This document shows, in pieces, positions 1 to 64,000 of a stretch of 64,000 nucleotides of DNA. The notes beneath the pieces were generated by a model. It was not told where the DNA came from. It made no database searches and worked only from the letters and a program-made list of their open reading frames with translations. Where the stretch lies: positions 32,001 through 96,000 of IMG/VR virus record IMGVR_UViG_3300046839_000055. One strand, given 5' to 3'. Within the stretch, counting starts at the first letter, position 1, and the number at the start of each line of letters is the position of its first letter. Source of the DNA: a virus. Taxonomy: Duplodnaviria; Caudoviricetes. The position numbers and the translations under genes are program-made.

Positions 1-1461
1 CTGATTGACTGGCAGGAGCAGATCATCCGAGATCTTTTTGGTGTTCTGAAGCCAAACGGCTATCGCCAGTTCAATACAGCCTACATCGAGATTCCCAAGA
101 AACAAGGAAAGTCCGAGCTTGCCGCGGCGGTCGCTCTGCTTCTCACCTGCGGCGATGGGGAAGAGCGTGCAGAAGTCTACGGTTGTGCCGCAGACAGAAA
201 TCAGGCCAAGATCGTGTACGACGTGGCCGTTGATATGGTGCGGCTCTGCCCCGCTCTGGATAAACGAGTGAAGATTCTGGAATCCCAGAAGAAACTCATC
301 TATCTTCCGACGAACAGTACCTATCAGGTGCTCTCTGCAGATGTCGCCAATAAACACGGTTTTAATACGAGCGGCGTGATCTTCGATGAGCTTCACACCC
401 AGCCGAATCGGAAATTATACGACGTTATGACAAAAGGATCCGGCGATGCCAGAACCCAGCCGCTTTACTTTCTGATCACGACTGCAGGAACGGATACGAA
501 TAGCATCTGCTACGAGGTCCACCGGAAGGCACTCGATATTATCGCCGGAAGAAAGATTGATCCGACCTTCTACCCTGTGATCTACGGCGCAGCGGAATCC
601 GACGACTGGACAGATCCGGAGGTCTGGAAGAAAGCGAATCCGTCGCTTGGCATCACGGTCGGCATCGATAAGGTGCAAGATGCCTGCAACTCCGCCAAAC
701 AGAATCCCGGCGAAGAGAACGCCTTCCGGCAGCTGAGACTGAACCAATGGGTAAAGCAGGCTGTCCGCTGGATGCCAATGGACAAATGGGACGCCTGTGC
801 CTATCCTGTGGATCAGGATGAGCTGGAGGGCCGTGTCTGCTATGGCGGTCTCGACCTTTCGTCCACAACGGATATCACAGCCTTTGTCCTCGTCTTCCCA
901 CCAAGGGATGAGACGGATAAATATGTGGTTCTCCCCTACTTCTGGATTCCGGAAGACAACGTTGATCTTCGTGTGAGGCGTGATCACGTTCCTTACGACC
1001 TCTGGGAGAAGGAAGGCTATCTCGAAACGACCGAAGGCAATGTCATTCATTACGGATTTATCGAGAAGTTCATCGAGAATCTCGGGAACCGATTCAATAT
1101 CCGTGAGATCGCCTTTGACCGCTGGGGAGCTGTCCAGATGGTACAGAACCTCGAGGGCATGGGCTTTACTGTTGTTCCTTTCGGCCAGGGATTTAAAGAT
1201 ATGTCTCCGCCTACCAAGGAGCTCATGAATCTGGTCCTTGAGAAACGGATTGCCCACGGCGGGCATCCGGTGCTCCGCTGGATGATGGATAACATCTTCA
1301 TCCGTCGTGATCCGGCAGGAAACATCAAGGCAGACAAGGAAAAGTCCACAGAGAAGATCGATGGCGCGGTCGCTATGATCATGGGCCTCGACCGGGCAAT
1401 CCGGTGCGGCAACGATAGCGGCGAATCCGTCTACGACGACCGCGGCATCCTCTTTCTCTGA
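1..1461 (+). CDS. terL: Terminase large subunit (5' truncated by window edge)
   Basis: Frame open from base 1 (LIDWQEQII...EIPKKQGKS Walker A); VIFDELH Walker B; GGLDLSST and KIDGAVA nuclease motifs. Confidence 0.95.
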   Translation: MIDWQEQIIRDLFGVLKPNGYRQFNTAYIEIPKKQGKSELAAAVALLLTCGDGEERAEVYGCAADRNQAKIVYDVAVDMVRLCPALDKRVKILESQKKLIYLPTNSTYQVLSADVANKHGFNTSGVIFDELHTQPNRKLYDVMTKGSGDARTQPLYFLITTAGTDTNSICYEVHRKALDIIAGRKIDPTFYPVIYGAAESDDWTDPEVWKKANPSLGITVGIDKVQDACNSAKQNPGEENAFRQLRLNQWVKQAVRWMPMDKWDACAYPVDQDELEGRVCYGGLDLSSTTDITAFVLVFPPRDETDKYVVLPYFWIPEDNVDLRVRRDHVPYDLWEKEGYLETTEGNVIHYGFIEKFIENLGNRFNIREIAFDRWGAVQMVQNLEGMGFTVVPFGQGFKDMSPPTKELMNLVLEKRIAHGGHPVLRWMMDNIFIRRDPAGNIKADKEKSTEKIDGAVAMIMGLDRAIRCGNDSGESVYDDRGILFL

Positions 1462-1478
1462 TCATGTAGGAGGTATGA

Positions 1479-2816
1479 ATGAGCATCTTTTCAAAACTAT
1501 TTAAATCCAGAGATAAGCCGCAGAACTCCACGAACGGGTCCGGCTATCGCTACTACTTCGGCGGCACGACTTCCGGCAATACCGTAACGGAACGATCTGC
1601 CATGCAGATCTCAGCAGTCTATGCCTGCGTCCGTGTTCTCTCGGAGGCCATCGCAAGCCTGCCGCTTCACCTCTATGAATACACAGAGGAAGGCAGCAAG
1701 GTGAAAGCTGTGAAACATCCGCTTTACCGGCTTTTACATGATGAGCCGAATCCGGAAATGACATCGTATATCTTCCGGGAGACTTTGATGACGCATCTGC
1801 TCCTCTGGGGCAACGCTTACGCACAGATCATAAGGAACGGACGCGGTGAAGTCGTAGGGCTATATCCTCTGATGGCAAACCGGATGCGTGTGGACCGTGA
1901 TGAGAACGGCCACATCTACTATGAGTACCAGATGAATACCTCGGATGCTCCCACGATGAAAACCGGAACGGTCCGGCTCTCCCCGGAGGAAGTGCTGCAT
2001 GTTCCCGGTCTTGGCTTTGACGGCCTTGTCGGTTACTCCCCTATCGCGATGGCGAAGAACTCCATCGGCATGGCAATGGCCACCGAAGAATACGGCGCGT
2101 CCTTCTTTAAGAACGGCGCGAATCCGTCCGGCGTGCTTTCCATGCCCGGGACGGTAAAGGATCCGGAGAAGATCCGCTCCTCTTGGGAAGCGGGCTTCGG
2201 AGGAAGCCACAAGGCCAACAAGGTCGCGATCTTAGAGGAGGGCATGACTTATACCCCGATCTCCATCTCGCCCGAACAGGCGCAGTTTCTGGAGACTCGG
2301 AAATTCCAGCTGGATGAGATCGCAAGGATCTTCCGGATTCCACCCCACCTCATCGGTGATCTGGAGCATGCAACCTTCTCAAACATTGAGGAGCAGTCAC
2401 TGGAATTTGTCACTTATACGCTGGAGCCGTGGCTCGTCCGCTGGGAACAGTCGATGCAGCGCTCTCTCCTGCTTCCGCAGGAAAAGGAAAACTACTTCAT
2501 CCGCTTCAACGTGGACGGCCTGCTTCGAGGAGATTACGGCAGCCGGATGAGCGGCTACGCCACCGGCATCCAGAACGGCATCTACTCCATCAATGATGTG
2601 AGAGAGCTTGAAAACATGGACCTGCTTTCTGACGAGGAAGGCGGCAACCTTCACGTCCTGAACGGAAATGTTGTAAAACTCGCTGACGCAGGATCCGCGT
2701 ATGAGAAGAATACAGAATCAGAAAATAAGGAGGACTCAGATGAATCCACAGAAGAAGTTCTGGAAATGGGTAAGAAACAAAACGCCCGTACCGGAAAATC
2801 CAAGCGAAACAACTGA
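1479..2816 (+). CDS. HK97-family portal protein
   Basis: SAVYACV..SEAIASLP, LLWGNAY, GYSPI, EIARIFRIPPH, NDVRELEN motifs; follows terL. Confidence 0.95.
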   Translation: MSIFSKLFKSRDKPQNSTNGSGYRYYFGGTTSGNTVTERSAMQISAVYACVRVLSEAIASLPLHLYEYTEEGSKVKAVKHPLYRLLHDEPNPEMTSYIFRETLMTHLLLWGNAYAQIIRNGRGEVVGLYPLMANRMRVDRDENGHIYYEYQMNTSDAPTMKTGTVRLSPEEVLHVPGLGFDGLVGYSPIAMAKNSIGMAMATEEYGASFFKNGANPSGVLSMPGTVKDPEKIRSSWEAGFGGSHKANKVAILEEGMTYTPISISPEQAQFLETRKFQLDEIARIFRIPPHLIGDLEHATFSNIEEQSLEFVTYTLEPWLVRWEQSMQRSLLLPQEKENYFIRFNVDGLLRGDYGSRMSGYATGIQNGIYSINDVRELENMDLLSDEEGGNLHVLNGNVVKLADAGSAYEKNTESENKEDSDESTEEVLEMGKKQNARTGKSKRNN

Positions 2817-3588
2817 ATCAAGAACCTTGTTCTTAAACGGAACAATCGCTGAAGAGTCGTGGTTTGACGATGACGTCACCCCGGCTCTTTTTCGTTCCGA
2901 TCTTGAGAACGGAACCGGCGACATCACCGTCTGGGTAAACAGCCCCGGAGGCGACTGCTTCGCGGCAGCTCAGATCTACAACATGCTCCGTGACTACAAG
3001 GGAAAGGTCACCGTCAAGGTAGACGGTCTTGCTGCATCGGCAGCGTCCGTCATTGCAATGGCAGGCGATACGGTTCTCGTCTCTCCTGTCTCGATGATCA
3101 TGATCCATAACCCGAGCACTGTTGCGATGGGTGACACGGCAGAAATGCAGAAAGCCATCCAGATGCTCTCCGAGGTGAAGGATTCCATCATCAATGCCTA
3201 TCAGGCAAAGACCGGTCTTTCGAGAAACAAGCTCTCGAAACTCATGGATGAGGAGACCTGGATGGATGCCGGCAAGGCTGTGGAGCTTCACTTTGCAGAC
3301 GGCATGATCGAGCGCGACGAACTCTACGGTACCAAAACAGTACCTGAGACTGACGAAGAGGATGAGCCATCCGAGGGCGATGAGAAACCGGACGAGTCGT
3401 CAGAGGAGATTGAAGAGCAGCCTTCCGGCATGCTTTTCTCCCGCTACCAGGTGGCAGCAGCGATCAATAAGAAACTCTGCGACTACGCAAGGAATCACCC
3501 TGCAACCCCGCAGGCCAAAGATACCACTCACTTACACAGGGTCGATGACCTCGAAAAGAGACTCGATCTCATGAAACAGTTCATCTAA
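2740..3588 (+). CDS. ClpP-type prohead protease
   Basis: WVNSPGGD, DGLAASAASVI, MIHNP, ETWMDA motifs; AGGAGG RBS before ATG 2740; overlaps the portal 3' end. Confidence 0.92.
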   Translation: MNPQKKFWKWVRNKTPVPENPSETTESRTLFLNGTIAEESWFDDDVTPALFRSDLENGTGDITVWVNSPGGDCFAAAQIYNMLRDYKGKVTVKVDGLAASAASVIAMAGDTVLVSPVSMIMIHNPSTVAMGDTAEMQKAIQMLSEVKDSIINAYQAKTGLSRNKLSKLMDEETWMDAGKAVELHFADGMIERDELYGTKTVPETDEEDEPSEGDEKPDESSEEIEEQPSGMLFSRYQVAAAINKKLCDYARNHPATPQAKDTTHLHRVDDLEKRLDLMKQFI

Positions 3589-3601
3589 GGAGGAAAATAT
3601 T

Positions 3602-4798
3602 ATGACTTTACAGGAGCTTATGAACAAGAGAGCAAAGGCATGGGAAGCTGCAAAAGCCTTCCTTGACTCTCACAGAAACACCGACGGACTTCTCTCTCAG
3701 GAGGACGGTGAAACCTACGACCGCATGGAGAAGGAAATCACCGACTACACCAAGGAAATCGACCGTCTGAACAGACAGGCAGCTATTGAGGAGCAGATGG
3801 GAAAGCCGACCGCTTCTCCCCTCACTGGAAAGCCGGGAGCCGGCGTAAAGGACGAGCCGGAGAAAAAAGGCCGTGCTTCTCACGCATACGCCAAGGCAAT
3901 GATCGCTGCCATGCGTACCGGATTCCACCAGGTATCCGATGTTCTGGAAGAAGGCAATGACGCGAACGGCGGCTACCTTGTTCCGGAGGAATGGGATTCC
4001 CGTCTGATCGACAGACTCGAGGAGGAGAATATCTTCCGCGGACTTGCGACTATCATCACCACATCCGGCGAGCACAAGATCAACATTGCTGCGACTAAGC
4101 CCGCGGCTGCATGGATTGAGGAAGGTCAGGAGCTCACCTTCGGCGACGCTACTTTCGACCAGGTGATCCTCGATGCCCACAAACTGCACGTAGCCATCAA
4201 GGTAACGGAGGAACTGCTCTACGACAACGCCTTCAATCTTGAGAACTATATCATCGATACCTTCGGAAAGGCCATCGGCAATGCCGAGGAGGACGCTTTC
4301 TTGAACGGTGACGGCAAGGGCAAGCCGACCGGCATCTTCGCTGAGACCGGTGGCGGCCAGACTGGTGTGACCATTTCCGGCACTAAGATTACTGCCGATG
4401 ATGTGATCTCCCTCATCTACGCCCTCAAGCGTCCGTACAGAAAGAATGCCCTTTTCATTCTGAACGACTCCACTCTTGCAGTTCTCCGCAAGCTCAAGGA
4501 TTCGAACGGTGCGTACATCTGGCAGCCTTCCTACACTGCCGGTGAGCCGGATCGTCTCTGCGGATATTCCGTTCTGACCTCTGCTTATGCTCCGGCGCTG
4601 GAAGCTGGAAAGCCTGCCATCGCATTCGGCGACTTCTCCTACTACAACATCGGAGACCGTGGCACTCGTTCCGTTCAGGAACTCCGTGAGCTTTTCGCAG
4701 GCAACGGAATGATCGGCTACGTCGCCAAGGAGCGTGTTGACGGCAAGCTCGTTCTTCCGGAGGCTGTACAGATTCTGAAGGCTGGAGCATCCGCCTGA
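3602..4798 (+). CDS. HK97-fold major capsid protein
   Basis: N-terminal coiled-coil delta domain, GGYLVP, FLNGDGKGKPTGI, FGDFSYY, ERVDGK. Confidence 0.95.
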   Translation: MTLQELMNKRAKAWEAAKAFLDSHRNTDGLLSQEDGETYDRMEKEITDYTKEIDRLNRQAAIEEQMGKPTASPLTGKPGAGVKDEPEKKGRASHAYAKAMIAAMRTGFHQVSDVLEEGNDANGGYLVPEEWDSRLIDRLEEENIFRGLATIITTSGEHKINIAATKPAAAWIEEGQELTFGDATFDQVILDAHKLHVAIKVTEELLYDNAFNLENYIIDTFGKAIGNAEEDAFLNGDGKGKPTGIFAETGGGQTGVTISGTKITADDVISLIYALKRPYRKNALFILNDSTLAVLRKLKDSNGAYIWQPSYTAGEPDRLCGYSVLTSAYAPALEAGKPAIAFGDFSYYNIGDRGTRSVQELRELFAGNGMIGYVAKERVDGKLVLPEAVQILKAGASA

Positions 4799-4867
4799 CG
4801 GATTCCCTCTTAACTAGTAAAGGGGCCGGAGCCAATCACTCCGGTCCATATCATTATGGAGGTGCTT

Positions 4868-5137
4868 ATGGTAAAGCTTGAGGACGCCAAGAAATACCTC
4901 CGGATTGATTATTCGGATGAAGATGCACTCCTGCAAAGCGAGATCTCCGCAGCAGAACGTCTGGTAGCTGATGTGCTGAGGAAGGACTCGCTCGACGACA
5001 GTGACAGCCCTCTCGTCATGGCTGCTGTTCTCTATGCCCTCGCTTACTTAAATGAGCACCGGGAGGAAGCAGACCATCACGCACTGATTCTTACCCTCCG
5101 CGCCATTCTGTTTGGAGAAAGGAGCCCTGGATTCTGA
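4868..5137 (+). CDS. Head-tail connector (gp6-like)
   Basis: LEDAKKYLRID..DEDALL and YLNEHRE; position after capsid. Confidence 0.85.
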   Translation: MVKLEDAKKYLRIDYSDEDALLQSEISAAERLVADVLRKDSLDDSDSPLVMAAVLYALAYLNEHREEADHHALILTLRAILFGERSPGF

Positions 5138-5469
5138 TGAACATTGCAGGCATGAACATCCGCATCACGATTCAGAAAAATGAAATCGTGAAGGACAAGT
5201 ACGGAAACCACACCAATGCGTGGACGGACTTTTTCACCTGCTGGGCAACGCCAGTTCAAAGCGGCGGCTCAGAGAAACAGGAAGCCGGAACCACGAACAG
5301 TACGGAGGCACTTGATTTCACGGTCCGGTATGCGGAATGCCTCGAAGGGCTCGACTCCACGAAGCTCAGGATCCGACACGGCGATGATCTCTACAACGTG
5401 ACGGCGATAGACCCGATGGGATTCCATCACCGAAGTCTGAAATTCCGATGTGAGAAGGTGAAGCGATGA
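5137..5469 (+). CDS. Head closure / head-tail adaptor
   Basis: RITIQ...D.YGN...W..F..CWA pattern; synteny. Confidence 0.85.
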   Translation: MNIAGMNIRITIQKNEIVKDKYGNHTNAWTDFFTCWATPVQSGGSEKQEAGTTNSTEALDFTVRYAECLEGLDSTKLRIRHGDDLYNVTAIDPMGFHHRSLKFRCEKVKR

Positions 5470-5837
5470 AGATAAAAGCAGACGATCTTGCTGCAACGGT
5501 TGAGAAGACACTCTCCGACTACGTGGAGGATGTGAACGATGTTGTAAAGCAGGAAATCAAGGATGCCGGCAAGGAAGCTGTAAAGGAACTGAAGGAAAAA
5601 TCACCCAAGCGCAGAGGCAAGTACGCCAAGAGTTGGCGATCCACAGTTCAGAAGGAAACGGCTGTCGGCGCTGAAGTCGTCGTTCATAACAAGATCTATG
5701 GACTCACCCATCTTCTGGAAAAAGGTCATGCCAAGCGTGGCGGAGGTCGCGTTGATGGGATCCCGCATATCTCGACCGTGGAGGAAGACATCACCGGAAA
5801 GCTATCCGACGAGATTGAGAAGGAGTTGAAAAGCTGA
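5466..5837 (+). CDS. HK97 gp10-like neck protein
   Basis: SPKRRGKYAKSW and LTHLLEKGHAKRGGGRV motifs. Confidence 0.85.
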   Translation: MKIKADDLAATVEKTLSDYVEDVNDVVKQEIKDAGKEAVKELKEKSPKRRGKYAKSWRSTVQKETAVGAEVVVHNKIYGLTHLLEKGHAKRGGGRVDGIPHISTVEEDITGKLSDEIEKELKS

Positions 5838-6419
5838 TGGACAAGATCATCACCATTCTGGATGAGCTGGGTCTTCCCTTTGCCTACGATCACTTTACCG
5901 AGGGTGAAGGACCGGATCCACCTTTTCTCTGCTATCGCTGTCCGAACAGTGATAACTTCGCTGCGGATGGAACCGTGTATTTCCCGATTACCGAGATCGA
6001 TATCGAGCTCTACACGGATAAGAAGGATCCAAAGATCGAAAAGAAACTGGAAGATCTGCTCGTGAAAAGCGGAATCTTCTTTGACAAAACAGAGACCTGG
6101 ATAGAGTCGGAAAAGCTCTACTGTCATGCAGCAAATTAAACTCCCCACCTACCGCACTATAGCGGCAGATTGATTTCTGAAGTTCATAAAAATGATGATC
6201 CTAGCGTGCTGTCTTATGCGGCATGCTTTTTTCGTATACTGTTGACTATTCTAACAATCCGATTATGATAGTCTCCCGAAAGAAGGATAAGAAAAAGGAG
6301 AAGATCCACGCCCAGACAGCCGGTCTTCTCCTTAAGCACTATGTACGCAATGCGAACCGCCGGGCTCTCACCTTGCCAGTGAACACACCACCGTCCCACA
6401 TATACGTAAAGCTAACATT

Positions 6420-6995
6420 ATGATAAGGAGAATTTCGTTACTTTGCAATACCCAGAGGATCTCAGAGCCAGATGATCTTCTGTTCACATACCCCGGAGAT
6501 GAACTCCCAGACCTTTCGCTTGTCAACTGCCCGGCCTGCCGCGCCAGAGGCATGTATCAGCCCCACGGCAGCTACAAGCGCTACGTTGTGGATGTGTATC
6601 GGGGAAAGATATACGAACTCCAGGTCGCTGTCCCCAGAGTCAGATGTACCTGTGGGCATACCCATGCTCTCCTGAAAGACACACTCATTCCCTACTCCCA
6701 GTACACCCTGCGGTTCATCCTCACGGTCCTGAAGGCCTATTTCCGCCACAGCCGCACCGTAGCACAGATCTGTCGGGACTTCTGCATCGCCGCGCCGACC
6801 CTGTACCGGTGGAAGCGTGTCTTTCTGGCACACCGAGAGCTCTGGCTGGGGCTCCTGCGCAGCCGGGACAGTGATCCCTCATACTTTCTGAGATCCATCG
6901 ATCATCAGCCGCATCTCTCTTCCTTCCTGCACGCATTCTTTCTCAGGGCAGCTACCTCATTCCTGCAGCTGCACAGGAATCCGGCATACTCCTGA
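6420..6995 (+). CDS. IS accessory protein, zinc ribbon + HTH (DUF6431-like)
   Basis: CPAC...HGSY.R...RVRCTCGHTHALL; C-terminal HTH-like TLYRW. Confidence 0.75.
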   Translation: MIRRISLLCNTQRISEPDDLLFTYPGDELPDLSLVNCPACRARGMYQPHGSYKRYVVDVYRGKIYELQVAVPRVRCTCGHTHALLKDTLIPYSQYTLRFILTVLKAYFRHSRTVAQICRDFCIAAPTLYRWKRVFLAHRELWLGLLRSRDSDPSYFLRSIDHQPHLSSFLHAFFLRAATSFLQLHRNPAYS

Positions 6996-7100
6996 CAGGC
7001 CACACCCTCTATCGCCGCTGATGGCTCTTATTCCATAAGGTGTGAATAGTTCCGGCCTCCTGCCTGATTTAGGATACAGCCATCAGGAGGTAAGAGTACT

Positions 7101-8372
7101 ATGAATAATATTTATGCTAATGATGAACTCGCAAAAGCTACTGCTGTTGCCCAGTTCCGTTTCGCACTGATCGCTCCTGTAATCCAGGGGCTTTATTCTG
7201 ATGCCAGTGCCACGGAGTATTACAAACGGATCACGGAAAAACCGCTGAAGCTTCCAGACGGAACTGCTGTGACATACAGCTACAAGACCGTTGAAAAGTG
7301 GGCATCGATGTACAAACGTGGTGGTTATGATGCACTGATGCCCCAGGCCCGTTCTGACAAAGGTTCTGCCAGAGCGCTCTCTGATGCGGCCATCGAGGAG
7401 ATCTACAAGGTCAAGGAGAAGTTTCCGAGGCTGAACGCCACACAGATCTATCACCACCTTGTTGGCAACGGTCTTCTCTCCTCAAAAGTCAATGTCTGCT
7501 CTGTCCAGCGCTTCATCAGACGTAACGATCTCAAGTCGGCCAGAAATCCCAACGTACGGGACCGCAAACAGTTCGAGGAGGACGCTTTCGGGCGTATGTG
7601 GCAGGCTGATACCTGTTACCTGCCGCACATCACCGAGGACGGGCAGGTCCGCCGCGTCTATGCCATCATGATCATCGATGACCATTCGAGGCTCCTCGTC
7701 GGCGGCGAACTGTTCTACAGTGACAATGCCGCCAACTTCCAGAAAGTATTCAAAGACGCCATCGCAGCCTACGGCATCCCTTCAAAGCTCTACGTCGATA
7801 ACGGCTGTTCCTATGCCAATGAACAGCTTTCCCTCATCTGCGGCAGCCTCGGCGTTGTACTGCTCCACACAAGAGTACGCGACGGCGCCTCCAAAGCGAA
7901 GATCGAGCGCAGCTGGTTAACACTCAAGGAGACCTGGCTGTACAAGCTGGATATGGAGTCCATCCACTCCCTGGCGCAGTTCAACGGCATGCTCAGGGAA
8001 TATATGCGTTCTTATAACACTTCCTTCCATTCCGGGATCGGCTGTACGCCCATGGACCGGTACCTGAAGACAAAGGACCAGATCAAGGCTCCTACCTCAC
8101 AGGAATGGCTGGATGAATGTTTTCTCAACCGGATCAACCGACGCGTGAAGAAAGATGCCACTGTCTCCATCGATAAAGTCAGTTACGACGTGCCCATGCA
8201 GTTCATCGGGCAGAGCGTTGAGATCCGCTTCCAGCCCAGCGACATGAGCACAGCCTTCATCCTTTACGATAAAAAGCGCTTCCCGATCCGTCAGACCAAC
8301 CGTGTAGAGAACTGCCACACGAAGCGTGATAACATCACGATCGACTACGCGAAGATCGGAGATGCATCATGA
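7101..8372 (+). CDS. DDE (rve-type) transposase with Mu-like C-terminal domain
   Basis: WQADT, IIDDHSR, LYVDNG, KAKIERSW catalytic motifs; RRVKKDATVSID C-terminus. Confidence 0.92.
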   Translation: MNNIYANDELAKATAVAQFRFALIAPVIQGLYSDASATEYYKRITEKPLKLPDGTAVTYSYKTVEKWASMYKRGGYDALMPQARSDKGSARALSDAAIEEIYKVKEKFPRLNATQIYHHLVGNGLLSSKVNVCSVQRFIRRNDLKSARNPNVRDRKQFEEDAFGRMWQADTCYLPHITEDGQVRRVYAIMIIDDHSRLLVGGELFYSDNAANFQKVFKDAIAAYGIPSKLYVDNGCSYANEQLSLICGSLGVVLLHTRVRDGASKAKIERSWLTLKETWLYKLDMESIHSLAQFNGMLREYMRSYNTSFHSGIGCTPMDRYLKTKDQIKAPTSQEWLDECFLNRINRRVKKDATVSIDKVSYDVPMQFIGQSVEIRFQPSDMSTAFILYDKKRFPIRQTNRVENCHTKRDNITIDYAKIGDAS

Positions 8373-9181
8373 GCAGTTTTACAGCGTACTACGGGCTTAC
8401 CTGCAATCCGTTCGACAAGCAGTCACTGAAGGAAAGGGATCATTTCGAGTCCTCGGATTTCAAAGAAATGACTAGCCGCCTGAATTATCTCAAGGACGTG
8501 CGTGGGATCGGCGTTTTTACCGCGCGTCCCGGGATGGGCAAGACCTTTGTCCTGCGCTGCTTCGCCGCCGGACTCAACCCAAACCTGTACCACATGGCTT
8601 ACATCTGCCTGTCCACCGTAGGCGTCACAGATTTCTATAAAGAGTTCTGCGGCATCCTTGGCGTCAGCCAGAAAGGCAGCAAACCGGCGTTGTTCAAGGC
8701 GATCCAAGAGCAGATCTATTACCTGTACAAAGAGAAGAGGCAGCCGCTGATCCTTGCGATAGATGAAGCGCAGGAGCTCTCCACCTCGATCCTGAACGAT
8801 CTGAAGATGATCATGAACTTCAGATACGATTCCCTGAACTGCTTCACACTCATCCTTGTGGGAGAATCCCAGCTGAACATAAAGCTCTCTCTTCCCATCC
8901 ACGAAGCGATCCGTCAGCGGATCACTGTTCACTATGACTTTAAGGGGCTCACTGCAGATGAGATCCCGGCATATGTGCGGCATAAGATCCATGTCGCCGG
9001 AGGAGCCGATTCCATTATTGACGATGCTGCTATGGCGTCAGTCCATTCCCTGTCGCAGGGTAATCCCCGGGTCATCGATACGCTGATGACGGATGCCCTG
9101 ACTATCGGCGCCCAGATGGATAAAAAGGTCATCGACGCTGAAGTTATCATGGCCGCCGCAAATAACCGGCAGCTCGGATGA
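8369..9181 (+). CDS. ExeA/TnsC-like AAA ATPase (transposition helper)
   Basis: YYGLTCNPF N-terminus, ARPGMGKT Walker A, IDEAQ Walker B, SQGNPRVI. Confidence 0.9.
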   Translation: MSSFTAYYGLTCNPFDKQSLKERDHFESSDFKEMTSRLNYLKDVRGIGVFTARPGMGKTFVLRCFAAGLNPNLYHMAYICLSTVGVTDFYKEFCGILGVSQKGSKPALFKAIQEQIYYLYKEKRQPLILAIDEAQELSTSILNDLKMIMNFRYDSLNCFTLILVGESQLNIKLSLPIHEAIRQRITVHYDFKGLTADEIPAYVRHKIHVAGGADSIIDDAAMASVHSLSQGNPRVIDTLMTDALTIGAQMDKKVIDAEVIMAAANNRQLG

Positions 9182-9407
9182 AGAAGCAGAAGAACAGATC
9201 AAAAGACCGTGAGGAGGGGATCTCTCTGCGGCCTTTTTCCGTATCTCGCCTTAATAACAGGCACCGGCGCGGAACTGGTAAGAGACCTGGCAGGATCATG
9301 CCGCATTTCTGCTCAGAGTGTGCCGCAGGTTACGGTCTGGCACAATCCCAACGGAGAGAACACCGAAATTAAACTGCCGTTTGCGCCGCTGGCAACGTGC
9401 CGCATGA

Positions 9408-10085
<678 letters not shown>

Positions 10086-10100
10086 TAAGGAGGAACGATC

Positions 10101-10475
10101 ATGTATCAGGAGATTTCGCTCCGGCTCAGTGATGGGTCGGAGCAGAATTTCCCGTTTCTCGCAACGGGAACAACAGCCTACCGCTTTAAGCAGGTATTCC
10201 ATCAGGATCTGATGATCCTCTTGAACAAGATGGAAAACAGCGAGGATGATCAAACCGATATGACAGTCGGTGACAAACTCGCTTTTATCATGAATGCACA
10301 GGCAGAAAAGAAGGATATGAATCATCTGAGCGTAGATGCTTTCCTTACCTGGGCAGACCAGTTCGATGGCGCAGAACTCTTCCTTCACATGCAGGAGTTC
10401 GTTACTCTCTATCTTGGCTCCAGAAGGACAACCTCAAGGCCAAAAAAAGAAGTCGCCCAACTGAACGGGAAGTAA
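10101..10475 (+). CDS. Tail assembly chaperone (gpG-like)
   Basis: Between MTP and TMP; slippery A-run near the 3' end. Confidence 0.85.
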   Translation: MYQEISLRLSDGSEQNFPFLATGTTAYRFKQVFHQDLMILLNKMENSEDDQTDMTVGDKLAFIMNAQAEKKDMNHLSVDAFLTWADQFDGAELFLHMQEFVTLYLGSRRTTSRPKKEVAQLNGK

Positions 10476-10642
10476 ACACGGCTGTGTTTATGCTGCGTGC
10501 CAAACAGCTGGGCTTTTCCTTAGAGGAACTCGACAACGTGGAGGAAGGACTCGTGATGGATATGATCATTGAATCCGGAAATGATCTCTGTGATGACGAG
10601 TACAGGCAGGTTGCAACGCAGCAGGATTTCGATTCGTTTTAA
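10442..10642 (+). other. Programmed -1 frameshift site and gpGT-like extension
   Basis: A AAA AAA at 10442-10448; the -1 frame is open to TAA at 10640-10642 (...FMLRAKQLG...ATQQDFDSF). Confidence 0.85.
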
Positions 10643-10644
10643 TC

Positions 10645-10671
10645 AGCATCGGTAAAAGCCGGTGCTTTTTT
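10645..10671 (+). terminator. Rho-independent terminator-like hairpin before TMP
   Basis: AGCATCGG-TAAAAG-CCGGTGCT followed by a T run. Confidence 0.6.
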
Positions 10672-10699
10672 CATGCCGTTTTTCAGGAGGTGATGAGCT

Positions 10700-13351
10700 A
10701 TGGCAGATCGTATCAAGGGCATAACGATTGAGCTGGATGGCGATACTACCAAGCTCTCCAACGCCCTGAAAGGTGTAAACAAGGAAATCCGTGATACCCA
10801 GAGCAATCTGAAGGATGTAAACAAGCTCCTGAAGATGGATCCGGGTAATGCCGATCTTCTTGCACAGAAGCAGAAATATCTGACTGACACCATCGATGCC
10901 ACGAAGAGGAAGCTTGCTGAGGAGAAGGAAGCCTTAGCTCAGCTCAAGGCAGGGCCGCAGACCGAGGAGACGCAGAAACAGCAGGAAGCGCTCACCCGGG
11001 AGATCGAAGCGACAAAGCAGTCCCTCGAAGGTCTGGAGGACGAATATAAGAAGTTCGGCTCTGTCGCCAGTCAGCAGCTGCAGGTCGCCGGTGACAAGAT
11101 GAAGGAAGTCGGCGGCAAGATCAGTGATGTCGGGGAAGGACTTACCAAGGGCATCACGGTTCCGGTCGCTGCCGCTGCAGGCGCTTCGGTTGCAGCATGG
11201 AAAGAAGTCGATGAAGCTCTCGATACGGTCACCGAGAAAACCGGAGCTTCAGGTGCTGCCCTCGAGGACATGCAGAAACGCGCCAAGTCCATCGCCGAGA
11301 CGATCCCGACTGATTTTCAGACTGCTGGTGATGCCATCGGCGAAGTGAACACGAGATTCGGGCTTACCGGAGATGCACTCGAGGAGCTCTCCACAAAGTT
11401 CGTAGAGTTCGCCACGCTGAATTCGACGGATGTATCCACCTCGGTCGATAACGTCTCGTCCGTCCTCAATGCTTTCGGGCAGGATTCTTCCGATGCCGGA
11501 AACCTTCTCGATGCTTTAAACCAGGTCGGGCAGGCAACTGGTGTATCGATGGATACACTCTCGCAGGATCTCTCGAAGAATGCCGGACAGTTTCAGGCGA
11601 TGGGACTTTCGGCAGAACAGGCAGCAGGCTTCATGGGTGCCGTCGAGATGTCTGGTCTGGATACCTCGACAATGCTCACTGGCCTCACCAAAGCGCAGAA
11701 GGTTGCAACGAAGAATGGTCAATCCCTCAGTGATGCATTGAAGGACTTCTCCAAAACGATGAACAGCAACCAGAGTGACACGGAGAAGCTGCAGGCAGCA
11801 TACGACCTGTTCGGCTCTCGTGCTGGTGGTGCCATCTATAACGCTGTGCAGAGTGGCAAGCTCTCCCTCGATGACCTGTCCTCTACTCTCGGAGATTATG
11901 CAGGATCCGTAGAGAATACCTTCAACGAAACGCTGGATCCTCTGGATCAGATGACGGTTGTGATGAACAACCTGAAAGACCTCGGCGCAGAAATCGTCGA
12001 TGCTTCTGCACCGATGATCACTGAAGCCATGACGCAGATCAAAGACGTGGTGACCGGACTCAAGGATGCATGGGACGGATTATCCCCGGGCATGCAGGAA
12101 GCCATCGTAAAAGCAGCTCTCATTGCTGCGGCTGTCGGCCCAGTCGTCGTCGGAGTTGGCAAGGTTGTCACCGCTGTGGGTTCCGTCACAAGTGTGGTCG
12201 GAAAGCTGGTCGGTTTTCTTTCCACAACGGCGATCCCGGCGATCACAGCAGTTTCCGTTCCGATTCTTCCGATCATTGGAATCATCGCGGCGGTGGTAGC
12301 TGCCGTAGTTGCGGTGATTGAGATTGTGAAGCACTGGGGAGAAATCTCCGAGTGGTTTGGCGGTGTCTGGTCTACCGTTTGCTCTGGTGTACAGAGCATT
12401 GGTGAAGGCCTCGGCGACTTCTTTTCCGGACTCTGGGATGGAATCAAGACTGTGACGGAGACTGTGTGGAATGGGATCAGCAGCTTCTTCACAGGACTTT
12501 GGGACGGGATCAGTACGACAGCTACCACGGTCTTCACTGGCATTACAGATTTTCTCGGAAATACCTGGACGACCATCAGCTCCGTTGCCTCCACCACATG
12601 GGGCGGTATTACATCCACTCTATCTGGTGTGTGGGACGGGATCAAGACGACAGCAGGCACGACCTTTGACAACATCAAAACCACGATCGGTACCGCGTGG
12701 GATACTGTAAAGACGAACACTGGGAATGCATGGGATGCGATTCAGTCATCCGTTGATCAGCATGGAGGTGGGATCAAGGGCATCATCGGAACGGCTGTGG
12801 ATGCCTACAAGTCGATCTGGGAAACAGGATTCTCGAAGATCAATGATCTGACGGGTGGGAAACTTGGCGATGCGCTTTCTTCTGCACAGGGAAAACTTGG
12901 TGAGATCAAGGGAGCTTTCTCCTCCATGATCGAGAATGCGAAGGGCATCGTGAGTGGAGGTCTGGATCGGATCAAGGGATTCTTCTCCGGCTGCCATTTG
13001 GAACTTCCTCACATTAAACTTCCGCATTTCTCCATCAGCGGAAAGCTCTCCATTAATCCGCCATCGGTTCCGCATCTTTCCGTCGATTGGTATCGGAAAG
13101 CTATGGATGATGCCTACCTCTTAAACAGCCCGACGATCTTTGGCGCTTCCGGAGGCAGACTCCTTGGTGGCGGTGAAGCCGGGCAGGAAGCTGTGGTTGG
13201 TACAGATAAGCTTGCGGAAATTGTGAAGGGTGCCCTCGCAGGAGTAGGTGGCGGTGACATCATTATCCCTGTCTACATCGGGCAGGAGAGAATTGATGAG
13301 ATCGTCGTCCGGGCGACCCAGCGGAGCAACTATCGGTCAGGAGGTCGATGA
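10700..13351 (+). CDS. Tape measure protein
   Basis: MADRIKGITIELDGDT start, coiled coils, hydrophobic segment, periodic Trp/Phe repeats, LPHIKLPHF tail. Confidence 0.95.
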   Translation: MADRIKGITIELDGDTTKLSNALKGVNKEIRDTQSNLKDVNKLLKMDPGNADLLAQKQKYLTDTIDATKRKLAEEKEALAQLKAGPQTEETQKQQEALTREIEATKQSLEGLEDEYKKFGSVASQQLQVAGDKMKEVGGKISDVGEGLTKGITVPVAAAAGASVAAWKEVDEALDTVTEKTGASGAALEDMQKRAKSIAETIPTDFQTAGDAIGEVNTRFGLTGDALEELSTKFVEFATLNSTDVSTSVDNVSSVLNAFGQDSSDAGNLLDALNQVGQATGVSMDTLSQDLSKNAGQFQAMGLSAEQAAGFMGAVEMSGLDTSTMLTGLTKAQKVATKNGQSLSDALKDFSKTMNSNQSDTEKLQAAYDLFGSRAGGAIYNAVQSGKLSLDDLSSTLGDYAGSVENTFNETLDPLDQMTVVMNNLKDLGAEIVDASAPMITEAMTQIKDVVTGLKDAWDGLSPGMQEAIVKAALIAAAVGPVVVGVGKVVTAVGSVTSVVGKLVGFLSTTAIPAITAVSVPILPIIGIIAAVVAAVVAVIEIVKHWGEISEWFGGVWSTVCSGVQSIGEGLGDFFSGLWDGIKTVTETVWNGISSFFTGLWDGISTTATTVFTGITDFLGNTWTTISSVASTTWGGITSTLSGVWDGIKTTAGTTFDNIKTTIGTAWDTVKTNTGNAWDAIQSSVDQHGGGIKGIIGTAVDAYKSIWETGFSKINDLTGGKLGDALSSAQGKLGEIKGAFSSMIENAKGIVSGGLDRIKGFFSGCHLELPHIKLPHFSISGKLSINPPSVPHLSVDWYRKAMDDAYLLNSPTIFGASGGRLLGGGEAGQEAVVGTDKLAEIVKGALAGVGGGDIIIPVYIGQERIDEIVVRATQRSNYRSGGR

Positions 13352-13354
13352 TGC

Positions 13355-13723
13355 ATGTTAAGTGATTACCCCATCTACTTTGATGACGTAAAGCTCTTCA
13401 CACCGGAAAGCTGGGAGGAGAGCTATTCTGTTGTGGAGAATACCAATCAGACCGAGGCAGGAACGGATCAGGTCATTGTCACCAGGTATGACAAGCTGTC
13501 CGTCTCTGCCTCTTTTCCGTGTTCGAGCCGATGGGCAGCGAGGTTCGCGGAGTTCCGAGATAAGGATTCGATACAGGTAAGGCTCTATGATCTGAAGACG
13601 CAGGGCTACAAGACAAGAACCATGCGGATGCGGAACTTCAAAACCGGGCCGGAGAAGCATTCAGAGAAGACGAGAGGGACGAATGGACTCTATACAGTAA
13701 ATTTTGATCTTGAAGAATTCTAA
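13355..13723 (+). CDS. Putative distal tail protein
   Basis: Short ORF directly after TMP ending in a F.LEEF motif; position only. Confidence 0.6.
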   Translation: MLSDYPIYFDDVKLFTPESWEESYSVVENTNQTEAGTDQVIVTRYDKLSVSASFPCSSRWAARFAEFRDKDSIQVRLYDLKTQGYKTRTMRMRNFKTGPEKHSEKTRGTNGLYTVNFDLEEF

Positions 13724-13759
13724 GAGAGTGATGAGACAGCGGGAAAGGAGGGCTGTGGA

Positions 13760-15856
13760 ATGTACAGCGTAAGTGATGCTTATAAGATTGCCATGAAGCA
13801 GCCAGTACAGCATTTTTCCATGAAGGGAAGCATTGGTGATACCTTTTTTTGTGACGATAACATCCTGTCCGGTTCCTGCCAGATCACCAATCAATGCTCT
13901 GACGATACGATGATTGGTATCGGACAGGTTTATATTGGGCAGATGGACATCACTCTGATGAATCTGGATCTAAAGCGATACTCTCTGAAAGGAGAAAAAA
14001 TCACACCCTTCTTCGGACTTAAGCTTGCGAACGGTACCTACGAGTACATTCCTCTCGGTGTGTTTAATATTTCCGAAGCCCAATGGACACAGTCCGGTGT
14101 CGTGATAAAAGCCTATGACAATCTGTCGCTTTTCGATAAAACCTGCCCGGTAGGCACTACTTTGGGAAAACCGTATGATCTTGCAAAAATGGCCTGCGAG
14201 AGCTGCAAAGTTCCGCTTGCTACTACAGAAGATGAATTTAAGACATTCGCCAATGGTTCTGAGAACTTTTCTCTTTATTCGGAAAATGATATCGAGACCT
14301 GGCGGGATTATCTGTCATGGCTTTCTGCTGCTCTCGGGTGCTTTGTAACCTGTGACAGAGCCGGAAGGATAAAGTTCTGCTCCTACAGTAAGTCTGTCGT
14401 GGATGTAATCGATGAAAGTCATCGGTTCAGCGGAGGCTCTTTCTCTGATTTTGAAACAAGATACACGGGTATTTCCTGTGTGAATCTAAGTGACAAGACT
14501 ACCAGTTACTACGGGATGGATAAGGACGACGGACTGACCTATAACCTCGGCAGCAATCCCTTCCTTCAGTACGGGGTATCGGAAAGCCTTGAAAAGCAGC
14601 GCCGCGCTATCCTTACATCTCTTCAGCAGATCGACTATGTCCCGTTCAAGGTTACGATGATTGGAAACCCTGCATACGACCTTGGAGACGTGCTTTCTTT
14701 TCCGGGAGGGATAGGTGATGCCAATAAGCTCTTCTGTATCACAAAGTACACCTTAAAATACAACGGCTCCTATGAGATTTGGGGTGTCGGACAGGATCCT
14801 TCCCTCGCCTCCGCAAAAAGCAAATCCGATAAAACGATCGCCGGACTGCTTTCGTCACAGACAGACAACGACATGCACTATGTGCTCTACCAGAACGCCG
14901 AAGCCATAAAGATTGACGATGGAAAAGAAGGTTCTGTCATGTCCGTAAAGTTCGCAGTTCAGAAAACCACGCATATCTCCTTCGATATGGAGATACTTCT
15001 GTCGGTTGATACGACGGAAGGCAATGATGCTGGAAATGTCTCGGAGGCAGACGCTTATGTAAAAGCTACTTATTACTTAAATGGTGATGAAATCAGTACA
15101 AGGCATCCTGTGGAAACCTTTCAGGACGGCGAGCACATCCTGCGTCTTCGGTATGAGCTGGAAGCTGTGGAGGCGTCTATTCATACATGGAATGTCGTTC
15201 TGTCCGTAAAAGGCGGTTCCCTCTCGATAGTAAGATACGGCGTTCTCGGAGTCGTAAGCGGCATGGGACTTGCAGGCAACGGCGAATGGGATGGCGAGAT
15301 CACGGTGGAGGATACAATCGATCGTATTCTTATTAGCCGGATAATGAGCCGCTTCTCAGATACGGTGGACATCCGTTTACTTCATGATACACTATGCCTT
15401 GCTGTAGACCGTGTGGCTAGGGTTAATATCGCGTCTATCTTTGGAGGATTTGCAGAGACTGTAGAATCCACTTCCGACATCATGGTTTTCTCGCCGTGGG
15501 CAAACGCTGACAGGGTGACTACTTCCTGTGAAGTAAAGAATAACGGCTGGATCGGCTCCGGCTCTACAACACTAAAAACAAGTCTTTCGGTTACTACCTG
15601 CGCTGTATACGGGGCAAAATATATCACGGCGGATTCAAAGAATGCCATATTTTATATTTCTTTTGACGGCGGTTCTACATGGATGGGCTACGCTGAGAAT
15701 GAATGGAAAGAAAATGTTGCAATGACAGAATCCGATATCGGCGAGATTCCGGAGGATGCCTTAAAACAATATGACCATCTGTCGGTAAAGGCCGTGCTGG
15801 AAAACGACTCGGTTCTTTACGCGATCAATCTATACGGAGGAAGGATACAAAAATGA
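13760..15856 (+). CDS. Tail tip/baseplate hub protein
   Basis: MYSVSDAYK start, EYIPLGVFNI, GNPAYDLGD; tail-module position. Confidence 0.7.
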   Translation: MYSVSDAYKIAMKQPVQHFSMKGSIGDTFFCDDNILSGSCQITNQCSDDTMIGIGQVYIGQMDITLMNLDLKRYSLKGEKITPFFGLKLANGTYEYIPLGVFNISEAQWTQSGVVIKAYDNLSLFDKTCPVGTTLGKPYDLAKMACESCKVPLATTEDEFKTFANGSENFSLYSENDIETWRDYLSWLSAALGCFVTCDRAGRIKFCSYSKSVVDVIDESHRFSGGSFSDFETRYTGISCVNLSDKTTSYYGMDKDDGLTYNLGSNPFLQYGVSESLEKQRRAILTSLQQIDYVPFKVTMIGNPAYDLGDVLSFPGGIGDANKLFCITKYTLKYNGSYEIWGVGQDPSLASAKSKSDKTIAGLLSSQTDNDMHYVLYQNAEAIKIDDGKEGSVMSVKFAVQKTTHISFDMEILLSVDTTEGNDAGNVSEADAYVKATYYLNGDEISTRHPVETFQDGEHILRLRYELEAVEASIHTWNVVLSVKGGSLSIVRYGVLGVVSGMGLAGNGEWDGEITVEDTIDRILISRIMSRFSDTVDIRLLHDTLCLAVDRVARVNIASIFGGFAETVESTSDIMVFSPWANADRVTTSCEVKNNGWIGSGSTTLKTSLSVTTCAVYGAKYITADSKNAIFYISFDGGSTWMGYAENEWKENVAMTESDIGEIPEDALKQYDHLSVKAVLENDSVLYAINLYGGRIQK

Positions 15857-17109
15857 AAGGACATGTGAGTATTGAGCTGCATAATCATCACAGCGGATTT
15901 ACCGAGCGGATCGAACAGGACAACATGGTGACAAACGCGCTTACCTACGCTATGGGCCATGCTGTCTCCTGCGGCGCCAATCTGTCAGACCTGATGCTCC
16001 CGGCGGCAAAAAGGGGACTCGGAGGACTTTTTCTTTTTGACGGGAAGCTGGAAGAAAACGCAGAGAATGTGCATTTTCCCATGGATGTCCATCTGATCGG
16101 GCATGCAGCGCAAACCGTAAATACGGATGATCCCATGCGTGGAAGCCTCAACTCTCTGGAAACAAAGAGGACGGACACCGGGTACGTATCGGTCTGGGAC
16201 TTTTCCACTTCACAGGCGAACGGAAATATTGCATCCCTTGCTCTTACCAGGAATACGGCAGGAGAAGATCCTCTTAAGCTCTATGACGGGGAATCAGCAA
16301 GTACGACGGACTATGAATATGGCCTGGCCTTCGATGAGGATCAGGGCTTTTTATACAAGGCAGATCGCTACGGCAACATCATCCGTCAGAAAGTACCGGA
16401 TTGGAAGCTTCTGGTATCCGACCCATACTGGGGACAGGACGAGAAAGTCACGAATCTTACCGGAACTGACAACTGGGACAACTGGATCATCTCAAACGGA
16501 CAGGACGGATATCTGTATCTTATCCGAATGAACCGGCAGGAACATAGTCGATGGAACGGCAGTGAATATGAAAAGTACTACACCTACGGCGTGGAAAATT
16601 CTTCCGGCAACGCACTTCTTTTTGTAAGGAAATATAAGATCAGTGATTTCAGCTTCACACAGGAAGGCGATGAACAGACGATTGAGCTGTCATCTGTGAC
16701 AGCAAAAAACGACGCCGTTGTGTCAAGAGGATTCTACTACGTGCGAGGTTATGATAACCACAGCGTCTATAAGGTCGAGATGGCAAATCCGGTAAACATC
16801 GTGCTCCTAAACCAGTTCAAGCAGTACGATGTCGGAGGGCTCTACCCCATGTATAACGGCGGTGTGATCACAAACAACGGGCTTCTTATCTACCCGGACG
16901 GATCCTACATCAAAAAGGATAAAGTGGCGATACCGGATTACGGCTACGAAAGCCCTCACTTGTTCAGTTTTCACTACAACAGTTATCCGAAAAAGTCCAT
17001 TCCGTCCTCCTATATCGGAACAATATGCAACCTTTCATCTCCGGTCACAAAAACATCCGCCACTTCAATGAAGGTGACCTATACGCTTACAGATCTGAAG
17101 GAGAACTAA
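15853..17109 (+). CDS. Putative tail fibre/receptor-binding protein
   Basis: VWDFSTSQANGNI and C-terminal LSSPVTKTSATSMKVTYTL framing a variable beta-rich centre. Confidence 0.6.
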   Translation: MKGHVSIELHNHHSGFTERIEQDNMVTNALTYAMGHAVSCGANLSDLMLPAAKRGLGGLFLFDGKLEENAENVHFPMDVHLIGHAAQTVNTDDPMRGSLNSLETKRTDTGYVSVWDFSTSQANGNIASLALTRNTAGEDPLKLYDGESASTTDYEYGLAFDEDQGFLYKADRYGNIIRQKVPDWKLLVSDPYWGQDEKVTNLTGTDNWDNWIISNGQDGYLYLIRMNRQEHSRWNGSEYEKYYTYGVENSSGNALLFVRKYKISDFSFTQEGDEQTIELSSVTAKNDAVVSRGFYYVRGYDNHSVYKVEMANPVNIVLLNQFKQYDVGGLYPMYNGGVITNNGLLIYPDGSYIKKDKVAIPDYGYESPHLFSFHYNSYPKKSIPSSYIGTICNLSSPVTKTSATSMKVTYTLTDLKEN

Positions 17110-17110
17110 G

Positions 17111-17401
17111 ATGATGATTAATTATACAGGGAAAAGTAAGGTGATAAAGCGGCTCTGCGAAGCGGTGAATCAGCTGGCCACAGGAGAGGATACGCTCTTT
17201 AAATTCGATGCGAATGGTGACGGTATCGTTGACAATGCTTTAAAGGTGGACGGTCATACCGTAAAATCGGATGTCCCGGAAGGAGCGGTCTTTACCGATA
17301 CCACCTACACATTTTCATTGAGTGACGGAAAACTTACGATCCGCTCCTCTTCTGGAACTGAGCAGATACTGGTATTGAAAGGGGATGATTCTATTGCTTG
17401 A
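17111..17401 (+). CDS. Small phage tail-associated protein
   Basis: DANGDGIVDNA..VDGHTV.SDVP.GAVFTDT motif seen in tail fibres. Confidence 0.5.
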   Translation: MMINYTGKSKVIKRLCEAVNQLATGEDTLFKFDANGDGIVDNALKVDGHTVKSDVPEGAVFTDTTYTFSLSDGKLTIRSSSGTEQILVLKGDDSIA

Positions 17402-17723
17402 TTTTATACTGCGCTACTGGATCCAGGAGCTCTTTGCCCTGATCCTTGCCGTCCTCACGTGGCTTTGGCGGACGCTTCTCCGGCGAAAACAGGAGAACGA
17501 CGAAATCAAAGATGGAATGATGGCACTGCTGCATGACCGTATTTATCAGGCCTGCAGCTTTTTTATTGCTCGGGGATGGTGCTCTCCTGAGGATCGGAGC
17601 AACCTTGAGTACCTGTACAAGCCGTACAAGGCACTCGGTGGGAATGGCACCGGAGAGTCCCTGTACAAGAAGTGTCTGGAACTGCCGCTTTCGGCAGACA
17701 GAAATAAAGAAAAGGAGGAATGA
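17385..17723 (+). CDS. Membrane-anchored lysis-cassette protein
   Basis: N-terminal TM; ALLHDRIYQ...LY.PY.ALGGNG.G motif. Confidence 0.65.
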   Translation: MILLLDFILRYWIQELFALILAVLTWLWRTLLRRKQENDEIKDGMMALLHDRIYQACSFFIARGWCSPEDRSNLEYLYKPYKALGGNGTGESLYKKCLELPLSADRNKEKEE

Positions 17724-17726
17724 CTT

Positions 17727-17996
17727 ATGGACTTTGGAATTGCAAGTGTGGCGGCAATCACAGTGATCGCCTATCTCGTCGGTATCGGCTGCAAGGCGGC
17801 TGGCTCCGTGAAGGATGAGCTGATCCCGGTGATCTGCGGATGCGTGGGTGCGGTGCTCGGCCTTGCGGGGTTGTATCTGATGCCGGACTTCCCGGCAAAG
17901 GATGTGATCAATGCCCTTGCTGTCGGCATCGTGTCTGGTCTTGCAGCGACTGGTGTGAACCAGATCTACAAGCAGCTGACAAAGACCAATCAGTGA
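17727..17996 (+). CDS. Holin
   Basis: Three hydrophobic segments; GIVSGLAATGVNQIYKQ; precedes the lysin. Confidence 0.88.
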   Translation: MDFGIASVAAITVIAYLVGIGCKAAGSVKDELIPVICGCVGAVLGLAGLYLMPDFPAKDVINALAVGIVSGLAATGVNQIYKQLTKTNQ

Positions 17997-18052
17997 GAGG
18001 AGGTGATCCTCACATCCCGGCTGTCCCTTCCGTAAATGGGACAAACGCTTTG

Positions 18053-18085
18053 AAGCTCTCCGGCTCATTACCGGAGGGCTTTCTT
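18053..18085 (+). terminator. Terminator-like hairpin between holin and endolysin
   Basis: AAGCTCTCCGG-CTCATTA-CCGGAGGGCTT followed by TCTTT. Confidence 0.6.
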
Positions 18086-18105
18086 TATGAAGGAGGAATA
18101 ACATT

Positions 18106-19071
18106 ATGGAAGTCAGAGGAATTGACGTCAGTCACTGGCAGGGAGCCATTGACTGGGCAAAAGTAAAAGCGTCCGGTATTCAGTTTGCGATTATCAAGTC
18201 TGGTGGATCCGATGCTGGATTCTATACAGATCCCAGATGGGAAGAAAACTATAGAAACGCCAAGGCAAATGGAATCGCTGTCGGAGCATATTATTTTGTC
18301 GGGCCTGGCTGCACTTCCGCAGCAGACGGAAAGGCAGATGCAGAACGCTTCCTTGCACAGCTCAAGGGAAAGCAGCTCGAATATCCTGTCTTTATTGATC
18401 TGGAAGCCACTGCTCCTTCTGCCAAGGCAGGCGCTACGGAAGCTACGATTGCATTCTGCCGAGCACTGGAAGCGGCTGGATATTTTGCAGGGATTTACAG
18501 CTCCACCGATTCCGGTTTCCGCGAGAGACTGGATGATTCCAAGCTCATGCCATTCACACATTGGGTCGCTCAGTATGCTTCCAAATGTACCTATGGTGGG
18601 GCTTACGGAATCTGGCAGTATTCTTCCACCGGCTCAGTAAACGGTATCAGCGGAAACGTCGATATGGATATTTCTTACATCGACTATCCGTCCACTATTA
18701 AGACCGGCGGATTCAACGGATTTGCAAAGCAGCAGGCTCCTGCTCCCACTCCGGCACCAGCGCCGGCAAGAAAGAGCGTGGATGAAATCGCCCGTGAAGT
18801 TCTGAGCGGTTCCTGGGGAAACGGAGACGACAGGAAGAACCGTCTTGCTGCTGCCGGATACAGCTATGACGCAGTTCAGGCAAGAGTCAATGAGCTGATG
18901 GGAGCCCATAGCCAGCCGCAGGTAACTTATTACACTGTGCGCTCTGGTGACACCCTCTCTGCTATTGCAAGGAAGTATGGTACATCCGTCGGTGCAATTC
19001 AGGAACTCAATCCTACGCTGATCCGAAATGTGAACCTGATCCAGGTTGGATGGAAAATCCGCGTAAAGTAA
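18106..19071 (+). CDS. Endolysin: GH25 muramidase + CW_7 + LysM
   Basis: [22 protein letters not shown]; EIAREVL.G.WGNG..R; [13 protein letters not shown]. Confidence 0.95.
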
Positions 19072-19076
19072 GCAAT

Positions 19077-19124
19077 GGCCAGAGGACTACTCTTATGAGT
19101 GTTATCCTCTGGCCTTATTTTTTT
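19077..19124 (+). terminator. Terminator after endolysin
   Basis: GGCCAGAGGA...TCCTCTGGCC stem followed by a T run. Confidence 0.75.
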
Positions 19125-19128
19125 CTCT

Positions 19129-19905
19129 ACAAACTGGAAGTTGTTTATTAAACCTTTTTAGCCTTAACCAACAACATCATAGGTCTGCGCATTTCATCAC
19201 ACATTCCCGGCATATCCATCATATCTGCCGGAGGCATTGCTTCCTCAATAGCCTCAATTTGGAAACCACATTCTATAAGTGGATTCAATATCTGCGTTAA
19301 TGTGTGGTGCTGTTTAATTACTCGTTGACCAAGAAAATTGGTTTCTCTTCGCCTGTGTAATAGTAATTGTCGACTGGCCAATATTTAGGTTTCCCATTTT
19401 CATCATAAATCCAATCCTCATTAACACCTGCGGTGAAAGTAGGATGTTCAATGTTGAACAGGAAATACCCACCTACTTTTAATGTGCAATACACCTTTTG
19501 ATAAACATTATCTAAATTTTCGATATAGTGCAGTACCAGGTTAGAAATAACTAGGTCATAAGTATTTTCAGGATAAATGTATTCTTCAACACCGCAAACT
19601 TCATACTTGATTTTGTCATCAGAGTTATCAGCTACAGCTTTTGCAATCATTTTTTTACTACTATCAATACCAAGAATTTCAGCAGCTCCCATTTGTGCGG
19701 CATATTTACAATGCCAACCGTAACCACATCCTAAATCCAAAACTTTTTTCCCCTGTAATTCGGGGAATAACGGTTGCAACTGATGCCACTCTCCAGCAGC
19801 TTTCAGACCATATTTGCTTCTTCCCATTTCCGCATATGCGGCAAAAAATTCACTATTATCGTAAATATTTCTCATTGAGAATTACCTCCACAACTCCTGA
19901 TTTTG
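19129..19905. repeat. Inverted pair of 16-bp quasi-palindromic sites bracketing the methyltransferase
   Basis: ACAAACTGGAAGTTGT at 19129-19144; ACAACTCCTGATTTTG at 19890-19905. Confidence 0.6.
19148..19875 (-). pseudogene. Class I SAM-dependent methyltransferase moron, frameshifted
   Basis: VLDLGCGYG motif I; C-terminus (RETNFLG...EMRRPMMLLV) lies in another frame, consistent with loss of 1 nt near 19345-19350. Confidence 0.85.
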
Positions 19906-20119
19906 TCATCTTCTCATTTGATCCTACCAGTCTGATTCATGTCCTTCAATCATTTTATTCCAACGCCTTGTTATCCGTTTTTCACATCGACCACCCTCAA
20001 TTTTCCCCTCTTTTTTCTGTTTACCAATGAGAAGAGATCATTGGTGAAACGGAATTTATCTGGTTTGTCGTCAATCCGAGGATCTCATCTCCAAAGAATA
20101 GTAGGAGGTGGGGATCATA

Positions 20120-20542
20120 ATGACACCCGAACAGAAAAAAGAAATATCAAAACTTCGCGAGCAGGGGCTCGGCTATCAAAAAATCGCTACTGCTCTTGGC
20201 CTTACCAAGAATCAGGTTGTTTCCTATTGCCACAGAAACGGTCTGGATGGAAAAATCGCTAATCCATCAGGAACAGTTCCTGACGCTATCTTCTGCAAGA
20301 ACTGCGGCAAGCCGATCCATCAGAAGCCCGGCATCAAAACGATAAAGTTCTGCTCCGACAAATGCTGTCAGGAATGGTGGAACAAGCACCCGGAAGCAAT
20401 TCACAGGAGGCCAGCCGCTATCTATACCTTCACCTGCGCTCACTGTGGTAAGCCGTTCACGGCGTATGGCAACAACCACCGCAAATACTGCTCGCATGCC
20501 TGTTATATCGCAGATCGATTCGGAGGTGATGGTCATGAATGA
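20120..20542 (+). CDS. HTH + zinc-ribbon protein preceding the recombinases
   Basis: LREQGLGYQKIATALG HTH; CKNCG, FCSDKC, CAHCG, YCSHAC. Confidence 0.8.
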   Translation: MTPEQKKEISKLREQGLGYQKIATALGLTKNQVVSYCHRNGLDGKIANPSGTVPDAIFCKNCGKPIHQKPGIKTIKFCSDKCCQEWWNKHPEAIHRRPAAIYTFTCAHCGKPFTAYGNNHRKYCSHACYIADRFGGDGHE

Positions 20543-20705
20543 AGCTCAGTTTGAGCGGGAAAAACACTACACCGCAAGCATGGAGATGTTCCGGTCAATG
20601 TTGAAGCAGCACCTCATCACGGAGGAACAATTCGTCATAATTGATACAAAAATGAAGGAGAAATACAAGCCGATTTTCGGCGGTTTATGTCCCGAGAAAG
20701 CTTGA
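20535..20705 (+). CDS. Small SHOCT-like protein
   Basis: GGAGGTG RBS; MLKQHLITEEQF..ID motif. Confidence 0.7.
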   Translation: MNEAQFEREKHYTASMEMFRSMLKQHLITEEQFVIIDTKMKEKYKPIFGGLCPEKA

Positions 20706-20753
20706 TAATACGGGCCCCCAGAGGGATGTATAGTGACGGAAAGGAGTGATTTT

Positions 20754-22544
20754 ATGGCAAAGATCACAAAGATTGAGCCGACGATACCGAGCTTACCTAC
20801 TCGTAAGAAAGTCGCCGCTTATGCCAGAGTTTCTATGGAGACCGAAAGGCTCCATCATTCCCTGTCCGCACAGATCAGCAGCTACAGTAAACGGATTCAG
20901 GATAATCCTGAATGGGAGTATGTTGGCGTTTACGCGGACGAAGGGATCTCCGGAACAGGCACAGAAAAAAGGCCTGAGTTTCGGCGCATGCTTGCCGACT
21001 GCGAGGATGGAAAAATCGATATCATCCTCACAAAGAGCATCAGCCGGTTTGCCCGGAACACCGTAGATCTTCTGAATACGGTCCGACACTTAAAGGAGCT
21101 CGGCATTGAAGTCCGCTTCGAAAAGGAAAACATCAATTCACTCTCCGGCGACGGCGAGGTGATGCTCACGCTCCTCGCATCTTTTGCGCAGGAAGAAAGC
21201 GTCAGCATCAGCAACAATGTAAAATGGGGGATCCGCAAACGGATGCAGTCCGGCCTTCCTTATGCCAATGGTCACATGAACGTCTACGGCTATCGCTGGG
21301 AAGGCGACGAAATGGTCATCGTACCAGAAGAAGCCGCCGTCGTAAAGAGAATCTTCCAGAACTTTCTGGATGGGAAGTCGCGGCTGGAAACAGAACGGGA
21401 ATTTGCCGCTGAAGGCATTACTACCCGCCAAGGTTGTCGCTGGGAGGATTCCAACATTCGAAAAGTGCTGGAAAACGTCACCTACACCGGAAACATGCTT
21501 TTTCAGAAGGAATTCGTCTCGGATCCCATCAACAAACATCGCAGGAAGAACCGCGGCGAGCTTCCACAATATTTCGTAGAGAATACCCACGAAGCGATCA
21601 TCGATTATGACACATGGAAATACGTGCAGGATGAAATGGAACGACGCAGAGAACTCGGGCCTCTGGCGAATAAGAGCCTGAACACCTGCTGCTTCACCGG
21701 CAAGATTAAATGCCCATACTGCGGATACAGCTATATGCATGAGCACAGAACGAAGAACGGACATTATCAGGAATTCTGGGTCTGTGGCAGCTATAAGAAA
21801 AAGAAGAAAGGCAATGGATGCCCTGTCGGCGGCACAATCAATCACAAGAATCTGAAGAAAGTCTGCGCGGAAGTGCTGGGTCTTCCCGAATTTGATGAAA
21901 ACATCTTTCTCGAAAAGGTTGATCACATCGATGTTCCCAAGCGGTACGTCCTTACGTTTTATCTGAAAGACGGAACAACAATAACAAAACCGTGTCCGAA
22001 TACCAGCCATCAGGATTGCTGGACCGCAGAGTATCGGGCAGAAACTTCACGGAAGCGCCGGAACAGCCCCAGAGCCAAAGGTGTGACCGCCCTCTCCGGG
22101 CGAATCAAATGCTCTGCCTGCGGCTGCAACTTTCGCCGCTGCACGCAGCCTGCTTCCAATCCGGCCAAACCGAAGATGCACTACTGGCGTTGTGCCGAAC
22201 ACAGCAATGGATGCATTACCGTCGGATTGCGCGAGGATGTTTTGAAACCGCTCATCGCTGAAATGATGGAGATCCCGGAATACGACGAAGAGCAGTTCAA
22301 AAATCAGATGGAAGCCATCTATGTAATGGACAAGGATCTTCTTGAATTTCATTTCAAGGATGGACGCATCAAGACTACACACTACGTTCCTCCGGAGAAA
22401 ACCTTCACTCCACGCAGTGAGGAAGCCAGAGAACACATGCGGCAGCTTATGAAAGATAGATGGACGCCAGATCTTAAAGCTGAGATGGGCGAGAAGATGA
22501 AAAAGATAAGGAGCGAGAAATATTGGAGCAGCAAAAGAAAGTAA
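20754..22544 (+). CDS. Large serine recombinase 1
   Basis: AYARVS, YADEGISGT, TKSISRFARN; recombinase domain; two zinc ribbons. Confidence 0.95.
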   Translation: MAKITKIEPTIPSLPTRKKVAAYARVSMETERLHHSLSAQISSYSKRIQDNPEWEYVGVYADEGISGTGTEKRPEFRRMLADCEDGKIDIILTKSISRFARNTVDLLNTVRHLKELGIEVRFEKENINSLSGDGEVMLTLLASFAQEESVSISNNVKWGIRKRMQSGLPYANGHMNVYGYRWEGDEMVIVPEEAAVVKRIFQNFLDGKSRLETEREFAAEGITTRQGCRWEDSNIRKVLENVTYTGNMLFQKEFVSDPINKHRRKNRGELPQYFVENTHEAIIDYDTWKYVQDEMERRRELGPLANKSLNTCCFTGKIKCPYCGYSYMHEHRTKNGHYQEFWVCGSYKKKKKGNGCPVGGTINHKNLKKVCAEVLGLPEFDENIFLEKVDHIDVPKRYVLTFYLKDGTTITKPCPNTSHQDCWTAEYRAETSRKRRNSPRAKGVTALSGRIKCSACGCNFRRCTQPASNPAKPKMHYWRCAEHSNGCITVGLREDVLKPLIAEMMEIPEYDEEQFKNQMEAIYVMDKDLLEFHFKDGRIKTTHYVPPEKTFTPRSEEAREHMRQLMKDRWTPDLKAEMGEKMKKIRSEKYWSSKRK

Positions 22545-24106
22545 GAACCATTCCGGCCACGCTGACCCGGTTCACTTCTTCCCCGATCGAGGAGAAAAAG
22601 AAGCGCCGGGTCGCCGGATATGCCCGCGTCTCGACTGATCATGACGATCAGTTCACAAGCTACGAGGCGCAGATCGACTACTACACGAATTATATCAAGA
22701 TCCGTGATGACTGGGAATTCGTCAGGGTTTACACCGACGAAGGTATCACCGGCACCAGCACGAAGCACCGCGAAGGGTTCAAACAGATGGTTGCGGATGC
22801 GCTGGCCGGAAAGATCGACCTGATCGTTACGAAATCCGTCAGCCGTTTTGCACGAAACACGGTTGATTCCCTCACCACCATCCGGAAGCTGAAGGATAAA
22901 GGAGTCGAGTGCTATTTTGAGAAGGAAAATATCTGGACCTTCGACGGCAAGGGCGAGCTGCTTATCACGATCATGTCCTCGCTGGCACAGGAGGAATCCC
23001 GCAGCATTTCCGAGAACTGTACATGGGGACAGAGAAAGCGATTCGCTGATGGCAAGGTCACGGTTCCCTTTAAGCGCTTCCTCGGGTACGACCGCGGTCC
23101 GAATGGCGAGCTGATCGTAAATAAGGAACAGGCAGAAACGGTAAAACACATCTACGACATGTTCCTGCAGGGACGGACGTATCACGGAATTGCCAAGACA
23201 CTCACCGAGGAAGGTATCAAATCACCGGGCGGCAAGGATCAGTGGAGCCAGAGCTCCGTCAAGAGCATTCTCAGCAACGAGAAATACAAAGGCGACGCCC
23301 TGCTCCAGAAATCCTACACCGTCGATTACCTGACGAAGAAAACCAAGGTGAATGAAGGCGAGATCCCTCAGTACTACGTCGAAGGAAATCACGAGGCGAT
23401 CATTCCTCCTGAAAAATTCGACATGGTACAGCGGGAAATGGCGAAACGCGGTAAGGGCAAAAAATACCACAGCGGTGTGCATCCATTCTCCAGCAAGATC
23501 AAGTGCGGCCAGTGCGGAAGCTGGTACGGCTCGAAGGTCTGGCATTCGACAGACAAGTACCGCCGGACGATCTGGCAATGCAACCACAAGTACGATGGCG
23601 GCGAGCGCTGCTCCACTCCTCACCTGACTGACGAGCAGATTCAGGATGCCTTCCTGTCGGCGGCAAACAAGCTGCTGGCCACAAAAGACGCAGTCATCGC
23701 CAACGGCAAGGCAATGCTGACGCTCCTCTTTGATACCTCAGAACAGGAAGCCGAACGTGACAAGCTGCTGGAAGAAGCGCAGGTTGTTTCCGATGCTGTT
23801 CAGAAGAACATCTACGAGAACGCCCATGTTGCCCTCGACCAGAAGGCTTACCAGAAAAAGTACGACGGCCTGACCGGACGGTACGAAACGCTCAAGACCC
23901 GCATCGAGGAGCTAAACGACCAGATCAGCCAGCTGCAATCACAGAAAGGCAGCGTCGAGGATTTCCTTGCCGCCTTTGAGAAACTGCCGGAAACCCTGAC
24001 CGCGTTCTCCCTTGACGCATTTAACGCCCTGACGGATTACCTCACGGTCAATGGCGAGGGCGACATCAGCGTAACCTTCCGCAACGGCCAGACCATCAAG
24101 GCATAA
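22523..24106 (+). CDS. Large serine recombinase 2
   Basis: GYARVST, YTDEGITGT, TKSVSRFARN; CGQCG ribbon; coiled coil; TTG start. Confidence 0.95.
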   Translation: MEQQKKVRTIPATLTRFTSSPIEEKKKRRVAGYARVSTDHDDQFTSYEAQIDYYTNYIKIRDDWEFVRVYTDEGITGTSTKHREGFKQMVADALAGKIDLIVTKSVSRFARNTVDSLTTIRKLKDKGVECYFEKENIWTFDGKGELLITIMSSLAQEESRSISENCTWGQRKRFADGKVTVPFKRFLGYDRGPNGELIVNKEQAETVKHIYDMFLQGRTYHGIAKTLTEEGIKSPGGKDQWSQSSVKSILSNEKYKGDALLQKSYTVDYLTKKTKVNEGEIPQYYVEGNHEAIIPPEKFDMVQREMAKRGKGKKYHSGVHPFSSKIKCGQCGSWYGSKVWHSTDKYRRTIWQCNHKYDGGERCSTPHLTDEQIQDAFLSAANKLLATKDAVIANGKAMLTLLFDTSEQEAERDKLLEEAQVVSDAVQKNIYENAHVALDQKAYQKKYDGLTGRYETLKTRIEELNDQISQLQSQKGSVEDFLAAFEKLPETLTAFSLDAFNALTDYLTVNGEGDISVTFRNGQTIKA

Positions 24107-24111
24107 GGAAA

Positions 24112-24155
24112 GCTCCTCACCACTGGATTTCTCCGGTGACTGGGGAGCCTTTTTT
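24112..24155 (+). terminator. Terminator after the recombinases
   Basis: GCTCCTCA...TGGGGAGC stem followed by a T run. Confidence 0.7.
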
Positions 24156-24164
24156 CGTTTTCAA

Positions 24165-24938
24165 CTAATCCCAATTAATAAGATCAACCAACTTAAGTGG
24201 CTTTTTGCATTTAGGGCAAATCATGCCATTTTTCTTTTCATAGCTTGATTCCGGGACAACAGTCATTTTGCCGCCACATTTTTCACATCTGTGGTCATAC
24301 TCCGCATACAGATCATAATATTCCTGCATGTCGTAACTGGTTACATATGAAGCGTCCTCAAACGGAAAAGCTACTGACCACCTTCTTCCTTTTTCTTTTG
24401 GCGGTCGTTGCTTATCCTCTTTCGGTACATACGCATTCAAAATCGGTCTGGAATCATACTCACCGCAATCGCAGCATTGCAAAATAACGACCTCTGGATC
24501 AATCGCGGCATCTGGATGAGCGCTTAATAACTCCTTGAGTTCATTACCAAACTCTCCGTTTTTTGCTGCTTCGATGGTTTCCTCATAAACTTTAGGATCA
24601 AAAAACAGAGCGGTAATCAACTTCTGTTTTTCCGGGCTGAGACGCTTGAGGCAGGTTAGCATTTTTTCGATCATCACGGCCTTAATCGCGGCATCGTCCA
24701 CATCTTCGTCATCGGAGGGAAACTGCTTGTTTCCCTCCAGAAGCCGTTCGTATGAGTCTTCTCGGCTGGGGAGATATGTAACAGTTCCGCTGGTGGAATC
24801 GATTCGGCATCGCTCGGCTTTGATGTCATACTGCAGGTATTCCATCTGACGGTCGCTCTTTTCTAAAACCTCAATGATTTCTTTGCTCACACCGGGATAT
24901 TTTGCTTGATAATCCGTTATTTTCTGATATTTTGCCAT
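24165..24938 (-). CDS. Chimeric ORF: 5' part of a sigma-70 region-4-like gene fused to the 3' part of a Zn-ribbon gene
   Basis: ...SYERLLE..KQF...KRLSPEKQKLITALFFD switches to PKVYEET...CCDC...CEKC...CPKC at AT 24597-24598. Confidence 0.8.
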   Translation of the reverse strand: MAKYQKITDYQAKYPGVSKEIIEVLEKSDRQMEYLQYDIKAERCRIDSTSGTVTYLPSREDSYERLLEGNKQFPSDDEDVDDAAIKAVMIEKMLTCLKRLSPEKQKLITALFFDPKVYEETIEAAKNGEFGNELKELLSAHPDAAIDPEVVILQCCDCGEYDSRPILNAYVPKEDKQRPPKEKGRRWSVAFPFEDASYVTSYDMQEYYDLYAEYDHRCEKCGGKMTVVPESSYEKKNGMICPKCKKPLKLVDLINWD

Positions 24939-25490
24939 AGTGTCTGTCATCCATCTCGTGATTGTTGAAATCTGAAAATGAAAAATAAGCGACGGAACTC
25001 GGCAGCATGATATAACTGCAAGCAAAAAAACAGGAACGTACTTGTGAGCACGGTTGCCCACAGGTATGCTCCTGTAAATTATTTCATATTTTATCTGCTC
25101 TGATGGTTCGTGCTGCTGCCCGCGCTGTTTCCTTGAAAAGCACAGGTTTTTTTGACGAGCTATCGGTTAGAAAAGCGGTGTGTAGCGGATTGTGATCCGT
25201 TGCATCACGCTCGACCGCTACTTAATAGCGGTCGCCTGAAATTCATGGTAAATTGAGCAGACATAGAAACCCTCCAGACTGGTGAGCTTGAAGGGTTACG
25301 GTATTGCTTATTCAGGCATGAAGATAGACCCGCCAAACTCACGCTTTTTTGTAGCGCTTTTTTTAATTTGATCGAAACAAACGAATTGCGCCGCGTGAAA
25401 AAACACCATCTAATAGCTGTATATCTCCCTTGGCAATGATCAGCCCAAGTCCAGTTCCTTTTTCAGTATTGAAGGTCGGCATGATTCATC

Positions 25491-26876
25491 TCAATTGTCG
25501 TGCGGGCCTTCATCCAACTTTTTTATCGCTTTTCTGAATTCTTTCGCAAACACAATACCAGTACAGATCACCGCAGCAGTATCTGAAATCGGTTCGGCAA
25601 GATACACGGCTACTGTCTTATCAGGTAGCAGCATGGGGAGAAGATAGATGAGTGGGACCAACATGATAAATTTTCGGAATACTGCTACGAAAATTGAAGC
25701 CTTGGCATTCCCGAGGGAGATAAAGGTCATCTGGCAGGCTATCTGAACGCCCATAATAAACATGGCACCGGCGTAGATACGTAATGCACTTTTAGTATAC
25801 GCCACCATTGCGGTATCATTTGTAAATAATGAGGCAAAAACCTGCGGAAATATCTGCACGGCAACCCACAGCAATACGGAATAGGTACAGCAACAGATCA
25901 AAAGCAGTCGAAAGGTCTGCTTGACACGAGCTGAATTGTGAGCACCAAAGTTGTAGCTGAAGATCGGCTGAGCACCTTGCGCAAAACCCTGCATCGGCAG
26001 CATGGCAAACTGCATCACAGTGCTCAGAATCGTCATGGCACCCACGGCAATATCTCCGCCATATTTCAGCAAGGAGGAATTGAAGCAGATAGAAATGATG
26101 CTTTCGCTTGCCTGCATTATAAACGGAGCTGCACCCAGTGCTACGCAGGACAGAAGGACATTGTCAAATCTGATATTTTTCATCCGGAGCTTGATGCTGC
26201 TTTTTGGGGAAGTGAGAAAATGAATTACCCACACGCAACTGATTCCTTGAGATATGATTGTCGCCAGAGCTGCTCCGCGCACCCCCATGTTCATGCCGAA
26301 GATCATGATTGGGTCAAGGATAATATTACAGATTGCCCCGATCAAAACCGTGTACATGCTTACTTTTGCATAACCCTGCGCCGTGATAAATGCATTCATG
26401 CCCAAGGTTAATTGTACAAAGACGGTACCAATCGCATAGATGTTCATGTACTGGGATGCATAGCCGATGGTGTTTTCACTGGCCCCAAACATTAAAAGCA
26501 AGGGTCGGTTCCAAATTAGCAGGGCTGCGGTAAGCACAGCGGAGATTACAAGCTGCAAGGCAACGCAGCTGCCCATAATGTGCTCGGCTCCCTCGTCGTT
26601 TTTTTTGCCCATCTCAATGGAAGCATTGGGCGCTCCTCCCATCGCAACCAGCATGGCGAAAGCCGACACGATGATAATGAGCGGTGTGCACACGCCCAGA
26701 CCGGTAAGCGCCAACCCGCCAACCTCTGGCATATGGCCGATGTAGATACGATCCACAATGTTGTATAGAACATTGATCAGTTGGGCAAGAATTGCTGGTA
26801 CAGAAAGGCGAAACATAAGCGGCCTGATTGGTTCTGTACCGAGGAAACTCTTATCTTCATTATGTGCCTTTTCCAT
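25491..26876 (-). CDS. MATE family efflux transporter (MepA-like)
   Basis: LYNIVDRIYIG, NIILDPIMIF..NMGVRGAALATIISQ; about 12 hydrophobic segments. Confidence 0.93.
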   Translation of the reverse strand: MEKAHNEDKSFLGTEPIRPLMFRLSVPAILAQLINVLYNIVDRIYIGHMPEVGGLALTGLGVCTPLIIIVSAFAMLVAMGGAPNASIEMGKKNDEGAEHIMGSCVALQLVISAVLTAALLIWNRPLLLMFGASENTIGYASQYMNIYAIGTVFVQLTLGMNAFITAQGYAKVSMYTVLIGAICNIILDPIMIFGMNMGVRGAALATIISQGISCVWVIHFLTSPKSSIKLRMKNIRFDNVLLSCVALGAAPFIMQASESIISICFNSSLLKYGGDIAVGAMTILSTVMQFAMLPMQGFAQGAQPIFSYNFGAHNSARVKQTFRLLLICCCTYSVLLWVAVQIFPQVFASLFTNDTAMVAYTKSALRIYAGAMFIMGVQIACQMTFISLGNAKASIFVAVFRKFIMLVPLIYLLPMLLPDKTVAVYLAEPISDTAAVICTGIVFAKEFRKAIKKLDEGPHDN

Positions 26877-26905
26877 AATTGTCCTCCGTTTCTTTTGTCT
26901 TTCCA

Positions 26906-27358
26906 TCAGTCCGTTGATTCTTTCGGTTTCACGTTGTAGAAGCGGCGGACATTGTCAATGATTCGATCAAAAGAGTCGAAGAACTGCCTTTTCTCATCTT
27001 CCGAAAACCCGTCACCGATCTTTTTCATGAATTCTTCCTGTTGTTCTTGCCCATAACGGACTATCTCATCGGCCTTTGGAGTAATAAACAAACAAATCCG
27101 CTTTCTATTCGCCGAGTCTACTTTTTTGCAAATGTACCCTTTTTTATAAAGCTCGTCTGTCGCCAGTGAGACGTGAGATTTGGATATTTTTCGTACAGAT
27201 ACAATATCGGCAGCCGTATTAAGGCCGCCGTTGTTCGCAAGGAATAACATAACATCTACTTCTATTGCCGAGAGAGAATATTTGTTCATAACTTTTCTGC
27301 GGTGAAAATTATAGGCGCTTTCAACTTCTTTGAGCATGTTCAAAAAATTGTTTTTCAT
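26906..27358 (-). CDS. MarR family regulator
   Basis: SKSHVSLATDELYKKGYI....D.ANRKR winged helix; coupled to MATE. Confidence 0.9.
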   Translation of the reverse strand: MKNNFLNMLKEVESAYNFHRRKVMNKYSLSAIEVDVMLFLANNGGLNTAADIVSVRKISKSHVSLATDELYKKGYICKKVDSANRKRICLFITPKADEIVRYGQEQQEEFMKKIGDGFSEDEKRQFFDSFDRIIDNVRRFYNVKPKESTD

Positions 27359-27383
27359 ATGTAATTACCTCACGCACCTTAGT

Positions 27384-27433
27384 GTTCGATTTTGAACACG
27401 TAAAATTATAGTTCAAAATCGAACGGTTGTCAA
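27384..27433 (-). promoter_or_regulatory. Consensus sigma-A promoter with double palindromic operator for marR-MATE
   Basis: TTGACA (27433-27428), 17 nt, TATAAT (27410-27405); inverted GTTCGATTTTGAAC at 27384-27397 and GTTCAAAATCGAAC at 27411-27424. Confidence 0.88.
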
Positions 27434-27715
27434 GACGAAAATCTGATAGGGCATGTTTTAAAATGCTAATTCGATAGGGTTATCTTAGATGGTGAGCATA
27501 AAAAAATAATTACTTTTTCCTTATTGAAAAAATCATTTCCCAATCAAACCAGCAAACGTTTTGACCCCACGTCATGTTCAGGTGTTCCTCGGAGTTGTGC
27601 CGCACTCGCCATGTTCTACATTACCATACGAACAATACTAATTGTCCCTATTTTACTATCATCTCCAAAGGATAGCTCCCCCTCGCCTTTATGCAGCGAG
27701 GGGGAGCCGAGAGCT

Positions 27716-27901
27716 TCATTCATTCATGAGTCTTTTTAATTTCGCCAAGATTTTTATCTTTCGGTCGTGAATGGTCCGCTGTGGAACACCAGTTTCTCTG
27801 GACACCTGATGCTCGCTTTTATTATATAAAAAACCAACACCAACATTTGCGCCAAAACTGTATTTACAATCTGGGCACTCCCAGCCATATCCCATTCCCA
27901 T
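27716..27901 (-). CDS. Chimeric ORF: 5' part of the Zn-ribbon gene fused to the 3' HTH of the sigma-like gene
   Basis: MGMGYGWECPDC...GVGFLY then NKSEHQVSRETGVPQRTIHDRKIKILAKLK. Confidence 0.8.
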   Translation of the reverse strand: MGMGYGWECPDCKYSFGANVGVGFLYNKSEHQVSRETGVPQRTIHDRKIKILAKLKRLMNE

Positions 27902-27913
27902 AAAATCAACTCG

Positions 27914-29278
27914 CTATTCAAAGACAACTATGTAATCCGCAGTCATATCATCAAATGTTGTATCGACCGAAGCAATTACCTCATTTAGTTCTTCATACAA
28001 AATGCCGCGCACATATGCATCTCTGGCATTTGGCTTGTCAAGCAGCACCCATTTCAACTGTTGATATGAATATTTTGCGAAGGCAATCCACTGCGGATAG
28101 TTAATTGCCATCGGATTCTGCGTAAAATAAACCTTCCCGGCATTAACAGCTGTTGCAGCCGAGTGGCCTATAAACAGCATTGTTGCGAGCTTGGGATGCT
28201 TTTCGCGGTTCAGGGAAAATGGAATTGACTCTTTTACAGAATGTCCTTCCTTAATGCGCTTGAAGGCATATCCAATCCGGGTTACTACTTCTACAATCAT
28301 TACCGGAATCGAAAGCGTGCAGAAATGTATAAAGTCATACCCCTCGTAATACATGCCCTGCACGATTTCCGCTATGGTCTGTTCGTACTCACCGATTTTC
28401 CCAAATTGCAGAAGATTAAACAGTGCCATCATAGGAGCCGGTAGTCCCATTGATGTCGTGATATCCGATTTGAAATGTATGATCTGCTTGGCTATAGCTG
28501 CAAAAACATCTGTCTCCTTGCGGTCAGCATAATTCTCCATAACCTGAACTACAATCTTTCCGGTTTTATCAATGGTGGTCATTCTCCCAGTAAGAATATC
28601 TGCCACACCAAAAATCAATCCAAGCAATGGATCGTGACCAAGAGAAAGCAGGCGATGGTAATATGCAGAAAGCCCGTCAACATACTGCGTAGTGTTCCGG
28701 TTATCCTGAGCGTCGTATGGAACCTTGCTGACCTTCGAGTTTGCCAACTTCTCCATTTCCTCTTCAGGAAATTTCTTATCGAACCAGTCTCTTACATAGT
28801 TGGCCAGTGTCCCACCTTTTAACCCATCTGGAGTTTTCTGCGGAATGCCTACCAACAAAACATCAACAGCCGCTCCAAGCAGACCAGCTGCAACACTGAT
28901 TGCAATGTCATATTTGTCCAGATGGTGCAACTGATTATACTCAGCATTTAGCATCCGGATTTCTTGGCTGTTGCGCTTCAGCTCTGCTTCTGTAAAAATT
29001 GATTCAAGCGGATGCCCCGTGCCTACAGAGTTTTCCGCTTCAAGGCATAGTTGCTCCCAAGAAGGTACCACCATTACCTTTTTTACTACATCGTGCTTTG
29101 GTACCGTCGGCATTTCTGTATACCCCAACATACGGAGCAAGTCTTCACTTTCCTGAATCCTTTTATCAAGCTCGGTCGTTGAAGGCATAGTAGCCTTAAT
29201 CTTCTTAAGCTCCTCATCTTGGTATTTTAGAACATCATTTATCTGTTGTTCAGTTTCAGAATACTTGTATTTACTCAT
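27914..29278 (-). CDS. Uncharacterised membrane-associated protein
   Basis: 454 aa; hydrophobic hairpins; HRLLSLGHDPLLGLIFG segment. Confidence 0.75.
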   Translation of the reverse strand: MSKYKYSETEQQINDVLKYQDEELKKIKATMPSTTELDKRIQESEDLLRMLGYTEMPTVPKHDVVKKVMVVPSWEQLCLEAENSVGTGHPLESIFTEAELKRNSQEIRMLNAEYNQLHHLDKYDIAISVAAGLLGAAVDVLLVGIPQKTPDGLKGGTLANYVRDWFDKKFPEEEMEKLANSKVSKVPYDAQDNRNTTQYVDGLSAYYHRLLSLGHDPLLGLIFGVADILTGRMTTIDKTGKIVVQVMENYADRKETDVFAAIAKQIIHFKSDITTSMGLPAPMMALFNLLQFGKIGEYEQTIAEIVQGMYYEGYDFIHFCTLSIPVMIVEVVTRIGYAFKRIKEGHSVKESIPFSLNREKHPKLATMLFIGHSAATAVNAGKVYFTQNPMAINYPQWIAFAKYSYQQLKWVLLDKPNARDAYVRGILYEELNEVIASVDTTFDDMTADYIVVFE

Positions 29279-29669
29279 CGTCAGCCTTCTTTTTTTCAAG
29301 CTCTGCGATCTGATTCTTCAGTTCCTGAATCTCTGATTGCAAGCCGCTCATCTCTTTCTTTAATCTGGAATCATAAGCAAGAAGCCGATCTTGTCTTTCT
29401 TTGTCCATCTCAGCCTTGGCATCCAGTTCCTTTATAACAGCATTGTGTTTTGCAAGAGCCTTTTTATAAAGCTCCTCCTTTTCCTCAGCCTGCTTTTGGT
29501 ATTTTCTGATTAAAAAGAATGCACTTATTGTCGCAGGCAATCCAGTCAAAACGCCTATCTGAAAGTTCCGATCTTTCACGACATCAACGACTGCTTTCCC
29601 CGCCTTTACCAAACCGTCACCAGCCTTATCAAGCATGGGTGCCAGCTTATTTAAATTGAATTTGCTCAC
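29271..29669 (-). CDS. Uncharacterised TM + coiled-coil protein
   Basis: Single hydrophobic segment, then EKEELYKKALAKHNAVIKEL. Confidence 0.75.
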   Translation of the reverse strand: MSKFNLNKLAPMLDKAGDGLVKAGKAVVDVVKDRNFQIGVLTGLPATISAFFLIRKYQKQAEEKEELYKKALAKHNAVIKELDAKAEMDKERQDRLLAYDSRLKKEMSGLQSEIQELKNQIAELEKKKADDE

Positions 29670-29683
29670 CGCTTCTCCTCACT

Positions 29684-30262
29684 TTATGCAACTCCTAAAT
29701 CATGTTGCAAATCCTTGATAGCCTGCTGTAACAGAATATTGAGACTCTGCAGATAATCCATTCGTTCCTTGTCTGCATCAGCTTCTGATTTCATAGCCTT
29801 AATAATAGCCTCGTGTTTTTTCAGCGCCTCTTTGTATAAACGCTCTTTTTCCTGTCTAAGCTGTTTATTCTTCAGATGAGAGGCAACACCAACGCCTGCA
29901 GCAGCGAGACCGGCTACCGGAGCAGCGAGCACAAATACGCCAGCAACCATACCACCTCCGACAAGGGCTCCTGCCGTAGCCAAACCGGACGTAATACCTG
30001 CTGCTGAGAGTCCAACAACTCCGAGCCCATAAAGCGCTGCAAAGGAACCCACTCCACCAATACCAGCACCCAGCGCACCGGCCAGCACTTCTGGAATAGC
30101 ACTTTCTCTTATAGTGCGATTCTTATCATTTAGTGCCTCCGCAGCCTCATTCACAACATTAACGACAGACTGCATAGATTCAACACTCTGAAAGTTCATG
30201 TCCTTTTTCTTTTTGACATAGGTATCCTTTTTCTTGGATATATCCTTTTTGCTTTCACTCAT
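29684..30262 (-). CDS. Uncharacterised glycine-zipper + coiled-coil protein
   Basis: Long G/A-rich hydrophobic tract, then EKERLYKEALKKHEAIIKAM. Confidence 0.75.
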   Translation of the reverse strand: MSESKKDISKKKDTYVKKKKDMNFQSVESMQSVVNVVNEAAEALNDKNRTIRESAIPEVLAGALGAGIGGVGSFAALYGLGVVGLSAAGITSGLATAGALVGGGMVAGVFVLAAPVAGLAAAGVGVASHLKNKQLRQEKERLYKEALKKHEAIIKAMKSEADADKERMDYLQSLNILLQQAIKDLQHDLGVA

Positions 30263-30267
30263 GGTGT

Positions 30268-30456
30268 TCACCTTCCATTTTCCTTCTGAAGTATCCTCGG
30301 CAAAGTCTCCAGAAAATGTTTTCCTATTTTCTCGGCATCATAATCGTAAGCCTCACAGATAAACCGAAGCCCATCCGGCGTGAGAATCCGACCGTTATTT
30401 CTATCTTTACACAGCTGCTCATAATCTGCCAGCTGCTTCTTTGTTATTGTCGGCAT
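30268..30456 (-). CDS. Small hypothetical protein
   Basis: GAGGT RBS; 62 aa; first gene of the operon. Confidence 0.6.
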   Translation of the reverse strand: MPTITKKQLADYEQLCKDRNNGRILTPDGLRFICEAYDYDAEKIGKHFLETLPRILQKENGR

Positions 30457-30523
30457 ACCTGTACCTCTTCTTTATACAAAACGCGCCGGTCTCATCTTCG
30501 ACCGACACATATACATTCAAAAA

Positions 30524-30570
30524 CGAAACCCCTGGCCTAAAGCGAAACCCCTAAGTCAAAACCGAAACCC
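30524..30570. repeat. Three direct repeats of CGAAACCC
   Basis: Starts at 30524, 30543 and 30563 (19-20 bp period). Confidence 0.8.
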
Positions 30571-30596
30571 TTACGGTCAGGCAACCTTAAATTGTA

Positions 30597-30758
30597 TTAA
30601 ATACGGCGTCTTAATTTCATATTTATGAGCTGCGCCTGAATCAATGTCGGAATCAATTTGTTCAATGCCACATGATGTCGGTCAGAAATCTTCTGCAGAT
30701 CCACAAGAAGACTTTCCTCAAGATCAATAGCAACCTGCTTTGTAGGCTCTTTTTCCAT
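30597..30758 (-). CDS. Small RHH/CopG-like protein
   Basis: KQVAIDLEESLLVDLQKIS...LNKLI pattern. Confidence 0.45.
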   Translation of the reverse strand: MEKEPTKQVAIDLEESLLVDLQKISDRHHVALNKLIPTLIQAQLINMKLRRRI

Positions 30759-30782
30759 ATTCTCTACACTACACCTCCCCAT

Positions 30783-32174
30783 TCATTTTATTTGTTTCCT
30801 GTCTTTGCTTTCAACGTTCTCTCCCTGCTCTTTGAGGATCATCTCCGCATTTCTTCTCGCATTGGCAAGATCTCTCATCCTCTCTCGAGCCGTGCGGTAC
30901 TGGGCATACTCCGCATTCTTTTCCTTGGCAAGACGGCTGAACTCCTCATTCAGCTCCGCAACTCTTGGAATCTTCTTAAGTCCCAGCTGATCAAAGGCAT
31001 CCTTCGCTGCTTTGTGCAGTGTGATTTCTTCCCGATGGACTTCAAAGAAATTCCTGCTGTACCTTGCCTTCCGGTATGCCGTGTAGATGTCGCGTGTCTT
31101 GCTGTAGTTGATGATATGCATTCGCAGCTCCCGGATCTCCTGCATCCGTTCCTCTTTTTGTTTGATGTCGGAAAGCAGATGATCCGTCTGCGCTGCCGCT
31201 TCCTTTGCAAGCCGCTCCAGTTGCTCATAATCGTGGATACCGTTCTCCTGCAGAAACAGCAGAACTTTTGCCATCTGCTTCAAGTTAAAGACCTTTGCCC
31301 AGCGCTGATAACCAGCTCCCTTGCCCTGCTGAATCTTTTCCTGCAGATCAATCAACAGGTCGATTTTCTGGCGTTTGCCGGGTGTATGCTGCACAGAAGT
31401 TCCCTTCTGTGCGTTCTCCAAGATCTGTATCAGATCCTGTGTCCGGAAGCCCACATGCAGCGAATCAAGGCGGATAAATCGTTTCTGTGCTCTGCCCTTA
31501 ACAGCGATGTGTTTTCCGCGTTTGATCTCGTATCCTTCCTGACGGAGCAAGTCCAGAAATGTCTCCAGGTCTTTCGGTTTCTTTTTCAGGACTTCCGTGA
31601 TCACGGCTTCTAATTCACTGCGGATCGTATGCCGCTTGGGATAGACTGTTCTCTTGTTTCGCTCTGCATAGGGCTTTCTTTGAATGATGCTGTAACCATG
31701 TTCGAAGCAGAGGATATCCGAAAGTCGCTGCAGTGCGATGCCGGAGAAAAAGAAGTTCTTGAACTTATGGGTATGATCAAGATCGATGGAATTGAAGATG
31801 ATATGATTATGGATATGTGTCTTGTCGGTATGCGTTGAGACTGTGAATGCATGTCGTCCTTTGGTAAAACGCATGGCAAGTTCATAGCCTATTTTGTTGG
31901 CATCCTCCGGCGTGATCTCGCCGGGTTTGAAGGACTGCCGGATCTGATATGCGATGATATCCCCCCTGTACTCTCTGCCGGTGATCTCCTGATACTGCCG
32001 CCTTGCAAGCAGGAATTCTTCTGCAGTGGTCTCCGGCTGACACGCATATGCCGTGATAAGCTCTCCGTCTTCCGTCTTTTCCGGATTCTGTGAATATTCA
32101 AGCCGCTCATGCATGCTTGCAGATGCACCTTTACTCTTGTTCACATGCAGAGCGATCAGTCTTGTCGCTGCCAT
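30783..32174 (-). CDS. MobP-type relaxase
   Basis: Y.QNPEKT, AYQIRQSFKPGE, HTDKTHIHNHIIFN three-His motif. Confidence 0.95.
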   Translation of the reverse strand: MAATRLIALHVNKSKGASASMHERLEYSQNPEKTEDGELITAYACQPETTAEEFLLARRQYQEITGREYRGDIIAYQIRQSFKPGEITPEDANKIGYELAMRFTKGRHAFTVSTHTDKTHIHNHIIFNSIDLDHTHKFKNFFFSGIALQRLSDILCFEHGYSIIQRKPYAERNKRTVYPKRHTIRSELEAVITEVLKKKPKDLETFLDLLRQEGYEIKRGKHIAVKGRAQKRFIRLDSLHVGFRTQDLIQILENAQKGTSVQHTPGKRQKIDLLIDLQEKIQQGKGAGYQRWAKVFNLKQMAKVLLFLQENGIHDYEQLERLAKEAAAQTDHLLSDIKQKEERMQEIRELRMHIINYSKTRDIYTAYRKARYSRNFFEVHREEITLHKAAKDAFDQLGLKKIPRVAELNEEFSRLAKEKNAEYAQYRTARERMRDLANARRNAEMILKEQGENVESKDRKQIK

Positions 32175-32194
32175 TTTCTCCTCCTGATAAGCAT

Positions 32195-32238
32195 AAAAAA
32201 CGGGGACCATCCCACCAAAAGAAGCGGAATAGTCCCCG
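32195..32238 (-). terminator. Terminator-like hairpin just upstream of the relaxase
   Basis: CGGGGAC...GTCCCCG followed by TTTTTT on the minus strand. Confidence 0.55.
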
Positions 32239-32264
32239 GAAAATCATGATTTTATGTTGGTACG

Positions 32265-32558
32265 TTACGAGCGGATGAATCCTCCGATGCCCTCCCTTGC
32301 AAGCTCCAGCAGAACAATGACAACAGCTGCTGCAAAGATCACGAGGAAGCCGGCCACTGCCATTCCTGTCAGGATCAGGCATTGCGTCCATTTCTGTACG
32401 AACAGGAACCAGATATCCCAGCCGATGATAAAGAACATCAGCGGTCCGATGACATAGCTCGAAAGATTGGTCAGAAACTTAAACAGAAGCTCAACAGTCC
32501 CGACAATCAGAAACAGCGGAACTGCGAGGATTTTGAAAATGATGCGAATCGCCAGCAT
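32265..32558 (-). CDS. Small membrane protein (CD1845-like)
   Basis: Hydrophobic ORF between mobC and relaxase. Confidence 0.65.
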   Translation of the reverse strand: MLAIRIIFKILAVPLFLIVGTVELLFKFLTNLSSYVIGPLMFFIIGWDIWFLFVQKWTQCLILTGMAVAGFLVIFAAAVVIVLLELAREGIGGFIRS

Positions 32559-32636
32559 GGTTTCTCTGCCTCCTTTTCCATTGCTGGTTTCAGTAAAACA
32601 GAGCAATCTGATGATTGCAAGGATGTCGATGCGGAA

Positions 32637-32966
32637 TTACCGCACCGCAGAGAGCGCCTCGAGAATTCCTTTTCCCGCCTCCAAGATCCTGCCAAACTGT
32701 TCCTGCAGATCCCGGATGTCCTCTTCATAAATGCTGCCGTCGGTATTTGCACGTTTTGCGTACTGATTCAGGTTGTTCCCGCAGCGCTGCAGAAGGTATA
32801 CCAGCTGTCGGATATCCTTCAGATCCAGATGAATGCAGTAACCCTCCATGACCATCTTGCGGATATATGCGCTTCGATTCTGAATGCCAAGTTCCTTCAT
32901 CCTCTCGTCGATCCGCTGCAATTCCTCACCAGTAAACCGAAAGCAGATGATCTCCTCTCTCTTCAT
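32637..32966 (-). CDS. mobC: Relaxosome protein MobC
   Basis: NRSAYIRKM..G and GNNLNQYAKRAN. Confidence 0.9.
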   Translation of the reverse strand: MKREEIICFRFTGEELQRIDERMKELGIQNRSAYIRKMVMEGYCIHLDLKDIRQLVYLLQRCGNNLNQYAKRANTDGSIYEEDIRDLQEQFGRILEAGKGILEALSAVR

Positions 32967-33166
32967 GGCTCCTGCATACCGATGCTTTCAAACTCCTGCT
33001 CAGAGATTTGCTGCAATTTTCCAATCACACTGGCAAGCATCTGGTCCAGATCTGTCTCATCCGCCTGCAGTTTCCCCTGTACTTTCTTCATGGCAATGAT
33101 GGTATCCTGCAGGCTGTTCTCTCCATAAAGCATCAGCAGAATCTTTTCATCCTGATTCCATTCCAT
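32963..33166 (-). CDS. Transposon-transfer assisting family protein
   Basis: DEKILLMLY..SL.DTI..M...KLQQISEQEF pattern. Confidence 0.7.
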   Translation of the reverse strand: MEWNQDEKILLMLYGENSLQDTIIAMKKVQGKLQADETDLDQMLASVIGKLQQISEQEFESIGMQEP

Positions 33167-33174
33167 ATCCTCTC

Positions 33175-33789
33175 CTATTCCCTGTTCCTCTCCGGAGGCT
33201 TCAGCCCGAAAAACGGAGATGTTTCCTTCTCACGCATCCCATTCAGTTGCTCCAGAACAGATTCCTTTTTCTTCTCGCATTTGCACGGCATCGTTTCCTC
33301 CGGAATGTTGTTCACCACACCGTCGAGCATATTATCATTCTGCTCCAGCATGTCCTCCAGTGTGCGGAGGTGGTTCTTCTGAGAATAAAAGCCCTCGAGC
33401 GGCGTGAATCCTACTGCATCCACATAATGCGCGGAAACCAATCCGTTCTGCCGCAGCATCACCACGTCGCTGACCGAGAGACTATGCCCATAGAAATCAT
33501 CCGGACGAGCTACGTTGAATTTCTCATACAATTTTTCCAGCATCACATTCTGATCGGTAAACGGCAGGAGCGGTGCTGCATAGACGACCTCATAGTGATC
33601 AATATCCGGTTCTCTCCCAGCATTCCGCAGACGCTCATAGGACTCAAACCGCACGTCCCTTGTCTCCTCAGAATGACGAAGCTGAAGAATCGCATACGTG
33701 TCGGTACTGTTTGTCAGAAACGCTTCGATCCGGTCCTCCTCCGCTCTTCCGTTGACCTCATCCCATTTCACAATATCTCTGCTCATCAC
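33175..33789 (-). CDS. YodL-like + DUF4316-like protein
   Basis: YAILQL, LYEKFN..RPDDFYGHSLSVSDVV, HYVD.VGF; EQNDNMLDGVVNN. Confidence 0.8.
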   Translation of the reverse strand: MMSRDIVKWDEVNGRAEEDRIEAFLTNSTDTYAILQLRHSEETRDVRFESYERLRNAGREPDIDHYEVVYAAPLLPFTDQNVMLEKLYEKFNVARPDDFYGHSLSVSDVVMLRQNGLVSAHYVDAVGFTPLEGFYSQKNHLRTLEDMLEQNDNMLDGVVNNIPEETMPCKCEKKKESVLEQLNGMREKETSPFFGLKPPERNRE

Positions 33790-34097
33790 AGTTCCTCCAT
33801 GACTGCAAACGGCGAGCCATATACCTTCGCTCTCTCCTTTGCGGCGATACTCTGCTGATGTCTTCGCTCTTCACTGTACGGCTGTCGGATACCGATGCTG
33901 CTTTTCGGCACCGTAAACCGCAGACAGTTCTGCAATCCCTGCTCCTGCAGAATGAAAAGTTCCGGATACTTGATCGAAAGTTTCAAAAGACGCTTTCCGA
34001 TCCTTCGGTCATGGGTATAGATCTCTGCGGTATCGAGTTCATTGTCCCAGCAGATAATTGTCTCCTGCTCTGCGGGAGACAGATGATAATTCTTCAT
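33786..34097 (-). CDS. ICE hypothetical protein
   Basis: Coupled ORF with LS.AEQETII.W motif. Confidence 0.6.
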   Translation of the reverse strand: MKNYHLSPAEQETIICWDNELDTAEIYTHDRRIGKRLLKLSIKYPELFILQEQGLQNCLRFTVPKSSIGIRQPYSEERRHQQSIAAKERAKVYGSPFAVMEEL

Positions 34098-34462
34098 CGC
34101 ATATCCTCCTTGACAAGCACGCAGCTCTCCTTTGCCAGCGCCGGTTTATGTTTCGAGAGTTCCTCAATCCGATCCAGTATCGACTGCTTTTGTTCATGAG
34201 TGAGCTTTCCTCTGCTCTCATAACGGTCCATCAGTCGCAGAATATCTTCCGCTTCCCCGGCAAAATCGCCTTCTTCCTCGACGACCTCCTTCAGATACTC
34301 CCGGAATCCGGAAAGATGTCCTTTCCGCAATTCTTCCCGGATCTGCTCAAAGCCCTCTTCTCTTGTTTCCACAGCGTCCATATAGCCATAGGGATCAAAG
34401 TCATACCCGAACTGATCCAGCTTCGCTGCCAGCTCGTCCAGCGTTACATTTCCTTCTTTCAT
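34094..34462 (-). CDS. ICE hypothetical protein
   Basis: Coupled ORF; LA.KLDQFGYDFDPYGY.D. Confidence 0.6.
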   Translation of the reverse strand: MKEGNVTLDELAAKLDQFGYDFDPYGYMDAVETREEGFEQIREELRKGHLSGFREYLKEVVEEEGDFAGEAEDILRLMDRYESRGKLTHEQKQSILDRIEELSKHKPALAKESCVLVKEDMR

Positions 34463-36528
34463 GTGCTCCTCTTTTCAAATTCCATGCGGAAGGCCGGCCT
34501 CTGCTGATCGTCTGCTGTCATATATAGCATTGCGTTGTACTTCTTCCCTGTCCGCTGGGAAAAGCAGCCCTTCAGGAACGTATGCCCCTCTGACAACAGT
34601 TCCCTGATCATCGGTTCTCTCAGTTCCTGACCAATCTTCCTGAAATACGCATTGTTCTTCCAGAGTCCGAAGCGGCAGCCATCATTGTTGCAGAACCATC
34701 CTTTCTGGGACTCCCTGACCTCTGCCCCGCATACAGGGCATTTTCCTACTGTCTTTCTTTCGTCCATCTTCACAACCTCCTTCTGACCCGTTTCCTGAAC
34801 GATGTTTTTTACCAGCGCTGCAATCTCGCGCATAAAGTCCTCCGGCTGCATCTGGCTCTTTTCGACCTGCAATAGCTTCTGCTCCCATTCTGCGGTCATG
34901 GCTGGAGACCGGATGATCTCCGGCACTGCTTCAATCAGTGCGGTTCCTGTTGCGGTCGGAATCAGGTGTTTCACCTTCTTGTCAGAGACACGCTCCAGAA
35001 AGCTCTTCGAAACCAGCTTCTCGATGATCGCTGCCCTCGTTGCAGGTGTACCCAGTCCTTTCCGCTCCGCCTCATCCGGTGTCTCTCTCGCCCCTGCCTT
35101 CTCCATTGCCGCAAGCAGAGAATCTTCCGTGTAATGCTTTGGCGGTTCTGTCTTTCCCTCCCGGCATTCGGCCTTTGAAAACGGAAGAATAGTTCCTTCC
35201 GGCAGCTTGGGAAGCACCGAAGCTTCCTTTTTCTTCTTGTTGTCAAAGTGCTCTTCAATATGCCTCCAGCCTGCATCCTGCAATGTCTTACCAGCAGCGG
35301 TGAAGGTATCTCCGCCTGCCGTAAGAACTGCTTTTGTCTGCGTATAACTCAGGGGACCGGCAACTGCAGTAAGAAGGCGGCATGCAACCAGCGTCAGCAC
35401 TTCCTTCTCTCCCTTGGAAAGTGAATCAAGCTCTGCGCCTGCCATTGTCTTTGTCGGAATCACCGCATGATGGTCTGAGACCTTGCTACTGTTGATAACC
35501 TGCTCCGGATGAACAGCAAGCTCTCCGGTCCAGCCAAACTTCGCTGCTACAGACTGGCAGAGTTCCGGCAGGATCTCCGCCATATCTCCTGTCAGATATC
35601 TGCTGTCTGTGCGGGGATAGGTGACAAGCTTCTTTTCATATAGGCTCTGCAGATAATCCAGCGTCTGCTTTGCGGTGTAGCCAAGTATTCGGTTTGCTTC
35701 CCGCTGCAGACTCGTGAGATCAAAAAGCTGCGGAGGCTTCTCCGTCTTGCTATGCTCCTCGATCTTCTTTACAAGAGCCTTTCGTTCTTGCATGCATCGT
35801 TCCAGCAGCATTGCTGCCTCATTCTGTACTGCAAATCGCCTGCTCACAGCATCAAAACCGGGCAGATGGAGCGTTACCGTGTAAAACGGGACAGGAACGA
35901 AAGATGCGATTTCCTTTTCCCGTTCCACGGTCAGTGCCAGAGTCGGCGTCATGACTCTGCCAATATTCAGCGTCTTTCCATACAGACATGAAAAAAGCCG
36001 GGTTGCATTGATCCCGACAATCCAGTCGGCACGTTCCCGGCATAGCGCTGATTGGTACAGCGCATCATATGCAGTTGAAGACTGTAGCTTTGCAAATCCT
36101 TCCCGGATCGCCGCATCCTCCATCGAGGAAATCCAGAGGCGATCAAATGGCTTCCGGCATCCGCTCTGCAGGTAGACGAGCCGGAAGATCAGTTCTCCCT
36201 CTCTTCCGGCATCGGTTGCCTCCACAATGCTGTCTACATCCTTTCGCTCCATCAGCTTTTTCAGCAGGCTGTACTGCTTTCGTGTTCCGGAAGAGACGCG
36301 GTACTTCCAATGCTCCGGAAGAATCGGAAGACTCTCCATGTTCCATGTTTTGAAACGAGAATCATACTCCTGCGGCTCTGCAAGCTCTATGAGATGTCCG
36401 AAACACCAGCTCACAAGATATCCGTTTCCCTCAAGATAACCATCCTTCCGGTCACCTGCGTCGATCACTCTGGCAATGCTATGGGCAACGGATGGCTTTT
36501 CCGCTATAACGAGTTTGAATCCCATCAC
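34459..36528 (-). CDS. topB: Type IA DNA topoisomerase III
   Basis: IAEKPS, ATDAGREGELI, GRVMTPTL, TYPRTDS, GLGTPATRA. Confidence 0.95.
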   Translation of the reverse strand: MMGFKLVIAEKPSVAHSIARVIDAGDRKDGYLEGNGYLVSWCFGHLIELAEPQEYDSRFKTWNMESLPILPEHWKYRVSSGTRKQYSLLKKLMERKDVDSIVEATDAGREGELIFRLVYLQSGCRKPFDRLWISSMEDAAIREGFAKLQSSTAYDALYQSALCRERADWIVGINATRLFSCLYGKTLNIGRVMTPTLALTVEREKEIASFVPVPFYTVTLHLPGFDAVSRRFAVQNEAAMLLERCMQERKALVKKIEEHSKTEKPPQLFDLTSLQREANRILGYTAKQTLDYLQSLYEKKLVTYPRTDSRYLTGDMAEILPELCQSVAAKFGWTGELAVHPEQVINSSKVSDHHAVIPTKTMAGAELDSLSKGEKEVLTLVACRLLTAVAGPLSYTQTKAVLTAGGDTFTAAGKTLQDAGWRHIEEHFDNKKKKEASVLPKLPEGTILPFSKAECREGKTEPPKHYTEDSLLAAMEKAGARETPDEAERKGLGTPATRAAIIEKLVSKSFLERVSDKKVKHLIPTATGTALIEAVPEIIRSPAMTAEWEQKLLQVEKSQMQPEDFMREIAALVKNIVQETGQKEVVKMDERKTVGKCPVCGAEVRESQKGWFCNNDGCRFGLWKNNAYFRKIGQELREPMIRELLSEGHTFLKGCFSQRTGKKYNAMLYMTADDQQRPAFRMEFEKRST

Positions 36529-36639
36529 AGCACCTCTTCCCGGTTAGTGAGCGACGGTTTCTTTGCCGGTGCGGACTTCTTGTTTACCGACGCTTTCAGC
36601 TCTGCGCAGATAGACTTTTTCGGATGGTCTGCATTTACA

Positions 36640-36687
36640 CCGACATTTAGACCGACATTTCTTCCGACATTTGTACCGACATCTGCC
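36640..36687. repeat. Four tandem 12-bp repeats (CCGACAT core)
   Basis: ccgacatttaga / ccgacatttctt / ccgacatttgta / ccgacatctgcc. Confidence 0.8.
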
Positions 36688-37046
36688 CGGGTTTCAGTTG
36701 TTGCCGCCACTTCCACAATAGATTCCTTGCCCTTTGCTTTCTCCTTCTGAAGATCGAACAGATGCCCGTCAATCTTTCCGATCAGATCACTTGCTGCAGA
36801 GCGGATCGTCTCAAGCGATGCCTTCAGCTCTGTCGTTTCACGTCCCGTGGACCAACCGGCGATATACCCGAAGGAGTAGTCCGAGGTTTCAATGCCGTAA
36901 TGCTGGCAGACGGTATAGGCAACACTCTCCGCCTCAAATGGATACATTAACATTTGAGGCGTTATACTCAGCATTCCAAAATGTTAATCATTTTAAAGAA
37001 TGCTGAGAAATAAGACGTTTTACTACTAAAAAATGAGCATTATTCG

Positions 37047-38084
37047 TTAGCGCAATCCACAAAGTCTTGCCATTTCATCTTCGTTGCCCTCCCACATTGG
37101 TGCTTCATCAGATACAGGTGTTGGAACAGATTCCATTGCGTCTCTAAGCTGTTCAACCGATGGCTTTGCATAGTAGCTTTTGGTTGTATCAGTTCTGGCA
37201 TGTCCTAATACTGTAGAAACAAGCTCAATGGCGATTCCATCCTGATAAAGATTTGTGGCTCTGGTCCGGCGGAACATGTGACAGTGAACCGAATTCGGAA
37301 GGCTAATCCCTGTTTCACTGACAAGAGCTGCATATTTTTTTATAATCCGCTGGACATTTCCAACGGACATCCTGTCTGTTACACCTTTTATCGTTGTGGA
37401 AAATAAATATGCTTCTTTGGAAGAATTACTGTGATATACACGTATATATTCCCTAAGGTGTTCGACTGCTTTAGCTGTTAATTGTATGGTTCTCTCTTTG
37501 TTACCTTTGCCGGTTATGAAAATATTGGGATATTTTGATTCCATTGCGATATCACATAAGCGAATGTTAAGCAGCTCACTGATTCTTACAGCTGTATCGT
37601 AGAGAAGAATCAAAATAGCACGGTCTCGTACACCGAATTTCGTATTCGGCGGTGCGGACAGTATTGCAGCAAGTGCATCATCGGACAGAATAGGTTTTTC
37701 TTTTTTAATGGTTTTGCATGGTGAGATCTGACTGATTGCCAGGGCAACTGATTGGATTGATATGTCCATATCCGAGGCATAGTTCAGATAGGCACGGATA
37801 GCCGCAACTCTTACATTTACAGTGGATGGCTGGCTGCCATTTGCAAGCAGATATTCTCTAAAATTATAAATACATTCTTTGGTGCAATCGGAAAACTGAA
37901 AGGTACTTATGGACTTACCTAATTCACCTACAAGGTAGTTTTTAAATATTGTAAGGGAATCCCTGTAGGATTCTGCTGTAGCCTGACTGCGCCCGGCCTG
38001 CTTTACCAAATAAACATTTAGAAAGTTCCATGTTTGAGAAAAGAACAGCTGGTCAGTCGATATCTTTGCTGATTTATTCTTCAT
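37047..38084 (-). CDS. Tyrosine recombinase, RitC-like
   Basis: AVRISE, GKGNKER, HMFRR, LGHA...T..YY. Confidence 0.93.
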   Translation of the reverse strand: MKNKSAKISTDQLFFSQTWNFLNVYLVKQAGRSQATAESYRDSLTIFKNYLVGELGKSISTFQFSDCTKECIYNFREYLLANGSQPSTVNVRVAAIRAYLNYASDMDISIQSVALAISQISPCKTIKKEKPILSDDALAAILSAPPNTKFGVRDRAILILLYDTAVRISELLNIRLCDIAMESKYPNIFITGKGNKERTIQLTAKAVEHLREYIRVYHSNSSKEAYLFSTTIKGVTDRMSVGNVQRIIKKYAALVSETGISLPNSVHCHMFRRTRATNLYQDGIAIELVSTVLGHARTDTTKSYYAKPSVEQLRDAMESVPTPVSDEAPMWEGNEDEMARLCGLR

Positions 38085-39042
38085 AGGGAATCACCTCCGG
38101 AATGACCTTTCCAGACACTGAATCTTTCTCTCGGATAGTATCAAATGCCTTTTCTACAAGATGATAGTAATAATACGTTTCATCAGGACTTTTGTGTCCA
38201 AGGTATCTGCTTAAATATGGGAGCATAGTGTTTGTATCAATTCCCTGATGCATCCACTCATTAAATCTCTCTACTACAAAAGCATGGCGTAAACAGTGGG
38301 GTGTCGGATGTTTATCAATCATCTTGGCAACCGGAAGCATAGCCCAATGGCGGTTAAAACTTGATTCCACTCCAGAGCACGAAACAGGCTTATGTGGATC
38401 TTTTCCCGGAAAAGCCCAGTCAATTCCGGGGAAAAGCATTTCCTGATGTTCTTTATAGTTTTTAAGTACCGGAAGGCTATCCTGTGGAAGATATACAAGG
38501 CGGTCCTTGTTACCTTTTGAGCCAAGGACAGTAAGGATTCCTTTATCCAAGTCTATGTGCTCCCATTTTAGCAATCGCCCTTCTGACAGACGCAGACCAC
38601 AGCAAAATAACAAGAGAAAAAGAATCTTGCACTCTCTATCGAGTCTAAATTGTTCTGAATTATGAGACGTGCGGATATCCATTTTCTGTAGCAGTTCCTT
38701 AACTTCCTCTTTTGATGGAATGTAAAGAACCGGACGATAAGCCTTGCAGAAAAAATTAGGAATGTATGCTTCCTGACCAAGGGAAAGAATATATTCACTC
38801 AGCACTTTCACTATCGACATACGGCGATTATGATAGGCATCTCCTTCGCCTGGTCTGGCTTCAGACCATTTGGCTGCCATTTCATAGGTGACTGTTGTCA
38901 GTTCCGGATAATTCTGTACGCAAAAGGTATCAAAGCGTTTTAACAGCTTTTCTTCGGAATTATAGGCATATCCATCAGCTCTCTTTTGCTGTATAAGTCC
39001 TTCGATATGATGTGCCAGACCGCTCTCAAAAATGTATGTCAT
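38074..39042 (-). CDS. Tyrosine recombinase, RitB-like
   Basis: GLRLSE, HCLRH, LSRYLGH..PDETYYY. Confidence 0.93.
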   Translation of the reverse strand: MTYIFESGLAHHIEGLIQQKRADGYAYNSEEKLLKRFDTFCVQNYPELTTVTYEMAAKWSEARPGEGDAYHNRRMSIVKVLSEYILSLGQEAYIPNFFCKAYRPVLYIPSKEEVKELLQKMDIRTSHNSEQFRLDRECKILFLLLFCCGLRLSEGRLLKWEHIDLDKGILTVLGSKGNKDRLVYLPQDSLPVLKNYKEHQEMLFPGIDWAFPGKDPHKPVSCSGVESSFNRHWAMLPVAKMIDKHPTPHCLRHAFVVERFNEWMHQGIDTNTMLPYLSRYLGHKSPDETYYYYHLVEKAFDTIREKDSVSGKVIPEVIPYEE

Positions 39043-40940
39043 GATAAAACACCTCCAAATTCCAGAGGGCAGAGCCTCATTTTATCTTCGTCACGTTCAA
39101 GATATACCTCAGCAGTTTCCTGACGTGCATGCCCGAGAGCATTAGAAATATCATCAAGTTTGTTGTCTGCCCGAAGCATTCTTGTGGCAAATGTTTTTCG
39201 TGTCATATGAAAGCCCTGACCAGCAGATAATTCAAATCCATATTCAGCAAGTATTCTTTTTAAAGCTCCACGGCACGCCGTTGTAACTTTAAGCGGGAAA
39301 TATGGTGCCTGATGGCGGATAAATATATATCCGTTGCCTGTGACAGCCGATTCCGGGCGTCCATTCATGATGTATTTATATACTGAATTACCTACATCTG
39401 TTGGAACTGGAAGCGTTATTGCTTTTCTTGTTTTCTGCTGAATGAAAGAAACCGTTTTGTTTTTCCAGTCAAAATCATTTACCTGAAGCTTTAGGATGTC
39501 TGCTCCCCTGATACCCATTCGAAGTCCAAGCATGACCATGGCTGTGTCCCTGAGTTCCATGGGAGTAGAAGCTTTCTCACGATATTCATATATTTTCTCG
39601 ACCATATCATCGCTCAGAACATCAACTATGCTGCGATGAGGAGCACAGCTTGCAGATACTGCAAAAGCAAGTGTTGGTGAAATCAGATCCTGGTCAGCCA
39701 TGTACCGTAGAAGCTGACGAAGCTTGGTTCCATATGCATTTTTACTTTCCGGGGTCGAATGGACATCATGGTTATGAAATGCTTTAACTACATCGGGTGT
39801 TATGGAAACTGGATTATCTATTCCATTGTCTTCAAGATATTTGAAGAAACGGCATCCGGCTGCCCTGCACATGGTAAGTGTCTTATCGGTCATTCCATCC
39901 CGCCTGCGGCTTTCTATGAAACCATCAAGGATGCTTTTACTCCATGATGGAAGATGATCAGACGCACGCTTCGGCTCAGCGATTATGTTGGATTCCATTA
40001 TGCCCTGGAGATACTTTTCAAACATTCTGATAGTGTGTGAACGATGAGCTGATACGGAACAGCTGGCTTTGATCTGATTCGGACAATCCGGAAGTATATC
40101 TATCCATGATGTCACAGTTCCTGCCGAGTGTTCCAGATGGTTAAGTTCCAGGAACATGAAATACCATGTGAAATCATTGCGATAAACAGCTTTTGATGAT
40201 TCCCTATATTTCCAATCGTCCAGAGCGTCAAGATATTCATCAGCTTTAAGCTCAAGAGGTACACTCGGATGAAATGCGGTACCTGTTTTAGAAAGTCTCA
40301 TATTAAGCAGTTTTTCAACGTTCTCACCAAAAAGAACCAGCTGATAACACTCTGGAACATCACCTCTGCGGTGAAGATATTTCATAAGTGCTGTCATGGC
40401 ACATACGGCGTTCTGACGTCTGGCAAGAGATTTACGGGATTTGCAGTAAGTATTCCAGTATTCGATAAGAGTATCTATTGTTATTGCTTCCGGCTCTGTA
40501 ACTCCAAGGGAAGTAGCAAGCCTAAAGAACTCTTTGATGGCAACAGAATACGTATGGTAATAGCAGGGATTCTGTGTGGTCGCATAGTATTCTTCCAACT
40601 CATATGTCAGGCGAAAAAAGGATTCCGACATTCCGCTTCGGCAGAAAAAACTGTCTTCTGAGCGGCAGAAAGAATTTTTGATATTTCCAAAGAGCAGGTA
40701 ATGCTCAAGACGGAACAGGGCATTTCTATATTGAGAACACGTCTCATGGGAAATTTCCTGTTTTTTAATCTCAAGCCAGTCCAGTGCGGCATCCATTGAA
40801 AAAGGAATGCCCTTATCCATCAGGTACTTGAAGAGTGTAGTATAACAGGTTCTGTGCATGTCTATATTTTTACATGCACTGTCTGGCTGCTTCATCATAT
40901 TAAGAACTGATGAAATAGCATCTAAATAGTTTATTTGCAT
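39039..40940 (-). CDS. Tyrosine recombinase, RitA-like (long N-terminus)
   Basis: GIRGAD, QQKT, HMTRKT, LGHARQETAEVY. Confidence 0.93.
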   Translation of the reverse strand: MQINYLDAISSVLNMMKQPDSACKNIDMHRTCYTTLFKYLMDKGIPFSMDAALDWLEIKKQEISHETCSQYRNALFRLEHYLLFGNIKNSFCRSEDSFFCRSGMSESFFRLTYELEEYYATTQNPCYYHTYSVAIKEFFRLATSLGVTEPEAITIDTLIEYWNTYCKSRKSLARRQNAVCAMTALMKYLHRRGDVPECYQLVLFGENVEKLLNMRLSKTGTAFHPSVPLELKADEYLDALDDWKYRESSKAVYRNDFTWYFMFLELNHLEHSAGTVTSWIDILPDCPNQIKASCSVSAHRSHTIRMFEKYLQGIMESNIIAEPKRASDHLPSWSKSILDGFIESRRRDGMTDKTLTMCRAAGCRFFKYLEDNGIDNPVSITPDVVKAFHNHDVHSTPESKNAYGTKLRQLLRYMADQDLISPTLAFAVSASCAPHRSIVDVLSDDMVEKIYEYREKASTPMELRDTAMVMLGLRMGIRGADILKLQVNDFDWKNKTVSFIQQKTRKAITLPVPTDVGNSVYKYIMNGRPESAVTGNGYIFIRHQAPYFPLKVTTACRGALKRILAEYGFELSAGQGFHMTRKTFATRMLRADNKLDDISNALGHARQETAEVYLERDEDKMRLCPLEFGGVLS

Positions 40941-42288
40941 ATCAAATGCGCTCCTTTCCGGTTTCCCATTCGAAGAGAAACCTAATAATAGCGTATCTGA
41001 TAATGCTCATCTTTTTTACAAGAAAGTGAGGATTTATGGGAAATAATTTAAAAAATCAACATTATAAAAACATGGGTATAATGCCTGTACCTCTTTCGTC
41101 CTGGCATCCACATCTTCCTTGTCTTTTCCTGCATGGGGCGTTGCATGAGCGATCTCGTGAATCAGTGTCTTCACGGTCTGGATCTCGCTCATGCCGCTCT
41201 GAATGGCAATCCGATTATCCGCGGTATGAAAATACCCCTTGGCACCTCCCCGGATCTCTTCAAAGCCAACCGGAACCGGCGAGGTTTTCTCCAGCGCAGT
41301 GAGCAGACTGCTGTACCCATCGACGGATCCGATCAGTTCTTCGGTGCCAAGCGTTGGAAGCTCTTTTCCTTCGGTCTGGCTGATATCAAAGACCGTCGCA
41401 ACCCGGAAAGAAGGACGTTCCACCTCCACGGTTTCTTTCTTCGGTTTGCCGTCTGTATCCAATAGAGGCTGCCTTGTCTTTGGATCAATGACATTCTGCT
41501 CCGTCTTGACCTTATACGGTGCCGGTGCAATAATCTTGATCCCCTTTTCGCCGCGCTTTACCTGCCTGCCATGGTTTTTCTTCCACGACTGGTACCCGGC
41601 AACAAGCGTGGCATCCGGTTTCTGCATGCTGATGAGGATCGTATTATTCAAAGAATAGTTGTGGAACTTAGCCATGGTGGCAAGATACTGTCGGTACCTC
41701 TCACTGTTGAACAGATCGTGAACCCCCTGTTCCAGCTTGTCCGTGATCTCTGCGATGGTCTGCTGCGGCTTCTTCGCTGCAGGTTCCGATACCGTCTCTG
41801 CGCCAAGATGAAGATCCGACACATCTCTGGCATATTCCAGAGAAGGAACCTTTAATATTTTGTTTTCCTGAAACGAGTAGTAATGATCGTCATTGCCGAT
41901 GATGATATGGTCCACAATCGGTGTTCCAAGCAGCTCACAGATCTTTGCCATGCGGTCCGTCAGGGAAATATCATCCGGAGACGGCGTAAGGTTTCCACTC
42001 GGGTGGTTATGAAACAGCATGACCGATCCTGCGTTGGAGAGAATGATGCTCTTTAGGATCTCCCGCGGATGCGCAAGTGACTGGTTTAGTGTCCCGATGG
42101 AGACAATATTCATGTTAATTGGCTTCAGATCATTCCGAAGATTCACAACCGCCAGCACTTCCCGGTCATACCCCCTCAGCGTTTCCGACATCAGCCGGAC
42201 GGCGGCCTGCGGAGAGTTGACCGGTTCCGCGCTATAAAGCGGCGGCTCCTTGACCATCCGGATACCTACCTGATCCAGCTTATAGGGT

Positions 42289-42426
42289 TTACTGGAACTC
42301 ATCTGCATCTCCTCCGATCGGGATCACAAGAACAACCTCCTGATCCTTCATTTTCTCCATGGCATCCCGAATGGTTCCTGTCGTCGAAATGGCCTCATCC
42401 AAAACAGACTTCTCTTCTTCACGCAT
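42289..42426 (-). CDS. Small hypothetical protein (45 aa, not in the ORF track)
   Basis: AAAGGAG RBS; MREEEKSVLDE...GDADEFQ; overlaps the start of the next gene. Confidence 0.5.
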   Translation of the reverse strand: MREEEKSVLDEAISTTGTIRDAMEKMKDQEVVLVIPIGGDADEFQ

Positions 42427-42510
42427 ATTCCTTCTCCTTTCCACCATGAGAAAAGGCCGTCTGCCTTTTCTGCAAACGGTCCTAACTCACAGCGCATATG
42501 GTGTTCCGCC

Positions 42511-43224
42511 TCATTTTTCTTCCGTCGTGTTTTCGGAGTCTTCTTCCAAATCCTCTTCTTCCGGAAAATCGTATCCATCGTCATCCTCTCGATAATCTGC
42601 ATCCGGATCAGGCTGATCCGCTGGCTTCTTTTTCTTCTTTGCCTGCAGGAAGACCCAGACCCCTGTGCCGCCAATGACAATGATCAGCACACCGGCGGCC
42701 GCAAAGAGACTCAGGTTCTGCTTCTTTTCCACGGTTTCTGCCGCCGGTTGTGTAGTCTCCTTCTCCGGCTCTTTCATGGGTTTCTGTAGCTCTTCTGTTC
42801 CTTCCTCCGGCGCCTTCTGCTCATTCATGGCTTCCTGAACTGCCTTGGCATCCTCCTCGTCCATCAGGTTGAACAGGTCTTCTTCATCAACCTGATTCAG
42901 GAAATGAACGGTCTGATTGCCCTCGTCATCGCGGTCGATGATGAGATAGAAATAGTTGTTATTCTTGGTGACCACGGTGATAAACTGCTTTCCGCTCTCT
43001 GTCGAGATATCATCCACCAACGTCAGGTTTCCTTCTGGTGTAAGCGGTGGAAGCTCTTCCGGCTCCTCTGCCTCTTCCTTGGTAACCAGTTCTTCTGCCG
43101 GCGCTGCTTCCGCAGATGCAGCAGCTGCTTCCGGTTCATTTGTCTGCGCAAATGCAGTTGTACAACAGAGTCCGCAGCAGAGCATCGCTGCCAGCAGTGC
43201 TGCAAGTAAATTACGCTTTCTCAT
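42511..43224 (-). CDS. DUF4366-like exported ICE protein
   Basis: Signal peptide; LTPEGNLTLVDD, KQFITVVTK, VHFLNQVDE.DL; C-terminal TM. Confidence 0.8.
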   Translation of the reverse strand: MRKRNLLAALLAAMLCCGLCCTTAFAQTNEPEAAAASAEAAPAEELVTKEEAEEPEELPPLTPEGNLTLVDDISTESGKQFITVVTKNNNYFYLIIDRDDEGNQTVHFLNQVDEEDLFNLMDEEDAKAVQEAMNEQKAPEEGTEELQKPMKEPEKETTQPAAETVEKKQNLSLFAAAGVLIIVIGGTGVWVFLQAKKKKKPADQPDPDADYREDDDGYDFPEEEDLEEDSENTTEEK

Positions 43225-43486
43225 AATCTGCCTCCTGTTCTGTCGCTGTGCTTTTCTCTGATGATGCCGACTCCGGAAGTTTTGCCGGAGCATTGCTCCT
43301 GCAGCTCTGCAGAAATTCCCGCAGTTCTTCTGGCGTCAGGTTGAAGGAGCGCACGACCTCATGGATCTCTGTGTTTTCTTCCTCCGTGTACTTCTGTTCC
43401 AGTTCTTTTACACGCTGATCCCATATCGCAAGCCTTTCACGGGCTTTTGCAAGGTCAGCTTCGATTCGTTCCAGCCTCTTACTCAT
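43211..43486 (-). CDS. DUF4315-like protein
   Basis: Coiled coil; ENTEIHEVVRSFNLTPEEL. Confidence 0.75.
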   Translation of the reverse strand: MSKRLERIEADLAKARERLAIWDQRVKELEQKYTEEENTEIHEVVRSFNLTPEELREFLQSCRSNAPAKLPESASSEKSTATEQEADYEKA

Positions 43487-43495
43487 GAAACCTCC

Positions 43496-45268
43496 TCAAT
43501 TTAGTCTGCCGTAGCAGTAGAAATGCTGTCTGAAATATGATGAATTGACGGAAGCGTACTGGATCGGGTTGCCGCAGTGGATCATCATGCCGTTACCGAC
43601 ATAGATGCCAACGTGGCTGGCACCCGGTGTGTCATACGTTCCCTGAAAAAAGATTATGTCTCCCGGTTTTGCCTCACTAGCCGGGATGATATTCAGCTGC
43701 TGTCTGAGTCCTTCCGCTGTTGTTCTGCCGACATTCCAGCCATTGCCACAATGATTGATCACCCAGCAGACAAAACCGGAACAGTCAAAGCTCGTGGAGG
43801 GACTGGATCCGCCCCAGACATAGGGATAGCCAAGATACTTCTCTGCCTCCTGCATCATGTTGGCAAACTTCGCATCACTGAGCGCCTCCGTCGGGATGTC
43901 ATAATCCGTGTATTCCCCTGCAGAAGGATTCGCGTAGATATCATTTTCAAACAGATACTCCCTGTTTCCTCTGGTCTGATTCAGGAGCAGATACCGCTCC
44001 TTCTGCACCTCACTCAGACTGCTCTGGTCGATGCATGCCTCCAGCGTGTTGTTGACGAGCTTCACATGCAGAATCCGGTATTCGTATTCCACCTCGACCT
44101 CATAGGTGTATTCCTCCGTCGTGGTTTCACCGGTCTTTGGATCTGTCACGATCCGGTGTCCTGTCCGCTCTTCTGTCCGCGTTCGGATCTGAATCTCCTC
44201 CCGGTACGTCAGGTTGTACTGCGCCGAAAACAATTCCCGCAGCTTGTCTCGGACTTCCTCCCTCGAATAGTCCTCATAGAGAACCGTCAGATAGGAAGTC
44301 AGAACATAGGGATTATGGTTAATATTGGCAAGATCAAACTGATATTCGTCATAGCCGGGATGCATCGTCCTTACGCGGTCAATCTCTGCCTGCAGGTCCG
44401 CTTCCATCGCCTGATAGTCACTGTTAGCACCCCGGATATCTGCATCCTCTGCCGTATACGTGCCACTGAGAATACCATTGCCAGTTCCTGCCCCGAGCAT
44501 GGAACAGGAAGAGAACGAACTGATGATCAGCAGAAAGACCAGTCCCAGAATGCTGCATGTCAGCAGCATCCCCGGATGTTCTGTCACAAACTTCTGAATG
44601 CTTGCCCCGATGTCCTGAAGTCCCTTGGATAACGTGCCGGATTCCGAAGATTTTCCAGACACTGATTGGAAAATCTGAGAAACTGAATTTCCTGTCCCCG
44701 CTCCGGATTTTCGTGCTGCGGCATACTGCTTCTTAAGGTCCTGTTTCTGCCGCCAGCGTGAATAGAAACTGGCATTACCGGAGTGCTCTCCTGCACTCTG
44801 TCCTGCAGGGCCCGCTTCCTTTTCCGGATTTTCCCTCCGCGAAGTATATACGCCCTCCGATTGAAGCTTCTCTGCATTCTTATAAGCCTTCAGCTTTTTG
44901 GAGTACCGTGTCTTACCAGCAAAGCTGCTTACGGATCTTCCGGCGCCTTCTGCCATCTCACTTCCACGGTTTAATGCCTTTCCTCCGGCGTTATCATCCT
45001 GATTCTCCGATGCGGCGGCAGAGTGCATTCTTGCGGACAGTGCCGCAGATGCTGCACGGTTTCTCGAGGCCTTTGGCTTTTCCAGCGCCTTCTTTCCGAA
45101 TCGCAGCTTCTTACCGTACTCCGTGTTCCCTTGGAACCGGGATTTCTTCTTGGTTCTGGTATACCCTTTCTCAGAAGGGAGCTTGATTCCTTTTGCTTCC
45201 GGAGCATCTCTGGCTGTTCCCTCTGTCATGCCCTCCCGGAAGCGGATGGTGCTTTTCTTTTTTGACAA
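43496..45268 (-). CDS. Conjugative cell-wall hydrolase with NlpC/P60 domain
   Basis: KYLGYPYVWGG...FDCSGFV; HVGIYVG. Confidence 0.92.
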   Translation of the reverse strand: MSKKKSTIRFREGMTEGTARDAPEAKGIKLPSEKGYTRTKKKSRFQGNTEYGKKLRFGKKALEKPKASRNRAASAALSARMHSAAASENQDDNAGGKALNRGSEMAEGAGRSVSSFAGKTRYSKKLKAYKNAEKLQSEGVYTSRRENPEKEAGPAGQSAGEHSGNASFYSRWRQKQDLKKQYAAARKSGAGTGNSVSQIFQSVSGKSSESGTLSKGLQDIGASIQKFVTEHPGMLLTCSILGLVFLLIISSFSSCSMLGAGTGNGILSGTYTAEDADIRGANSDYQAMEADLQAEIDRVRTMHPGYDEYQFDLANINHNPYVLTSYLTVLYEDYSREEVRDKLRELFSAQYNLTYREEIQIRTRTEERTGHRIVTDPKTGETTTEEYTYEVEVEYEYRILHVKLVNNTLEACIDQSSLSEVQKERYLLLNQTRGNREYLFENDIYANPSAGEYTDYDIPTEALSDAKFANMMQEAEKYLGYPYVWGGSSPSTSFDCSGFVCWVINHCGNGWNVGRTTAEGLRQQLNIIPASEAKPGDIIFFQGTYDTPGASHVGIYVGNGMMIHCGNPIQYASVNSSYFRQHFYCYGRLN

Positions 45269-47713
45269 TCACGACACCTCCTGCTTCTGACGGGAAACCT
45301 CACCCGGTTTGGTTGTCATGATCCGGTACAGTTCCAGATCCGTCGGGAAGTGATCCACAAACGGCAGAATGACATTCCCATAAAACAGAAGCCCTTCCCC
45401 TGCACCGGATTGGGTTACATAGGAGAGCTGATGCGGGGAAATGTTGAGCTGTCTGGCAAGAATGGCACGGTCACCGGATGCCTGGTTGAGCATATAGATG
45501 AAGTCTGAGTTCTCGAAGATGTTCTCAACTTCCCGACTGGAAAGAAGATCCTTGATGTTCTGGGTAATCCCGGTCGGAATGCCTCCCCACTTGCGGAATC
45601 GCTTCCAGATCTCTACAGAATAGGCTGCTGTCTGCTCTTCCTTGAGGAGCAGATGAAACTCATCCATGTAGTAGCGGGTAGCCTTTCCGGCCTCCCGGTT
45701 CGCCGTCACTCTGCCCCAGACCTGATCCTGTACCACGAGCATTCCAAGCTTTTTCAATTGCTTGCCAAGTTCCTTGATGTTGTAGCAGACCAGCCGGTTG
45801 CTGATGTCAACATTGGTGCGGTGATTGAATAGATTCAGCGATCCTTTGACGTAGATCTCAAGAGCGGTTGCCACATGATGCGCTTCCTTCTCTTCCTGCG
45901 ACAGCAGCACGTAATACAGATCTTCCAGGATCGGCATGTTCTCCGGCACCGGATCATCGAAGTACTTCTGATAAATCTGATGCACGCAACGATCGATCAC
46001 AGTCTTCTCCACTGGCTGCAGTCCCTCTTTGCCTCCTACTACGAGTTCACACAGCGACAGGATAAAATCCGCCTTCAGCGCGATCGGATTATCTTCTTCT
46101 GAGTAATTTGCATTGATGTCCATCGGATTGATGCACTGGCTGCTGGTTGGTGAGATCCTGATCACCTGTCCCTTTAACCGTTCCACCAGCGGCGCATATT
46201 CTGCCTCCGGATCGCAGATGATGATGTCGTCGTCCGTGACCAGAAAGGCATTGGCGATCTCCCGCTTGGCGCTGAATGACTTGCCGGATCCCGGTGTGCC
46301 AAGGATCAGCCCATTCGGGTTCTTCAGCATCTTCCGGTCCACCATGATCAGGTTGTTGGAAAGCGCATTGAGGCCGTAGTAGAGAGCCTCCCTGCCGCTC
46401 TGGAACAATTCCTGCGTCGTGAATGGAACAAAGATCGCCGTACTGGATGTCGTCAGTCCACGTTCGATCTCGATCTCATTGTGTGCCAGCGGCAGCGAAC
46501 TCATCAGTCCCTGCTCCTGCTGGAAATCCAGTCTTCGCAGGTTGCAGTTGTTCTGCTGCGCAATGCTCAATGCCTGAAAAATGTTGTTGTCCAGTTCCTG
46601 CTTCGTCTTCCCTGTATTGAGGATCAGGAACGTTACCATGAACATGCGCTCGTTCTGGCTCTGCAGCTCCTGCAAAAGACTTTTGGCGTCCTTTCCATAC
46701 GTTGCAAGATCGGACGGAATGATATCCATGTCGTATCCTGCACGAACTGCTTTTTTCTGCTCCTCGATCTTGGAACGGTCCAGATCCGTAATCGTATGTT
46801 TGATCTTCTTGATTGCCTCTGTCTGATCGACCGACCGGATATGCATCGTGATCACCTGTGAGGACTCCATCTCCAGAAGATCCTTCAGCAGCCGGTCAGA
46901 AAGGTTTGAAGCTGTTATGGACAGATATGACATTGCCCCATACAGATCTCCCATCCGAAACATGCGCCCACCGGGAAATTCAAATGAAGTCGGAGCAATA
47001 AAGTCCTTTACGGAGAGTCCAGACTCCGGGAGCCAGTTCCAGTCAAAGTAAAACCTGTCCTTGTCTCCCATATGAAACATGTCGTGCATAACCCGAAGGC
47101 GCTCCTTGCCATTCAGGACTATCGCAGCGACTCCTAGTCTACGAAAGTTATTTAAGAGGTCCGTCTGGATGTGAATCAGGCGCGGTTTTGCCTGCTTTAT
47201 CGACTCCGCCTTGATGCCAAACGTAAGATACTTGGTTTTGGTCAGGCCATTGTTGCCCTGCGCCAACTGCGTCCGCAGCATTCTGCTGTACTCGTCCCGC
47301 ACTTCATTGAATCCATCATTCTTTTCCGGAATACAGATGCTTTTTTCAAAGCTCTCCGTACCTGTGCAAAGATTCATGAACGAAATTTCAAAACGTACCG
47401 AGCTGTCAAAGAAATTCAGGAAACCGCACCACTCTTCAAAGATGGCGGTCTTATCCTCATCCTGCGCCAGCCGGTAATTGATATCCTGAAACTGAATCGT
47501 CTTGGTGTAATAGCTGCCGTCCACCCGGCAGATACCATCCTGAAACATCCGCTCAAATGGAATGGACTGCTGTGCAGTCCGCGGGATTCCGTCATCACGC
47601 TTTGCTTCTTTCCAGATCTTTTCGATCTTTCGCCTTTCCTTTCGTGTCAGGTTTTCGGGCAGCTTTACGCTTTCTGCCTCTCTGTCTTTTTTCCGCTTCC
47701 AGAACAATCTCAT
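45269..47713 (-). CDS. virB4: VirB4-like conjugative ATPase
   Basis: GTPGSGKS, DPEAEY, MDEFH, RKWGG..TGITQN. Confidence 0.95.
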   Translation of the reverse strand: MRLFWKRKKDREAESVKLPENLTRKERRKIEKIWKEAKRDDGIPRTAQQSIPFERMFQDGICRVDGSYYTKTIQFQDINYRLAQDEDKTAIFEEWCGFLNFFDSSVRFEISFMNLCTGTESFEKSICIPEKNDGFNEVRDEYSRMLRTQLAQGNNGLTKTKYLTFGIKAESIKQAKPRLIHIQTDLLNNFRRLGVAAIVLNGKERLRVMHDMFHMGDKDRFYFDWNWLPESGLSVKDFIAPTSFEFPGGRMFRMGDLYGAMSYLSITASNLSDRLLKDLLEMESSQVITMHIRSVDQTEAIKKIKHTITDLDRSKIEEQKKAVRAGYDMDIIPSDLATYGKDAKSLLQELQSQNERMFMVTFLILNTGKTKQELDNNIFQALSIAQQNNCNLRRLDFQQEQGLMSSLPLAHNEIEIERGLTTSSTAIFVPFTTQELFQSGREALYYGLNALSNNLIMVDRKMLKNPNGLILGTPGSGKSFSAKREIANAFLVTDDDIIICDPEAEYAPLVERLKGQVIRISPTSSQCINPMDINANYSEEDNPIALKADFILSLCELVVGGKEGLQPVEKTVIDRCVHQIYQKYFDDPVPENMPILEDLYYVLLSQEEKEAHHVATALEIYVKGSLNLFNHRTNVDISNRLVCYNIKELGKQLKKLGMLVVQDQVWGRVTANREAGKATRYYMDEFHLLLKEEQTAAYSVEIWKRFRKWGGIPTGITQNIKDLLSSREVENIFENSDFIYMLNQASGDRAILARQLNISPHQLSYVTQSGAGEGLLFYGNVILPFVDHFPTDLELYRIMTTKPGEVSRQKQEVS

Positions 47714-48062
47714 TCACCTCCTTCTGCGCTTCTGTCATCCGCATCAATGCGGAATAATAGTTGTCCGTCTTGTATGGCCGCACTTTCGGCCGCACGAATT
47801 TTGCCTCGATGAAATGCTGCAAGAGCACTTCCGGCGGCATGCCGTCTCTCTCGTACATGGCGAGGAAAAAGAACGGCAGCATCGTCAGAATCATCCCCAT
47901 GGAAGCCAGACTCATATTTCCGGTTCTTCTGATCAAAAAGAAAGACGGTACTCCGATGAGCGCCGCCACAGAAAAACAAATCAGCTGTCTTTTCGTCAGA
48001 TTGAAAAGCACTTTTGACTTCACACGGGTAAGATCTCTTGGTACCGAAACATAAGGATCCAA
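47595..48062 (-). CDS. prgI: PrgI family protein
   Basis: VPRDL..VK.KV.FNLTKRQLICF, two TM segments; TTG start with GGGAGG RBS. Confidence 0.88.
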   Translation of the reverse strand: MDPYVSVPRDLTRVKSKVLFNLTKRQLICFSVAALIGVPSFFLIRRTGNMSLASMGMILTMLPFFFLAMYERDGMPPEVLLQHFIEAKFVRPKVRPYKTDNYYSALMRMTEAQKEVNEIVLEAEKRQRGRKRKAARKPDTKGKAKDRKDLERSKA

Positions 48063-48079
48063 GTGATATTCCTCCCTTC

Positions 48080-48946
48080 TCAGTGTGCATTAAACACAGA
48101 TTTTGCAAGGCTTCCCGTCTTGAAGAGCGTAAAGCAGAGAAGAACGGTATAGCCAAGAACTCCCCAGACCGAAGCTATGATGTCATTGGAGAATGCAATG
48201 TTCTGAATCAGCACTGCATAGATGCCGACACAGATCATGATCAGGAATCCCTGAAAGCCCAGCGCACAGATGGAACGGAAATAGTTCTGACCGATCTGAC
48301 TCTGTTCCCGGTTTGCAAAGGTTGCAAACGGAATCGGGGCAAGGCTGGTCATCAGGTAGATCTCGATCATGCGTCCGTAAATGATGACAAAGATAATGAT
48401 CGACATGATCCACATGGCAACATGCAGCAAGAGTGACTGCATAAAGATGCCCAGTAACGGTCCAAGTTCCATCGCCATAAGCGTATCTTCCATCTGCGAG
48501 AGCGCATCGCTGCTGACCGCTGTAGAGCCGGAGATTATGCCGGCACTGCTTGCGATGACCTGCTGGGCCACATCAAATACCGCCATTACGATATTGAACG
48601 TGTTCGTGATCAGCATGACCGCCACGAAGGTCTTGAAGATCCACTTGAAGAAAATCCATGTTTCAAAGTTTGCCAGATTGTTGTGATCAATAATCAGCTG
48701 AATCAGCTCGTAACAGGCAATGAAGGTCAGGATCATCCCCGCGATGGGGATGATCACCGACTCTGACACATTCCGGATCATAGAAAAGACGCCCGGAGAG
48801 AAATTCGCGGGCGTCGTCCCTACCTGTGAAGCGATACTGCCAACCTGCTGATTGACAGTATCGAAGATGCCGGTGAAGTTGTTCATGATCCCGCCCACGA
48901 GAATTTTCTTCAGCCAATCTGCGATCTGCTGAAGGATCGTGTCCAT
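48080..48946 (-). CDS. VirB6-like conjugation membrane protein
   Basis: Multi-TM; GRMIEIY....APIPFAT..N.E. Confidence 0.88.
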   Translation of the reverse strand: MDTILQQIADWLKKILVGGIMNNFTGIFDTVNQQVGSIASQVGTTPANFSPGVFSMIRNVSESVIIPIAGMILTFIACYELIQLIIDHNNLANFETWIFFKWIFKTFVAVMLITNTFNIVMAVFDVAQQVIASSAGIISGSTAVSSDALSQMEDTLMAMELGPLLGIFMQSLLLHVAMWIMSIIIFVIIYGRMIEIYLMTSLAPIPFATFANREQSQIGQNYFRSICALGFQGFLIMICVGIYAVLIQNIAFSNDIIASVWGVLGYTVLLCFTLFKTGSLAKSVFNAH

Positions 48947-49144
48947 CTAGCGGTCTCCTCCCTCCTGTCTCAGTCAAACAGCCCGGTAAGAAGCGGAACA
49001 AGAATCGTTCCGATCAGGGCGACACCGCCGCCTGCCATCAGCTGTTTCATCCCCAATTAGGTGTAAAAACTCTGCTCGATGGCGGGCGGCGGCGTACAAA
49101 AAATCTATATGGTGTTGTTAAGAGAACCGTCCCGGCGGGACAGG

Positions 49145-50815
49145 TCAGGCAGTGACCTGTTCCACCTCCGGGATGGGTTTGAGATTAAAATGAATTTCGA
49201 TAGAAATGTGTCTTGTTTTATCTTCGTCAATGCGCTCATGCACAACGATTTCTTTGATTAAGCGGTTGAGGGTGGCTGCGTCCAGCTCTGTGATGTTGGC
49301 GTATTCCTGAATGGCTTCCACCCATTGTTTTGCATCATTGGCAAGCTGGACTTCATCGGACAGCCGCTTTCTGCCCTCGGACACTTTTGTTTTAAGCTCC
49401 GTCTGCTCGGTCTGTGTCTTTTCCAGCATGGTGTTGAAATTCTGCTCACTGATACGCCCTGCAATCATATCCTCATAAAGCCGCATGACCATTTTGTCCA
49501 GAACCTCAATCCGTTCCTCGTCCCTTGTAAGGGAGCGTTCCATTGCTTCCCGCTGTTCCCGCTGCTCGGCTTCACAGGTATTGGTCAGGCGGTCGGCAAC
49601 CGCTTCCCCGTCCATCAGGGCAGCTCTGGCACATTCCCGGATTTTCCGCAGCACATGGCTGTAAAGGGTGTCATAATCAATCCGGTGCTGGGTGCAGTGG
49701 TTCTTTCCAAAGGCATTGTAGGTCTTGCAGGAGTAAATCCGCTGGGGATGTTTAGCGTTTGTGTAGCGTACCGTCAGCGACTTCCCACACTCGCCGCATT
49801 TTAACAGTCCGGCAAACAGGCTGATTTCATTGGTCTGCCCCGGACGCTGGCGGGATTTCAGCTTGTTCTGCACAATGTCAAAGCTCATGCTGTCAATCAG
49901 CGGTTCATGCTGTCCCTCCACCACAATCCAGTCCTCCGGCTTCTTTTCCCCAATCGTGCCGATTTTGAAGCGGTAGTCCTTTTTCTGGGAAGCAATCGCC
50001 CCGGTGTAGACGGGATTCATCAAAAGGTCTTTGATAACGGAGAAGTCCCACATATACCGCCCGTTTTCTGGGTCTTTCCTTTCCCATTTGGTGCGGGTAT
50101 TGCGAAGCCCCCGTTCCCGGTTCCACCATGTAGGGCAGGGGATTTTTTCTTTCTCCAGCCGTCTGCGGATATAGTTCGGACCATGACCGTTCAGGGCATA
50201 TCCGAAAATCAGCCGCACAATCGGGGCGGTTTCCTCGTCAATGAGCAGATGGTTTTTGTCCTCCGGGTCTTTCCGATACCCAAACGGGGCAAGACACCCG
50301 GTAAACTGTCCTTTCTGCGCTTTCAGAAGATAAGAGGAATGGACTTTCTTGGAAATATCCTTGCTGTACATCTCGTTCAGGATATTCTTGAACGGGGCAA
50401 TGTCGTTGTTATCCCGCAGGGTGTCGATGCCGTCATTCATGGCGATATAGCGGACACCGTTTCTTGGGAAAAAGTCCTCAATCAAATGCCCGGTTTGCAG
50501 ATAATTACGCCCCAGTCGGCTGAGGTCTTTCGTGATGACAAGGTTGATCTGCCTGCGCTCAATGGCTCTCAACATTCTCTGTAGGTCAGGACGCTCCATG
50601 TTAAGACCTGTGAAGCCATCGTCCTGATAGACTGCCACAACCTCCCATCCCTGCTTTTCGCAGTATTTTTCCAGCATATCACGCTGGTTTGCGATACTGG
50701 CACTTTCGCCTTGCAGGTCATCGTCCTTTGACAGCCTGCAATAGACCGCCGCACGATAACCCCCGGCAAGTGCCGAACCGATTGTTCTGTATTCCATTTC
50801 GTTCATCATAGCCAT
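49145..50815 (-). CDS. Large serine recombinase (TnpX/TndX-like)
   Basis: YCRLSKDD, SIANQR, DDGFTG, KDLSRLGRN, CGECG. Confidence 0.95.
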   Translation of the reverse strand: MAMMNEMEYRTIGSALAGGYRAAVYCRLSKDDDLQGESASIANQRDMLEKYCEKQGWEVVAVYQDDGFTGLNMERPDLQRMLRAIERRQINLVITKDLSRLGRNYLQTGHLIEDFFPRNGVRYIAMNDGIDTLRDNNDIAPFKNILNEMYSKDISKKVHSSYLLKAQKGQFTGCLAPFGYRKDPEDKNHLLIDEETAPIVRLIFGYALNGHGPNYIRRRLEKEKIPCPTWWNRERGLRNTRTKWERKDPENGRYMWDFSVIKDLLMNPVYTGAIASQKKDYRFKIGTIGEKKPEDWIVVEGQHEPLIDSMSFDIVQNKLKSRQRPGQTNEISLFAGLLKCGECGKSLTVRYTNAKHPQRIYSCKTYNAFGKNHCTQHRIDYDTLYSHVLRKIRECARAALMDGEAVADRLTNTCEAEQREQREAMERSLTRDEERIEVLDKMVMRLYEDMIAGRISEQNFNTMLEKTQTEQTELKTKVSEGRKRLSDEVQLANDAKQWVEAIQEYANITELDAATLNRLIKEIVVHERIDEDKTRHISIEIHFNLKPIPEVEQVTA

Positions 50816-51013
50816 TTACCCACACAATCCAGACGGTATCTGGCTCTTTTGAACCTCATCTTCATTATAGCCTATATCTTTCTTTTTAGCAAGATATTCT
50901 TTTGCATTTGTCTTTCCGTATTTCTGGGAAATCAGGCTGACGAACACATCAGTGGCGTCAAGCTCCCCGTCAAATACAGTGGTCACATGAATCTCTGTTT
51001 TGTTTTTTGCCAT
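50816..51013 (-). CDS. Small protein upstream of the recombinase
   Basis: GGAGG RBS; abuts the recombinase start. Confidence 0.6.
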   Translation of the reverse strand: MAKNKTEIHVTTVFDGELDATDVFVSLISQKYGKTNAKEYLAKKKDIGYNEDEVQKSQIPSGLCG

Positions 51014-51057
51014 AGGCAGTTATCCTCCATACATGAAAATAGCCAGACAGAGGGTGT

Positions 51058-51337
51058 CGGCAACGAAGTCCGGCAACGGACTTCAAAAGACCTTGCAAAC
51101 AATCTCAATCTGGCGATGGTTACTATTTATACTTTTCTTTTATTTTTTTGTTGTTTTGGTTGTTATAAGGGAGAAAAGCCCGGAAATAAGGGGTTTTTCC
51201 CGGCAACCGGCTCGGCAACGGGATAACAACAGGGGGTGCAACGGGCTGTCCTTTTCAGAATGGAAGCTCCATCTGTTCTGTGACCTCCACAAAACCGTCC
51301 ATCGTTTTTTCAGACGGGTTGCCGGAGTCCGTTGCCG
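51058..51337. repeat. Paired CGGCAAC repeats around an AT-rich tract (putative origin)
   Basis: Direct at 51058/51071 and 51201/51213; inverted at 51318/51331. Confidence 0.65.
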
Positions 51338-52649
51338 GGTTTTCACGCTCCCAGCCCTTTTGTCTGCCATATTCGGAAAACATTCTTGGGTTTGGGAAGT
51401 ACCGCCAGCTGGAAATGCACTGGTTCATAATCTCGTTGATTTCCCGGATTTCCCATTGCTTCGGCTCGTCAAAAGCATGGTTCAAGGCTTCCTTATAGAG
51501 CTGCTTGGAGCAGACCATGCTCCCGGTGTATTTATCAAGATACGCCTGTATCATCCCGGCTTTGGTGTCCTCCGGCATAAAATCCCGCTGGTGTTCTTTG
51601 AGATACCGCTGCATGGCGGGGCTGAAAGCCAGCTTGAACCTGCCGCTTTTATAAATCTCCATCGCTTCCGCCCACATCTGCCCGATATAGGCTCTGGAAG
51701 CGGCTTCATCCTCCAAAATGTGAACTTCCGCCTGCTCCGGGTACACCATGACCGGGATAAAGCGGCGGTTGCCGGAACGGTCAAGGGGCAGGAAGTCAAG
51801 GGCATTGGAAGTGCCGCCAAACACGCACTGACGGGGGCGGTCTGCCGGGTGGGTTTCATAAGGTATCTTGTAGACCTCTTTCTGCCGGCTTAAAAATGAC
51901 TTGATTTCCTCAATGCTCTTGGCGTTGGCGGTTGCCATCATTTCCGACATTTCAATAATCCAGTGACCTTGCAGCTTGCGGTACACATTGTCATCGTCCA
52001 GCTTCCGCAAATCATCGGAGAACCACTCGTCCCGGACTGCCAGCAGCCGGAAGAAGGTGGACTTTCCAGCCCCCTGACCGCCTACCAGACAGAGCATGAT
52101 TTCAAACTTGCACCCCGGCTGAAAGGCTCGTGAGATTGCACCCAGCAGGAACAGCTTCAACGCTTCATAGGTGTAATCGTCTGCGTCAGCCCCCAGAAAG
52201 TGCCGCAGGCAGAAGCGGATTCGCTCTGTCCCGTCCCACACAAGGGTATTGAGATAGTCCCGGATGGGATGGTACTTGTTTTCATTCGCCACAATCCCGA
52301 TGGCGTTATCAATCTTTTTCTCATTGGTAAGCCCGTAGGTTTCTTCCAGATAAAGAAGCAGATACTTCATGTCCGTATCGTTCAGGGCGGTGCTTTCTCT
52401 GTGAAAACCGATGGGCTTTATGATGTCCTTGCGGTCAGTCAGGATGTTGTATGCGATAGCCCCTGAAAGCAGAGGGTCACGTTGGAATACGGTCAGGCAG
52501 TTCCGTATGCTCTGACGGACACCGCCTTTCTCGGTGGTTTCCAGCCCCGCCTTGATTTCCTCAACGCTCTGGGGCGGCTGCATGGCGTTCATAGTGTTTT
52601 TTAGTTCTTGCTGCGTCTGCGGCTGCAAGTTCTGCCATTCGCTGTTCAA
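51255..52649 (-). CDS. VapE-family P-loop ATPase/helicase
   Basis: YHPIRDYL...WDG..R, GGQGAGKST, RQCVFGGTSN, D.SGNRRF. Confidence 0.9.
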   Translation of the reverse strand: MNSEWQNLQPQTQQELKNTMNAMQPPQSVEEIKAGLETTEKGGVRQSIRNCLTVFQRDPLLSGAIAYNILTDRKDIIKPIGFHRESTALNDTDMKYLLLYLEETYGLTNEKKIDNAIGIVANENKYHPIRDYLNTLVWDGTERIRFCLRHFLGADADDYTYEALKLFLLGAISRAFQPGCKFEIMLCLVGGQGAGKSTFFRLLAVRDEWFSDDLRKLDDDNVYRKLQGHWIIEMSEMMATANAKSIEEIKSFLSRQKEVYKIPYETHPADRPRQCVFGGTSNALDFLPLDRSGNRRFIPVMVYPEQAEVHILEDEAASRAYIGQMWAEAMEIYKSGRFKLAFSPAMQRYLKEHQRDFMPEDTKAGMIQAYLDKYTGSMVCSKQLYKEALNHAFDEPKQWEIREINEIMNQCISSWRYFPNPRMFSEYGRQKGWERENPATDSGNPSEKTMDGFVEVTEQMELPF

Positions 52650-53205
52650 GCTGTATCACATCCTTTCCGTAGTCCGTAATCAAATCCGCTTTTTCCTCTG
52701 TTTCCCCGAACAGCAGCACATCCAGCAGATATTCCACTTGGGCTTGCTTCTGTAAGGCTTCCACAAACCGGGGATGAAAGGCTTCCTCCGGGGAGTGCGG
52801 GGCGTAGTCCGTTCTCCATGCCATCAGCAGATGGAGATAATCGGCAAGAATACGGAAGCAGCGATTCTTTGCTTCCTGAAACTGTTCCTCCGGGGATTTC
52901 TGCCGGGTCTTGGGCTTTTTTACCTTTCCCGGCGGTTTCCAGTCCTCATAGGAAAGCCCGAAGTCCTGTGCCAGCTGTACGGCGGCTTCTTTCTTTCCCA
53001 GCCCATACAGGGCGGCGGCAAAATCAATCACATCCCCATCCGCACCGCAGCCGAAGCAATGGTAACGCCGATCCAGCTTCATGCTTGGGGTTTTATCGTT
53101 ATGGAACGGGCAGCAAGCCATCCCGTTCCGACCTACATGGATTCCATAATACTCCGCAGCCTGTCTTGTTGTGACGGACTGCTTCACAGCTTCGAATACA
53201 TTCAA
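52561..53205 (-). CDS. CHC2 zinc-finger (primase-type) protein
   Basis: CCPFHNDKTPSM...YHCFGCG..GDVIDF. Confidence 0.9.
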   Translation of the reverse strand: MNVFEAVKQSVTTRQAAEYYGIHVGRNGMACCPFHNDKTPSMKLDRRYHCFGCGADGDVIDFAAALYGLGKKEAAVQLAQDFGLSYEDWKPPGKVKKPKTRQKSPEEQFQEAKNRCFRILADYLHLLMAWRTDYAPHSPEEAFHPRFVEALQKQAQVEYLLDVLLFGETEEKADLITDYGKDVIQLEQRMAELAAADAARTKKHYERHAAAPER

Positions 53206-53270
53206 ATCTATCCCTCCTTGAAAATAAGAAAAGCACCTGACATTCTCTAATTGAAAATGGCAAGTGCCTG

Positions 53271-54851
53271 TTAAAGTTCCATATCCTGTTGTCTGTGTTT
53301 CTCCTGTGCCGGGGCGGTTCTTTGTGCTTTTTTCTCGTCAGTCTTATCCTGCAAGACTTCTTTGATGGGCTGCTTCTTGGGCGGCTCTTTGCTTTCCTCT
53401 GTGCCGGGTGTGGCTTTCCGTACCCAGTAGCGGATGTCCCGCAGCTTCTTCAAATCCTCCTGTACCTCGGTCAGTGGTACTTTCAGCTCTGCGATTTCGC
53501 TGAGAAGCGTTTCCTGCTCCTGTTGCAACTCATTTTTCGTTTTATCCTTATCGTCCGGGTGCTTGGCAAGGTAGTCAGCGGCTTTCTCATACCGGGCAAC
53601 CTCCGGGTGTTCCTGTTTGAATTTCCCCTTTATTTTCTTAAAAAATATCTTCTGGTACTTCTCATAGACAGCCTTACATTCCTTGCAGTCTGTCCGGCTG
53701 GCAAGAATCCCGTCAATCACTTTGCTCTGGGCTTCCTTTGGCTTCATCTGATTGCGGTAATCTGCGGCTGATTTCCCGGAAGATTCCAGAAACGCTTCTA
53801 AGTCCTCCACAGTGGAAAGCCCCTTTTGCCGGAGATAGGACAGGGCTTCGCTGACTGCCTTTAAGTCCTGTGAAGTTCCCCGGTTCTGTCCAGCCCTTGT
53901 CCAGTCCTTCCGTTCTTCCTTTCGTATCTCCATATACTTCATCAGCAGATTGGGAAGAAGTGTCGCTTCCTCCGCCGCCTTTTGTGCAAGCAGCTCCTTC
54001 CGTTTTTCTCCCAGCTCGGTAATCCAGCCTTTGAGGTTTTGGATAAGCTGCCGGATGGACTTCATCAGGCGGTTGGCGGCTCTGATTTCCCGGTTCAGGT
54101 TGCCGATATTCGTCTGGATACCTCGCTTTTCCATCTGCCGGACAGCAGTCCCCTCATGGACAGTGGGGACTATATCAAGCCCCTGTCTGGCATAGGAACG
54201 CAAGTCCACACGCTCCGGGCGGTCATTGGCGTCCAGATAGCGGTTCTGGATAACCTCCCATTCATGCCGCCAGATTTCACAATACTTCTGGTCGTTCCAG
54301 TCCACCGTATCCTCCTTGTGGCTTTTCCACCTGCCGGACGGCAGCTTTATCCGTTCCCCATTCTCGTCAAGGTCATAAACCTTGCGGCTCTTGGGAAGCC
54401 ATTTTCCATGTTCATCCATTGCCCGCATGGTCAGCAGGACATGGGCGTGGGGATTGTGTCCCGGCGGATGGGGGTCATGGATGGCAAAATCAGCAATCAT
54501 GCCTTTGGAAACAAACTGCTGTTCACAAAACTCCCGTACAAGGACAGCGTACTGGTCGGGCGGTATCTCTCTGGGAATGGTAAGCACCCACCGCCTTGCA
54601 AGCTGGGAGTTCCATTGCTTTTCCACCGCTTCGGCGGCATTCCATAAAGTATTGCGGTCTGCATATTCCTGTGGAGCATTTGCCGGGAGCAGGATTTCAT
54701 TGTGGACGATACCACGCTTTTCCGGGTAGTGCTTTACTTGCTGGTCGTATTCACAGAACAGCTTTTCGCCGCTTTGGTAAGCAGCGGCGGCAACCGCAGA
54801 CTGCCGCTGGCTGCGCTGAACAATCGTGATTTCGTTGTGTGGACAAGGCAT
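53271..54851 (-). CDS. MobA/MobL (MOBQ) relaxase
   Basis: SAVAAAAYQSG, LWNAAE..EK, DFAIH....NPHAHVLLTMR, DLRSY. Confidence 0.93.
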   Translation of the reverse strand: MPCPHNEITIVQRSQRQSAVAAAAYQSGEKLFCEYDQQVKHYPEKRGIVHNEILLPANAPQEYADRNTLWNAAEAVEKQWNSQLARRWVLTIPREIPPDQYAVLVREFCEQQFVSKGMIADFAIHDPHPPGHNPHAHVLLTMRAMDEHGKWLPKSRKVYDLDENGERIKLPSGRWKSHKEDTVDWNDQKYCEIWRHEWEVIQNRYLDANDRPERVDLRSYARQGLDIVPTVHEGTAVRQMEKRGIQTNIGNLNREIRAANRLMKSIRQLIQNLKGWITELGEKRKELLAQKAAEEATLLPNLLMKYMEIRKEERKDWTRAGQNRGTSQDLKAVSEALSYLRQKGLSTVEDLEAFLESSGKSAADYRNQMKPKEAQSKVIDGILASRTDCKECKAVYEKYQKIFFKKIKGKFKQEHPEVARYEKAADYLAKHPDDKDKTKNELQQEQETLLSEIAELKVPLTEVQEDLKKLRDIRYWVRKATPGTEESKEPPKKQPIKEVLQDKTDEKKAQRTAPAQEKHRQQDMEL

Positions 54852-55047
54852 TTCGTGTCCCTCCTTTCGCTAATTGGTGGATGGGGTGGCGTTTTACCAC
54901 CTCATTTTGGGCAGAAAAAAAGCAGGAGACCTTTTTCAGATTTCCTGCTCGGTGTGCCACTGTGTGAGCGGCGGGTATTTAGTTGTAAAAGTTCGGGACA
55001 AGTTGACCCGATGTAAAGCTAACAAACTGGAATTGCACCAAAACAAT

Positions 55048-55593
55048 CTAAGACAACAACGCTGCCCTACTTGCGATTTTTTCTTGTACTGCGGAAACAG
55101 TTTCTTGAATGGAATAAGTGGTCGTATCTATAACATTCGATTCATATATTCCCAGATTGCAAAATTGCTCCCACATGGTTTCTACCAATTCGATATTTGT
55201 CTTTCGGTCTAACTTTGAGCGTTCAACAGCTCGCTTCAAGGTTTCTTCCTTACTTGCCCTTAAAATAATATAATGCACCTCATAATGTTCCCGAACAAGA
55301 CTTTGCCACGGCTTTAAAAACCACGGTCCGATAATACCGTCAACAATTACATCATATCCACCACGAGCATATCGCTTCGCAGCTTCTAAAAACGCTTCAA
55401 TGACAATCAAATTTTGCTCATTTGATTCTGGCAAATGCGGTGGTATTGCCCCTTTACTCAAATAATGATAAAAGTCATCTGTGTGCATATGCACAGACTT
55501 TTCCAAATCTGATTCTTTTGCAACAGCAGATGCCGTTGTAGTTTTTCCTGTCCCCGGCGCACCTGTGATTACAATAATTCTACCTTGATTCAT
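55048..55593 (-). CDS. P-loop kinase-like (AAA_33-type) cargo protein
   Basis: ITGAPGTGKTT; VIVDG; AT-rich. Confidence 0.8.
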   Translation of the reverse strand: MNQGRIIVITGAPGTGKTTTASAVAKESDLEKSVHMHTDDFYHYLSKGAIPPHLPESNEQNLIVIEAFLEAAKRYARGGYDVIVDGIIGPWFLKPWQSLVREHYEVHYIILRASKEETLKRAVERSKLDRKTNIELVETMWEQFCNLGIYESNVIDTTTYSIQETVSAVQEKIASRAALLS

Positions 55594-55807
55594 CTATATT
55601 TTACCTCCACAAATTACGATTTTCTTAATTCTACAAACTGGAATTTGAGTCTCTGTAAAGCTGGAATTAACCCATACAATTATTTTAATTTAGAGGTTCT
55701 TACGCAATTATCCGTATTTTGTAATTTTTCAATACTGGAATGCCAGTGTAAATCAGCATTCTCCATTTTTATTAAAGCGAAAAACGTAAAATTGCGGAAG
55801 AACCAAT

Positions 55808-57268
55808 TTAGATATTCACAATTTTACTTGCCACAGTATCTCGAAAAACACTGTCATGTTCTACCAGGAGCATGGTCGGGGCAAACTCCGTTATGAGTTG
55901 TTCAATCTGCATACGTGAGTACACATCAATAAAGTTGAGCGGTTCATCCCATACATACAAGTGTGCCTTTTCACAAAGGCTTTTCGCAATTAGGACTTTC
56001 TTCTTTTGCCCGCCAGAAAAGTCTTTAATATCCTTTTCAAACTGTACACGCTCAAAGTCCATTTTCCTAAGAATTGCCTTGAACAAACTTTCATCAAGGT
56101 TGTTTTCTTCTGCAAACTCGGAAAGGGTTCCACATAAATACGATGTATCCTGTGGCACATAAGAAATTACAAGCCCAGAGCCAAGTGTTACTGTACCCGT
56201 ATAATCTATGGACTGCCCGACTACCAACTTTAACAGGCTACTTTTGCCACTGCCGTTCTTTCCATCAAGCACAATGCGTTCTCCCTGTCTTATTTCAAAC
56301 GAAACGGGTTCACAAACTGAAATGCCATCATAATAAACTACTACATTCGATAATGATGCAAGCAAATCTGTATGGTAATTAAGCGGTTGTATCTTGAGGG
56401 CTTCTGCGGTTTCCATATTTTTCAGCAATGCTGATTTTTGTTCGATTGTCTGTTGTTGTCTCGCTTCTATAGATTTTGAACGCTTCATCATTTTGGCGGC
56501 TTTATGACCGACATAACCTTTATCTGCTGCCCCAATTTTGGAAGCTTCTACACGTTCAGACCATACTGCAGCGCGTTTTGCCGACTGCTGTAATCGTCTG
56601 ATGTCCTTTTGCAAACGTTCGTTCTGAGCCAGTTCAAATTCTTGCTGTCGCTCAAAATTTGACATCCATGATGAAAAGTTTCCTCTTTGCACTTCGATAT
56701 TCGCTCGGTTAATCGATAGAATATAGTCAACACAATCGTCAAGAAAGCGACGATCGTGAGAAACTAAGATGAATCCCTTTTTCTTTTTCAGATATGCCGC
56801 CACACTTTTTCTCGCTTTGGCATCCAAATGGTTGGTAGGTTCATCAATCAGTAGGAAATGCCCTTCATTAAGAAAAAGAGCGGCAATCAAAACCTTTGTC
56901 TGCTCTCCGTTGGAAAGTGTTTCAAAAGGTCGCCAAAGCACATCGACATCAACATCAAGATAAGAAAGTTCTCGCATAAGTTCCCATTCTTCCGCAAGTG
57001 GGCAAATCTCCTGCAATATATCCTCTGTAATACGATTCTTATCTGAAACGGGATAAGGAAAATAATCAAACTGTACGGATGATAGGATTTTTCCACTATA
57101 CTCATATTTCCCAAGCAGAAGATTCAGAAAGGTTGTTTTACCTCGTCCGTTTCTGCCCACAAAACCAAGCTTCCAATCGGTATCAACCTGGAAACTGACA
57201 TTTTCAAAAACATTATCATAACTTGTCGGATATGAAAACGTAAGGTTTTCAATTTTAATCATTGACAT
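55808..57268 (-). CDS. lsa: Lsa-family ABC-F ribosomal protection protein
   Basis: FQVDTDWKLGFVGRNGRGKTT, LSNGEQTK, DKGYVGHKAAKMMKR linker, second ABC domain, no TM; resembles Lsa(B)/(E) from memory. Confidence 0.9.
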   Translation of the reverse strand: MSMIKIENLTFSYPTSYDNVFENVSFQVDTDWKLGFVGRNGRGKTTFLNLLLGKYEYSGKILSSVQFDYFPYPVSDKNRITEDILQEICPLAEEWELMRELSYLDVDVDVLWRPFETLSNGEQTKVLIAALFLNEGHFLLIDEPTNHLDAKARKSVAAYLKKKKGFILVSHDRRFLDDCVDYILSINRANIEVQRGNFSSWMSNFERQQEFELAQNERLQKDIRRLQQSAKRAAVWSERVEASKIGAADKGYVGHKAAKMMKRSKSIEARQQQTIEQKSALLKNMETAEALKIQPLNYHTDLLASLSNVVVYYDGISVCEPVSFEIRQGERIVLDGKNGSGKSSLLKLVVGQSIDYTGTVTLGSGLVISYVPQDTSYLCGTLSEFAEENNLDESLFKAILRKMDFERVQFEKDIKDFSGGQKKKVLIAKSLCEKAHLYVWDEPLNFIDVYSRMQIEQLITEFAPTMLLVEHDSVFRDTVASKIVNI

Positions 57269-57324
57269 AAATATTATCCTCCTTTGCATGTCATACGATA
57301 CAAAGTCGGTTCGGTGAATGTTTA

Positions 57325-57662
57325 CTACGTATAGATTTCACCAAAAGGAACCGACACTATACGGAGTGAATCATGTGTAACTATCTGTTCTGCACTATTC
57401 ATAAAGCACCTCCAAAACAAAATAAGAGCCACAAGAAAGTTTATCCTTGCAGCTCGTCATAGCATAAAATAACACCACTAAGCAAAAGTGGCAACAGCAC
57501 TATATTGAGTAAGATAGACATATAACTTTCTTGCAATAGACACAATAATGCCAAAGTATAGCACTACCGCATATTTTGATTTTATTTGCAAGAAAAGTTA
57601 ATCATCTTCCCACCTCTTTCTAAATTTCAAAATATTATACCATAAATCGCAGGCAAATACAA
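57325..57662 (-). promoter_or_regulatory. lsa promoter and ribosome-dependent attenuator leader
   Basis: TTGTAT-17-TATAAT; uORF MINFSCK (57605-57582); terminator 57426-57455 plus U tract; second uORF 57402-57325. Confidence 0.8.
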
Positions 57663-57972
57663 GTGGTTATAAAAATTTAACAAATCGCTTATAATACAAT
57701 CATATAACTTTACGCATTCCTTACTGACCGTAAAATTCCGATTTATTGCTGACTTTATTATACTTTATTGCCTATCGAAAAGATAGCATATTTTATGAAA
57801 CTTGTCGGCTGGGAACAGCTTGCAACGCAAGGTGTCCCCAGATGACAAGTCCACAAAAGGGTAGCTGGCGGTAGCCAGCGCAGGGGAAGCGTAGCGTCCC
57901 CTGTATGATTTGGAGCAGACCATGACTGCGAAAAATCACAGCCCTCCGGCAAGGAGCCTTCGGAGAACGCAA

Positions 57973-58007
57973 TGCACCAACCTTTGGGTGGTGTATAATT
58001 GCGCCCT
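57973..58007 (+). other. Putative MOBQ oriT
   Basis: TGCACCA...TGGTGTA inverted repeat followed by TAATTGCGCCCT (one mismatch to the MOBQ nic core TAAGTGCGCCCT). Confidence 0.75.
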
Positions 58008-58014
58008 TAGTAAA

Positions 58015-58311
58015 CTAAGGGGTTTCCGGCTTCTCACGTTCCAGCAGTTTCTTCAATAGTTCCTGCGTGTCCTGCCTGTGAAAAATGAGTGTCAACAACA
58101 GCATGACATCATCATCTGTCAGGCGTTCCGGCTCTTGCAGAAAACTTTCCAGCATACCGCCACGAGTACAGAGCCGGTGTGTCCGTTCTTTTCGGGTAAG
58201 CTGCTTTAGCTGGTGCTGCAATGCCTTTTCATCATTGATGGCTTTCCGCAGTTTCTTTTCACTCTTTTCCAACTCTCGGTTGAGCTTTTCCAGCTTTGAG
58301 GTATCAGGCAA
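58015..58311 (-). CDS. DUF3847-like mobilisation accessory protein
   Basis: Coiled coil then RKERTHRLCTRGGMLESF; next to oriT. Confidence 0.75.
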   Translation of the reverse strand: MPDTSKLEKLNRELEKSEKKLRKAINDEKALQHQLKQLTRKERTHRLCTRGGMLESFLQEPERLTDDDVMLLLTLIFHRQDTQELLKKLLEREKPETP

Positions 58312-58645
58312 GGGCAGCGTCCTCCTTTCCCGGTATCAGCACATAAATCCTGTTTGGTTCTCCAACGCCCTGACGCACTCGCATGATCAGTCCGGCGGTT
58401 TCCAGTTCATTCAGAGAACGCTTGACCGTCATGGGGCTGCGGGACAGGACTGCGGCAATGGCTGTGACAGGGAAGCAGATAAACAGGATTCCGTTCTCGT
58501 CCTCCTGTCCGTTGGATAGCATAGCGTCCAACATCCGGCAGTACATGACCTTTGCGGTGCTGCTGACTGGAAATCCTGTCAACGCTCTGGGAAAGGGCAT
58601 ACAGGGCGGCAACGGTGTGCCTATCGTCATAAATTCAAAATTCAT
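58304..58645 (-). CDS. RepA_N-like winged-helix protein
   Basis: AKVMYCRMLD, DENG..FI.F, ELETAGLI.RVRQG.G.PNRIY. Confidence 0.7.
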   Translation of the reverse strand: MNFEFMTIGTPLPPCMPFPRALTGFPVSSTAKVMYCRMLDAMLSNGQEDENGILFICFPVTAIAAVLSRSPMTVKRSLNELETAGLIMRVRQGVGEPNRIYVLIPGKEDAALA

Positions 58646-58830
58646 TCGGTGTGTTCCTCCTTTTTCTTTGCTCTTTTGGATAAATAACGGGGGCAGTCAA
58701 CCACAACCGCCCGGAAGCTCTGCTTGCACCCATGCTTGCATTTCCGGCATAATTCGTTGTAAGTGACACGCCCCCGGTCATTGAGGTAAAAAGAAAGCTC
58801 ATGCTTCCTCTTTTTGCTCATTCTCGGCAT
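58642..58830 (-). CDS. Small Cys-containing protein
   Basis: YNELCRKC.H.CKQSFR; coupled to the next ORF. Confidence 0.6.
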   Translation of the reverse strand: MPRMSKKRKHELSFYLNDRGRVTYNELCRKCKHGCKQSFRAVVVDCPRYLSKRAKKKEEHTE

Positions 58831-59313
58831 ATTGCGTTTCCTCCCGTTTTAGTGTATAGTTTCGGGGCGATTTTCGGCAAAATTACGGTCATAGAGCCGT
58901 CTAAAATCTCCAGAAGTATCAGCAATAGGGTAGACTATCCCCCTATCAGATTGTCGTGTTTCGGTATCATTTCGGTATCAGTTCGCCAGTTCTCCCCGGT
59001 GTCGTTCCTCCCCTGAATCTCACAGCGGCGTATTGCTCCCTTTGGTACGCTCGTTTCGGTCAGGGTTCCTCCATATCCCTGCCAAAAGTCATGGCGCTAC
59101 ATCGCCGGGGAAGCATATCCCACACAGGCTGGTCATTCGATTGGAATAATCCATCGATGAACTACCTGTATCATAGAACATTTTTGTGCCCTGTGCCGTA
59201 TGTCCACAAAGTAGGAATTAAGGGTAAAAATCAGAAATTTCCACGATTGCGGAAAGTATGATACAATCCAGTTAAGCGGCAGTAATGAAACCGCCGGAAA
59301 GGAGCGTGCGCCC

Positions 59314-60120
59314 ATGAAAGGAGCGACAAGCATACAGGAACGCCTTTGGGAACTCCGCAAGGACAAAGGCTTAAATCTGGAAGAATTATCAGAGCTGACG
59401 GGCATTTCCAAATCAGCTCTTGGCAGTTATGAAAAAGAGGATTATAAGGAAATCAATCATGGCAACCTTATCACGCTGGCAGACTTCTATGGGGTTTCCG
59501 TTGATTATCTGCTGTGCCGGACAGAGAACCGGGAGCAGATCAACACGCCACTAACAGAGCTGCATTTGAATGATGAGATGGTGGCACTTCTGAAAGGCGG
59601 TCGGATTAACAACCGTCTGCTCTGTGAGCTTGCCACTCATAAGGACTTTATCAAGTTTCTTGCGGACATTGAGATTTATGTAGATGGGATTGCCACCATG
59701 CAGATTCAAAACCTCAACGCCCTTGTCGATACTGTCCGGCATGAAATCATTGAACGGTATCGCCCCGGCGAAGACGACCCGCATTTGAAAGTGCTGCAAG
59801 CCGCCCATATCAGCGATGATGAATATTTCAGCCACATGGTTCTTGATGACCTCAATCTCATTATCCGGGATATTCGGGAAGCCCACAAAAAGGACAGCGA
59901 GAGTGCGCCCCAGACCACCGTTGCCGATGAATTGAAAGAAAATTTGGAAGCGGTTGAAAATTTCAAGGGCAGTCGGGATGAAAAGCTGGTTGTCCTTTAC
60001 TGCAAGCAGCTCGGCATCAACTATAAAAATCTGTCAGACGAAGAATTTCGCTGGCTCATTCGGATTCTACAAAAATCAAAGAAAACAGGAACTCCTATCA
60101 GTCAAAGGAAAAAACGGTAA
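59314..60120 (+). CDS. XRE-family HTH regulator
   Basis: LEELSELTGISKSALGSYE...LADFYGVSVDYLL. Confidence 0.9.
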   Translation: MKGATSIQERLWELRKDKGLNLEELSELTGISKSALGSYEKEDYKEINHGNLITLADFYGVSVDYLLCRTENREQINTPLTELHLNDEMVALLKGGRINNRLLCELATHKDFIKFLADIEIYVDGIATMQIQNLNALVDTVRHEIIERYRPGEDDPHLKVLQAAHISDDEYFSHMVLDDLNLIIRDIREAHKKDSESAPQTTVADELKENLEAVENFKGSRDEKLVVLYCKQLGINYKNLSDEEFRWLIRILQKSKKTGTPISQRKKR

Positions 60121-60125
60121 AGAAA

Positions 60126-60169
60126 AACCGCTGTTGCATGGTTGTGTTTGCTTCCATGTAGCAGCGGTT
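60126..60169. terminator. Hairpin between the convergent XRE and lnu genes
   Basis: AACCGCTGTTGCATGG...CCATGTAGCAGCGGTT. Confidence 0.65.
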
Positions 60170-60203
60170 GGTGCTATACTTATTCAGTTAAAATTTCAAA
60201 GCG

Positions 60204-60760
60204 ATAAAGTGGAATTTATCTTAGAAATTACAGCAATGTTATTTTGATAAACTTTCAAGAATTGAAATATCATGCTTATCTTTATCTCTTAATTCATAAC
60301 CTGAATGGAAAACTCTTTGGCCTTTTAAGGATATACAAGGAATTGTTTTTCCTTCAAAAAAAGCACTACCAAAGTAATCTTTTTCAAACTCATACCAGCC
60401 ACCCTCTAAATCAGCTTGTTTTGAAGTTCCGTCCTCACTTAAAACGAACGGGTGAATGTCTAAGTAACCAAGTTCATCACTATATAACTCTATTCTAACC
60501 GGTTTCCAGTCTGTATCAATTTTATAGCCCAGATTCAAAAGCACATTTAACAATTTTTCCGTATGTTGAGCATCAAAATTTATATCTATATCTCTATGAA
60601 TTCTTGTTTGTTTACCAGCTAAAATATCTACACCCCATCCGCCATCCAACCAGTATGTAATTCCAGTATTTTCGAATAATTCTATTACTTTCATTAAATC
60701 TTCTTTTGTTGTTATTTCTTTTCTACCCATACAAAGTCTCCTTTACAACTTCTAATTTGT
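60204..60760. repeat. Inverted pair of 16-bp sites bracketing lnu
   Basis: ATAAAGTGGAATTTAT at 60204-60219; ACAACTTCTAATTTGT at 60745-60760. Confidence 0.65.
60239..60730 (-). CDS. lnu: Lincosamide nucleotidyltransferase, Lnu(A)-like
   Basis: TYWLDGGWGVD, HRDIDI.FDAQHT, GYLDIHP, IPCIS...Q..FHSGY match Lnu(A) as remembered. Confidence 0.85.
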   Translation of the reverse strand: MGRKEITTKEDLMKVIELFENTGITYWLDGGWGVDILAGKQTRIHRDIDINFDAQHTEKLLNVLLNLGYKIDTDWKPVRIELYSDELGYLDIHPFVLSEDGTSKQADLEGGWYEFEKDYFGSAFFEGKTIPCISLKGQRVFHSGYELRDKDKHDISILESLSK

Positions 60761-60781
60761 AATAATCATTCTACCATACCG

Positions 60782-61159
60782 TTATGAATAAATCATCTCA
60801 TGTAAAACAATTTCTTCTGCCCGGTTGTGAATGTTATTGCAACGCTGCACCCATTCCATTTGACGGGTACGCTTCAATTCCTCGGTCACGCCCTCGGCAG
60901 CTTTCATCTGCTCCATGATGGTGTCTAACCGTTTCTGTGCCTGTTCGTTCAGGTCTGCAAGATATGTCCACAATTCCCCGGTCAGGGTCAATGTGTGTAA
61001 TCTGGCTGGGCAGACTTCTCTTAAATATTCCCGGTGCATCCGTCCGTACTTTCCGATGGGGCGGTGTTCCTCCGGCAACTTCAAGTCCGGGATGTAGTAA
61101 TCTCCAACAAGGATATAATCAATTCCGTTTTCTTTTATTCTTGGTTTCAATTCGCTCAT
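60782..61159 (-). CDS. tnpV: TnpV family protein
   Basis: GDYYIPDL, IGKYGRMH..YL, EGVTEELK..QMEWV. Confidence 0.88.
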   Translation of the reverse strand: MSELKPRIKENGIDYILVGDYYIPDLKLPEEHRPIGKYGRMHREYLREVCPARLHTLTLTGELWTYLADLNEQAQKRLDTIMEQMKAAEGVTEELKRTRQMEWVQRCNNIHNRAEEIVLHEMIYS

Positions 61160-61391
61160 GTTCCTTACCTCCTGTGGAAGCAGGCTCGTCTGGTACTAAC
61201 TCAATCACATCGGTAATCTCACAATTCAGCGTTTCGCAGATACGGGCTAATGTATCCATGCTGATGTGCTTTCCCTCTTTGCTCATGTTGGCAATCATAT
61301 TTGTTGTCATACCAGCGGCAAGCCTTAAATCCTCTTTTCTCATATCACGCTCTAACAGTGTGTGCCAGAGTGGTTTATAGCTGATGTGCAT
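61119..61391 (-). CDS. Cro/C1-type HTH protein
   Basis: ISYKPLW..L, ISMDTLARICETLNCEITDVIE; upstream TTGTGA-17-TATAAT at 61483-61455. Confidence 0.85.
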   Translation of the reverse strand: MHISYKPLWHTLLERDMRKEDLRLAAGMTTNMIANMSKEGKHISMDTLARICETLNCEITDVIELVPDEPASTGGKEHERIETKNKRKRN

Positions 61392-62008
61392 ATTGTTTTC
61401 CTGCCTTTCTATCCATACCACCGGAGCGGCTGCCCCGGCAGGAACTTTTCTCTTATTATAGCACCAATCTTGTGAAATCACAATTTATTCTTGTAGCCTG
61501 CCGCTGATACCGTCTGGATTGGCTTTTCCTTTCTTTTTGTTCCCTTTAATTAGCCATGAACTGTTTCATGCCCTGAGACTTTGCGCCGGGGTTGTCATTG
61601 CCGTATCCTTCCATGAGATTAATGACACCCCAGATACCAAGACCTGCACCAAGAGCAATCACGAGTGTCTGAAGTACGCCTACTGCTGAGTTGAAAAATT
61701 CCATAAGTTCCTCCTTTGATCTGTGCCTTTTTGGCAATGCATATGGATGTGATTCTCTGTTTTCTGTCTCTGGTGATGCAAAGGATTTCTATCCTCTCGT
61801 GCGTCTGCACCATTCCTGATCACCCAGATCCTGAAAACAAAACAAGCAGCCAGATGCCTTCACAGGTGACGTCTGACTGCCATGTATTCCGCATCTGATG
61901 ATGCGGTATCGATTTGCCCGATATTTCCGGGAAATAAGAAACCGGAGAGCTCTGCAATGAGTGTCTCCGGCTAAAGTAGGTATTCATTTGTATGCGGCAA
62001 TTTGATAT

Positions 62009-62206
62009 TCACAGTTTTTGCTGGATATTCTTTAATGTTTCTTCAACCTGAATCTGTGTGATCCCAAAGCACTTCTTTCCAGCATCTTTCAGTGAAGTAC
62101 CAACATGATACACTGCTTTATAGTCTAAAATCAGGAAGCATAGCTATACCACTTTCTGTAAACACATAGTCCATATTCACTTGAGGTCGCAATTTGCGAC
62201 CTCAAG
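62009..62206 (-). pseudogene. Collapsed remnant of an ORF6N-domain gene
   Basis: Three abutting fragments joined across frame changes: LRSQIATSS, YVFTESGIAML, FLILDYKAVYHVGTSLKDAGKKCFGI. Confidence 0.7.
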
Positions 62207-62222
62207 ATTTGCCATTAACAGT

Positions 62223-64000
62223 TCACATACGCTTTGCTGCAAGATCTTCATTCACCACCTCATATTCCTCGCCCGGCTTCAACTTCATCTGCCGGTTCAG
62301 GAACTTCTCAATGTCAAACAGGTTCTTCTTGTCGCAGTCCCCGGTCAGGTAATAGTTCGGATGCTTCGTCAGATCATACTTGGATGATAGGAATGGCCGG
62401 ACACCTCTGAGCTGCAAAATGCACTTGGATCCATCCAGCACCGCGAGTTCATCAACGGACAGAAGATCATGCCCAAGCTTCTGATAGTTCAGACTGTGGG
62501 ACAGTTCCCGTCCCCGGTTCTCTCCGGTGTTGTAGGTATCGATCGTCTCTTTGCCGAGCGCCTGATTCAGCTCCTTTAGTGTTGTTGGTTCCGTGCCGCC
62601 AAGGAAGATCCGCGAATCCATGTTGCCGATGATCGTATCTGCGTTGTCCTTGTAGATCGCCTTGAGCTGCGACTGCGCCTGCAGCACCAGACAGGCAGAG
62701 ATCTCACGGCTGCGGATCGTTGCAACCAGCTTTTCCAGATTCGGGATCTGACCGATGTTGGCAGCCTCATCAATGAGACACCGCACATGCACCGGCAGGC
62801 GTCCTCCGTAGACATCATCCGCCTTCTCACAGAGCAGGTTGAACATCTGCGTGTAGATCATAGCGATCAGAAAGTTAAATGTGGCATCGGTATCCGACAT
62901 GATCAGAAAGAGCGCCGTCTTCCGGTCTCCCAGCGTATCCAGCTCCAGTTCATCGTACATGGTGATATCCCGGACTTCCTGAATGTCAAATGGAGCAAGT
63001 CTTGCGCCGCAGCTCACAAGTATACTTTTCAGGGTCTTGCCGGCAGCCATCTTGAACTTCACATACTGTCTTATCGCAAAATGATTGGGATTCTTCTCTT
63101 TCAGCCGCTCAAAAAGGATATCCACCGGGTTCTGGTACTCTTCATCATCTTCCCGGACATCCATCGAATTGAGCATCTCCAGAAGTGTCGCAAAGTTCTG
63201 TTCTTCTTCCGGTGCCTCGTAATGAATGTATCCGATCAGCGCCGTGTAGAGCAGCGTCTCCGCCTTGGTCCAGAACTCATCCCCGGCTTTTCCTTCTCCT
63301 TTCGTATTGGCGATGAGCGCTGTAACGAGCTTCAGGATGTCCTTCTCCGAGTGAATATAGGCAAAGGGATTGTATTTCATCGATTTCCTGAAATTGATCG
63401 TATTGAAGACCTTGATGACATACGGTTCCCGGATCACCATGCCCTTCTTATCCTTCAGGGGATTGCCTTTCTCATCCAATTTTGGAGCACCGTGCAGAAG
63501 TGCATTCCCGCATTCTACCAAAACACTGCCTTTTGGATCTGTGATCACATAAGAGCTATGCATCTGGAGAAGATTCGGCTTCAGCCAGAACCTTGTCTTA
63601 CCGCTGCCAGAACCGCCAACGATCAGGACGTTCTTGTTCCGGGCATTACCGGGATTCTTCGGGCGATTGCTCATCATGAGCAGCTCTGTTTTCGTCAGAA
63701 TCACGTTGTTCTGGAAAACCGGATCTTCAAACGGTGCAATATCCTGATGCGTTCCCCATCTTGCCGAGCCATATTCTGTATTGTGACGGTACTTCTTCGC
63801 GTTCTTGCCCCTCATATAGACGGCAAACCGGAACAGGCAGGCACAGCAGAGACCAATCAAAAGATCAAGCGAATGCACGCTGGGAAGTGGATTTTCAAAT
63901 GCCATTCCAAGCGTTGTCATCAATGACGCTGCCTTTTCAGATGCATCCGCTCCCTCCGCAAGCCGCCAAGCTTCTCCGAAGTTGGTACAGACGAGTCCAA
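62223..64000 (-). CDS. virD4: VirD4-like coupling protein (5' truncated by window edge)
   Basis: YGSARW, GGSGSGKT, TDPKG, LIDEAANIG, IRSR.IS; frame open to the window edge. Confidence 0.95.
   Translation of the reverse strand, partial: GLVCTNFGEAWRLAEGADASEKAASLMTTLGMAFENPLPSVHSLDLLIGLCCACLFRFAVYMRGKNAKKYRHNTEYGSARWGTHQDIAPFEDPVFQNNVILTKTELLMMSNRPKNPGNARNKNVLIVGGSGSGKTRFWLKPNLLQMHSSYVITDPKGSVLVECGNALLHGAPKLDEKGNPLKDKKGMVIREPYVIKVFNTINFRKSMKYNPFAYIHSEKDILKLVTALIANTKGEGKAGDEFWTKAETLLYTALIGYIHYEAPEEEQNFATLLEMLNSMDVREDDEEYQNPVDILFERLKEKNPNHFAIRQYVKFKMAAGKTLKSILVSCGARLAPFDIQEVRDITMYDELELDTLGDRKTALFLIMSDTDATFNFLIAMIYTQMFNLLCEKADDVYGGRLPVHVRCLIDEAANIGQIPNLEKLVATIRSREISACLVLQAQSQLKAIYKDNADTIIGNMDSRIFLGGTEPTTLKELNQALGKETIDTYNTGENRGRELSHSLNYQKLGHDLLSVDELAVLDGSKCILQLRGVRPFLSSKYDLTKHPNYYLTGDCDKKNLFDIEKFLNRQMKLKPGEEYEVVNEDLAAKRM

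Follow-up and report, generated by a model that had tools for sequence, protein, structure and literature searches.

The window, i.e. the whole stretch of 64,000 nt that was analysed, harbors four cargo genes, including two for lincosamide resistance, in three slots of a prophage and a conjugative element: a class I SAM methyltransferase gene in a prophage, the genes for an Lsa-family ABC-F protein and a CPT-like P-loop kinase in a DUF3847-MobQ slot, and a Lnu(A)/Lnu(AN2)-like nucleotidyltransferase gene after TnpV (Table 1). The four genes are mutually unrelated and AT-rich (G+C 0.32-0.41 in all four versus ~0.50 around them), as reported in the preliminary description, and the eight 16-mers that it placed around them were verified letter for letter, in gene sense on the minus strand. 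The sites are 16-bp quasi-palindromes of 5-6-5 layout with the consensus ACAAA-YYGGAA-TTTGT. The strings in common are longer than described before: TTCCAGTTTGTAGA is found downstream of the methyltransferase and lsa units, the downstream side of the kinase unit matches it as far as TTCCAGTTTGT, and TTGTGGAGGTAA is common to the upstream side of two units.

Table 1. Putative slot promoters, sites and cargo genes in the window
Feature	Position	Strand	Details
Slot promoter, prophage slot	19921..19929	-	extended -10 TGGTAGGAT, 15 nt outside 5' site; read directly
5' site, methyltransferase unit	19890..19905	-	CAAAATCAGGAGTTGT, abuts RBS GGAGG; PWM
Class I SAM-dependent methyltransferase gene	19150..19875	-	Pfam Methyltransf_11, 8e-20
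3' site, methyltransferase unit	19129..19144	-	ACAACTTCCAGTTTGT, 3 nt past stop; PWM
Slot promoter, DUF3847-MobQ slot	57757..57762	-	-10 hexamer TATAAT, 10 nt outside first site; read directly
5' site, lsa unit	57731..57746	-	ATAAATCGGAATTTTA; PWM
lsa unit body (leader and Lsa-family ABC-F gene)	55808..57730	-	probable start 57268, stop 55808
Composite lsa/kinase junction	55609..55648	-	3' site TCAAATTCCAGTTTGT, 8-nt spacer, 5' site GAAAATCGTAATTTGT, then RBS
CPT-like P-loop kinase cassette gene, 181 aa	55048..55593	-	Pfam AAA_18, CPT, Zeta_toxin
3' site, kinase unit	55022..55037	-	TGCAATTCCAGTTTGT, where cargo joins MobQ backbone
Slot promoter after TnpV	60768..60776	-	extended -10 TGGTAGAAT, 7 nt outside site; read directly
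5' site, lnu unit	60745..60760	-	ACAAATTAGAAGTTGT, abuts RBS AAGGAG; PWM
Lincosamide nucleotidyltransferase-like gene, Lnu(A)/Lnu(AN2) family	60239..60730	-	Pfam PF10706, 2e-60
3' site, lnu unit	60204..60219	-	ATAAATTCCACTTTAT; PWM

The frequency of the motif is far above the random expectation. The 11-mer TTCCAGTTTGT has three exact matches in the window and is restricted to three places in the whole 158-kb contig, each of them 3' of a cargo gene; with up to one mismatch seven matches are present in the window, compared with a mean of 1.13 in shuffled sequence, and none of 100 shuffles reached this number. A position weight matrix (PWM) such as the preliminary description had proposed, built from the eight sites put in one orientation and used with a threshold at the median leave-one-out score, returned nine hits versus 1.4 ± 1.2 (maximum 6) expected from a Markov-1 random background, namely the eight sites and one operator-like palindrome at 61488. 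The inverted arrangement is confirmed by the strands of the hits, one for the four upstream sites and the opposite one for the four downstream sites.

The -10-like hexamers are located where they had been described, and two of the three are extended -10 elements (TGGTAGGAT, TGGTAGAAT). Nearly all first sites that were read have a -10 or extended -10 motif at a distance of 7-22 nt on their outer side; a consensus promoter scan, which requires a -35 box, leaves these motifs unscored. The claim that the cargo is promoterless holds for three of the four units and fails for lsa, whose upstream site is located ~460 nt 5' of the start codon and whose downstream site lies ~160 nt 3' of the stop. The leader contains terminator-like hairpins (57493-57473 and 57455-57426) together with promoter-like and attenuator-like elements of its own, and lsa is therefore no bare promoterless ORF. 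Its product scores 771.6 bits with NCBIfam ABCF_Lsa_all (cut-off 750), with an alignment from residue 8. The lnu product stays under the cut-off of every named allele (NCBIfam LnuAN2, 252 bits versus 340), and the methyltransferase gene is frameshifted after residue 185, with a first ORF from 19875 to 19318 and the C-terminal part in another frame of the translation.

A comparison of the prophage slot with that of a relative (L132), which has the same flanks and a different cargo of 1.4 kb, places both break-points inside the sites (window 19142/19143 and 19896/19897). The 5' site of the methyltransferase unit is broken between ...ACAAAATCAG and GAGTTGTGGAGG, and the relative keeps the slot promoter and the outer half of this site despite its other cargo. 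On the opposite side it shares the 3' site from (A)ACTTCCAGTTTGT onward and the downstream flank.

The same pattern is found in the DUF3847-MobQ slot, whose cargo consists of lsa and the kinase gene in the window, CPCC and a hypothetical gene in Vescimonas, and GNAT and kinase' in E. faecalis. The left promoter-plus-site is the same in all three, and so is the right site-plus-backbone in the window and Vescimonas, where it was read. Promoter and outer half-site are identical ahead of GNAT in E. faecalis, of CPCC in Vescimonas and, in 116 metagenome contigs, of at least six different cassettes. In first position these contigs have CPCC (54 times), lsa (44 times), a third one (11 times) and singletons, counts that represent non-independent events and are dominated by a few successful elements, and their contexts part right after ...ATAAATC. 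At the other end of the slot, at least eight different last cassettes occur on one backbone in the metagenome contigs with joins nearly all within the sites, and the outer part TTTGTTAGCTTT plus backbone is common to two different last cassettes. Against a cassette reading, 16 of the 55 right ends of this slot have only a degenerate 3' site. The composite lsa/kinase junction scores 33.9 bits against the junction profile (nhmmer), and the junction 3' of the GNAT gene in E. faecalis is 97% identical to it over 65 nt.

The kinase gene itself is encountered on further backbones. It is 99% identical in the C. coli plasmid NZ_CP066028, a variant (~89%) is present in an Enterococcus plasmid, and the exact protein is indexed in ~19,500 blocks of the sequence collection and was encountered in at least five contexts. 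The centres of its 5' site read CGTAAT, CGGAAT, TTAGAAT, CGAAAG or CGGAAG and are always followed by TTGTGGAGG; some of the arms also occur with lnu.

In the third slot, lnu is located directly downstream of TnpV (PF14198, 3e-42), which is where Tn4451 has catP. The window has a MobA/MobL relaxase, and upstream of its TnpV we found a T4SS coupling protein and a Maff2-type backbone rather than TnpX; TnpX-like genes precede TnpV at four other loci (L116, L118, L120, L130). C. jejuni plasmids carry the lnu unit with 98.9% identity, and the match extends exactly to the outer edge of either site (window 60758..60202); lnu is one of the units that the preliminary description had proposed to look for on other backbones. 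The exact Lnu protein is found after TnpV, after TnpW, in a prophage and near an IS91-like gene pair, and these contexts break at or inside the sites. After TnpW (L111), the -10-like TGATATCAT takes the place of TGGTAGAAT and the break coincides exactly with the outer edge of the 5' site; in L113 it falls inside this site, and L117 has the site truncated at its border with foreign DNA. Even where the lnu gene is identical, the outer part that follows ...gatAAA is one of three (TTCCACTTTAT, TTCCAGTTTGT, TTGCAGTTTGT). A point against cassettes comes from relatives in Vescimonas and Subdoligranulum, which have a DUF3658 gene after TnpV instead of lnu: this substitution exceeds the site-to-site segment and lacks a 3' site. 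The proposition that cargo is swapped exactly at the sites is thus borne out in the prophage and DUF3847-MobQ slots and does not extend to the lnu/DUF3658 change in the TnpV slot. Divergence away from the sites, by which the preliminary description would have been refuted, is accordingly not what these first two slots show.

The units might alternatively represent non-autonomous, MITE-like transposons with 14-16-bp terminal inverted repeats, which are mobilized by a transposase encoded elsewhere and land beside promoters or one another. Within a unit, the second site repeats the first in inverted orientation, the lnu unit common to Campylobacter contains both of them whole, and its TnpV and TnpW contexts part at the outer edge of the 5' site, all as transposition would predict. 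We nevertheless regard this origin as quite unlikely, given that the outer half-sites remain with the backbone when the cargo changes (prophage and DUF3847 slots), that identical genes have different site centres and outer halves, that no target-site duplication was detected beside the units of the window slots and L132, and that the units all share one orientation and enter a given slot at one and the same nucleotide.

The composite junction is widespread and occurs in at least 100 species-representative contigs, mostly of Oscillospiraceae, Lachnospiraceae, Ruminococcaceae and Erysipelotrichales. In 57 of the sampled contigs of Clostridia and Erysipelotrichales it parts unrelated small genes in short co-oriented arrays; the sample was drawn with a pattern fixing the 3' site, whose conservation is therefore partly imposed. 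At 33 of 47 strong loci, versus 4 of 37 probable chance matches, an ORF on the same strand terminates ahead of the site, at a median distance of 3 nt. The junctions are 34-41 nt long, with a spacer of 8-13 nt between the 3' site of a unit and the 5' site of the following one; some consist of a single site. Arrays hold 1-4 units, typically 2-4 co-oriented single ORFs of 140-270 aa each, and a genome has one or two exact junctions. Their cargo includes GNATs, glyoxalase/Ble, alpha/beta hydrolase, peptidase S51, YjbR, CPCC, DUFs, dfrF, lnu and lsa, and ORF-less units are also present. Co-oriented, mostly promoterless single-gene cassettes recur in different arrays. One 3' site is interrupted exactly within CAG-TT-TGT by a 156-nt insert, one end of which matches DNA abutting the lnu 5' site at the locus where the IS91-like gene pair lies ~300 nt away, and this resemblance suggests that the sites may be targets for another element.

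The occurrence of one sequence beside dozens of unrelated genes in different families of Clostridia and Erysipelotrichales calls for a mechanism that spreads it, which is difficult to reconcile with the view that the sites are conserved expression signals (a 5'-UTR/RBS context and a post-stop element) and that co-resident elements exchange cargo between these stretches through template switching and through recombination that depends on RecA or on short homologies. No dedicated enzyme would be required in that case, in agreement with the lack of a linked recombinase and with the position of the 5' site directly against the RBS in most units. The circles with neighbouring genes that have been published for Campylobacter (PMC10770853) are likewise products of homologous recombination, with duplicated genes or copies of an IS as partners. 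However, 16 bp are very short for homologous exchange, yet nearly all break-points in the prophage and DUF3847-MobQ slots lie inside the sites. The stems are moreover weak and AT-rich, they match no RNA family, and an ORF-less unit and the IS91-neighbour-like insert are located between or inside sites, so that we judge a purely expression-related role unlikely.

The data support the cassette interpretation of the preliminary description. The sequences show the sites and their position relative to the genes, one cargo in many contexts and different cargo in one slot, and break-points that are confined to the sites. We assign a probability of roughly 0.65 to the reading that genes are exchanged at them as cassettes, in a system that is common to many mobile elements of gut and rumen Clostridia and has also exported resistance genes to Enterococcus and Campylobacter plasmids, and in which an unlinked enzyme performs site-specific exchange at the inverted 5-6-5 sites. 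A unit, bounded by two inverted sites, would usually comprise one small gene together with an RBS and a few nucleotides past the stop codon, and it would be placed in an expression slot just downstream of a -10-type promoter or follow another unit within a short co-oriented array. Exchange would occur within the sites, the outer ACAAA half remaining with the slot, the inner TTTGT half moving with the cargo and the central 6 bp becoming a mosaic. Staggered cuts across an overlap of 6 bp, made in the course of conservative site-specific recombination, would leave such a pattern. Inverted sites on both sides imply cassette replacement or a cointegrate-and-resolve exchange, as proposed for pdif modules, and not simple excision. 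It counts against cassettes that inverted flanking sites would invert a unit rather than excise it, while every gene seen reads one way.

A dedicated recombinase that acts on double-stranded DNA and is encoded in trans would probably be responsible. The preliminary description had raised the co-occurrence with a recombinase family, but no such family recurs near the 57 junction loci: homologues of large serine recombinases, TnpV, DUF3847 and relaxases are each found at two loci at most, and no neighbouring protein family is recurrent in more than seven. This distribution is consistent with an unlinked enzyme and is no proof that one exists. Among 20 ORFs of the window from the three slots and the prophage-ICE junction region we detected two large serine recombinases and no tyrosine recombinase. 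Circular cassettes, empty slots and fused half-sites were not found among the sequences searched.

Cassettes exchanged at such sites resemble those of integrons and CALINs in several respects. Both comprise single, mostly promoterless genes in co-oriented arrays behind an upstream promoter, a putative one in the present case, with one gene in many arrays, different genes at one position, and a cargo that is rich in GNAT, glyoxalase-type, resistance and uncharacterised genes and includes ORF-less cassettes; both have many arrays without an adjacent enzyme, and the present sites may be entered by other mobile elements, as attC sites are by IS1111-attC. In contrast to integrons, no IntI was found beside the arrays (57 loci, 20 window ORFs), the sites are 16-bp quasi-palindromes with conserved sequence instead of attC hairpins of 55-140 nt with conserved structure, each unit has an inverted site on both sides with break-points in both, and the arrays are short. 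A true integron-type system, in which the composite junction is a miniature single-stranded attC and an IntI-like tyrosine recombinase is encoded elsewhere in the cell, would agree with these arrays and their cargo, with the partial complementarity of the two arms of the junction and with the existence of integrase-less attC clusters, which have reportedly been observed. It is nonetheless highly improbable, as the variable centre pairs in only 18-25 of 57 junctions without covariation, and the complementarity of the outer positions is trivial because both arms read AAAT...ATTT. Conservation resides in primary sequence and not in structure, the junctions are as short as 34-41 nt and some are a single site, the break-points lie in both arms rather than at one junction end, and type-B junctions have their two centres in direct instead of inverted orientation. 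Complete integrons are not known from Bacillota, the hosts of the present arrays.

The pdif modules of Acinetobacter plasmids are comparable in that accessory and resistance modules lie between short inverted sites and contain no recombinase; their movement is likewise inferred from the same module in different plasmids, and a two-crossover or cointegrate-resolution model fits the geometry. The pdif sites are 28-bp XerC/XerD sites of 11-6-11 architecture, whereas the conserved core here has 16 bp (5-6-5) with variable flanking positions. Neighbouring pdif modules share one site in alternating orientation, whereas the junctions described here hold two sites, and nothing ties the latter to Xer. 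The earlier statement that the motif matches neither attC nor pdif is hence corroborated by its sequence-conserved 5-6-5 core, and neither hairpin covariation nor dif-like architecture was found at the junctions.

In Gram-negative bacteria, integrons lie behind much of the capture of genes and the accumulation of resistance; no counterpart is known for Clostridia and related taxa, which dominate among the gut anaerobes and harbor a large store of resistance genes. In the present data, lnu, lsa, dfrF, GNAT-type and kinase genes are bounded by one kind of short site, be it on a prophage, a conjugative element or a plasmid. Multidrug-resistance clusters of Campylobacter plasmids contain the lnu and kinase units with 98-99% identity, and an Enterococcus plasmid carries variants with the same junction. 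A wider proposal, whose prospects we consider evenly balanced, is that of a distinct gene-capture system of Bacillota, in which single genes are exchanged among slots on prophages, ICEs/IMEs, plasmids and chromosomes at a double-stranded 16-bp 5-6-5 site. Its recombinase would be encoded away from the arrays and represent a family without known link to gene cassettes. Such a system would fill the role of integrons in Proteobacteria and provide a route for resistance genes of gut commensals to Enterococcus and Campylobacter. Our literature search retrieved no published description of this cassette system. Recognition of the sites would offer a simple sequence handle for cassette annotation and for tracing gene flow from commensals to pathogens, explain leaders and tails common to unrelated accessory genes, and make the question of the enzyme directly testable.

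Elements of the Tn4451/Tn4453 family are similar insofar as C. coli and several metagenome contigs have a TnpX-like recombinase and TnpV heading the cargo. Unlike in this family, TnpV is absent from the vicinity of 55 of the 57 junction loci and a large serine recombinase from that of 56, and TnpX acts at transposon ends and is not known to act at the cassette sites. These elements and related IMEs/ICEs are vehicles of the cassettes and not their mechanism. The arrays of orphan immunity genes that accompany a recombinase in Bacteroidales, and likewise polyimmunity loci, reportedly share with the present arrays the co-oriented small accessory genes, the repeated intergenic sequences and the occurrence in gut bacteria. 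They adjoin an Xer-like tyrosine recombinase and hold immunity genes, whereas the arrays described here have no adjacent recombinase and contain mainly small enzymes and resistance genes. The longest of these arrays is located downstream of RNase R and SmpB.

The observation of paired sites around four cargo units is confirmed, and its interpretation as an exchange of gene cassettes, brought about by a recombinase whose action we infer, is supported. All eight 16-mers of the preliminary description are present in the window letter for letter. A position weight matrix built from them in one orientation, with the median leave-one-out score as threshold, retrieved nine matches compared with 1.4 ± 1.2 in random sequence, and found all four upstream sites on the same strand and all four downstream sites on the opposite one, in agreement with the proposed inverted arrangement. 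The 11-mer TTCCAGTTTGT occurs exactly three times in the window, which are also its only exact occurrences in the 158-kb contig; with one mismatch allowed the window holds seven matches, a number reached in 0 of 100 shuffles. The ninth and weak matrix match (61488) was ruled out as a cassette site: a TTGTGAnnTCACAA palindrome located at a promoter, it resembles an operator. The extended -10 motifs outside the first sites were not registered by a consensus promoter scan, and no known RNA family matched in the window.

The four cargo genes have a low G+C content and are mutually unrelated, as originally stated. The C-terminal part of the methyltransferase is encoded in another frame that runs up to the 3' site, and the frameshift reflects either a pseudogene or a sequencing error. 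The lsa product is an ABC-F protein that scores above the curated Lsa cut-off, and that of lnu is an Lnu(A)/Lnu(AN2)-like nucleotidyltransferase with a score under every allele cut-off. In the lsa unit the gene is preceded by a leader, roughly 460 nt long, that contains attenuator-like hairpins, and the downstream site is found about 160 nt past the stop codon. The proposal that the cassettes mostly lack promoters hence holds, by appearance, for three of the four units and not for lsa with its own leader. A further block of low G+C content in the conjugative element seems to represent a different class of cargo (see Table).

Table. Location of features in the window and in compared loci outside it (L numbers); a vertical bar within a sequence marks a break
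Feature	Location	Strand	Details
Methyltransferase gene	window 19150-19875	-	class I; frameshift after residue 185
Kinase gene	window 55048-55593; further loci L121-L130	- (window)	CPT-like P-loop kinase, 181 aa
Prophage integration module	window 20733-24106	+	pair of large serine recombinase genes, adjacent and overlapping; products of 603 and 527 aa
Low-G+C block, conjugative element	window 36800-41200	-	three genes; G+C 0.39-0.45; borders without cassette sites
Break in 5' site, L132 versus window	window 19896/19897		...ACAAA(A)TCAG|...
Break at 3' site, L132 versus window	window 19142/19143		...|A(A)CTTCCAGTTTGTAGAG...
lnu match to C. jejuni	window 60758..60202		site outer edge to site outer edge
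Operator-like palindrome	window 61473-61488	-	TTGTGATTTCACAA; overlaps TGCTATAAT promoter, just upstream of HTH_26-TnpV operon
Resistance genes between two kinase parts	L006 (C. difficile pCd13_cfrC) 1275-3530		aph(3')-IIIa and cfr(C)
Kinase locus of a 6.8-Mb genome	L122, L123, L125 (3046-3960)		
Candidatus Stoquefichus massiliensis array	L328 (G001:C3:109000-121000), ~9278-10900	reverse	~570 nt past smpB
Type-B junction	L098:1668-1710		
Type-B junction	L063:2387-2430		
Cut lnu 5' site	L117:2380-2500		|AATTAGAAGTTGT
Cut lnu 3' site	L119:2992-3300		AAATTC|

If cargo were exchanged at the sites, homologous elements should diverge there, and this is the case for two of the slots. On the left side of the DUF3847-MobQ slot the window, Enterococcus faecalis and Vescimonas have one and the same promoter and outer half-site (...gTATAATaaagtcagMaATAAATC...). 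The cargo that follows consists of lsa and the kinase in the window, CPCC with a hypothetical gene in Vescimonas, and a GNAT gene with the kinase variant kinase' in E. faecalis. The 3' site at the right side and the adjacent AGCTTyACATCGGGTCAACTTGTCCC are common to the window and Vescimonas. At least 116 metagenome contigs, anchored on the promoter alone, contain this slot; among those listed, 54 begin with CPCC, 44 with lsa and 11 with a third cassette, each of the other first cassettes occurs once, and the divergence begins immediately 3' of ATAAATC. At the right end the constant backbone is met by at least eight different last cassettes, two of which have the outer TTTGTTAGCTTT in common and unlike inner parts. 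In the prophage slot, the endolysin-side and recombinase-side flanks of the relative L132 are 94-96% identical to those of the window and enclose another cargo of 1.4 kb, with both breaks located at the sites (see Table). In the TnpV slot a DUF3658 gene replaces lnu in Vescimonas and Subdoligranulum; this exchange is larger than site-to-site and the 3' site is absent, so not all slot differences arise at sites. The right flank of the ICE had no match in viral_contigs.

The converse expectation, that the same units recur in other backbones, was substantiated for lnu and the kinase, both of which are found in Campylobacter plasmids at about 99% identity. The lnu unit is present in pTet-type plasmids of C. 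jejuni (98.9% identity) and the kinase unit in a C. coli plasmid (99%), where it is preceded by a TnpX-like serine recombinase and TnpV. The latter unit is also present in many Campylobacter resistance clusters, and an E. faecalis plasmid carries it as kinase'. In the assembly collection, exact copies of the Lnu protein occur in about 19,000 blocks and those of the kinase in about 19,500. The TnpV and TnpW contexts of lnu part precisely where ACAAATTAGAAGTTGT has its outer edge, and in a prophage context the break falls inside the site. Identical lnu genes continue on their 3' side, after ...gatAAA, with TTCCACTTTAT, TTCCAGTTTGT or TTGCAGTTTGT. One 5' arm of the kinase equals the arm of lnu in C. 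jejuni.

These comparisons reveal a division of each site, in which the outer ACAAA (or ATAAA) is the part of the slot, the inner TTTGT (or GTTGT) is the part of the cargo, and the 6-bp centre is tied to neither. Within one slot CPCC always has AGGAA and lsa always GGAA, and one and the same kinase exhibits five different 5' centres at five places, always followed by TTGTGGAGG. A conservative recombinase that makes staggered cuts 6 bp apart would leave conserved halves of 5 bp with such a mosaic between them.

Beyond single units, the sites form composite junctions that consist of a 3' site, 8-13 nt and a 5' site, and in an E. faecium plasmid such a junction stands between neighbours in the row of dfrF, a hypothetical gene and a DHFR-like gene. 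A degenerate junction pattern matched at least 100 species-representative contigs, 57 of which score 28 bits or more with the junction profile (strong loci). The latter originate mostly from Oscillospiraceae, Lachnospiraceae, Ruminococcaceae, Eubacterium, Roseburia, Faecalibacterium and Erysipelotrichales; contigs below 28 bits are mostly non-Bacillota, and most of them look like chance matches. A same-strand ORF terminates ahead of the site, at a median distance of 3 nt, in 33 of 47 strong loci versus 4 of 37 probable chance matches, and an ORF begins just past the site in 27 of 49 versus 6 of 38. The arrays comprise two to four single, co-oriented ORFs of 140-270 aa, whose products include GNATs, glyoxalase/Ble, alpha/beta hydrolase, peptidase S51, DUF1706, YjbR and CPCC; units without an ORF are also present, and a genome contains one or two exact junctions. 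The longest array is chromosomal, with RNase R and SmpB encoded immediately upstream. The chromosomal array of Candidatus Stoquefichus massiliensis runs from GNAT via an alpha/beta hydrolase to an ORF-less unit, followed by MerR. The position after smpB is a classic island hotspot, where a tmRNA gene would be expected.

The enzyme was sought by a phmmer comparison between the window's own proteins and every ORF of the 57 strong loci. One locus had a match to the two large serine recombinases, whose genes lie about 0.85 kb from the methyltransferase unit, two had a match to TnpV, one to DUF3847 and none to the MobQ relaxase. When 1,037 neighbouring ORFs were clustered de novo, no family was present in more than seven loci, and the families that reach up to this number are repeated cassettes. 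TnpX-like genes stand at the head of some arrays. Searches of assembled DNA for intermediates found no circles; backbone-anchored patterns with a gap of 2-32 nt retrieved neither an empty prophage slot from viral_contigs nor an empty DUF3847 slot from metagenome_contigs, and no fused half-sites occur in 1.44 Mb of fetched DNA. An apparently unoccupied prophage slot in two contigs (L137, L138) has flanks of only 68% identity, too diverged to define the ancestral site. An unlinked recombinase is the simplest reading. The cargo may also be exchanged by short-homology recombination without a dedicated enzyme.

The system is neither an integron nor a set of pdif modules, though it is alike in function, as the preliminary description had it. 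An attC-like hairpin was rejected, as the variable centre pairs in only 18-25 of the 57 junctions, without covariation; the outer complementarity of the junction arms is trivial because both read AAAT...ATTT. The sites differ from dif in that conservation is limited to 16 bp and each junction contains two of them. A transposon with terminal inverted repeats was dismissed as well, given that the outer halves remain with the slot and a target duplication is absent.

The literature searched contains no description of a cassette system of this kind, and the motif strings gave unrelated matches only. The term "integron-like" is used solely for IntI in PMC8138268, and circles in these Campylobacter clusters are put down to homologous repeats in PMC10770853, where the sites are unmentioned. 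The window presents single-unit slots behind promoters, one in a prophage and two places in the ICE/IME. The analysis provides population-level evidence of swapping for one slot, a rule for how the parts of a site are divided between slot and cargo, and a direct link from the window's units to the resistance clusters of Campylobacter and Enterococcus.

Some sites are themselves interrupted. The dfrF arrays of four genomes (L016, L061, L088, L103) harbor a 156-nt ORF-less segment inside CAG-TT-TGT of the 3' site; this insert is flanked by TT, which the uninterrupted site has once, and in a further locus (L027) the downstream unit also occurs in another context, beginning with |TGTATGG. The lnu site is interrupted in two contigs (L117, L119), and an IS91-like gene pair, a Y2 transposase and a tyrosine recombinase, is located about 300 nt away. 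A 45-nt stretch of the hairpin with which the insert starts is 96% identical to the DNA that abuts the lnu 5' site in L117, and the DNA of L119 has no match to the 156-nt insert. The sites may hence be insertion targets of at least one other, IS91-like mobile element. IS1111-attC elements target attC, and the possible insertion at the present sites recalls this behavior. The tyrosine recombinase of the pair was rejected as the cassette enzyme, since a relative with 49% identity is present in only one of five array-bearing genomes; the same query gave generic Xer-like matches in three of the five and none in one.

A second, more palindromic junction type (type-B), AATTTCAGTTTGTC-N5-GACAAATTCCAATTT-GTCGAA, was found among loci L008 to L107. 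Its centres are direct and not inverted, which distinguishes it from attC. It is usually single and located after a gene, and a ribosome-binding site is often absent downstream. Three contigs of one metagenome-assembled genome (L038, L057, L071) have the 40 nt upstream of the type-B junction in common.

The kinase, which is among the most widespread cassettes, is nearly always neighbored by resistance genes for aminoglycoside, lincosamide or macrolide (APH, ANT(6), sat4, ermB, cfr(C)), and may be a drug-modifying kinase. In the C. difficile plasmid the left part of the locus comprises the 5' site and the N-terminal codons of the kinase and the right part the C-terminal end of a kinase variant and the 3' site, so the resistance pair lies inside a split kinase cassette. 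Downstream of the kinase, three loci (L122, L123, L125) of the 6.8-Mb genome carry a Methyltransf_11-family gene and, beyond it, an erm-type rRNA methylase with omega-epsilon-zeta; the junction there consists of a variant 3' site, CAATTCCCATTTAT, without a 5' site.

Follow-up and report, generated by a model that had tools for sequence, protein, structure and literature searches.

Pseudo-SCC elements are SCC-type cassettes that carry no recombinase and are mobilized by the CcrAB pair of SCCmec; SCC itself uses one fixed attB in rlmH. Tn5398 of Clostridioides difficile is a mobile resistance element that also lacks a recombinase and is thought to borrow co-resident functions (PMC4430133). Unconventional circularizable structures, or translocatable units, were described by Palmieri et al. 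2013, as cited in PMC7843796. Multi-targeting large serine recombinases have been described from genomes at large scale (bioRxiv 10.1101/2021.11.05.467528), and for TndX the dinucleotide GA is the only requirement (PMC4430133).

We analyzed a 64,000-nucleotide stretch of viral DNA (the window) in which a prophage with tandem large serine recombinases, LSR1 and LSR2, carries a recombinase-less unit in one of its cargo genes. Our preferred reading, held with evenly divided confidence, is that positions 24598 to 27824 are a non-autonomous circularizable cassette that was inserted in trans, probably by phage recombinases.

The inserted unit and its junctions

The unit (24598 to 27824, minus strand) measures 3,227 bp when one AT is counted, interrupts the gene for a 169-aa zinc-ribbon protein, and is absent from two relatives (L001 and L183). 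Its order is sigma-like C-terminal part, MarR gene, MATE gene, a 550-bp upstream region and sigma-like N-terminal part. The MATE family efflux transporter (471 aa; 25491 to 26906, minus strand) matches MatE at 1.6e-44 and TIGR00797 with 195 bits, and the 150-aa MarR family regulator (26906 to 27358, minus strand) matches MarR_2. An inverted-repeat search located a perfect 14-nt, operator-like palindrome upstream of the MarR gene (I3, 27384 to 27424), and a terminator hairpin (I5, 27675 to 27707) follows the sigma-like C-terminal part. The MarR, MATE and sigma-like ORFs are the only ones in the unit, in which Pfam and NCBIfam searches found no recombinase or transposase domain.

At either end of the unit is a gene chimera. 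One ORF (27901 to 27716, minus strand) encodes 26 zinc-ribbon residues, to GFLY, and then NKSEHQ and onward of the sigma region-4 HTH. The other (24938 to 24165, minus strand) encodes 114 sigma-like residues, to LFFD, followed by zinc-ribbon residues beginning PKVYEE. As the original prediction held, swapping the parts at the AT (27825-27824 and 24598-24597) restores two uninterrupted, in-frame coding sequences, one for a 169-aa protein that has four CxxC motifs and one for a 149-aa protein. The zinc-ribbon gene, the last of the prophage cargo operon, thereby regains its 5' part (residues 1 to 26; 27825 to 27901, minus strand; assigned from the ORF and junction comparison) and its 3' part (residues 27 to 169; 24165 to 24597, minus strand; assigned from homologues). 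The sigma-like gene is composed of 113 N-terminal codons plus 2 bases (24598 to 24938, minus strand) and 35 C-terminal codons with the region-4 HTH (27716 to 27824, minus strand).

Each rebuilt protein has full-length homologues, and those of the chimeras are confined to the lineage with this insertion. For the zinc-ribbon protein, the homologues are P0001 to P0007; the intact protein P0134 is identical to the reconstruction. That exact sequence is present in 215 index blocks, and 38 blocks hold the chimera, one of them a 2.78-Mb contig. The sigma-like family has 179 homologues with a modal length of 149 aa, two of which (P0055 and P0118) are identical across the junction. Its intact homologue P0013 scores 26.1 bits against Sigma70_r4 (cut-off, 24.1), and no match to sigma region 2 was found for the sigma-like protein, the TIGR02937 score being under the cut-off. 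Judged from these profile matches, the 149-aa protein is best called a sigma-like region-4 protein, and the best reading of its gene is a Tn916-Orf7-like sigma region-4 regulator gene.

We compared four sequences around the AT. The distal junction, J1 (27824 to 27825), where the zinc-ribbon N-part meets the sigma C-part, reads ..TTTTTTAT-AT-AATAAAAG, and the proximal junction, J2 (24597 to 24598), where the sigma N-part meets the zinc-ribbon C-part, reads ..TTTTTTG-AT-CCTAAAG. The empty site of L001 and L183 reads ..TTTTTTAT-AT-CCTAAAG, and the intact sigma-like gene of L002 reads ..TTTTTTG-AT-AATAAAAG. These sequences fit one crossover within the AT, with mismatches on either side. Both junctions are reciprocal and in frame, the AT is the sole shared sequence, and no bases were lost or gained; insertion was conservative at a short core identical in both partners, and target sequence was neither duplicated nor lost. 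The reciprocal chimera pattern is far beyond chance. With exact junctions and no recombinase domain within, the discrete, conservatively inserted 3.2-kb unit of the original prediction is borne out. The imperfect inverted repeat claimed for the circle junction has the score originally given (9 of 13); across the 64-kb window, however, 78 positions score as high, so the repeat is uninformative on its own.

Circular or tandem forms, empty sites and reuse of the breakpoint

The original prediction called for an empty site and a circle junction. Empty sites are present in the same prophage backbone (L001 and L183). One contig (L005), whose ends overlap by 55 bp and whose period is exactly 3,227 bp, is circular or tandem; in another (L265), the unit wraps by 82 bp, although tandem copies can also yield circular contigs, and a tandem dimer of the unit (L091) shows that arrays could give assemblies of both these types. 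The unit is 99% to 100% identical in MAGs labeled Clostridia, Lachnospiraceae, Oscillibacter and Eubacterium. In two ICE-like contexts (L003 and L010), it is bracketed by two sigma copies, in the order sigma-MarR-MATE-sigma, so plain homologous recombination would release it; the mosaic switch points of these loci lie away from the AT. In contrast, the flanks of the unit in the window share the AT only and have no long direct repeat.

Other insertions at the same sigma AT were also found, as anticipated. The breakpoint is joined to three further flanks (L097, L099 and L196), which gives four targets when the window is counted, with one junction visible in each of the three. In L097 and L099, it is the sigma-side breakpoint of the distal junction that is joined to another flank; in L097, this flank is a MerR/zinc-ribbon gene that is intact in L182, 1,289 bp past LSR2. 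In L196, the breakpoint lies in a DUF697 gene, 977 bp past an LSR2 with 79% protein identity. The AT, the sole identity at the window switch point, is also compatible as the core in the L097/L182 and L196/L187 comparisons, and no clear common motif is present in the four target sequences. The reading frame is open across all five junctions seen, and all four insertions point the same way with respect to the recombinase genes. Of the four targets, three (that of the window among them) are 0.5 to 1.3 kb downstream of homologous tandem serine-recombinase pairs, an association that is biased because L196 was located by searching recombinase loci. Likewise, three of the four are situated between LSR2 and a gene for a 62-aa protein, in three related phages.

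The AT is not the only place at which the circle opens. Full-period insertions in L009, L011 and L095 break it at three other positions, with 2 to 3 identical bases at the crossover and 10 to 14 bp of imperfect similarity around it. A site-independent route therefore exists as well, and the AT was rejected as the exclusive breakpoint of the unit. The dinucleotide is also palindromic, which is atypical for a serine-integrase core. One feature of serine-integrase att sites, an identical 2-bp crossover in both partners, is present, and another, a non-palindromic core that sets polarity, is absent. Because AT is palindromic, orientation should not be fixed for a serine integrase; the junction of the phage itself uses GA.

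Such observations could also be explained without a dedicated enzyme. Homologous recombination between sigma copies would release the same circle, and short-homology illegitimate recombination or a host topoisomerase would insert it. The T-run and A-run around the AT would then be a mere hot spot, and selection for the efflux pump plus counter-selection of lethal insertions would shape the pattern. The sigma-MarR-MATE-sigma arrangement of L003 and L010, with switch points away from the AT, agrees with this explanation, as do the exact one-period insertions at three other circle positions and targets that are all dispensable defense-type genes (SMODS/AGS_C, GmrSD_N, DUF697 and MerR/zinc ribbon). 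Circularizable structures of this kind are in the literature, to the extent reported in PMC7843796 (citing Palmieri et al. 2013). However, of 3,227 possible positions, four independent junctions fall on a single dinucleotide, and homologous recombinase pairs lie at most 1.3 kb from three of the four targets. It is also unusual for illegitimate recombination that every event is perfectly conservative and reciprocal. We regard this explanation as unlikely, although it is the most probable of the alternatives.

Far less probable is that the unit is the remnant of a larger element that lost its own recombinase by deletion, or that it forms an excision-dependent switch of the sigma regulator. The original prediction had favored the latter as an inverse skin-type switch, which finds no support; excision was not seen in the filled lineage. 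Nothing speaks for either idea beyond the rebuilding of the regulator upon excision. Against them, independent copies in circular, tandem and inserted form all have the 3,227-bp period, and none of 25 near-identical loci revealed a longer form with a recombinase. Moreover, empty and filled alleles were never found at the same phage integration site, and the contig has neither a second sigma copy nor an obvious target regulon.

The neighboring recombinases and a possible mechanism

LSR1 (603 aa; 20733 to 22544, plus strand), with Resolvase, Recombinase and Zn_ribbon_recom domains, is the leading member of the tandem pair, which lies at the prophage's right end. LSR2 (527 aa; 22523 to 24106, plus strand), identified with Pfam, ends 491 bp before the proximal junction and has 544 confirmed relatives in viral contigs; homology among relatives stops just past its terminator, near 24148. 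A GH25/LysM lysin gene (18106 to 19071) precedes LSR1, and the order lysin-LSR1-LSR2 is common to all empty and filled relatives. Beyond the unit, the rest of the cargo operon (27914 to 30456, minus strand) comprises genes for proteins of 62 aa (30268 to 30456), 195 aa, 132 aa and 461 aa. The 461-aa protein matches PADLOC BnzB at 3.4e-68, and by this similarity the operon is a Bunzi-like defense module. In 29 of 79 relatives the 62-aa gene keeps synteny with LSR2, and the gap between the two varies from 64 bp to 3 kb.

The prophage right end (30590 to 30619), where the integrase arm ...ACGGCGTCTTAATTTC meets the host, is conserved across loci. The identical end (30619) abuts at least 11 different host flanks in 17 loci, with a constant GA retained; it is conserved with other flanks in 21 relatives, and the filled phage is present at four host sites. 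Because one prophage end is joined to at least 11 host flanks, the phage integrase is multi-targeting. The original prediction had linked the unit to these recombinases in trans. That link is strengthened, as homologous pairs neighbor three of the four AT-type targets and the integrase is demonstrably multi-targeting, but the notion of a dedicated partner fails: LSR1 and LSR2 are the integrases of a prophage that has an end of its own at 30619 and a junction of GA type. Compared with the arm of this phage, the sigma right arm agrees at only 7 of 13 positions, a similarity that is not significant (about 6% of random positions score as high); the best family member gives 9 of 13.

The relation between phage and cassette could also be reversed. 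The sigma AT would then be a true bacterial attB, the zinc-ribbon, MerR and DUF697 sites would be attP, and the window would be a double lysogen or a phage-circle fusion. The topology is equivalent, the single junctions in L097, L099 and L196 could be prophage ends, and in a 158-kb contig the unit is flanked by two related phage regions that share one orientation. Yet the real prophage end lies at 30619 beside the 62-aa gene, with its at least 11 host flanks, and the three putative attP sites share no sequence even though the LSR2 proteins are 79% to 91% identical. Furthermore, only 1 of 80 recombinase loci abuts a sigma gene, the zinc-ribbon N- and C-parts together are exactly the intact gene of L183, and more distant zinc-ribbon homologues are not adjacent to recombinases. 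We consider this reversal very improbable.

Another site-specific recombinase might instead have acted in trans. Candidates are enzymes of the ICE family that is the usual home of the sigma gene: a Tn916-type tyrosine integrase (with a staggered 6- to 7-bp overlap) and a separate serine recombinase in the window (49145 to 50815), either of which would recognize a T6-N6-A4-like sigma site. Tn916-type integrases use targets of the T-run/spacer/A-run type, which both the sigma site (TTTTTT-GATAAT-AAAAG) and the zinc-ribbon site (TTTTTT-ATATCC-TAAAG) resemble. Tyrosine integrases are near sigma homologues in L003 and L006, and the recombinase at 49145 to 50815 is of the multi-targeting type and holds the only DUF4368 domain in the window; with Pfam, this domain was absent from LSR1 and LSR2. 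On the other side, the targets in L182 (..GACGGACT-AT-AAGAATC) and L196 (..AT-TATCCACTGG) have no T or A runs, and these candidates are not constant neighbors of AT-type insertions, as the tandem pair is. Their involvement is improbable.

We therefore return to insertion by the phage recombinases. That recombination at the cassette site is probably due to the resident enzymes rests on association, namely the three of four AT-type targets beside LSR1-LSR2 homologues. A phage integrase is the probable mover because the same two-base crossover is used at several other phage sites. In brief, the circle would originate in ICE-like donors by recombination between the two sigma copies that flank the unit, and the tandem large serine recombinases of the phage would insert it in trans, with the sigma site as their attP-like partner and sequences of weak similarity as pseudo-attB sites. 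Here, the cassette entered the last gene of the defense-cargo operon by one conservative, reciprocal crossover at its own sigma AT. Only insertions into the non-essential slot that separates the integrase from attP would be seen, since those elsewhere would kill the phage. The insertion would be stable without a directionality factor, and the phage would now carry the efflux cassette to new integration sites.

A broader proposal, which we offer tentatively, is that temperate phages of Clostridia with promiscuous tandem serine integrases capture recombinase-less circles shed by ICEs. An attP-like mimic in the regulator gene would serve this capture, and the stretch from LSR2 to the 62-aa gene would act as an integron-like gene-capture platform. 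Such a platform would explain both the variable defense cargo and the spread of a phage-borne efflux cassette across families. If phage integrases do insert the cassette, then host-derived circles without a recombinase can be acquired by temperate phages at pseudo-sites and travel with them to many hosts and integration sites. Efflux and resistance genes could spread by a route that is neither transduction nor classical transposition, and the well-known, unexplained variability of cargo beside phage integrase genes would have a mechanism. Even with a repeat-born circle and illegitimate integration, a 3.2-kb MarR-MATE unit is nearly identical across several Clostridia lineages and is documented inserting exactly into defense genes.

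Comparison with known systems

The interruption recalls skin in sigK (SpoIVCA) and other gene-interrupting prophages, in that it is precise, of serine-recombinase type, and such that excision would restore the gene. Unlike skin, the element has no recombinase, the regulator gene is on the mobile element itself and is split by integration, and regulated excision was not seen. Integron gene cassettes are likewise small, recombinase-less circles in one orientation, arrayed as cargo beside a recombinase gene. However, insertion here is inside coding sequences and not at attI, the neighboring recombinases are of the serine type and not tyrosine IntI, and repeat and inverted-repeat searches found no attC hairpin-type repeat or structure at the unit.

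As with TndX of Tn5397, TnpX of Tn4451 and the Cp36 clade, the phage end is joined to many targets, with a dinucleotide alone kept, and its GA is the same dinucleotide as that of TndX (PMC4430133). Those enzymes move their own element, whereas the cassette encodes none; moreover, the cassette crossover is AT, not GA, and DUF4368, a domain typical of that clade, is missing from LSR1 and LSR2.

Unconventional circularizable structures, as represented in PMC7843796, also have no recombinase, and they share with this system long direct repeats in the donors (in L003 and L010, the duplicated sigma gene plus upstream region), a circle (putative here) with one repeat copy, and resistance-type cargo. 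In contrast to that account of them, the window flanks share the AT only and one breakpoint recurs with unrelated targets, which is not expected from repeat-mediated homologous recombination. Like Tn5398, the cassette has no recombinase of its own; unlike Tn5398, for which no circular form is known and which carries oriT sites, it has circular or tandem forms.

With pseudo-SCC, the cassette has in common the missing recombinase, a putative circular form, presumed transfer by a large serine recombinase pair encoded elsewhere, and conservative insertion beside or inside resident elements. CcrB is the best model for both LSR1 and LSR2, at 154 bits against a cut-off of 900; the two are prophage integrases without Ccr-level similarity. 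Where SCC uses its fixed attB in rlmH, it is the cassette site that is fixed here, and the targets vary, with four for the AT breakpoint.

Two interrupted genes and their reconstruction

Two open reading frames on the minus strand of the window each combine parts of two unrelated genes. In one (27901..27716, 61 aa), a zinc-ribbon N-terminus leads into a sigma region-4 helix-turn-helix (HTH); the other (24938..24165, 257 aa counted from the ATG) begins as a sigma-like protein and ends with the remaining zinc-ribbon part. When the halves are exchanged at an AT dinucleotide (27825-27824 and 24598-24597), two proteins result, one of 169 aa with four CxxC motifs and one of 149 aa, and both keep the reading frame, as originally predicted. 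Between the two junctions lie a MATE transporter gene (25491-26906), a MarR gene (26906-27358) and two non-coding stretches. This 3,227-bp sequence (24598-27824) is referred to as the unit. Consistent with the claim that it carries no recombinase, domain searches of the sequence between the junctions found neither a recombinase nor a transposase domain. The unit corresponds to no Rfam family, contains no internal repeats beyond the MarR operator and a terminator, and had no match in collections of plasmid or phage records.

When the C-terminal zinc-ribbon part was used as a query, full-length proteins of 159-181 aa were recovered that run continuously through the junction (G-F/M-x-x-P-x-V-Y), and the exact reconstructed protein (P0134) is recorded in 215 index blocks. 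The N-terminal sigma-like part recovered 179 proteins, almost all of 149 aa. Two database proteins (P0055 and P0118) consist of both sigma halves of the window, identical across the junction, and an intact homologue exceeds the Pfam Sigma70_r4 threshold. The chimeras are confined to the lineage with this insertion, where they are common (38 blocks, contigs up to 2.78 Mb). Because the reconstructions have full-length homologues and the chimeras are lineage-bound, the homology test by which the original prediction could have been refuted favours an insertion. Both chimeras lie on one strand; therefore, the topology is that of an insertion, and an inversion was rejected. Assembly chimeras were likewise rejected, because both junctions occur on long contigs from many samples. 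Several 129-aa sigma variants proved to be frameshifts, not junctions, and a search for longer fusions of the sigma N-terminal part to another gene returned only sigma genes extended upstream.

Empty sites, circular or tandem forms and other copies

Two contigs, L001 (Logan) and L183 (IMG/VR), have the same backbone as the window, with LSR2, the second of the prophage's two tandem large serine recombinases (22523..24106, plus strand), on one side and a gene for a 461-aa protein on the other. In both, the zinc-ribbon gene is unbroken (..TTTTTTAT-AT-CCTAAAG..). The intact sigma junction is found in L002, with 100% identity to the window halves. When the four sequences are compared, the switch falls within the AT; mismatches occur on both sides, and no base is lost or duplicated. 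The zinc-ribbon gene of L001 also contains an unrelated IS4-family element (DDE_Tnp_1; L001:1041-2709), bordered by an 11-bp duplication, GGTGGTCAGTA.

The 3,282-bp contig L005 has an exact 55-bp terminal overlap, and its 3,227-bp period matches 24598-27824 exactly. L265, from a different study, wraps around the same circle by 82 bp, and L091 holds two tandem copies of the unit. These assemblies show either a circle or an array of tandem copies.

Copies of the MATE gene with 99-100% identity occur in metagenome-assembled genomes labelled Clostridia, Lachnospiraceae, Oscillibacter and Eubacterium, as well as in roughly a dozen metagenome contigs. We defined classes of copies by placing every copy of the unit on the circle. 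In L003 and L010, which have ICE-like surroundings, two sigma copies bracket the unit, with 87-90% identity in the resident copy and mosaic switch points situated away from the AT. The unconventional circularizable structure, as outlined in PMC7843796, has the same architecture. In L009, L011 and L095, exactly one period lies within another gene (SMODS/AGS_C, GmrSD_N and one unnamed), with the circle broken at 27620-27, 27578-80 and 25327-31, respectively, and 2-3 identical bases at the switch. From these three non-AT insertions it follows that some site-independent route works too. The alternative that the circle was born from repeats and integrated illegitimately is less likely than insertion by a recombinase; the recurrence of the AT described below speaks against it.

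The remaining copies are bounded by insertion sequences (IS) or rearranged (L098; L002, L094 and L008; L268). L098 was rejected as an additional AT-type event because its copy is IS-bounded: at L098:1951-6540, two IS copies (432-aa transposase) bracket one cassette at circle positions 27821 and 25061, a composite-transposon-like structure. The contig ends of several loci (L007, L090, L092) fall at the same 25061. L002, L094 and L008 were not counted as separate boundaries, because one IS-like end is common to all. On a 324-kb contig (L268:1-9700), the distal junction of the window (zinc-ribbon N-part to sigma C-part) is joined to the right-hand junction of the L011 insertion (circle position 27578 to the GmrSD gene). 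The prophage body is absent from this contig, which looks like a rearrangement between two cassette copies in one genome.

The AT hot spot and the prophage cargo slot

Three further loci (L097, L099 and L196) have the sigma gene broken precisely at the AT of the window and attached to other sequences, as anticipated if the same site is reused. The AT is a genuine hot spot, with four junction classes on one dinucleotide among 3,227 circle positions. It is not an exclusive one. The proposal of an att site within the sigma gene is supported in that four junction classes share the AT, but not by L009, L011 and L095, which break elsewhere. The imperfect inverted repeat originally noted at this site was confirmed (9/13 matches), but it carries no weight because 78 window positions score equally.

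The flank of L097 is 98% identical to L182, where the sequence forms an intact MerR/zinc-ribbon gene, located 1,289 bp downstream from an LSR2 gene whose protein is 91% identical to that of the window. The L196 target, a DUF697 gene, lies downstream of an LSR2 with 79% protein identity, at a distance of 977 bp, although this association with recombinases carries ascertainment bias; L187 has an intact homologue of the gene in the same place. In the window, the junction is 491 bp from LSR2. The L099 flank, of just 87 bp, had no match, and exact-pattern scans of viral contigs returned nothing new beyond the L196 record itself. In all AT-type cases, the unit is oriented alike with respect to the recombinase genes, and the AT falls on codon positions 2-3 (TAT or GAT). 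The frame is open across each junction seen. Coupling sequences of the Tn916 type were rejected, because T/A runs are absent from the other targets.

A prophage occupies the left part of the window. It has terminase, portal, capsid and tape measure genes and a GH25/LysM lysin, after which come LSR1 (20733..22544, plus strand) and LSR2. A Mu-like transposase (rve, Mu-transpos_C) and the next gene lie amid its tail and head genes (7101-9181). Downstream of the recombinases is a convergent operon. Its first gene, a conserved one of 62 aa and a candidate directionality factor, keeps synteny with LSR2 in 29 of 79 relatives, across a gap of 64 bp to 3 kb that contains differing genes. Given this variation in length and gene content, the gap is a variable cargo slot, and the 62-aa gene marks a cargo hot spot between integrase and attP. 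The window cargo is a Bunzi-like module plus the zinc-ribbon gene, and the 461-aa protein matches BnzB (3.4e-68).

Among 80 LSR2 relatives (L182-L261), cargo at this position includes a MerR/zinc-ribbon gene with a JukB-like gene, DUF697 and Bunzi-like genes. The Bunzi-like defence module of the window (27914-30456) comprises 62-, 195-, 132- and 461-aa genes with the zinc-ribbon gene; the 195-aa protein weakly matches BnzA. In L170 and L171, the same module, its zinc-ribbon protein 68-73% identical, neighbours a type I restriction system but no recombinase.

The right end of the prophage was fixed to the base at 30619 (30590-30619). Across 17 loci, the identical end, (N)GAAATTAAGACGCC..., is attached to no fewer than 11 unrelated flanks, and 21 relatives conserve it. 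This makes the integrase system a multi-targeting one that leaves a constant GA. The same behaviour is documented for TndX (PMC4430133), and multi-targeting large serine recombinases have been described as a class at large scale (bioRxiv 10.1101/2021.11.05.467528). A phage attP inside the zinc-ribbon gene was rejected, because the phage ends at 30619 and distant zinc-ribbon homologues occur in other contexts. The left end, wanted for rebuilding attP, was not located by arm symmetry or by inspection of positions 15-17 kb in the 158-kb contig that holds the window. Phages with the cassette occupy four host sites, and phages without it occupy seven others; thus, the filled phage moved, or was inherited, with its cargo.

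Several host flanks (loci L267-L285) fall within N6-methyltransferase genes (hsdM, BREX pglX). At the presumed left border (contig 15556-15948) is a 130-aa ORF, unrelated in sequence to the sigma-like gene of the cassette, whose HTH-like end was judged by eye alone. Right of the window (contig 118000-158223) is a second related prophage region in the same orientation, with early genes, terminase, a lysin (154923-155870) and a serine recombinase at the contig end. Between the two phages are conjugation-type genes (relaxase, TopoIII, VirB4, VirB6) and a further DUF4368 serine recombinase (window 49145-50815). A tyrosine recombinase trio (recombinase-in-trio element) interrupts a RadC/ArdC gene (window 37047-40940), with further copies in both phage regions (contig 27209-30447 and 133059-136297).

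A possible route of insertion and related systems

The simplest account that covers the empty sites and the circular or tandem forms, the copies elsewhere, the targets and the recombinases has four steps. Duplicated sigma genes in ICE-type donors would recombine to form the circle; the promiscuous serine integrases of the phage might then take the sigma site as an attP-like partner; the circle would insert at sequences of weak similarity; and an insertion would survive only where it fell in the dispensable interval from integrase to attP. We give recombinase-mediated insertion of the cassette about an even chance. Its weaknesses are that the AT core is palindromic and the phage's own core is GA, and that the targets have no shared motif. 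Between the sigma site and the phage's own end, the arm similarity is 7/13, a value reached by about 6% of random positions. The three non-AT insertions and the bias attached to L196 also weaken this account. Action of another recombinase in trans is unlikely.

No evidence of excision was found at any locus examined. The originally proposed inverse skin switch is not supported: the element has no recombinase, excision was not seen, and the contig has neither a second sigma copy nor an evident regulon. A switch or a remnant, taken jointly with a reversal of roles, seems unlikely.

Because the locus lacks defining features of each system compared (a fixed attB, a long flanking repeat in the window, DUF4368 and attC), it is a member of none of them. 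Its likeness is functional to recombinase-less SCC-type cassettes moved by CcrAB, to unconventional circularizable structures and to Tn5398, and in enzyme behaviour to TndX and TnpX.
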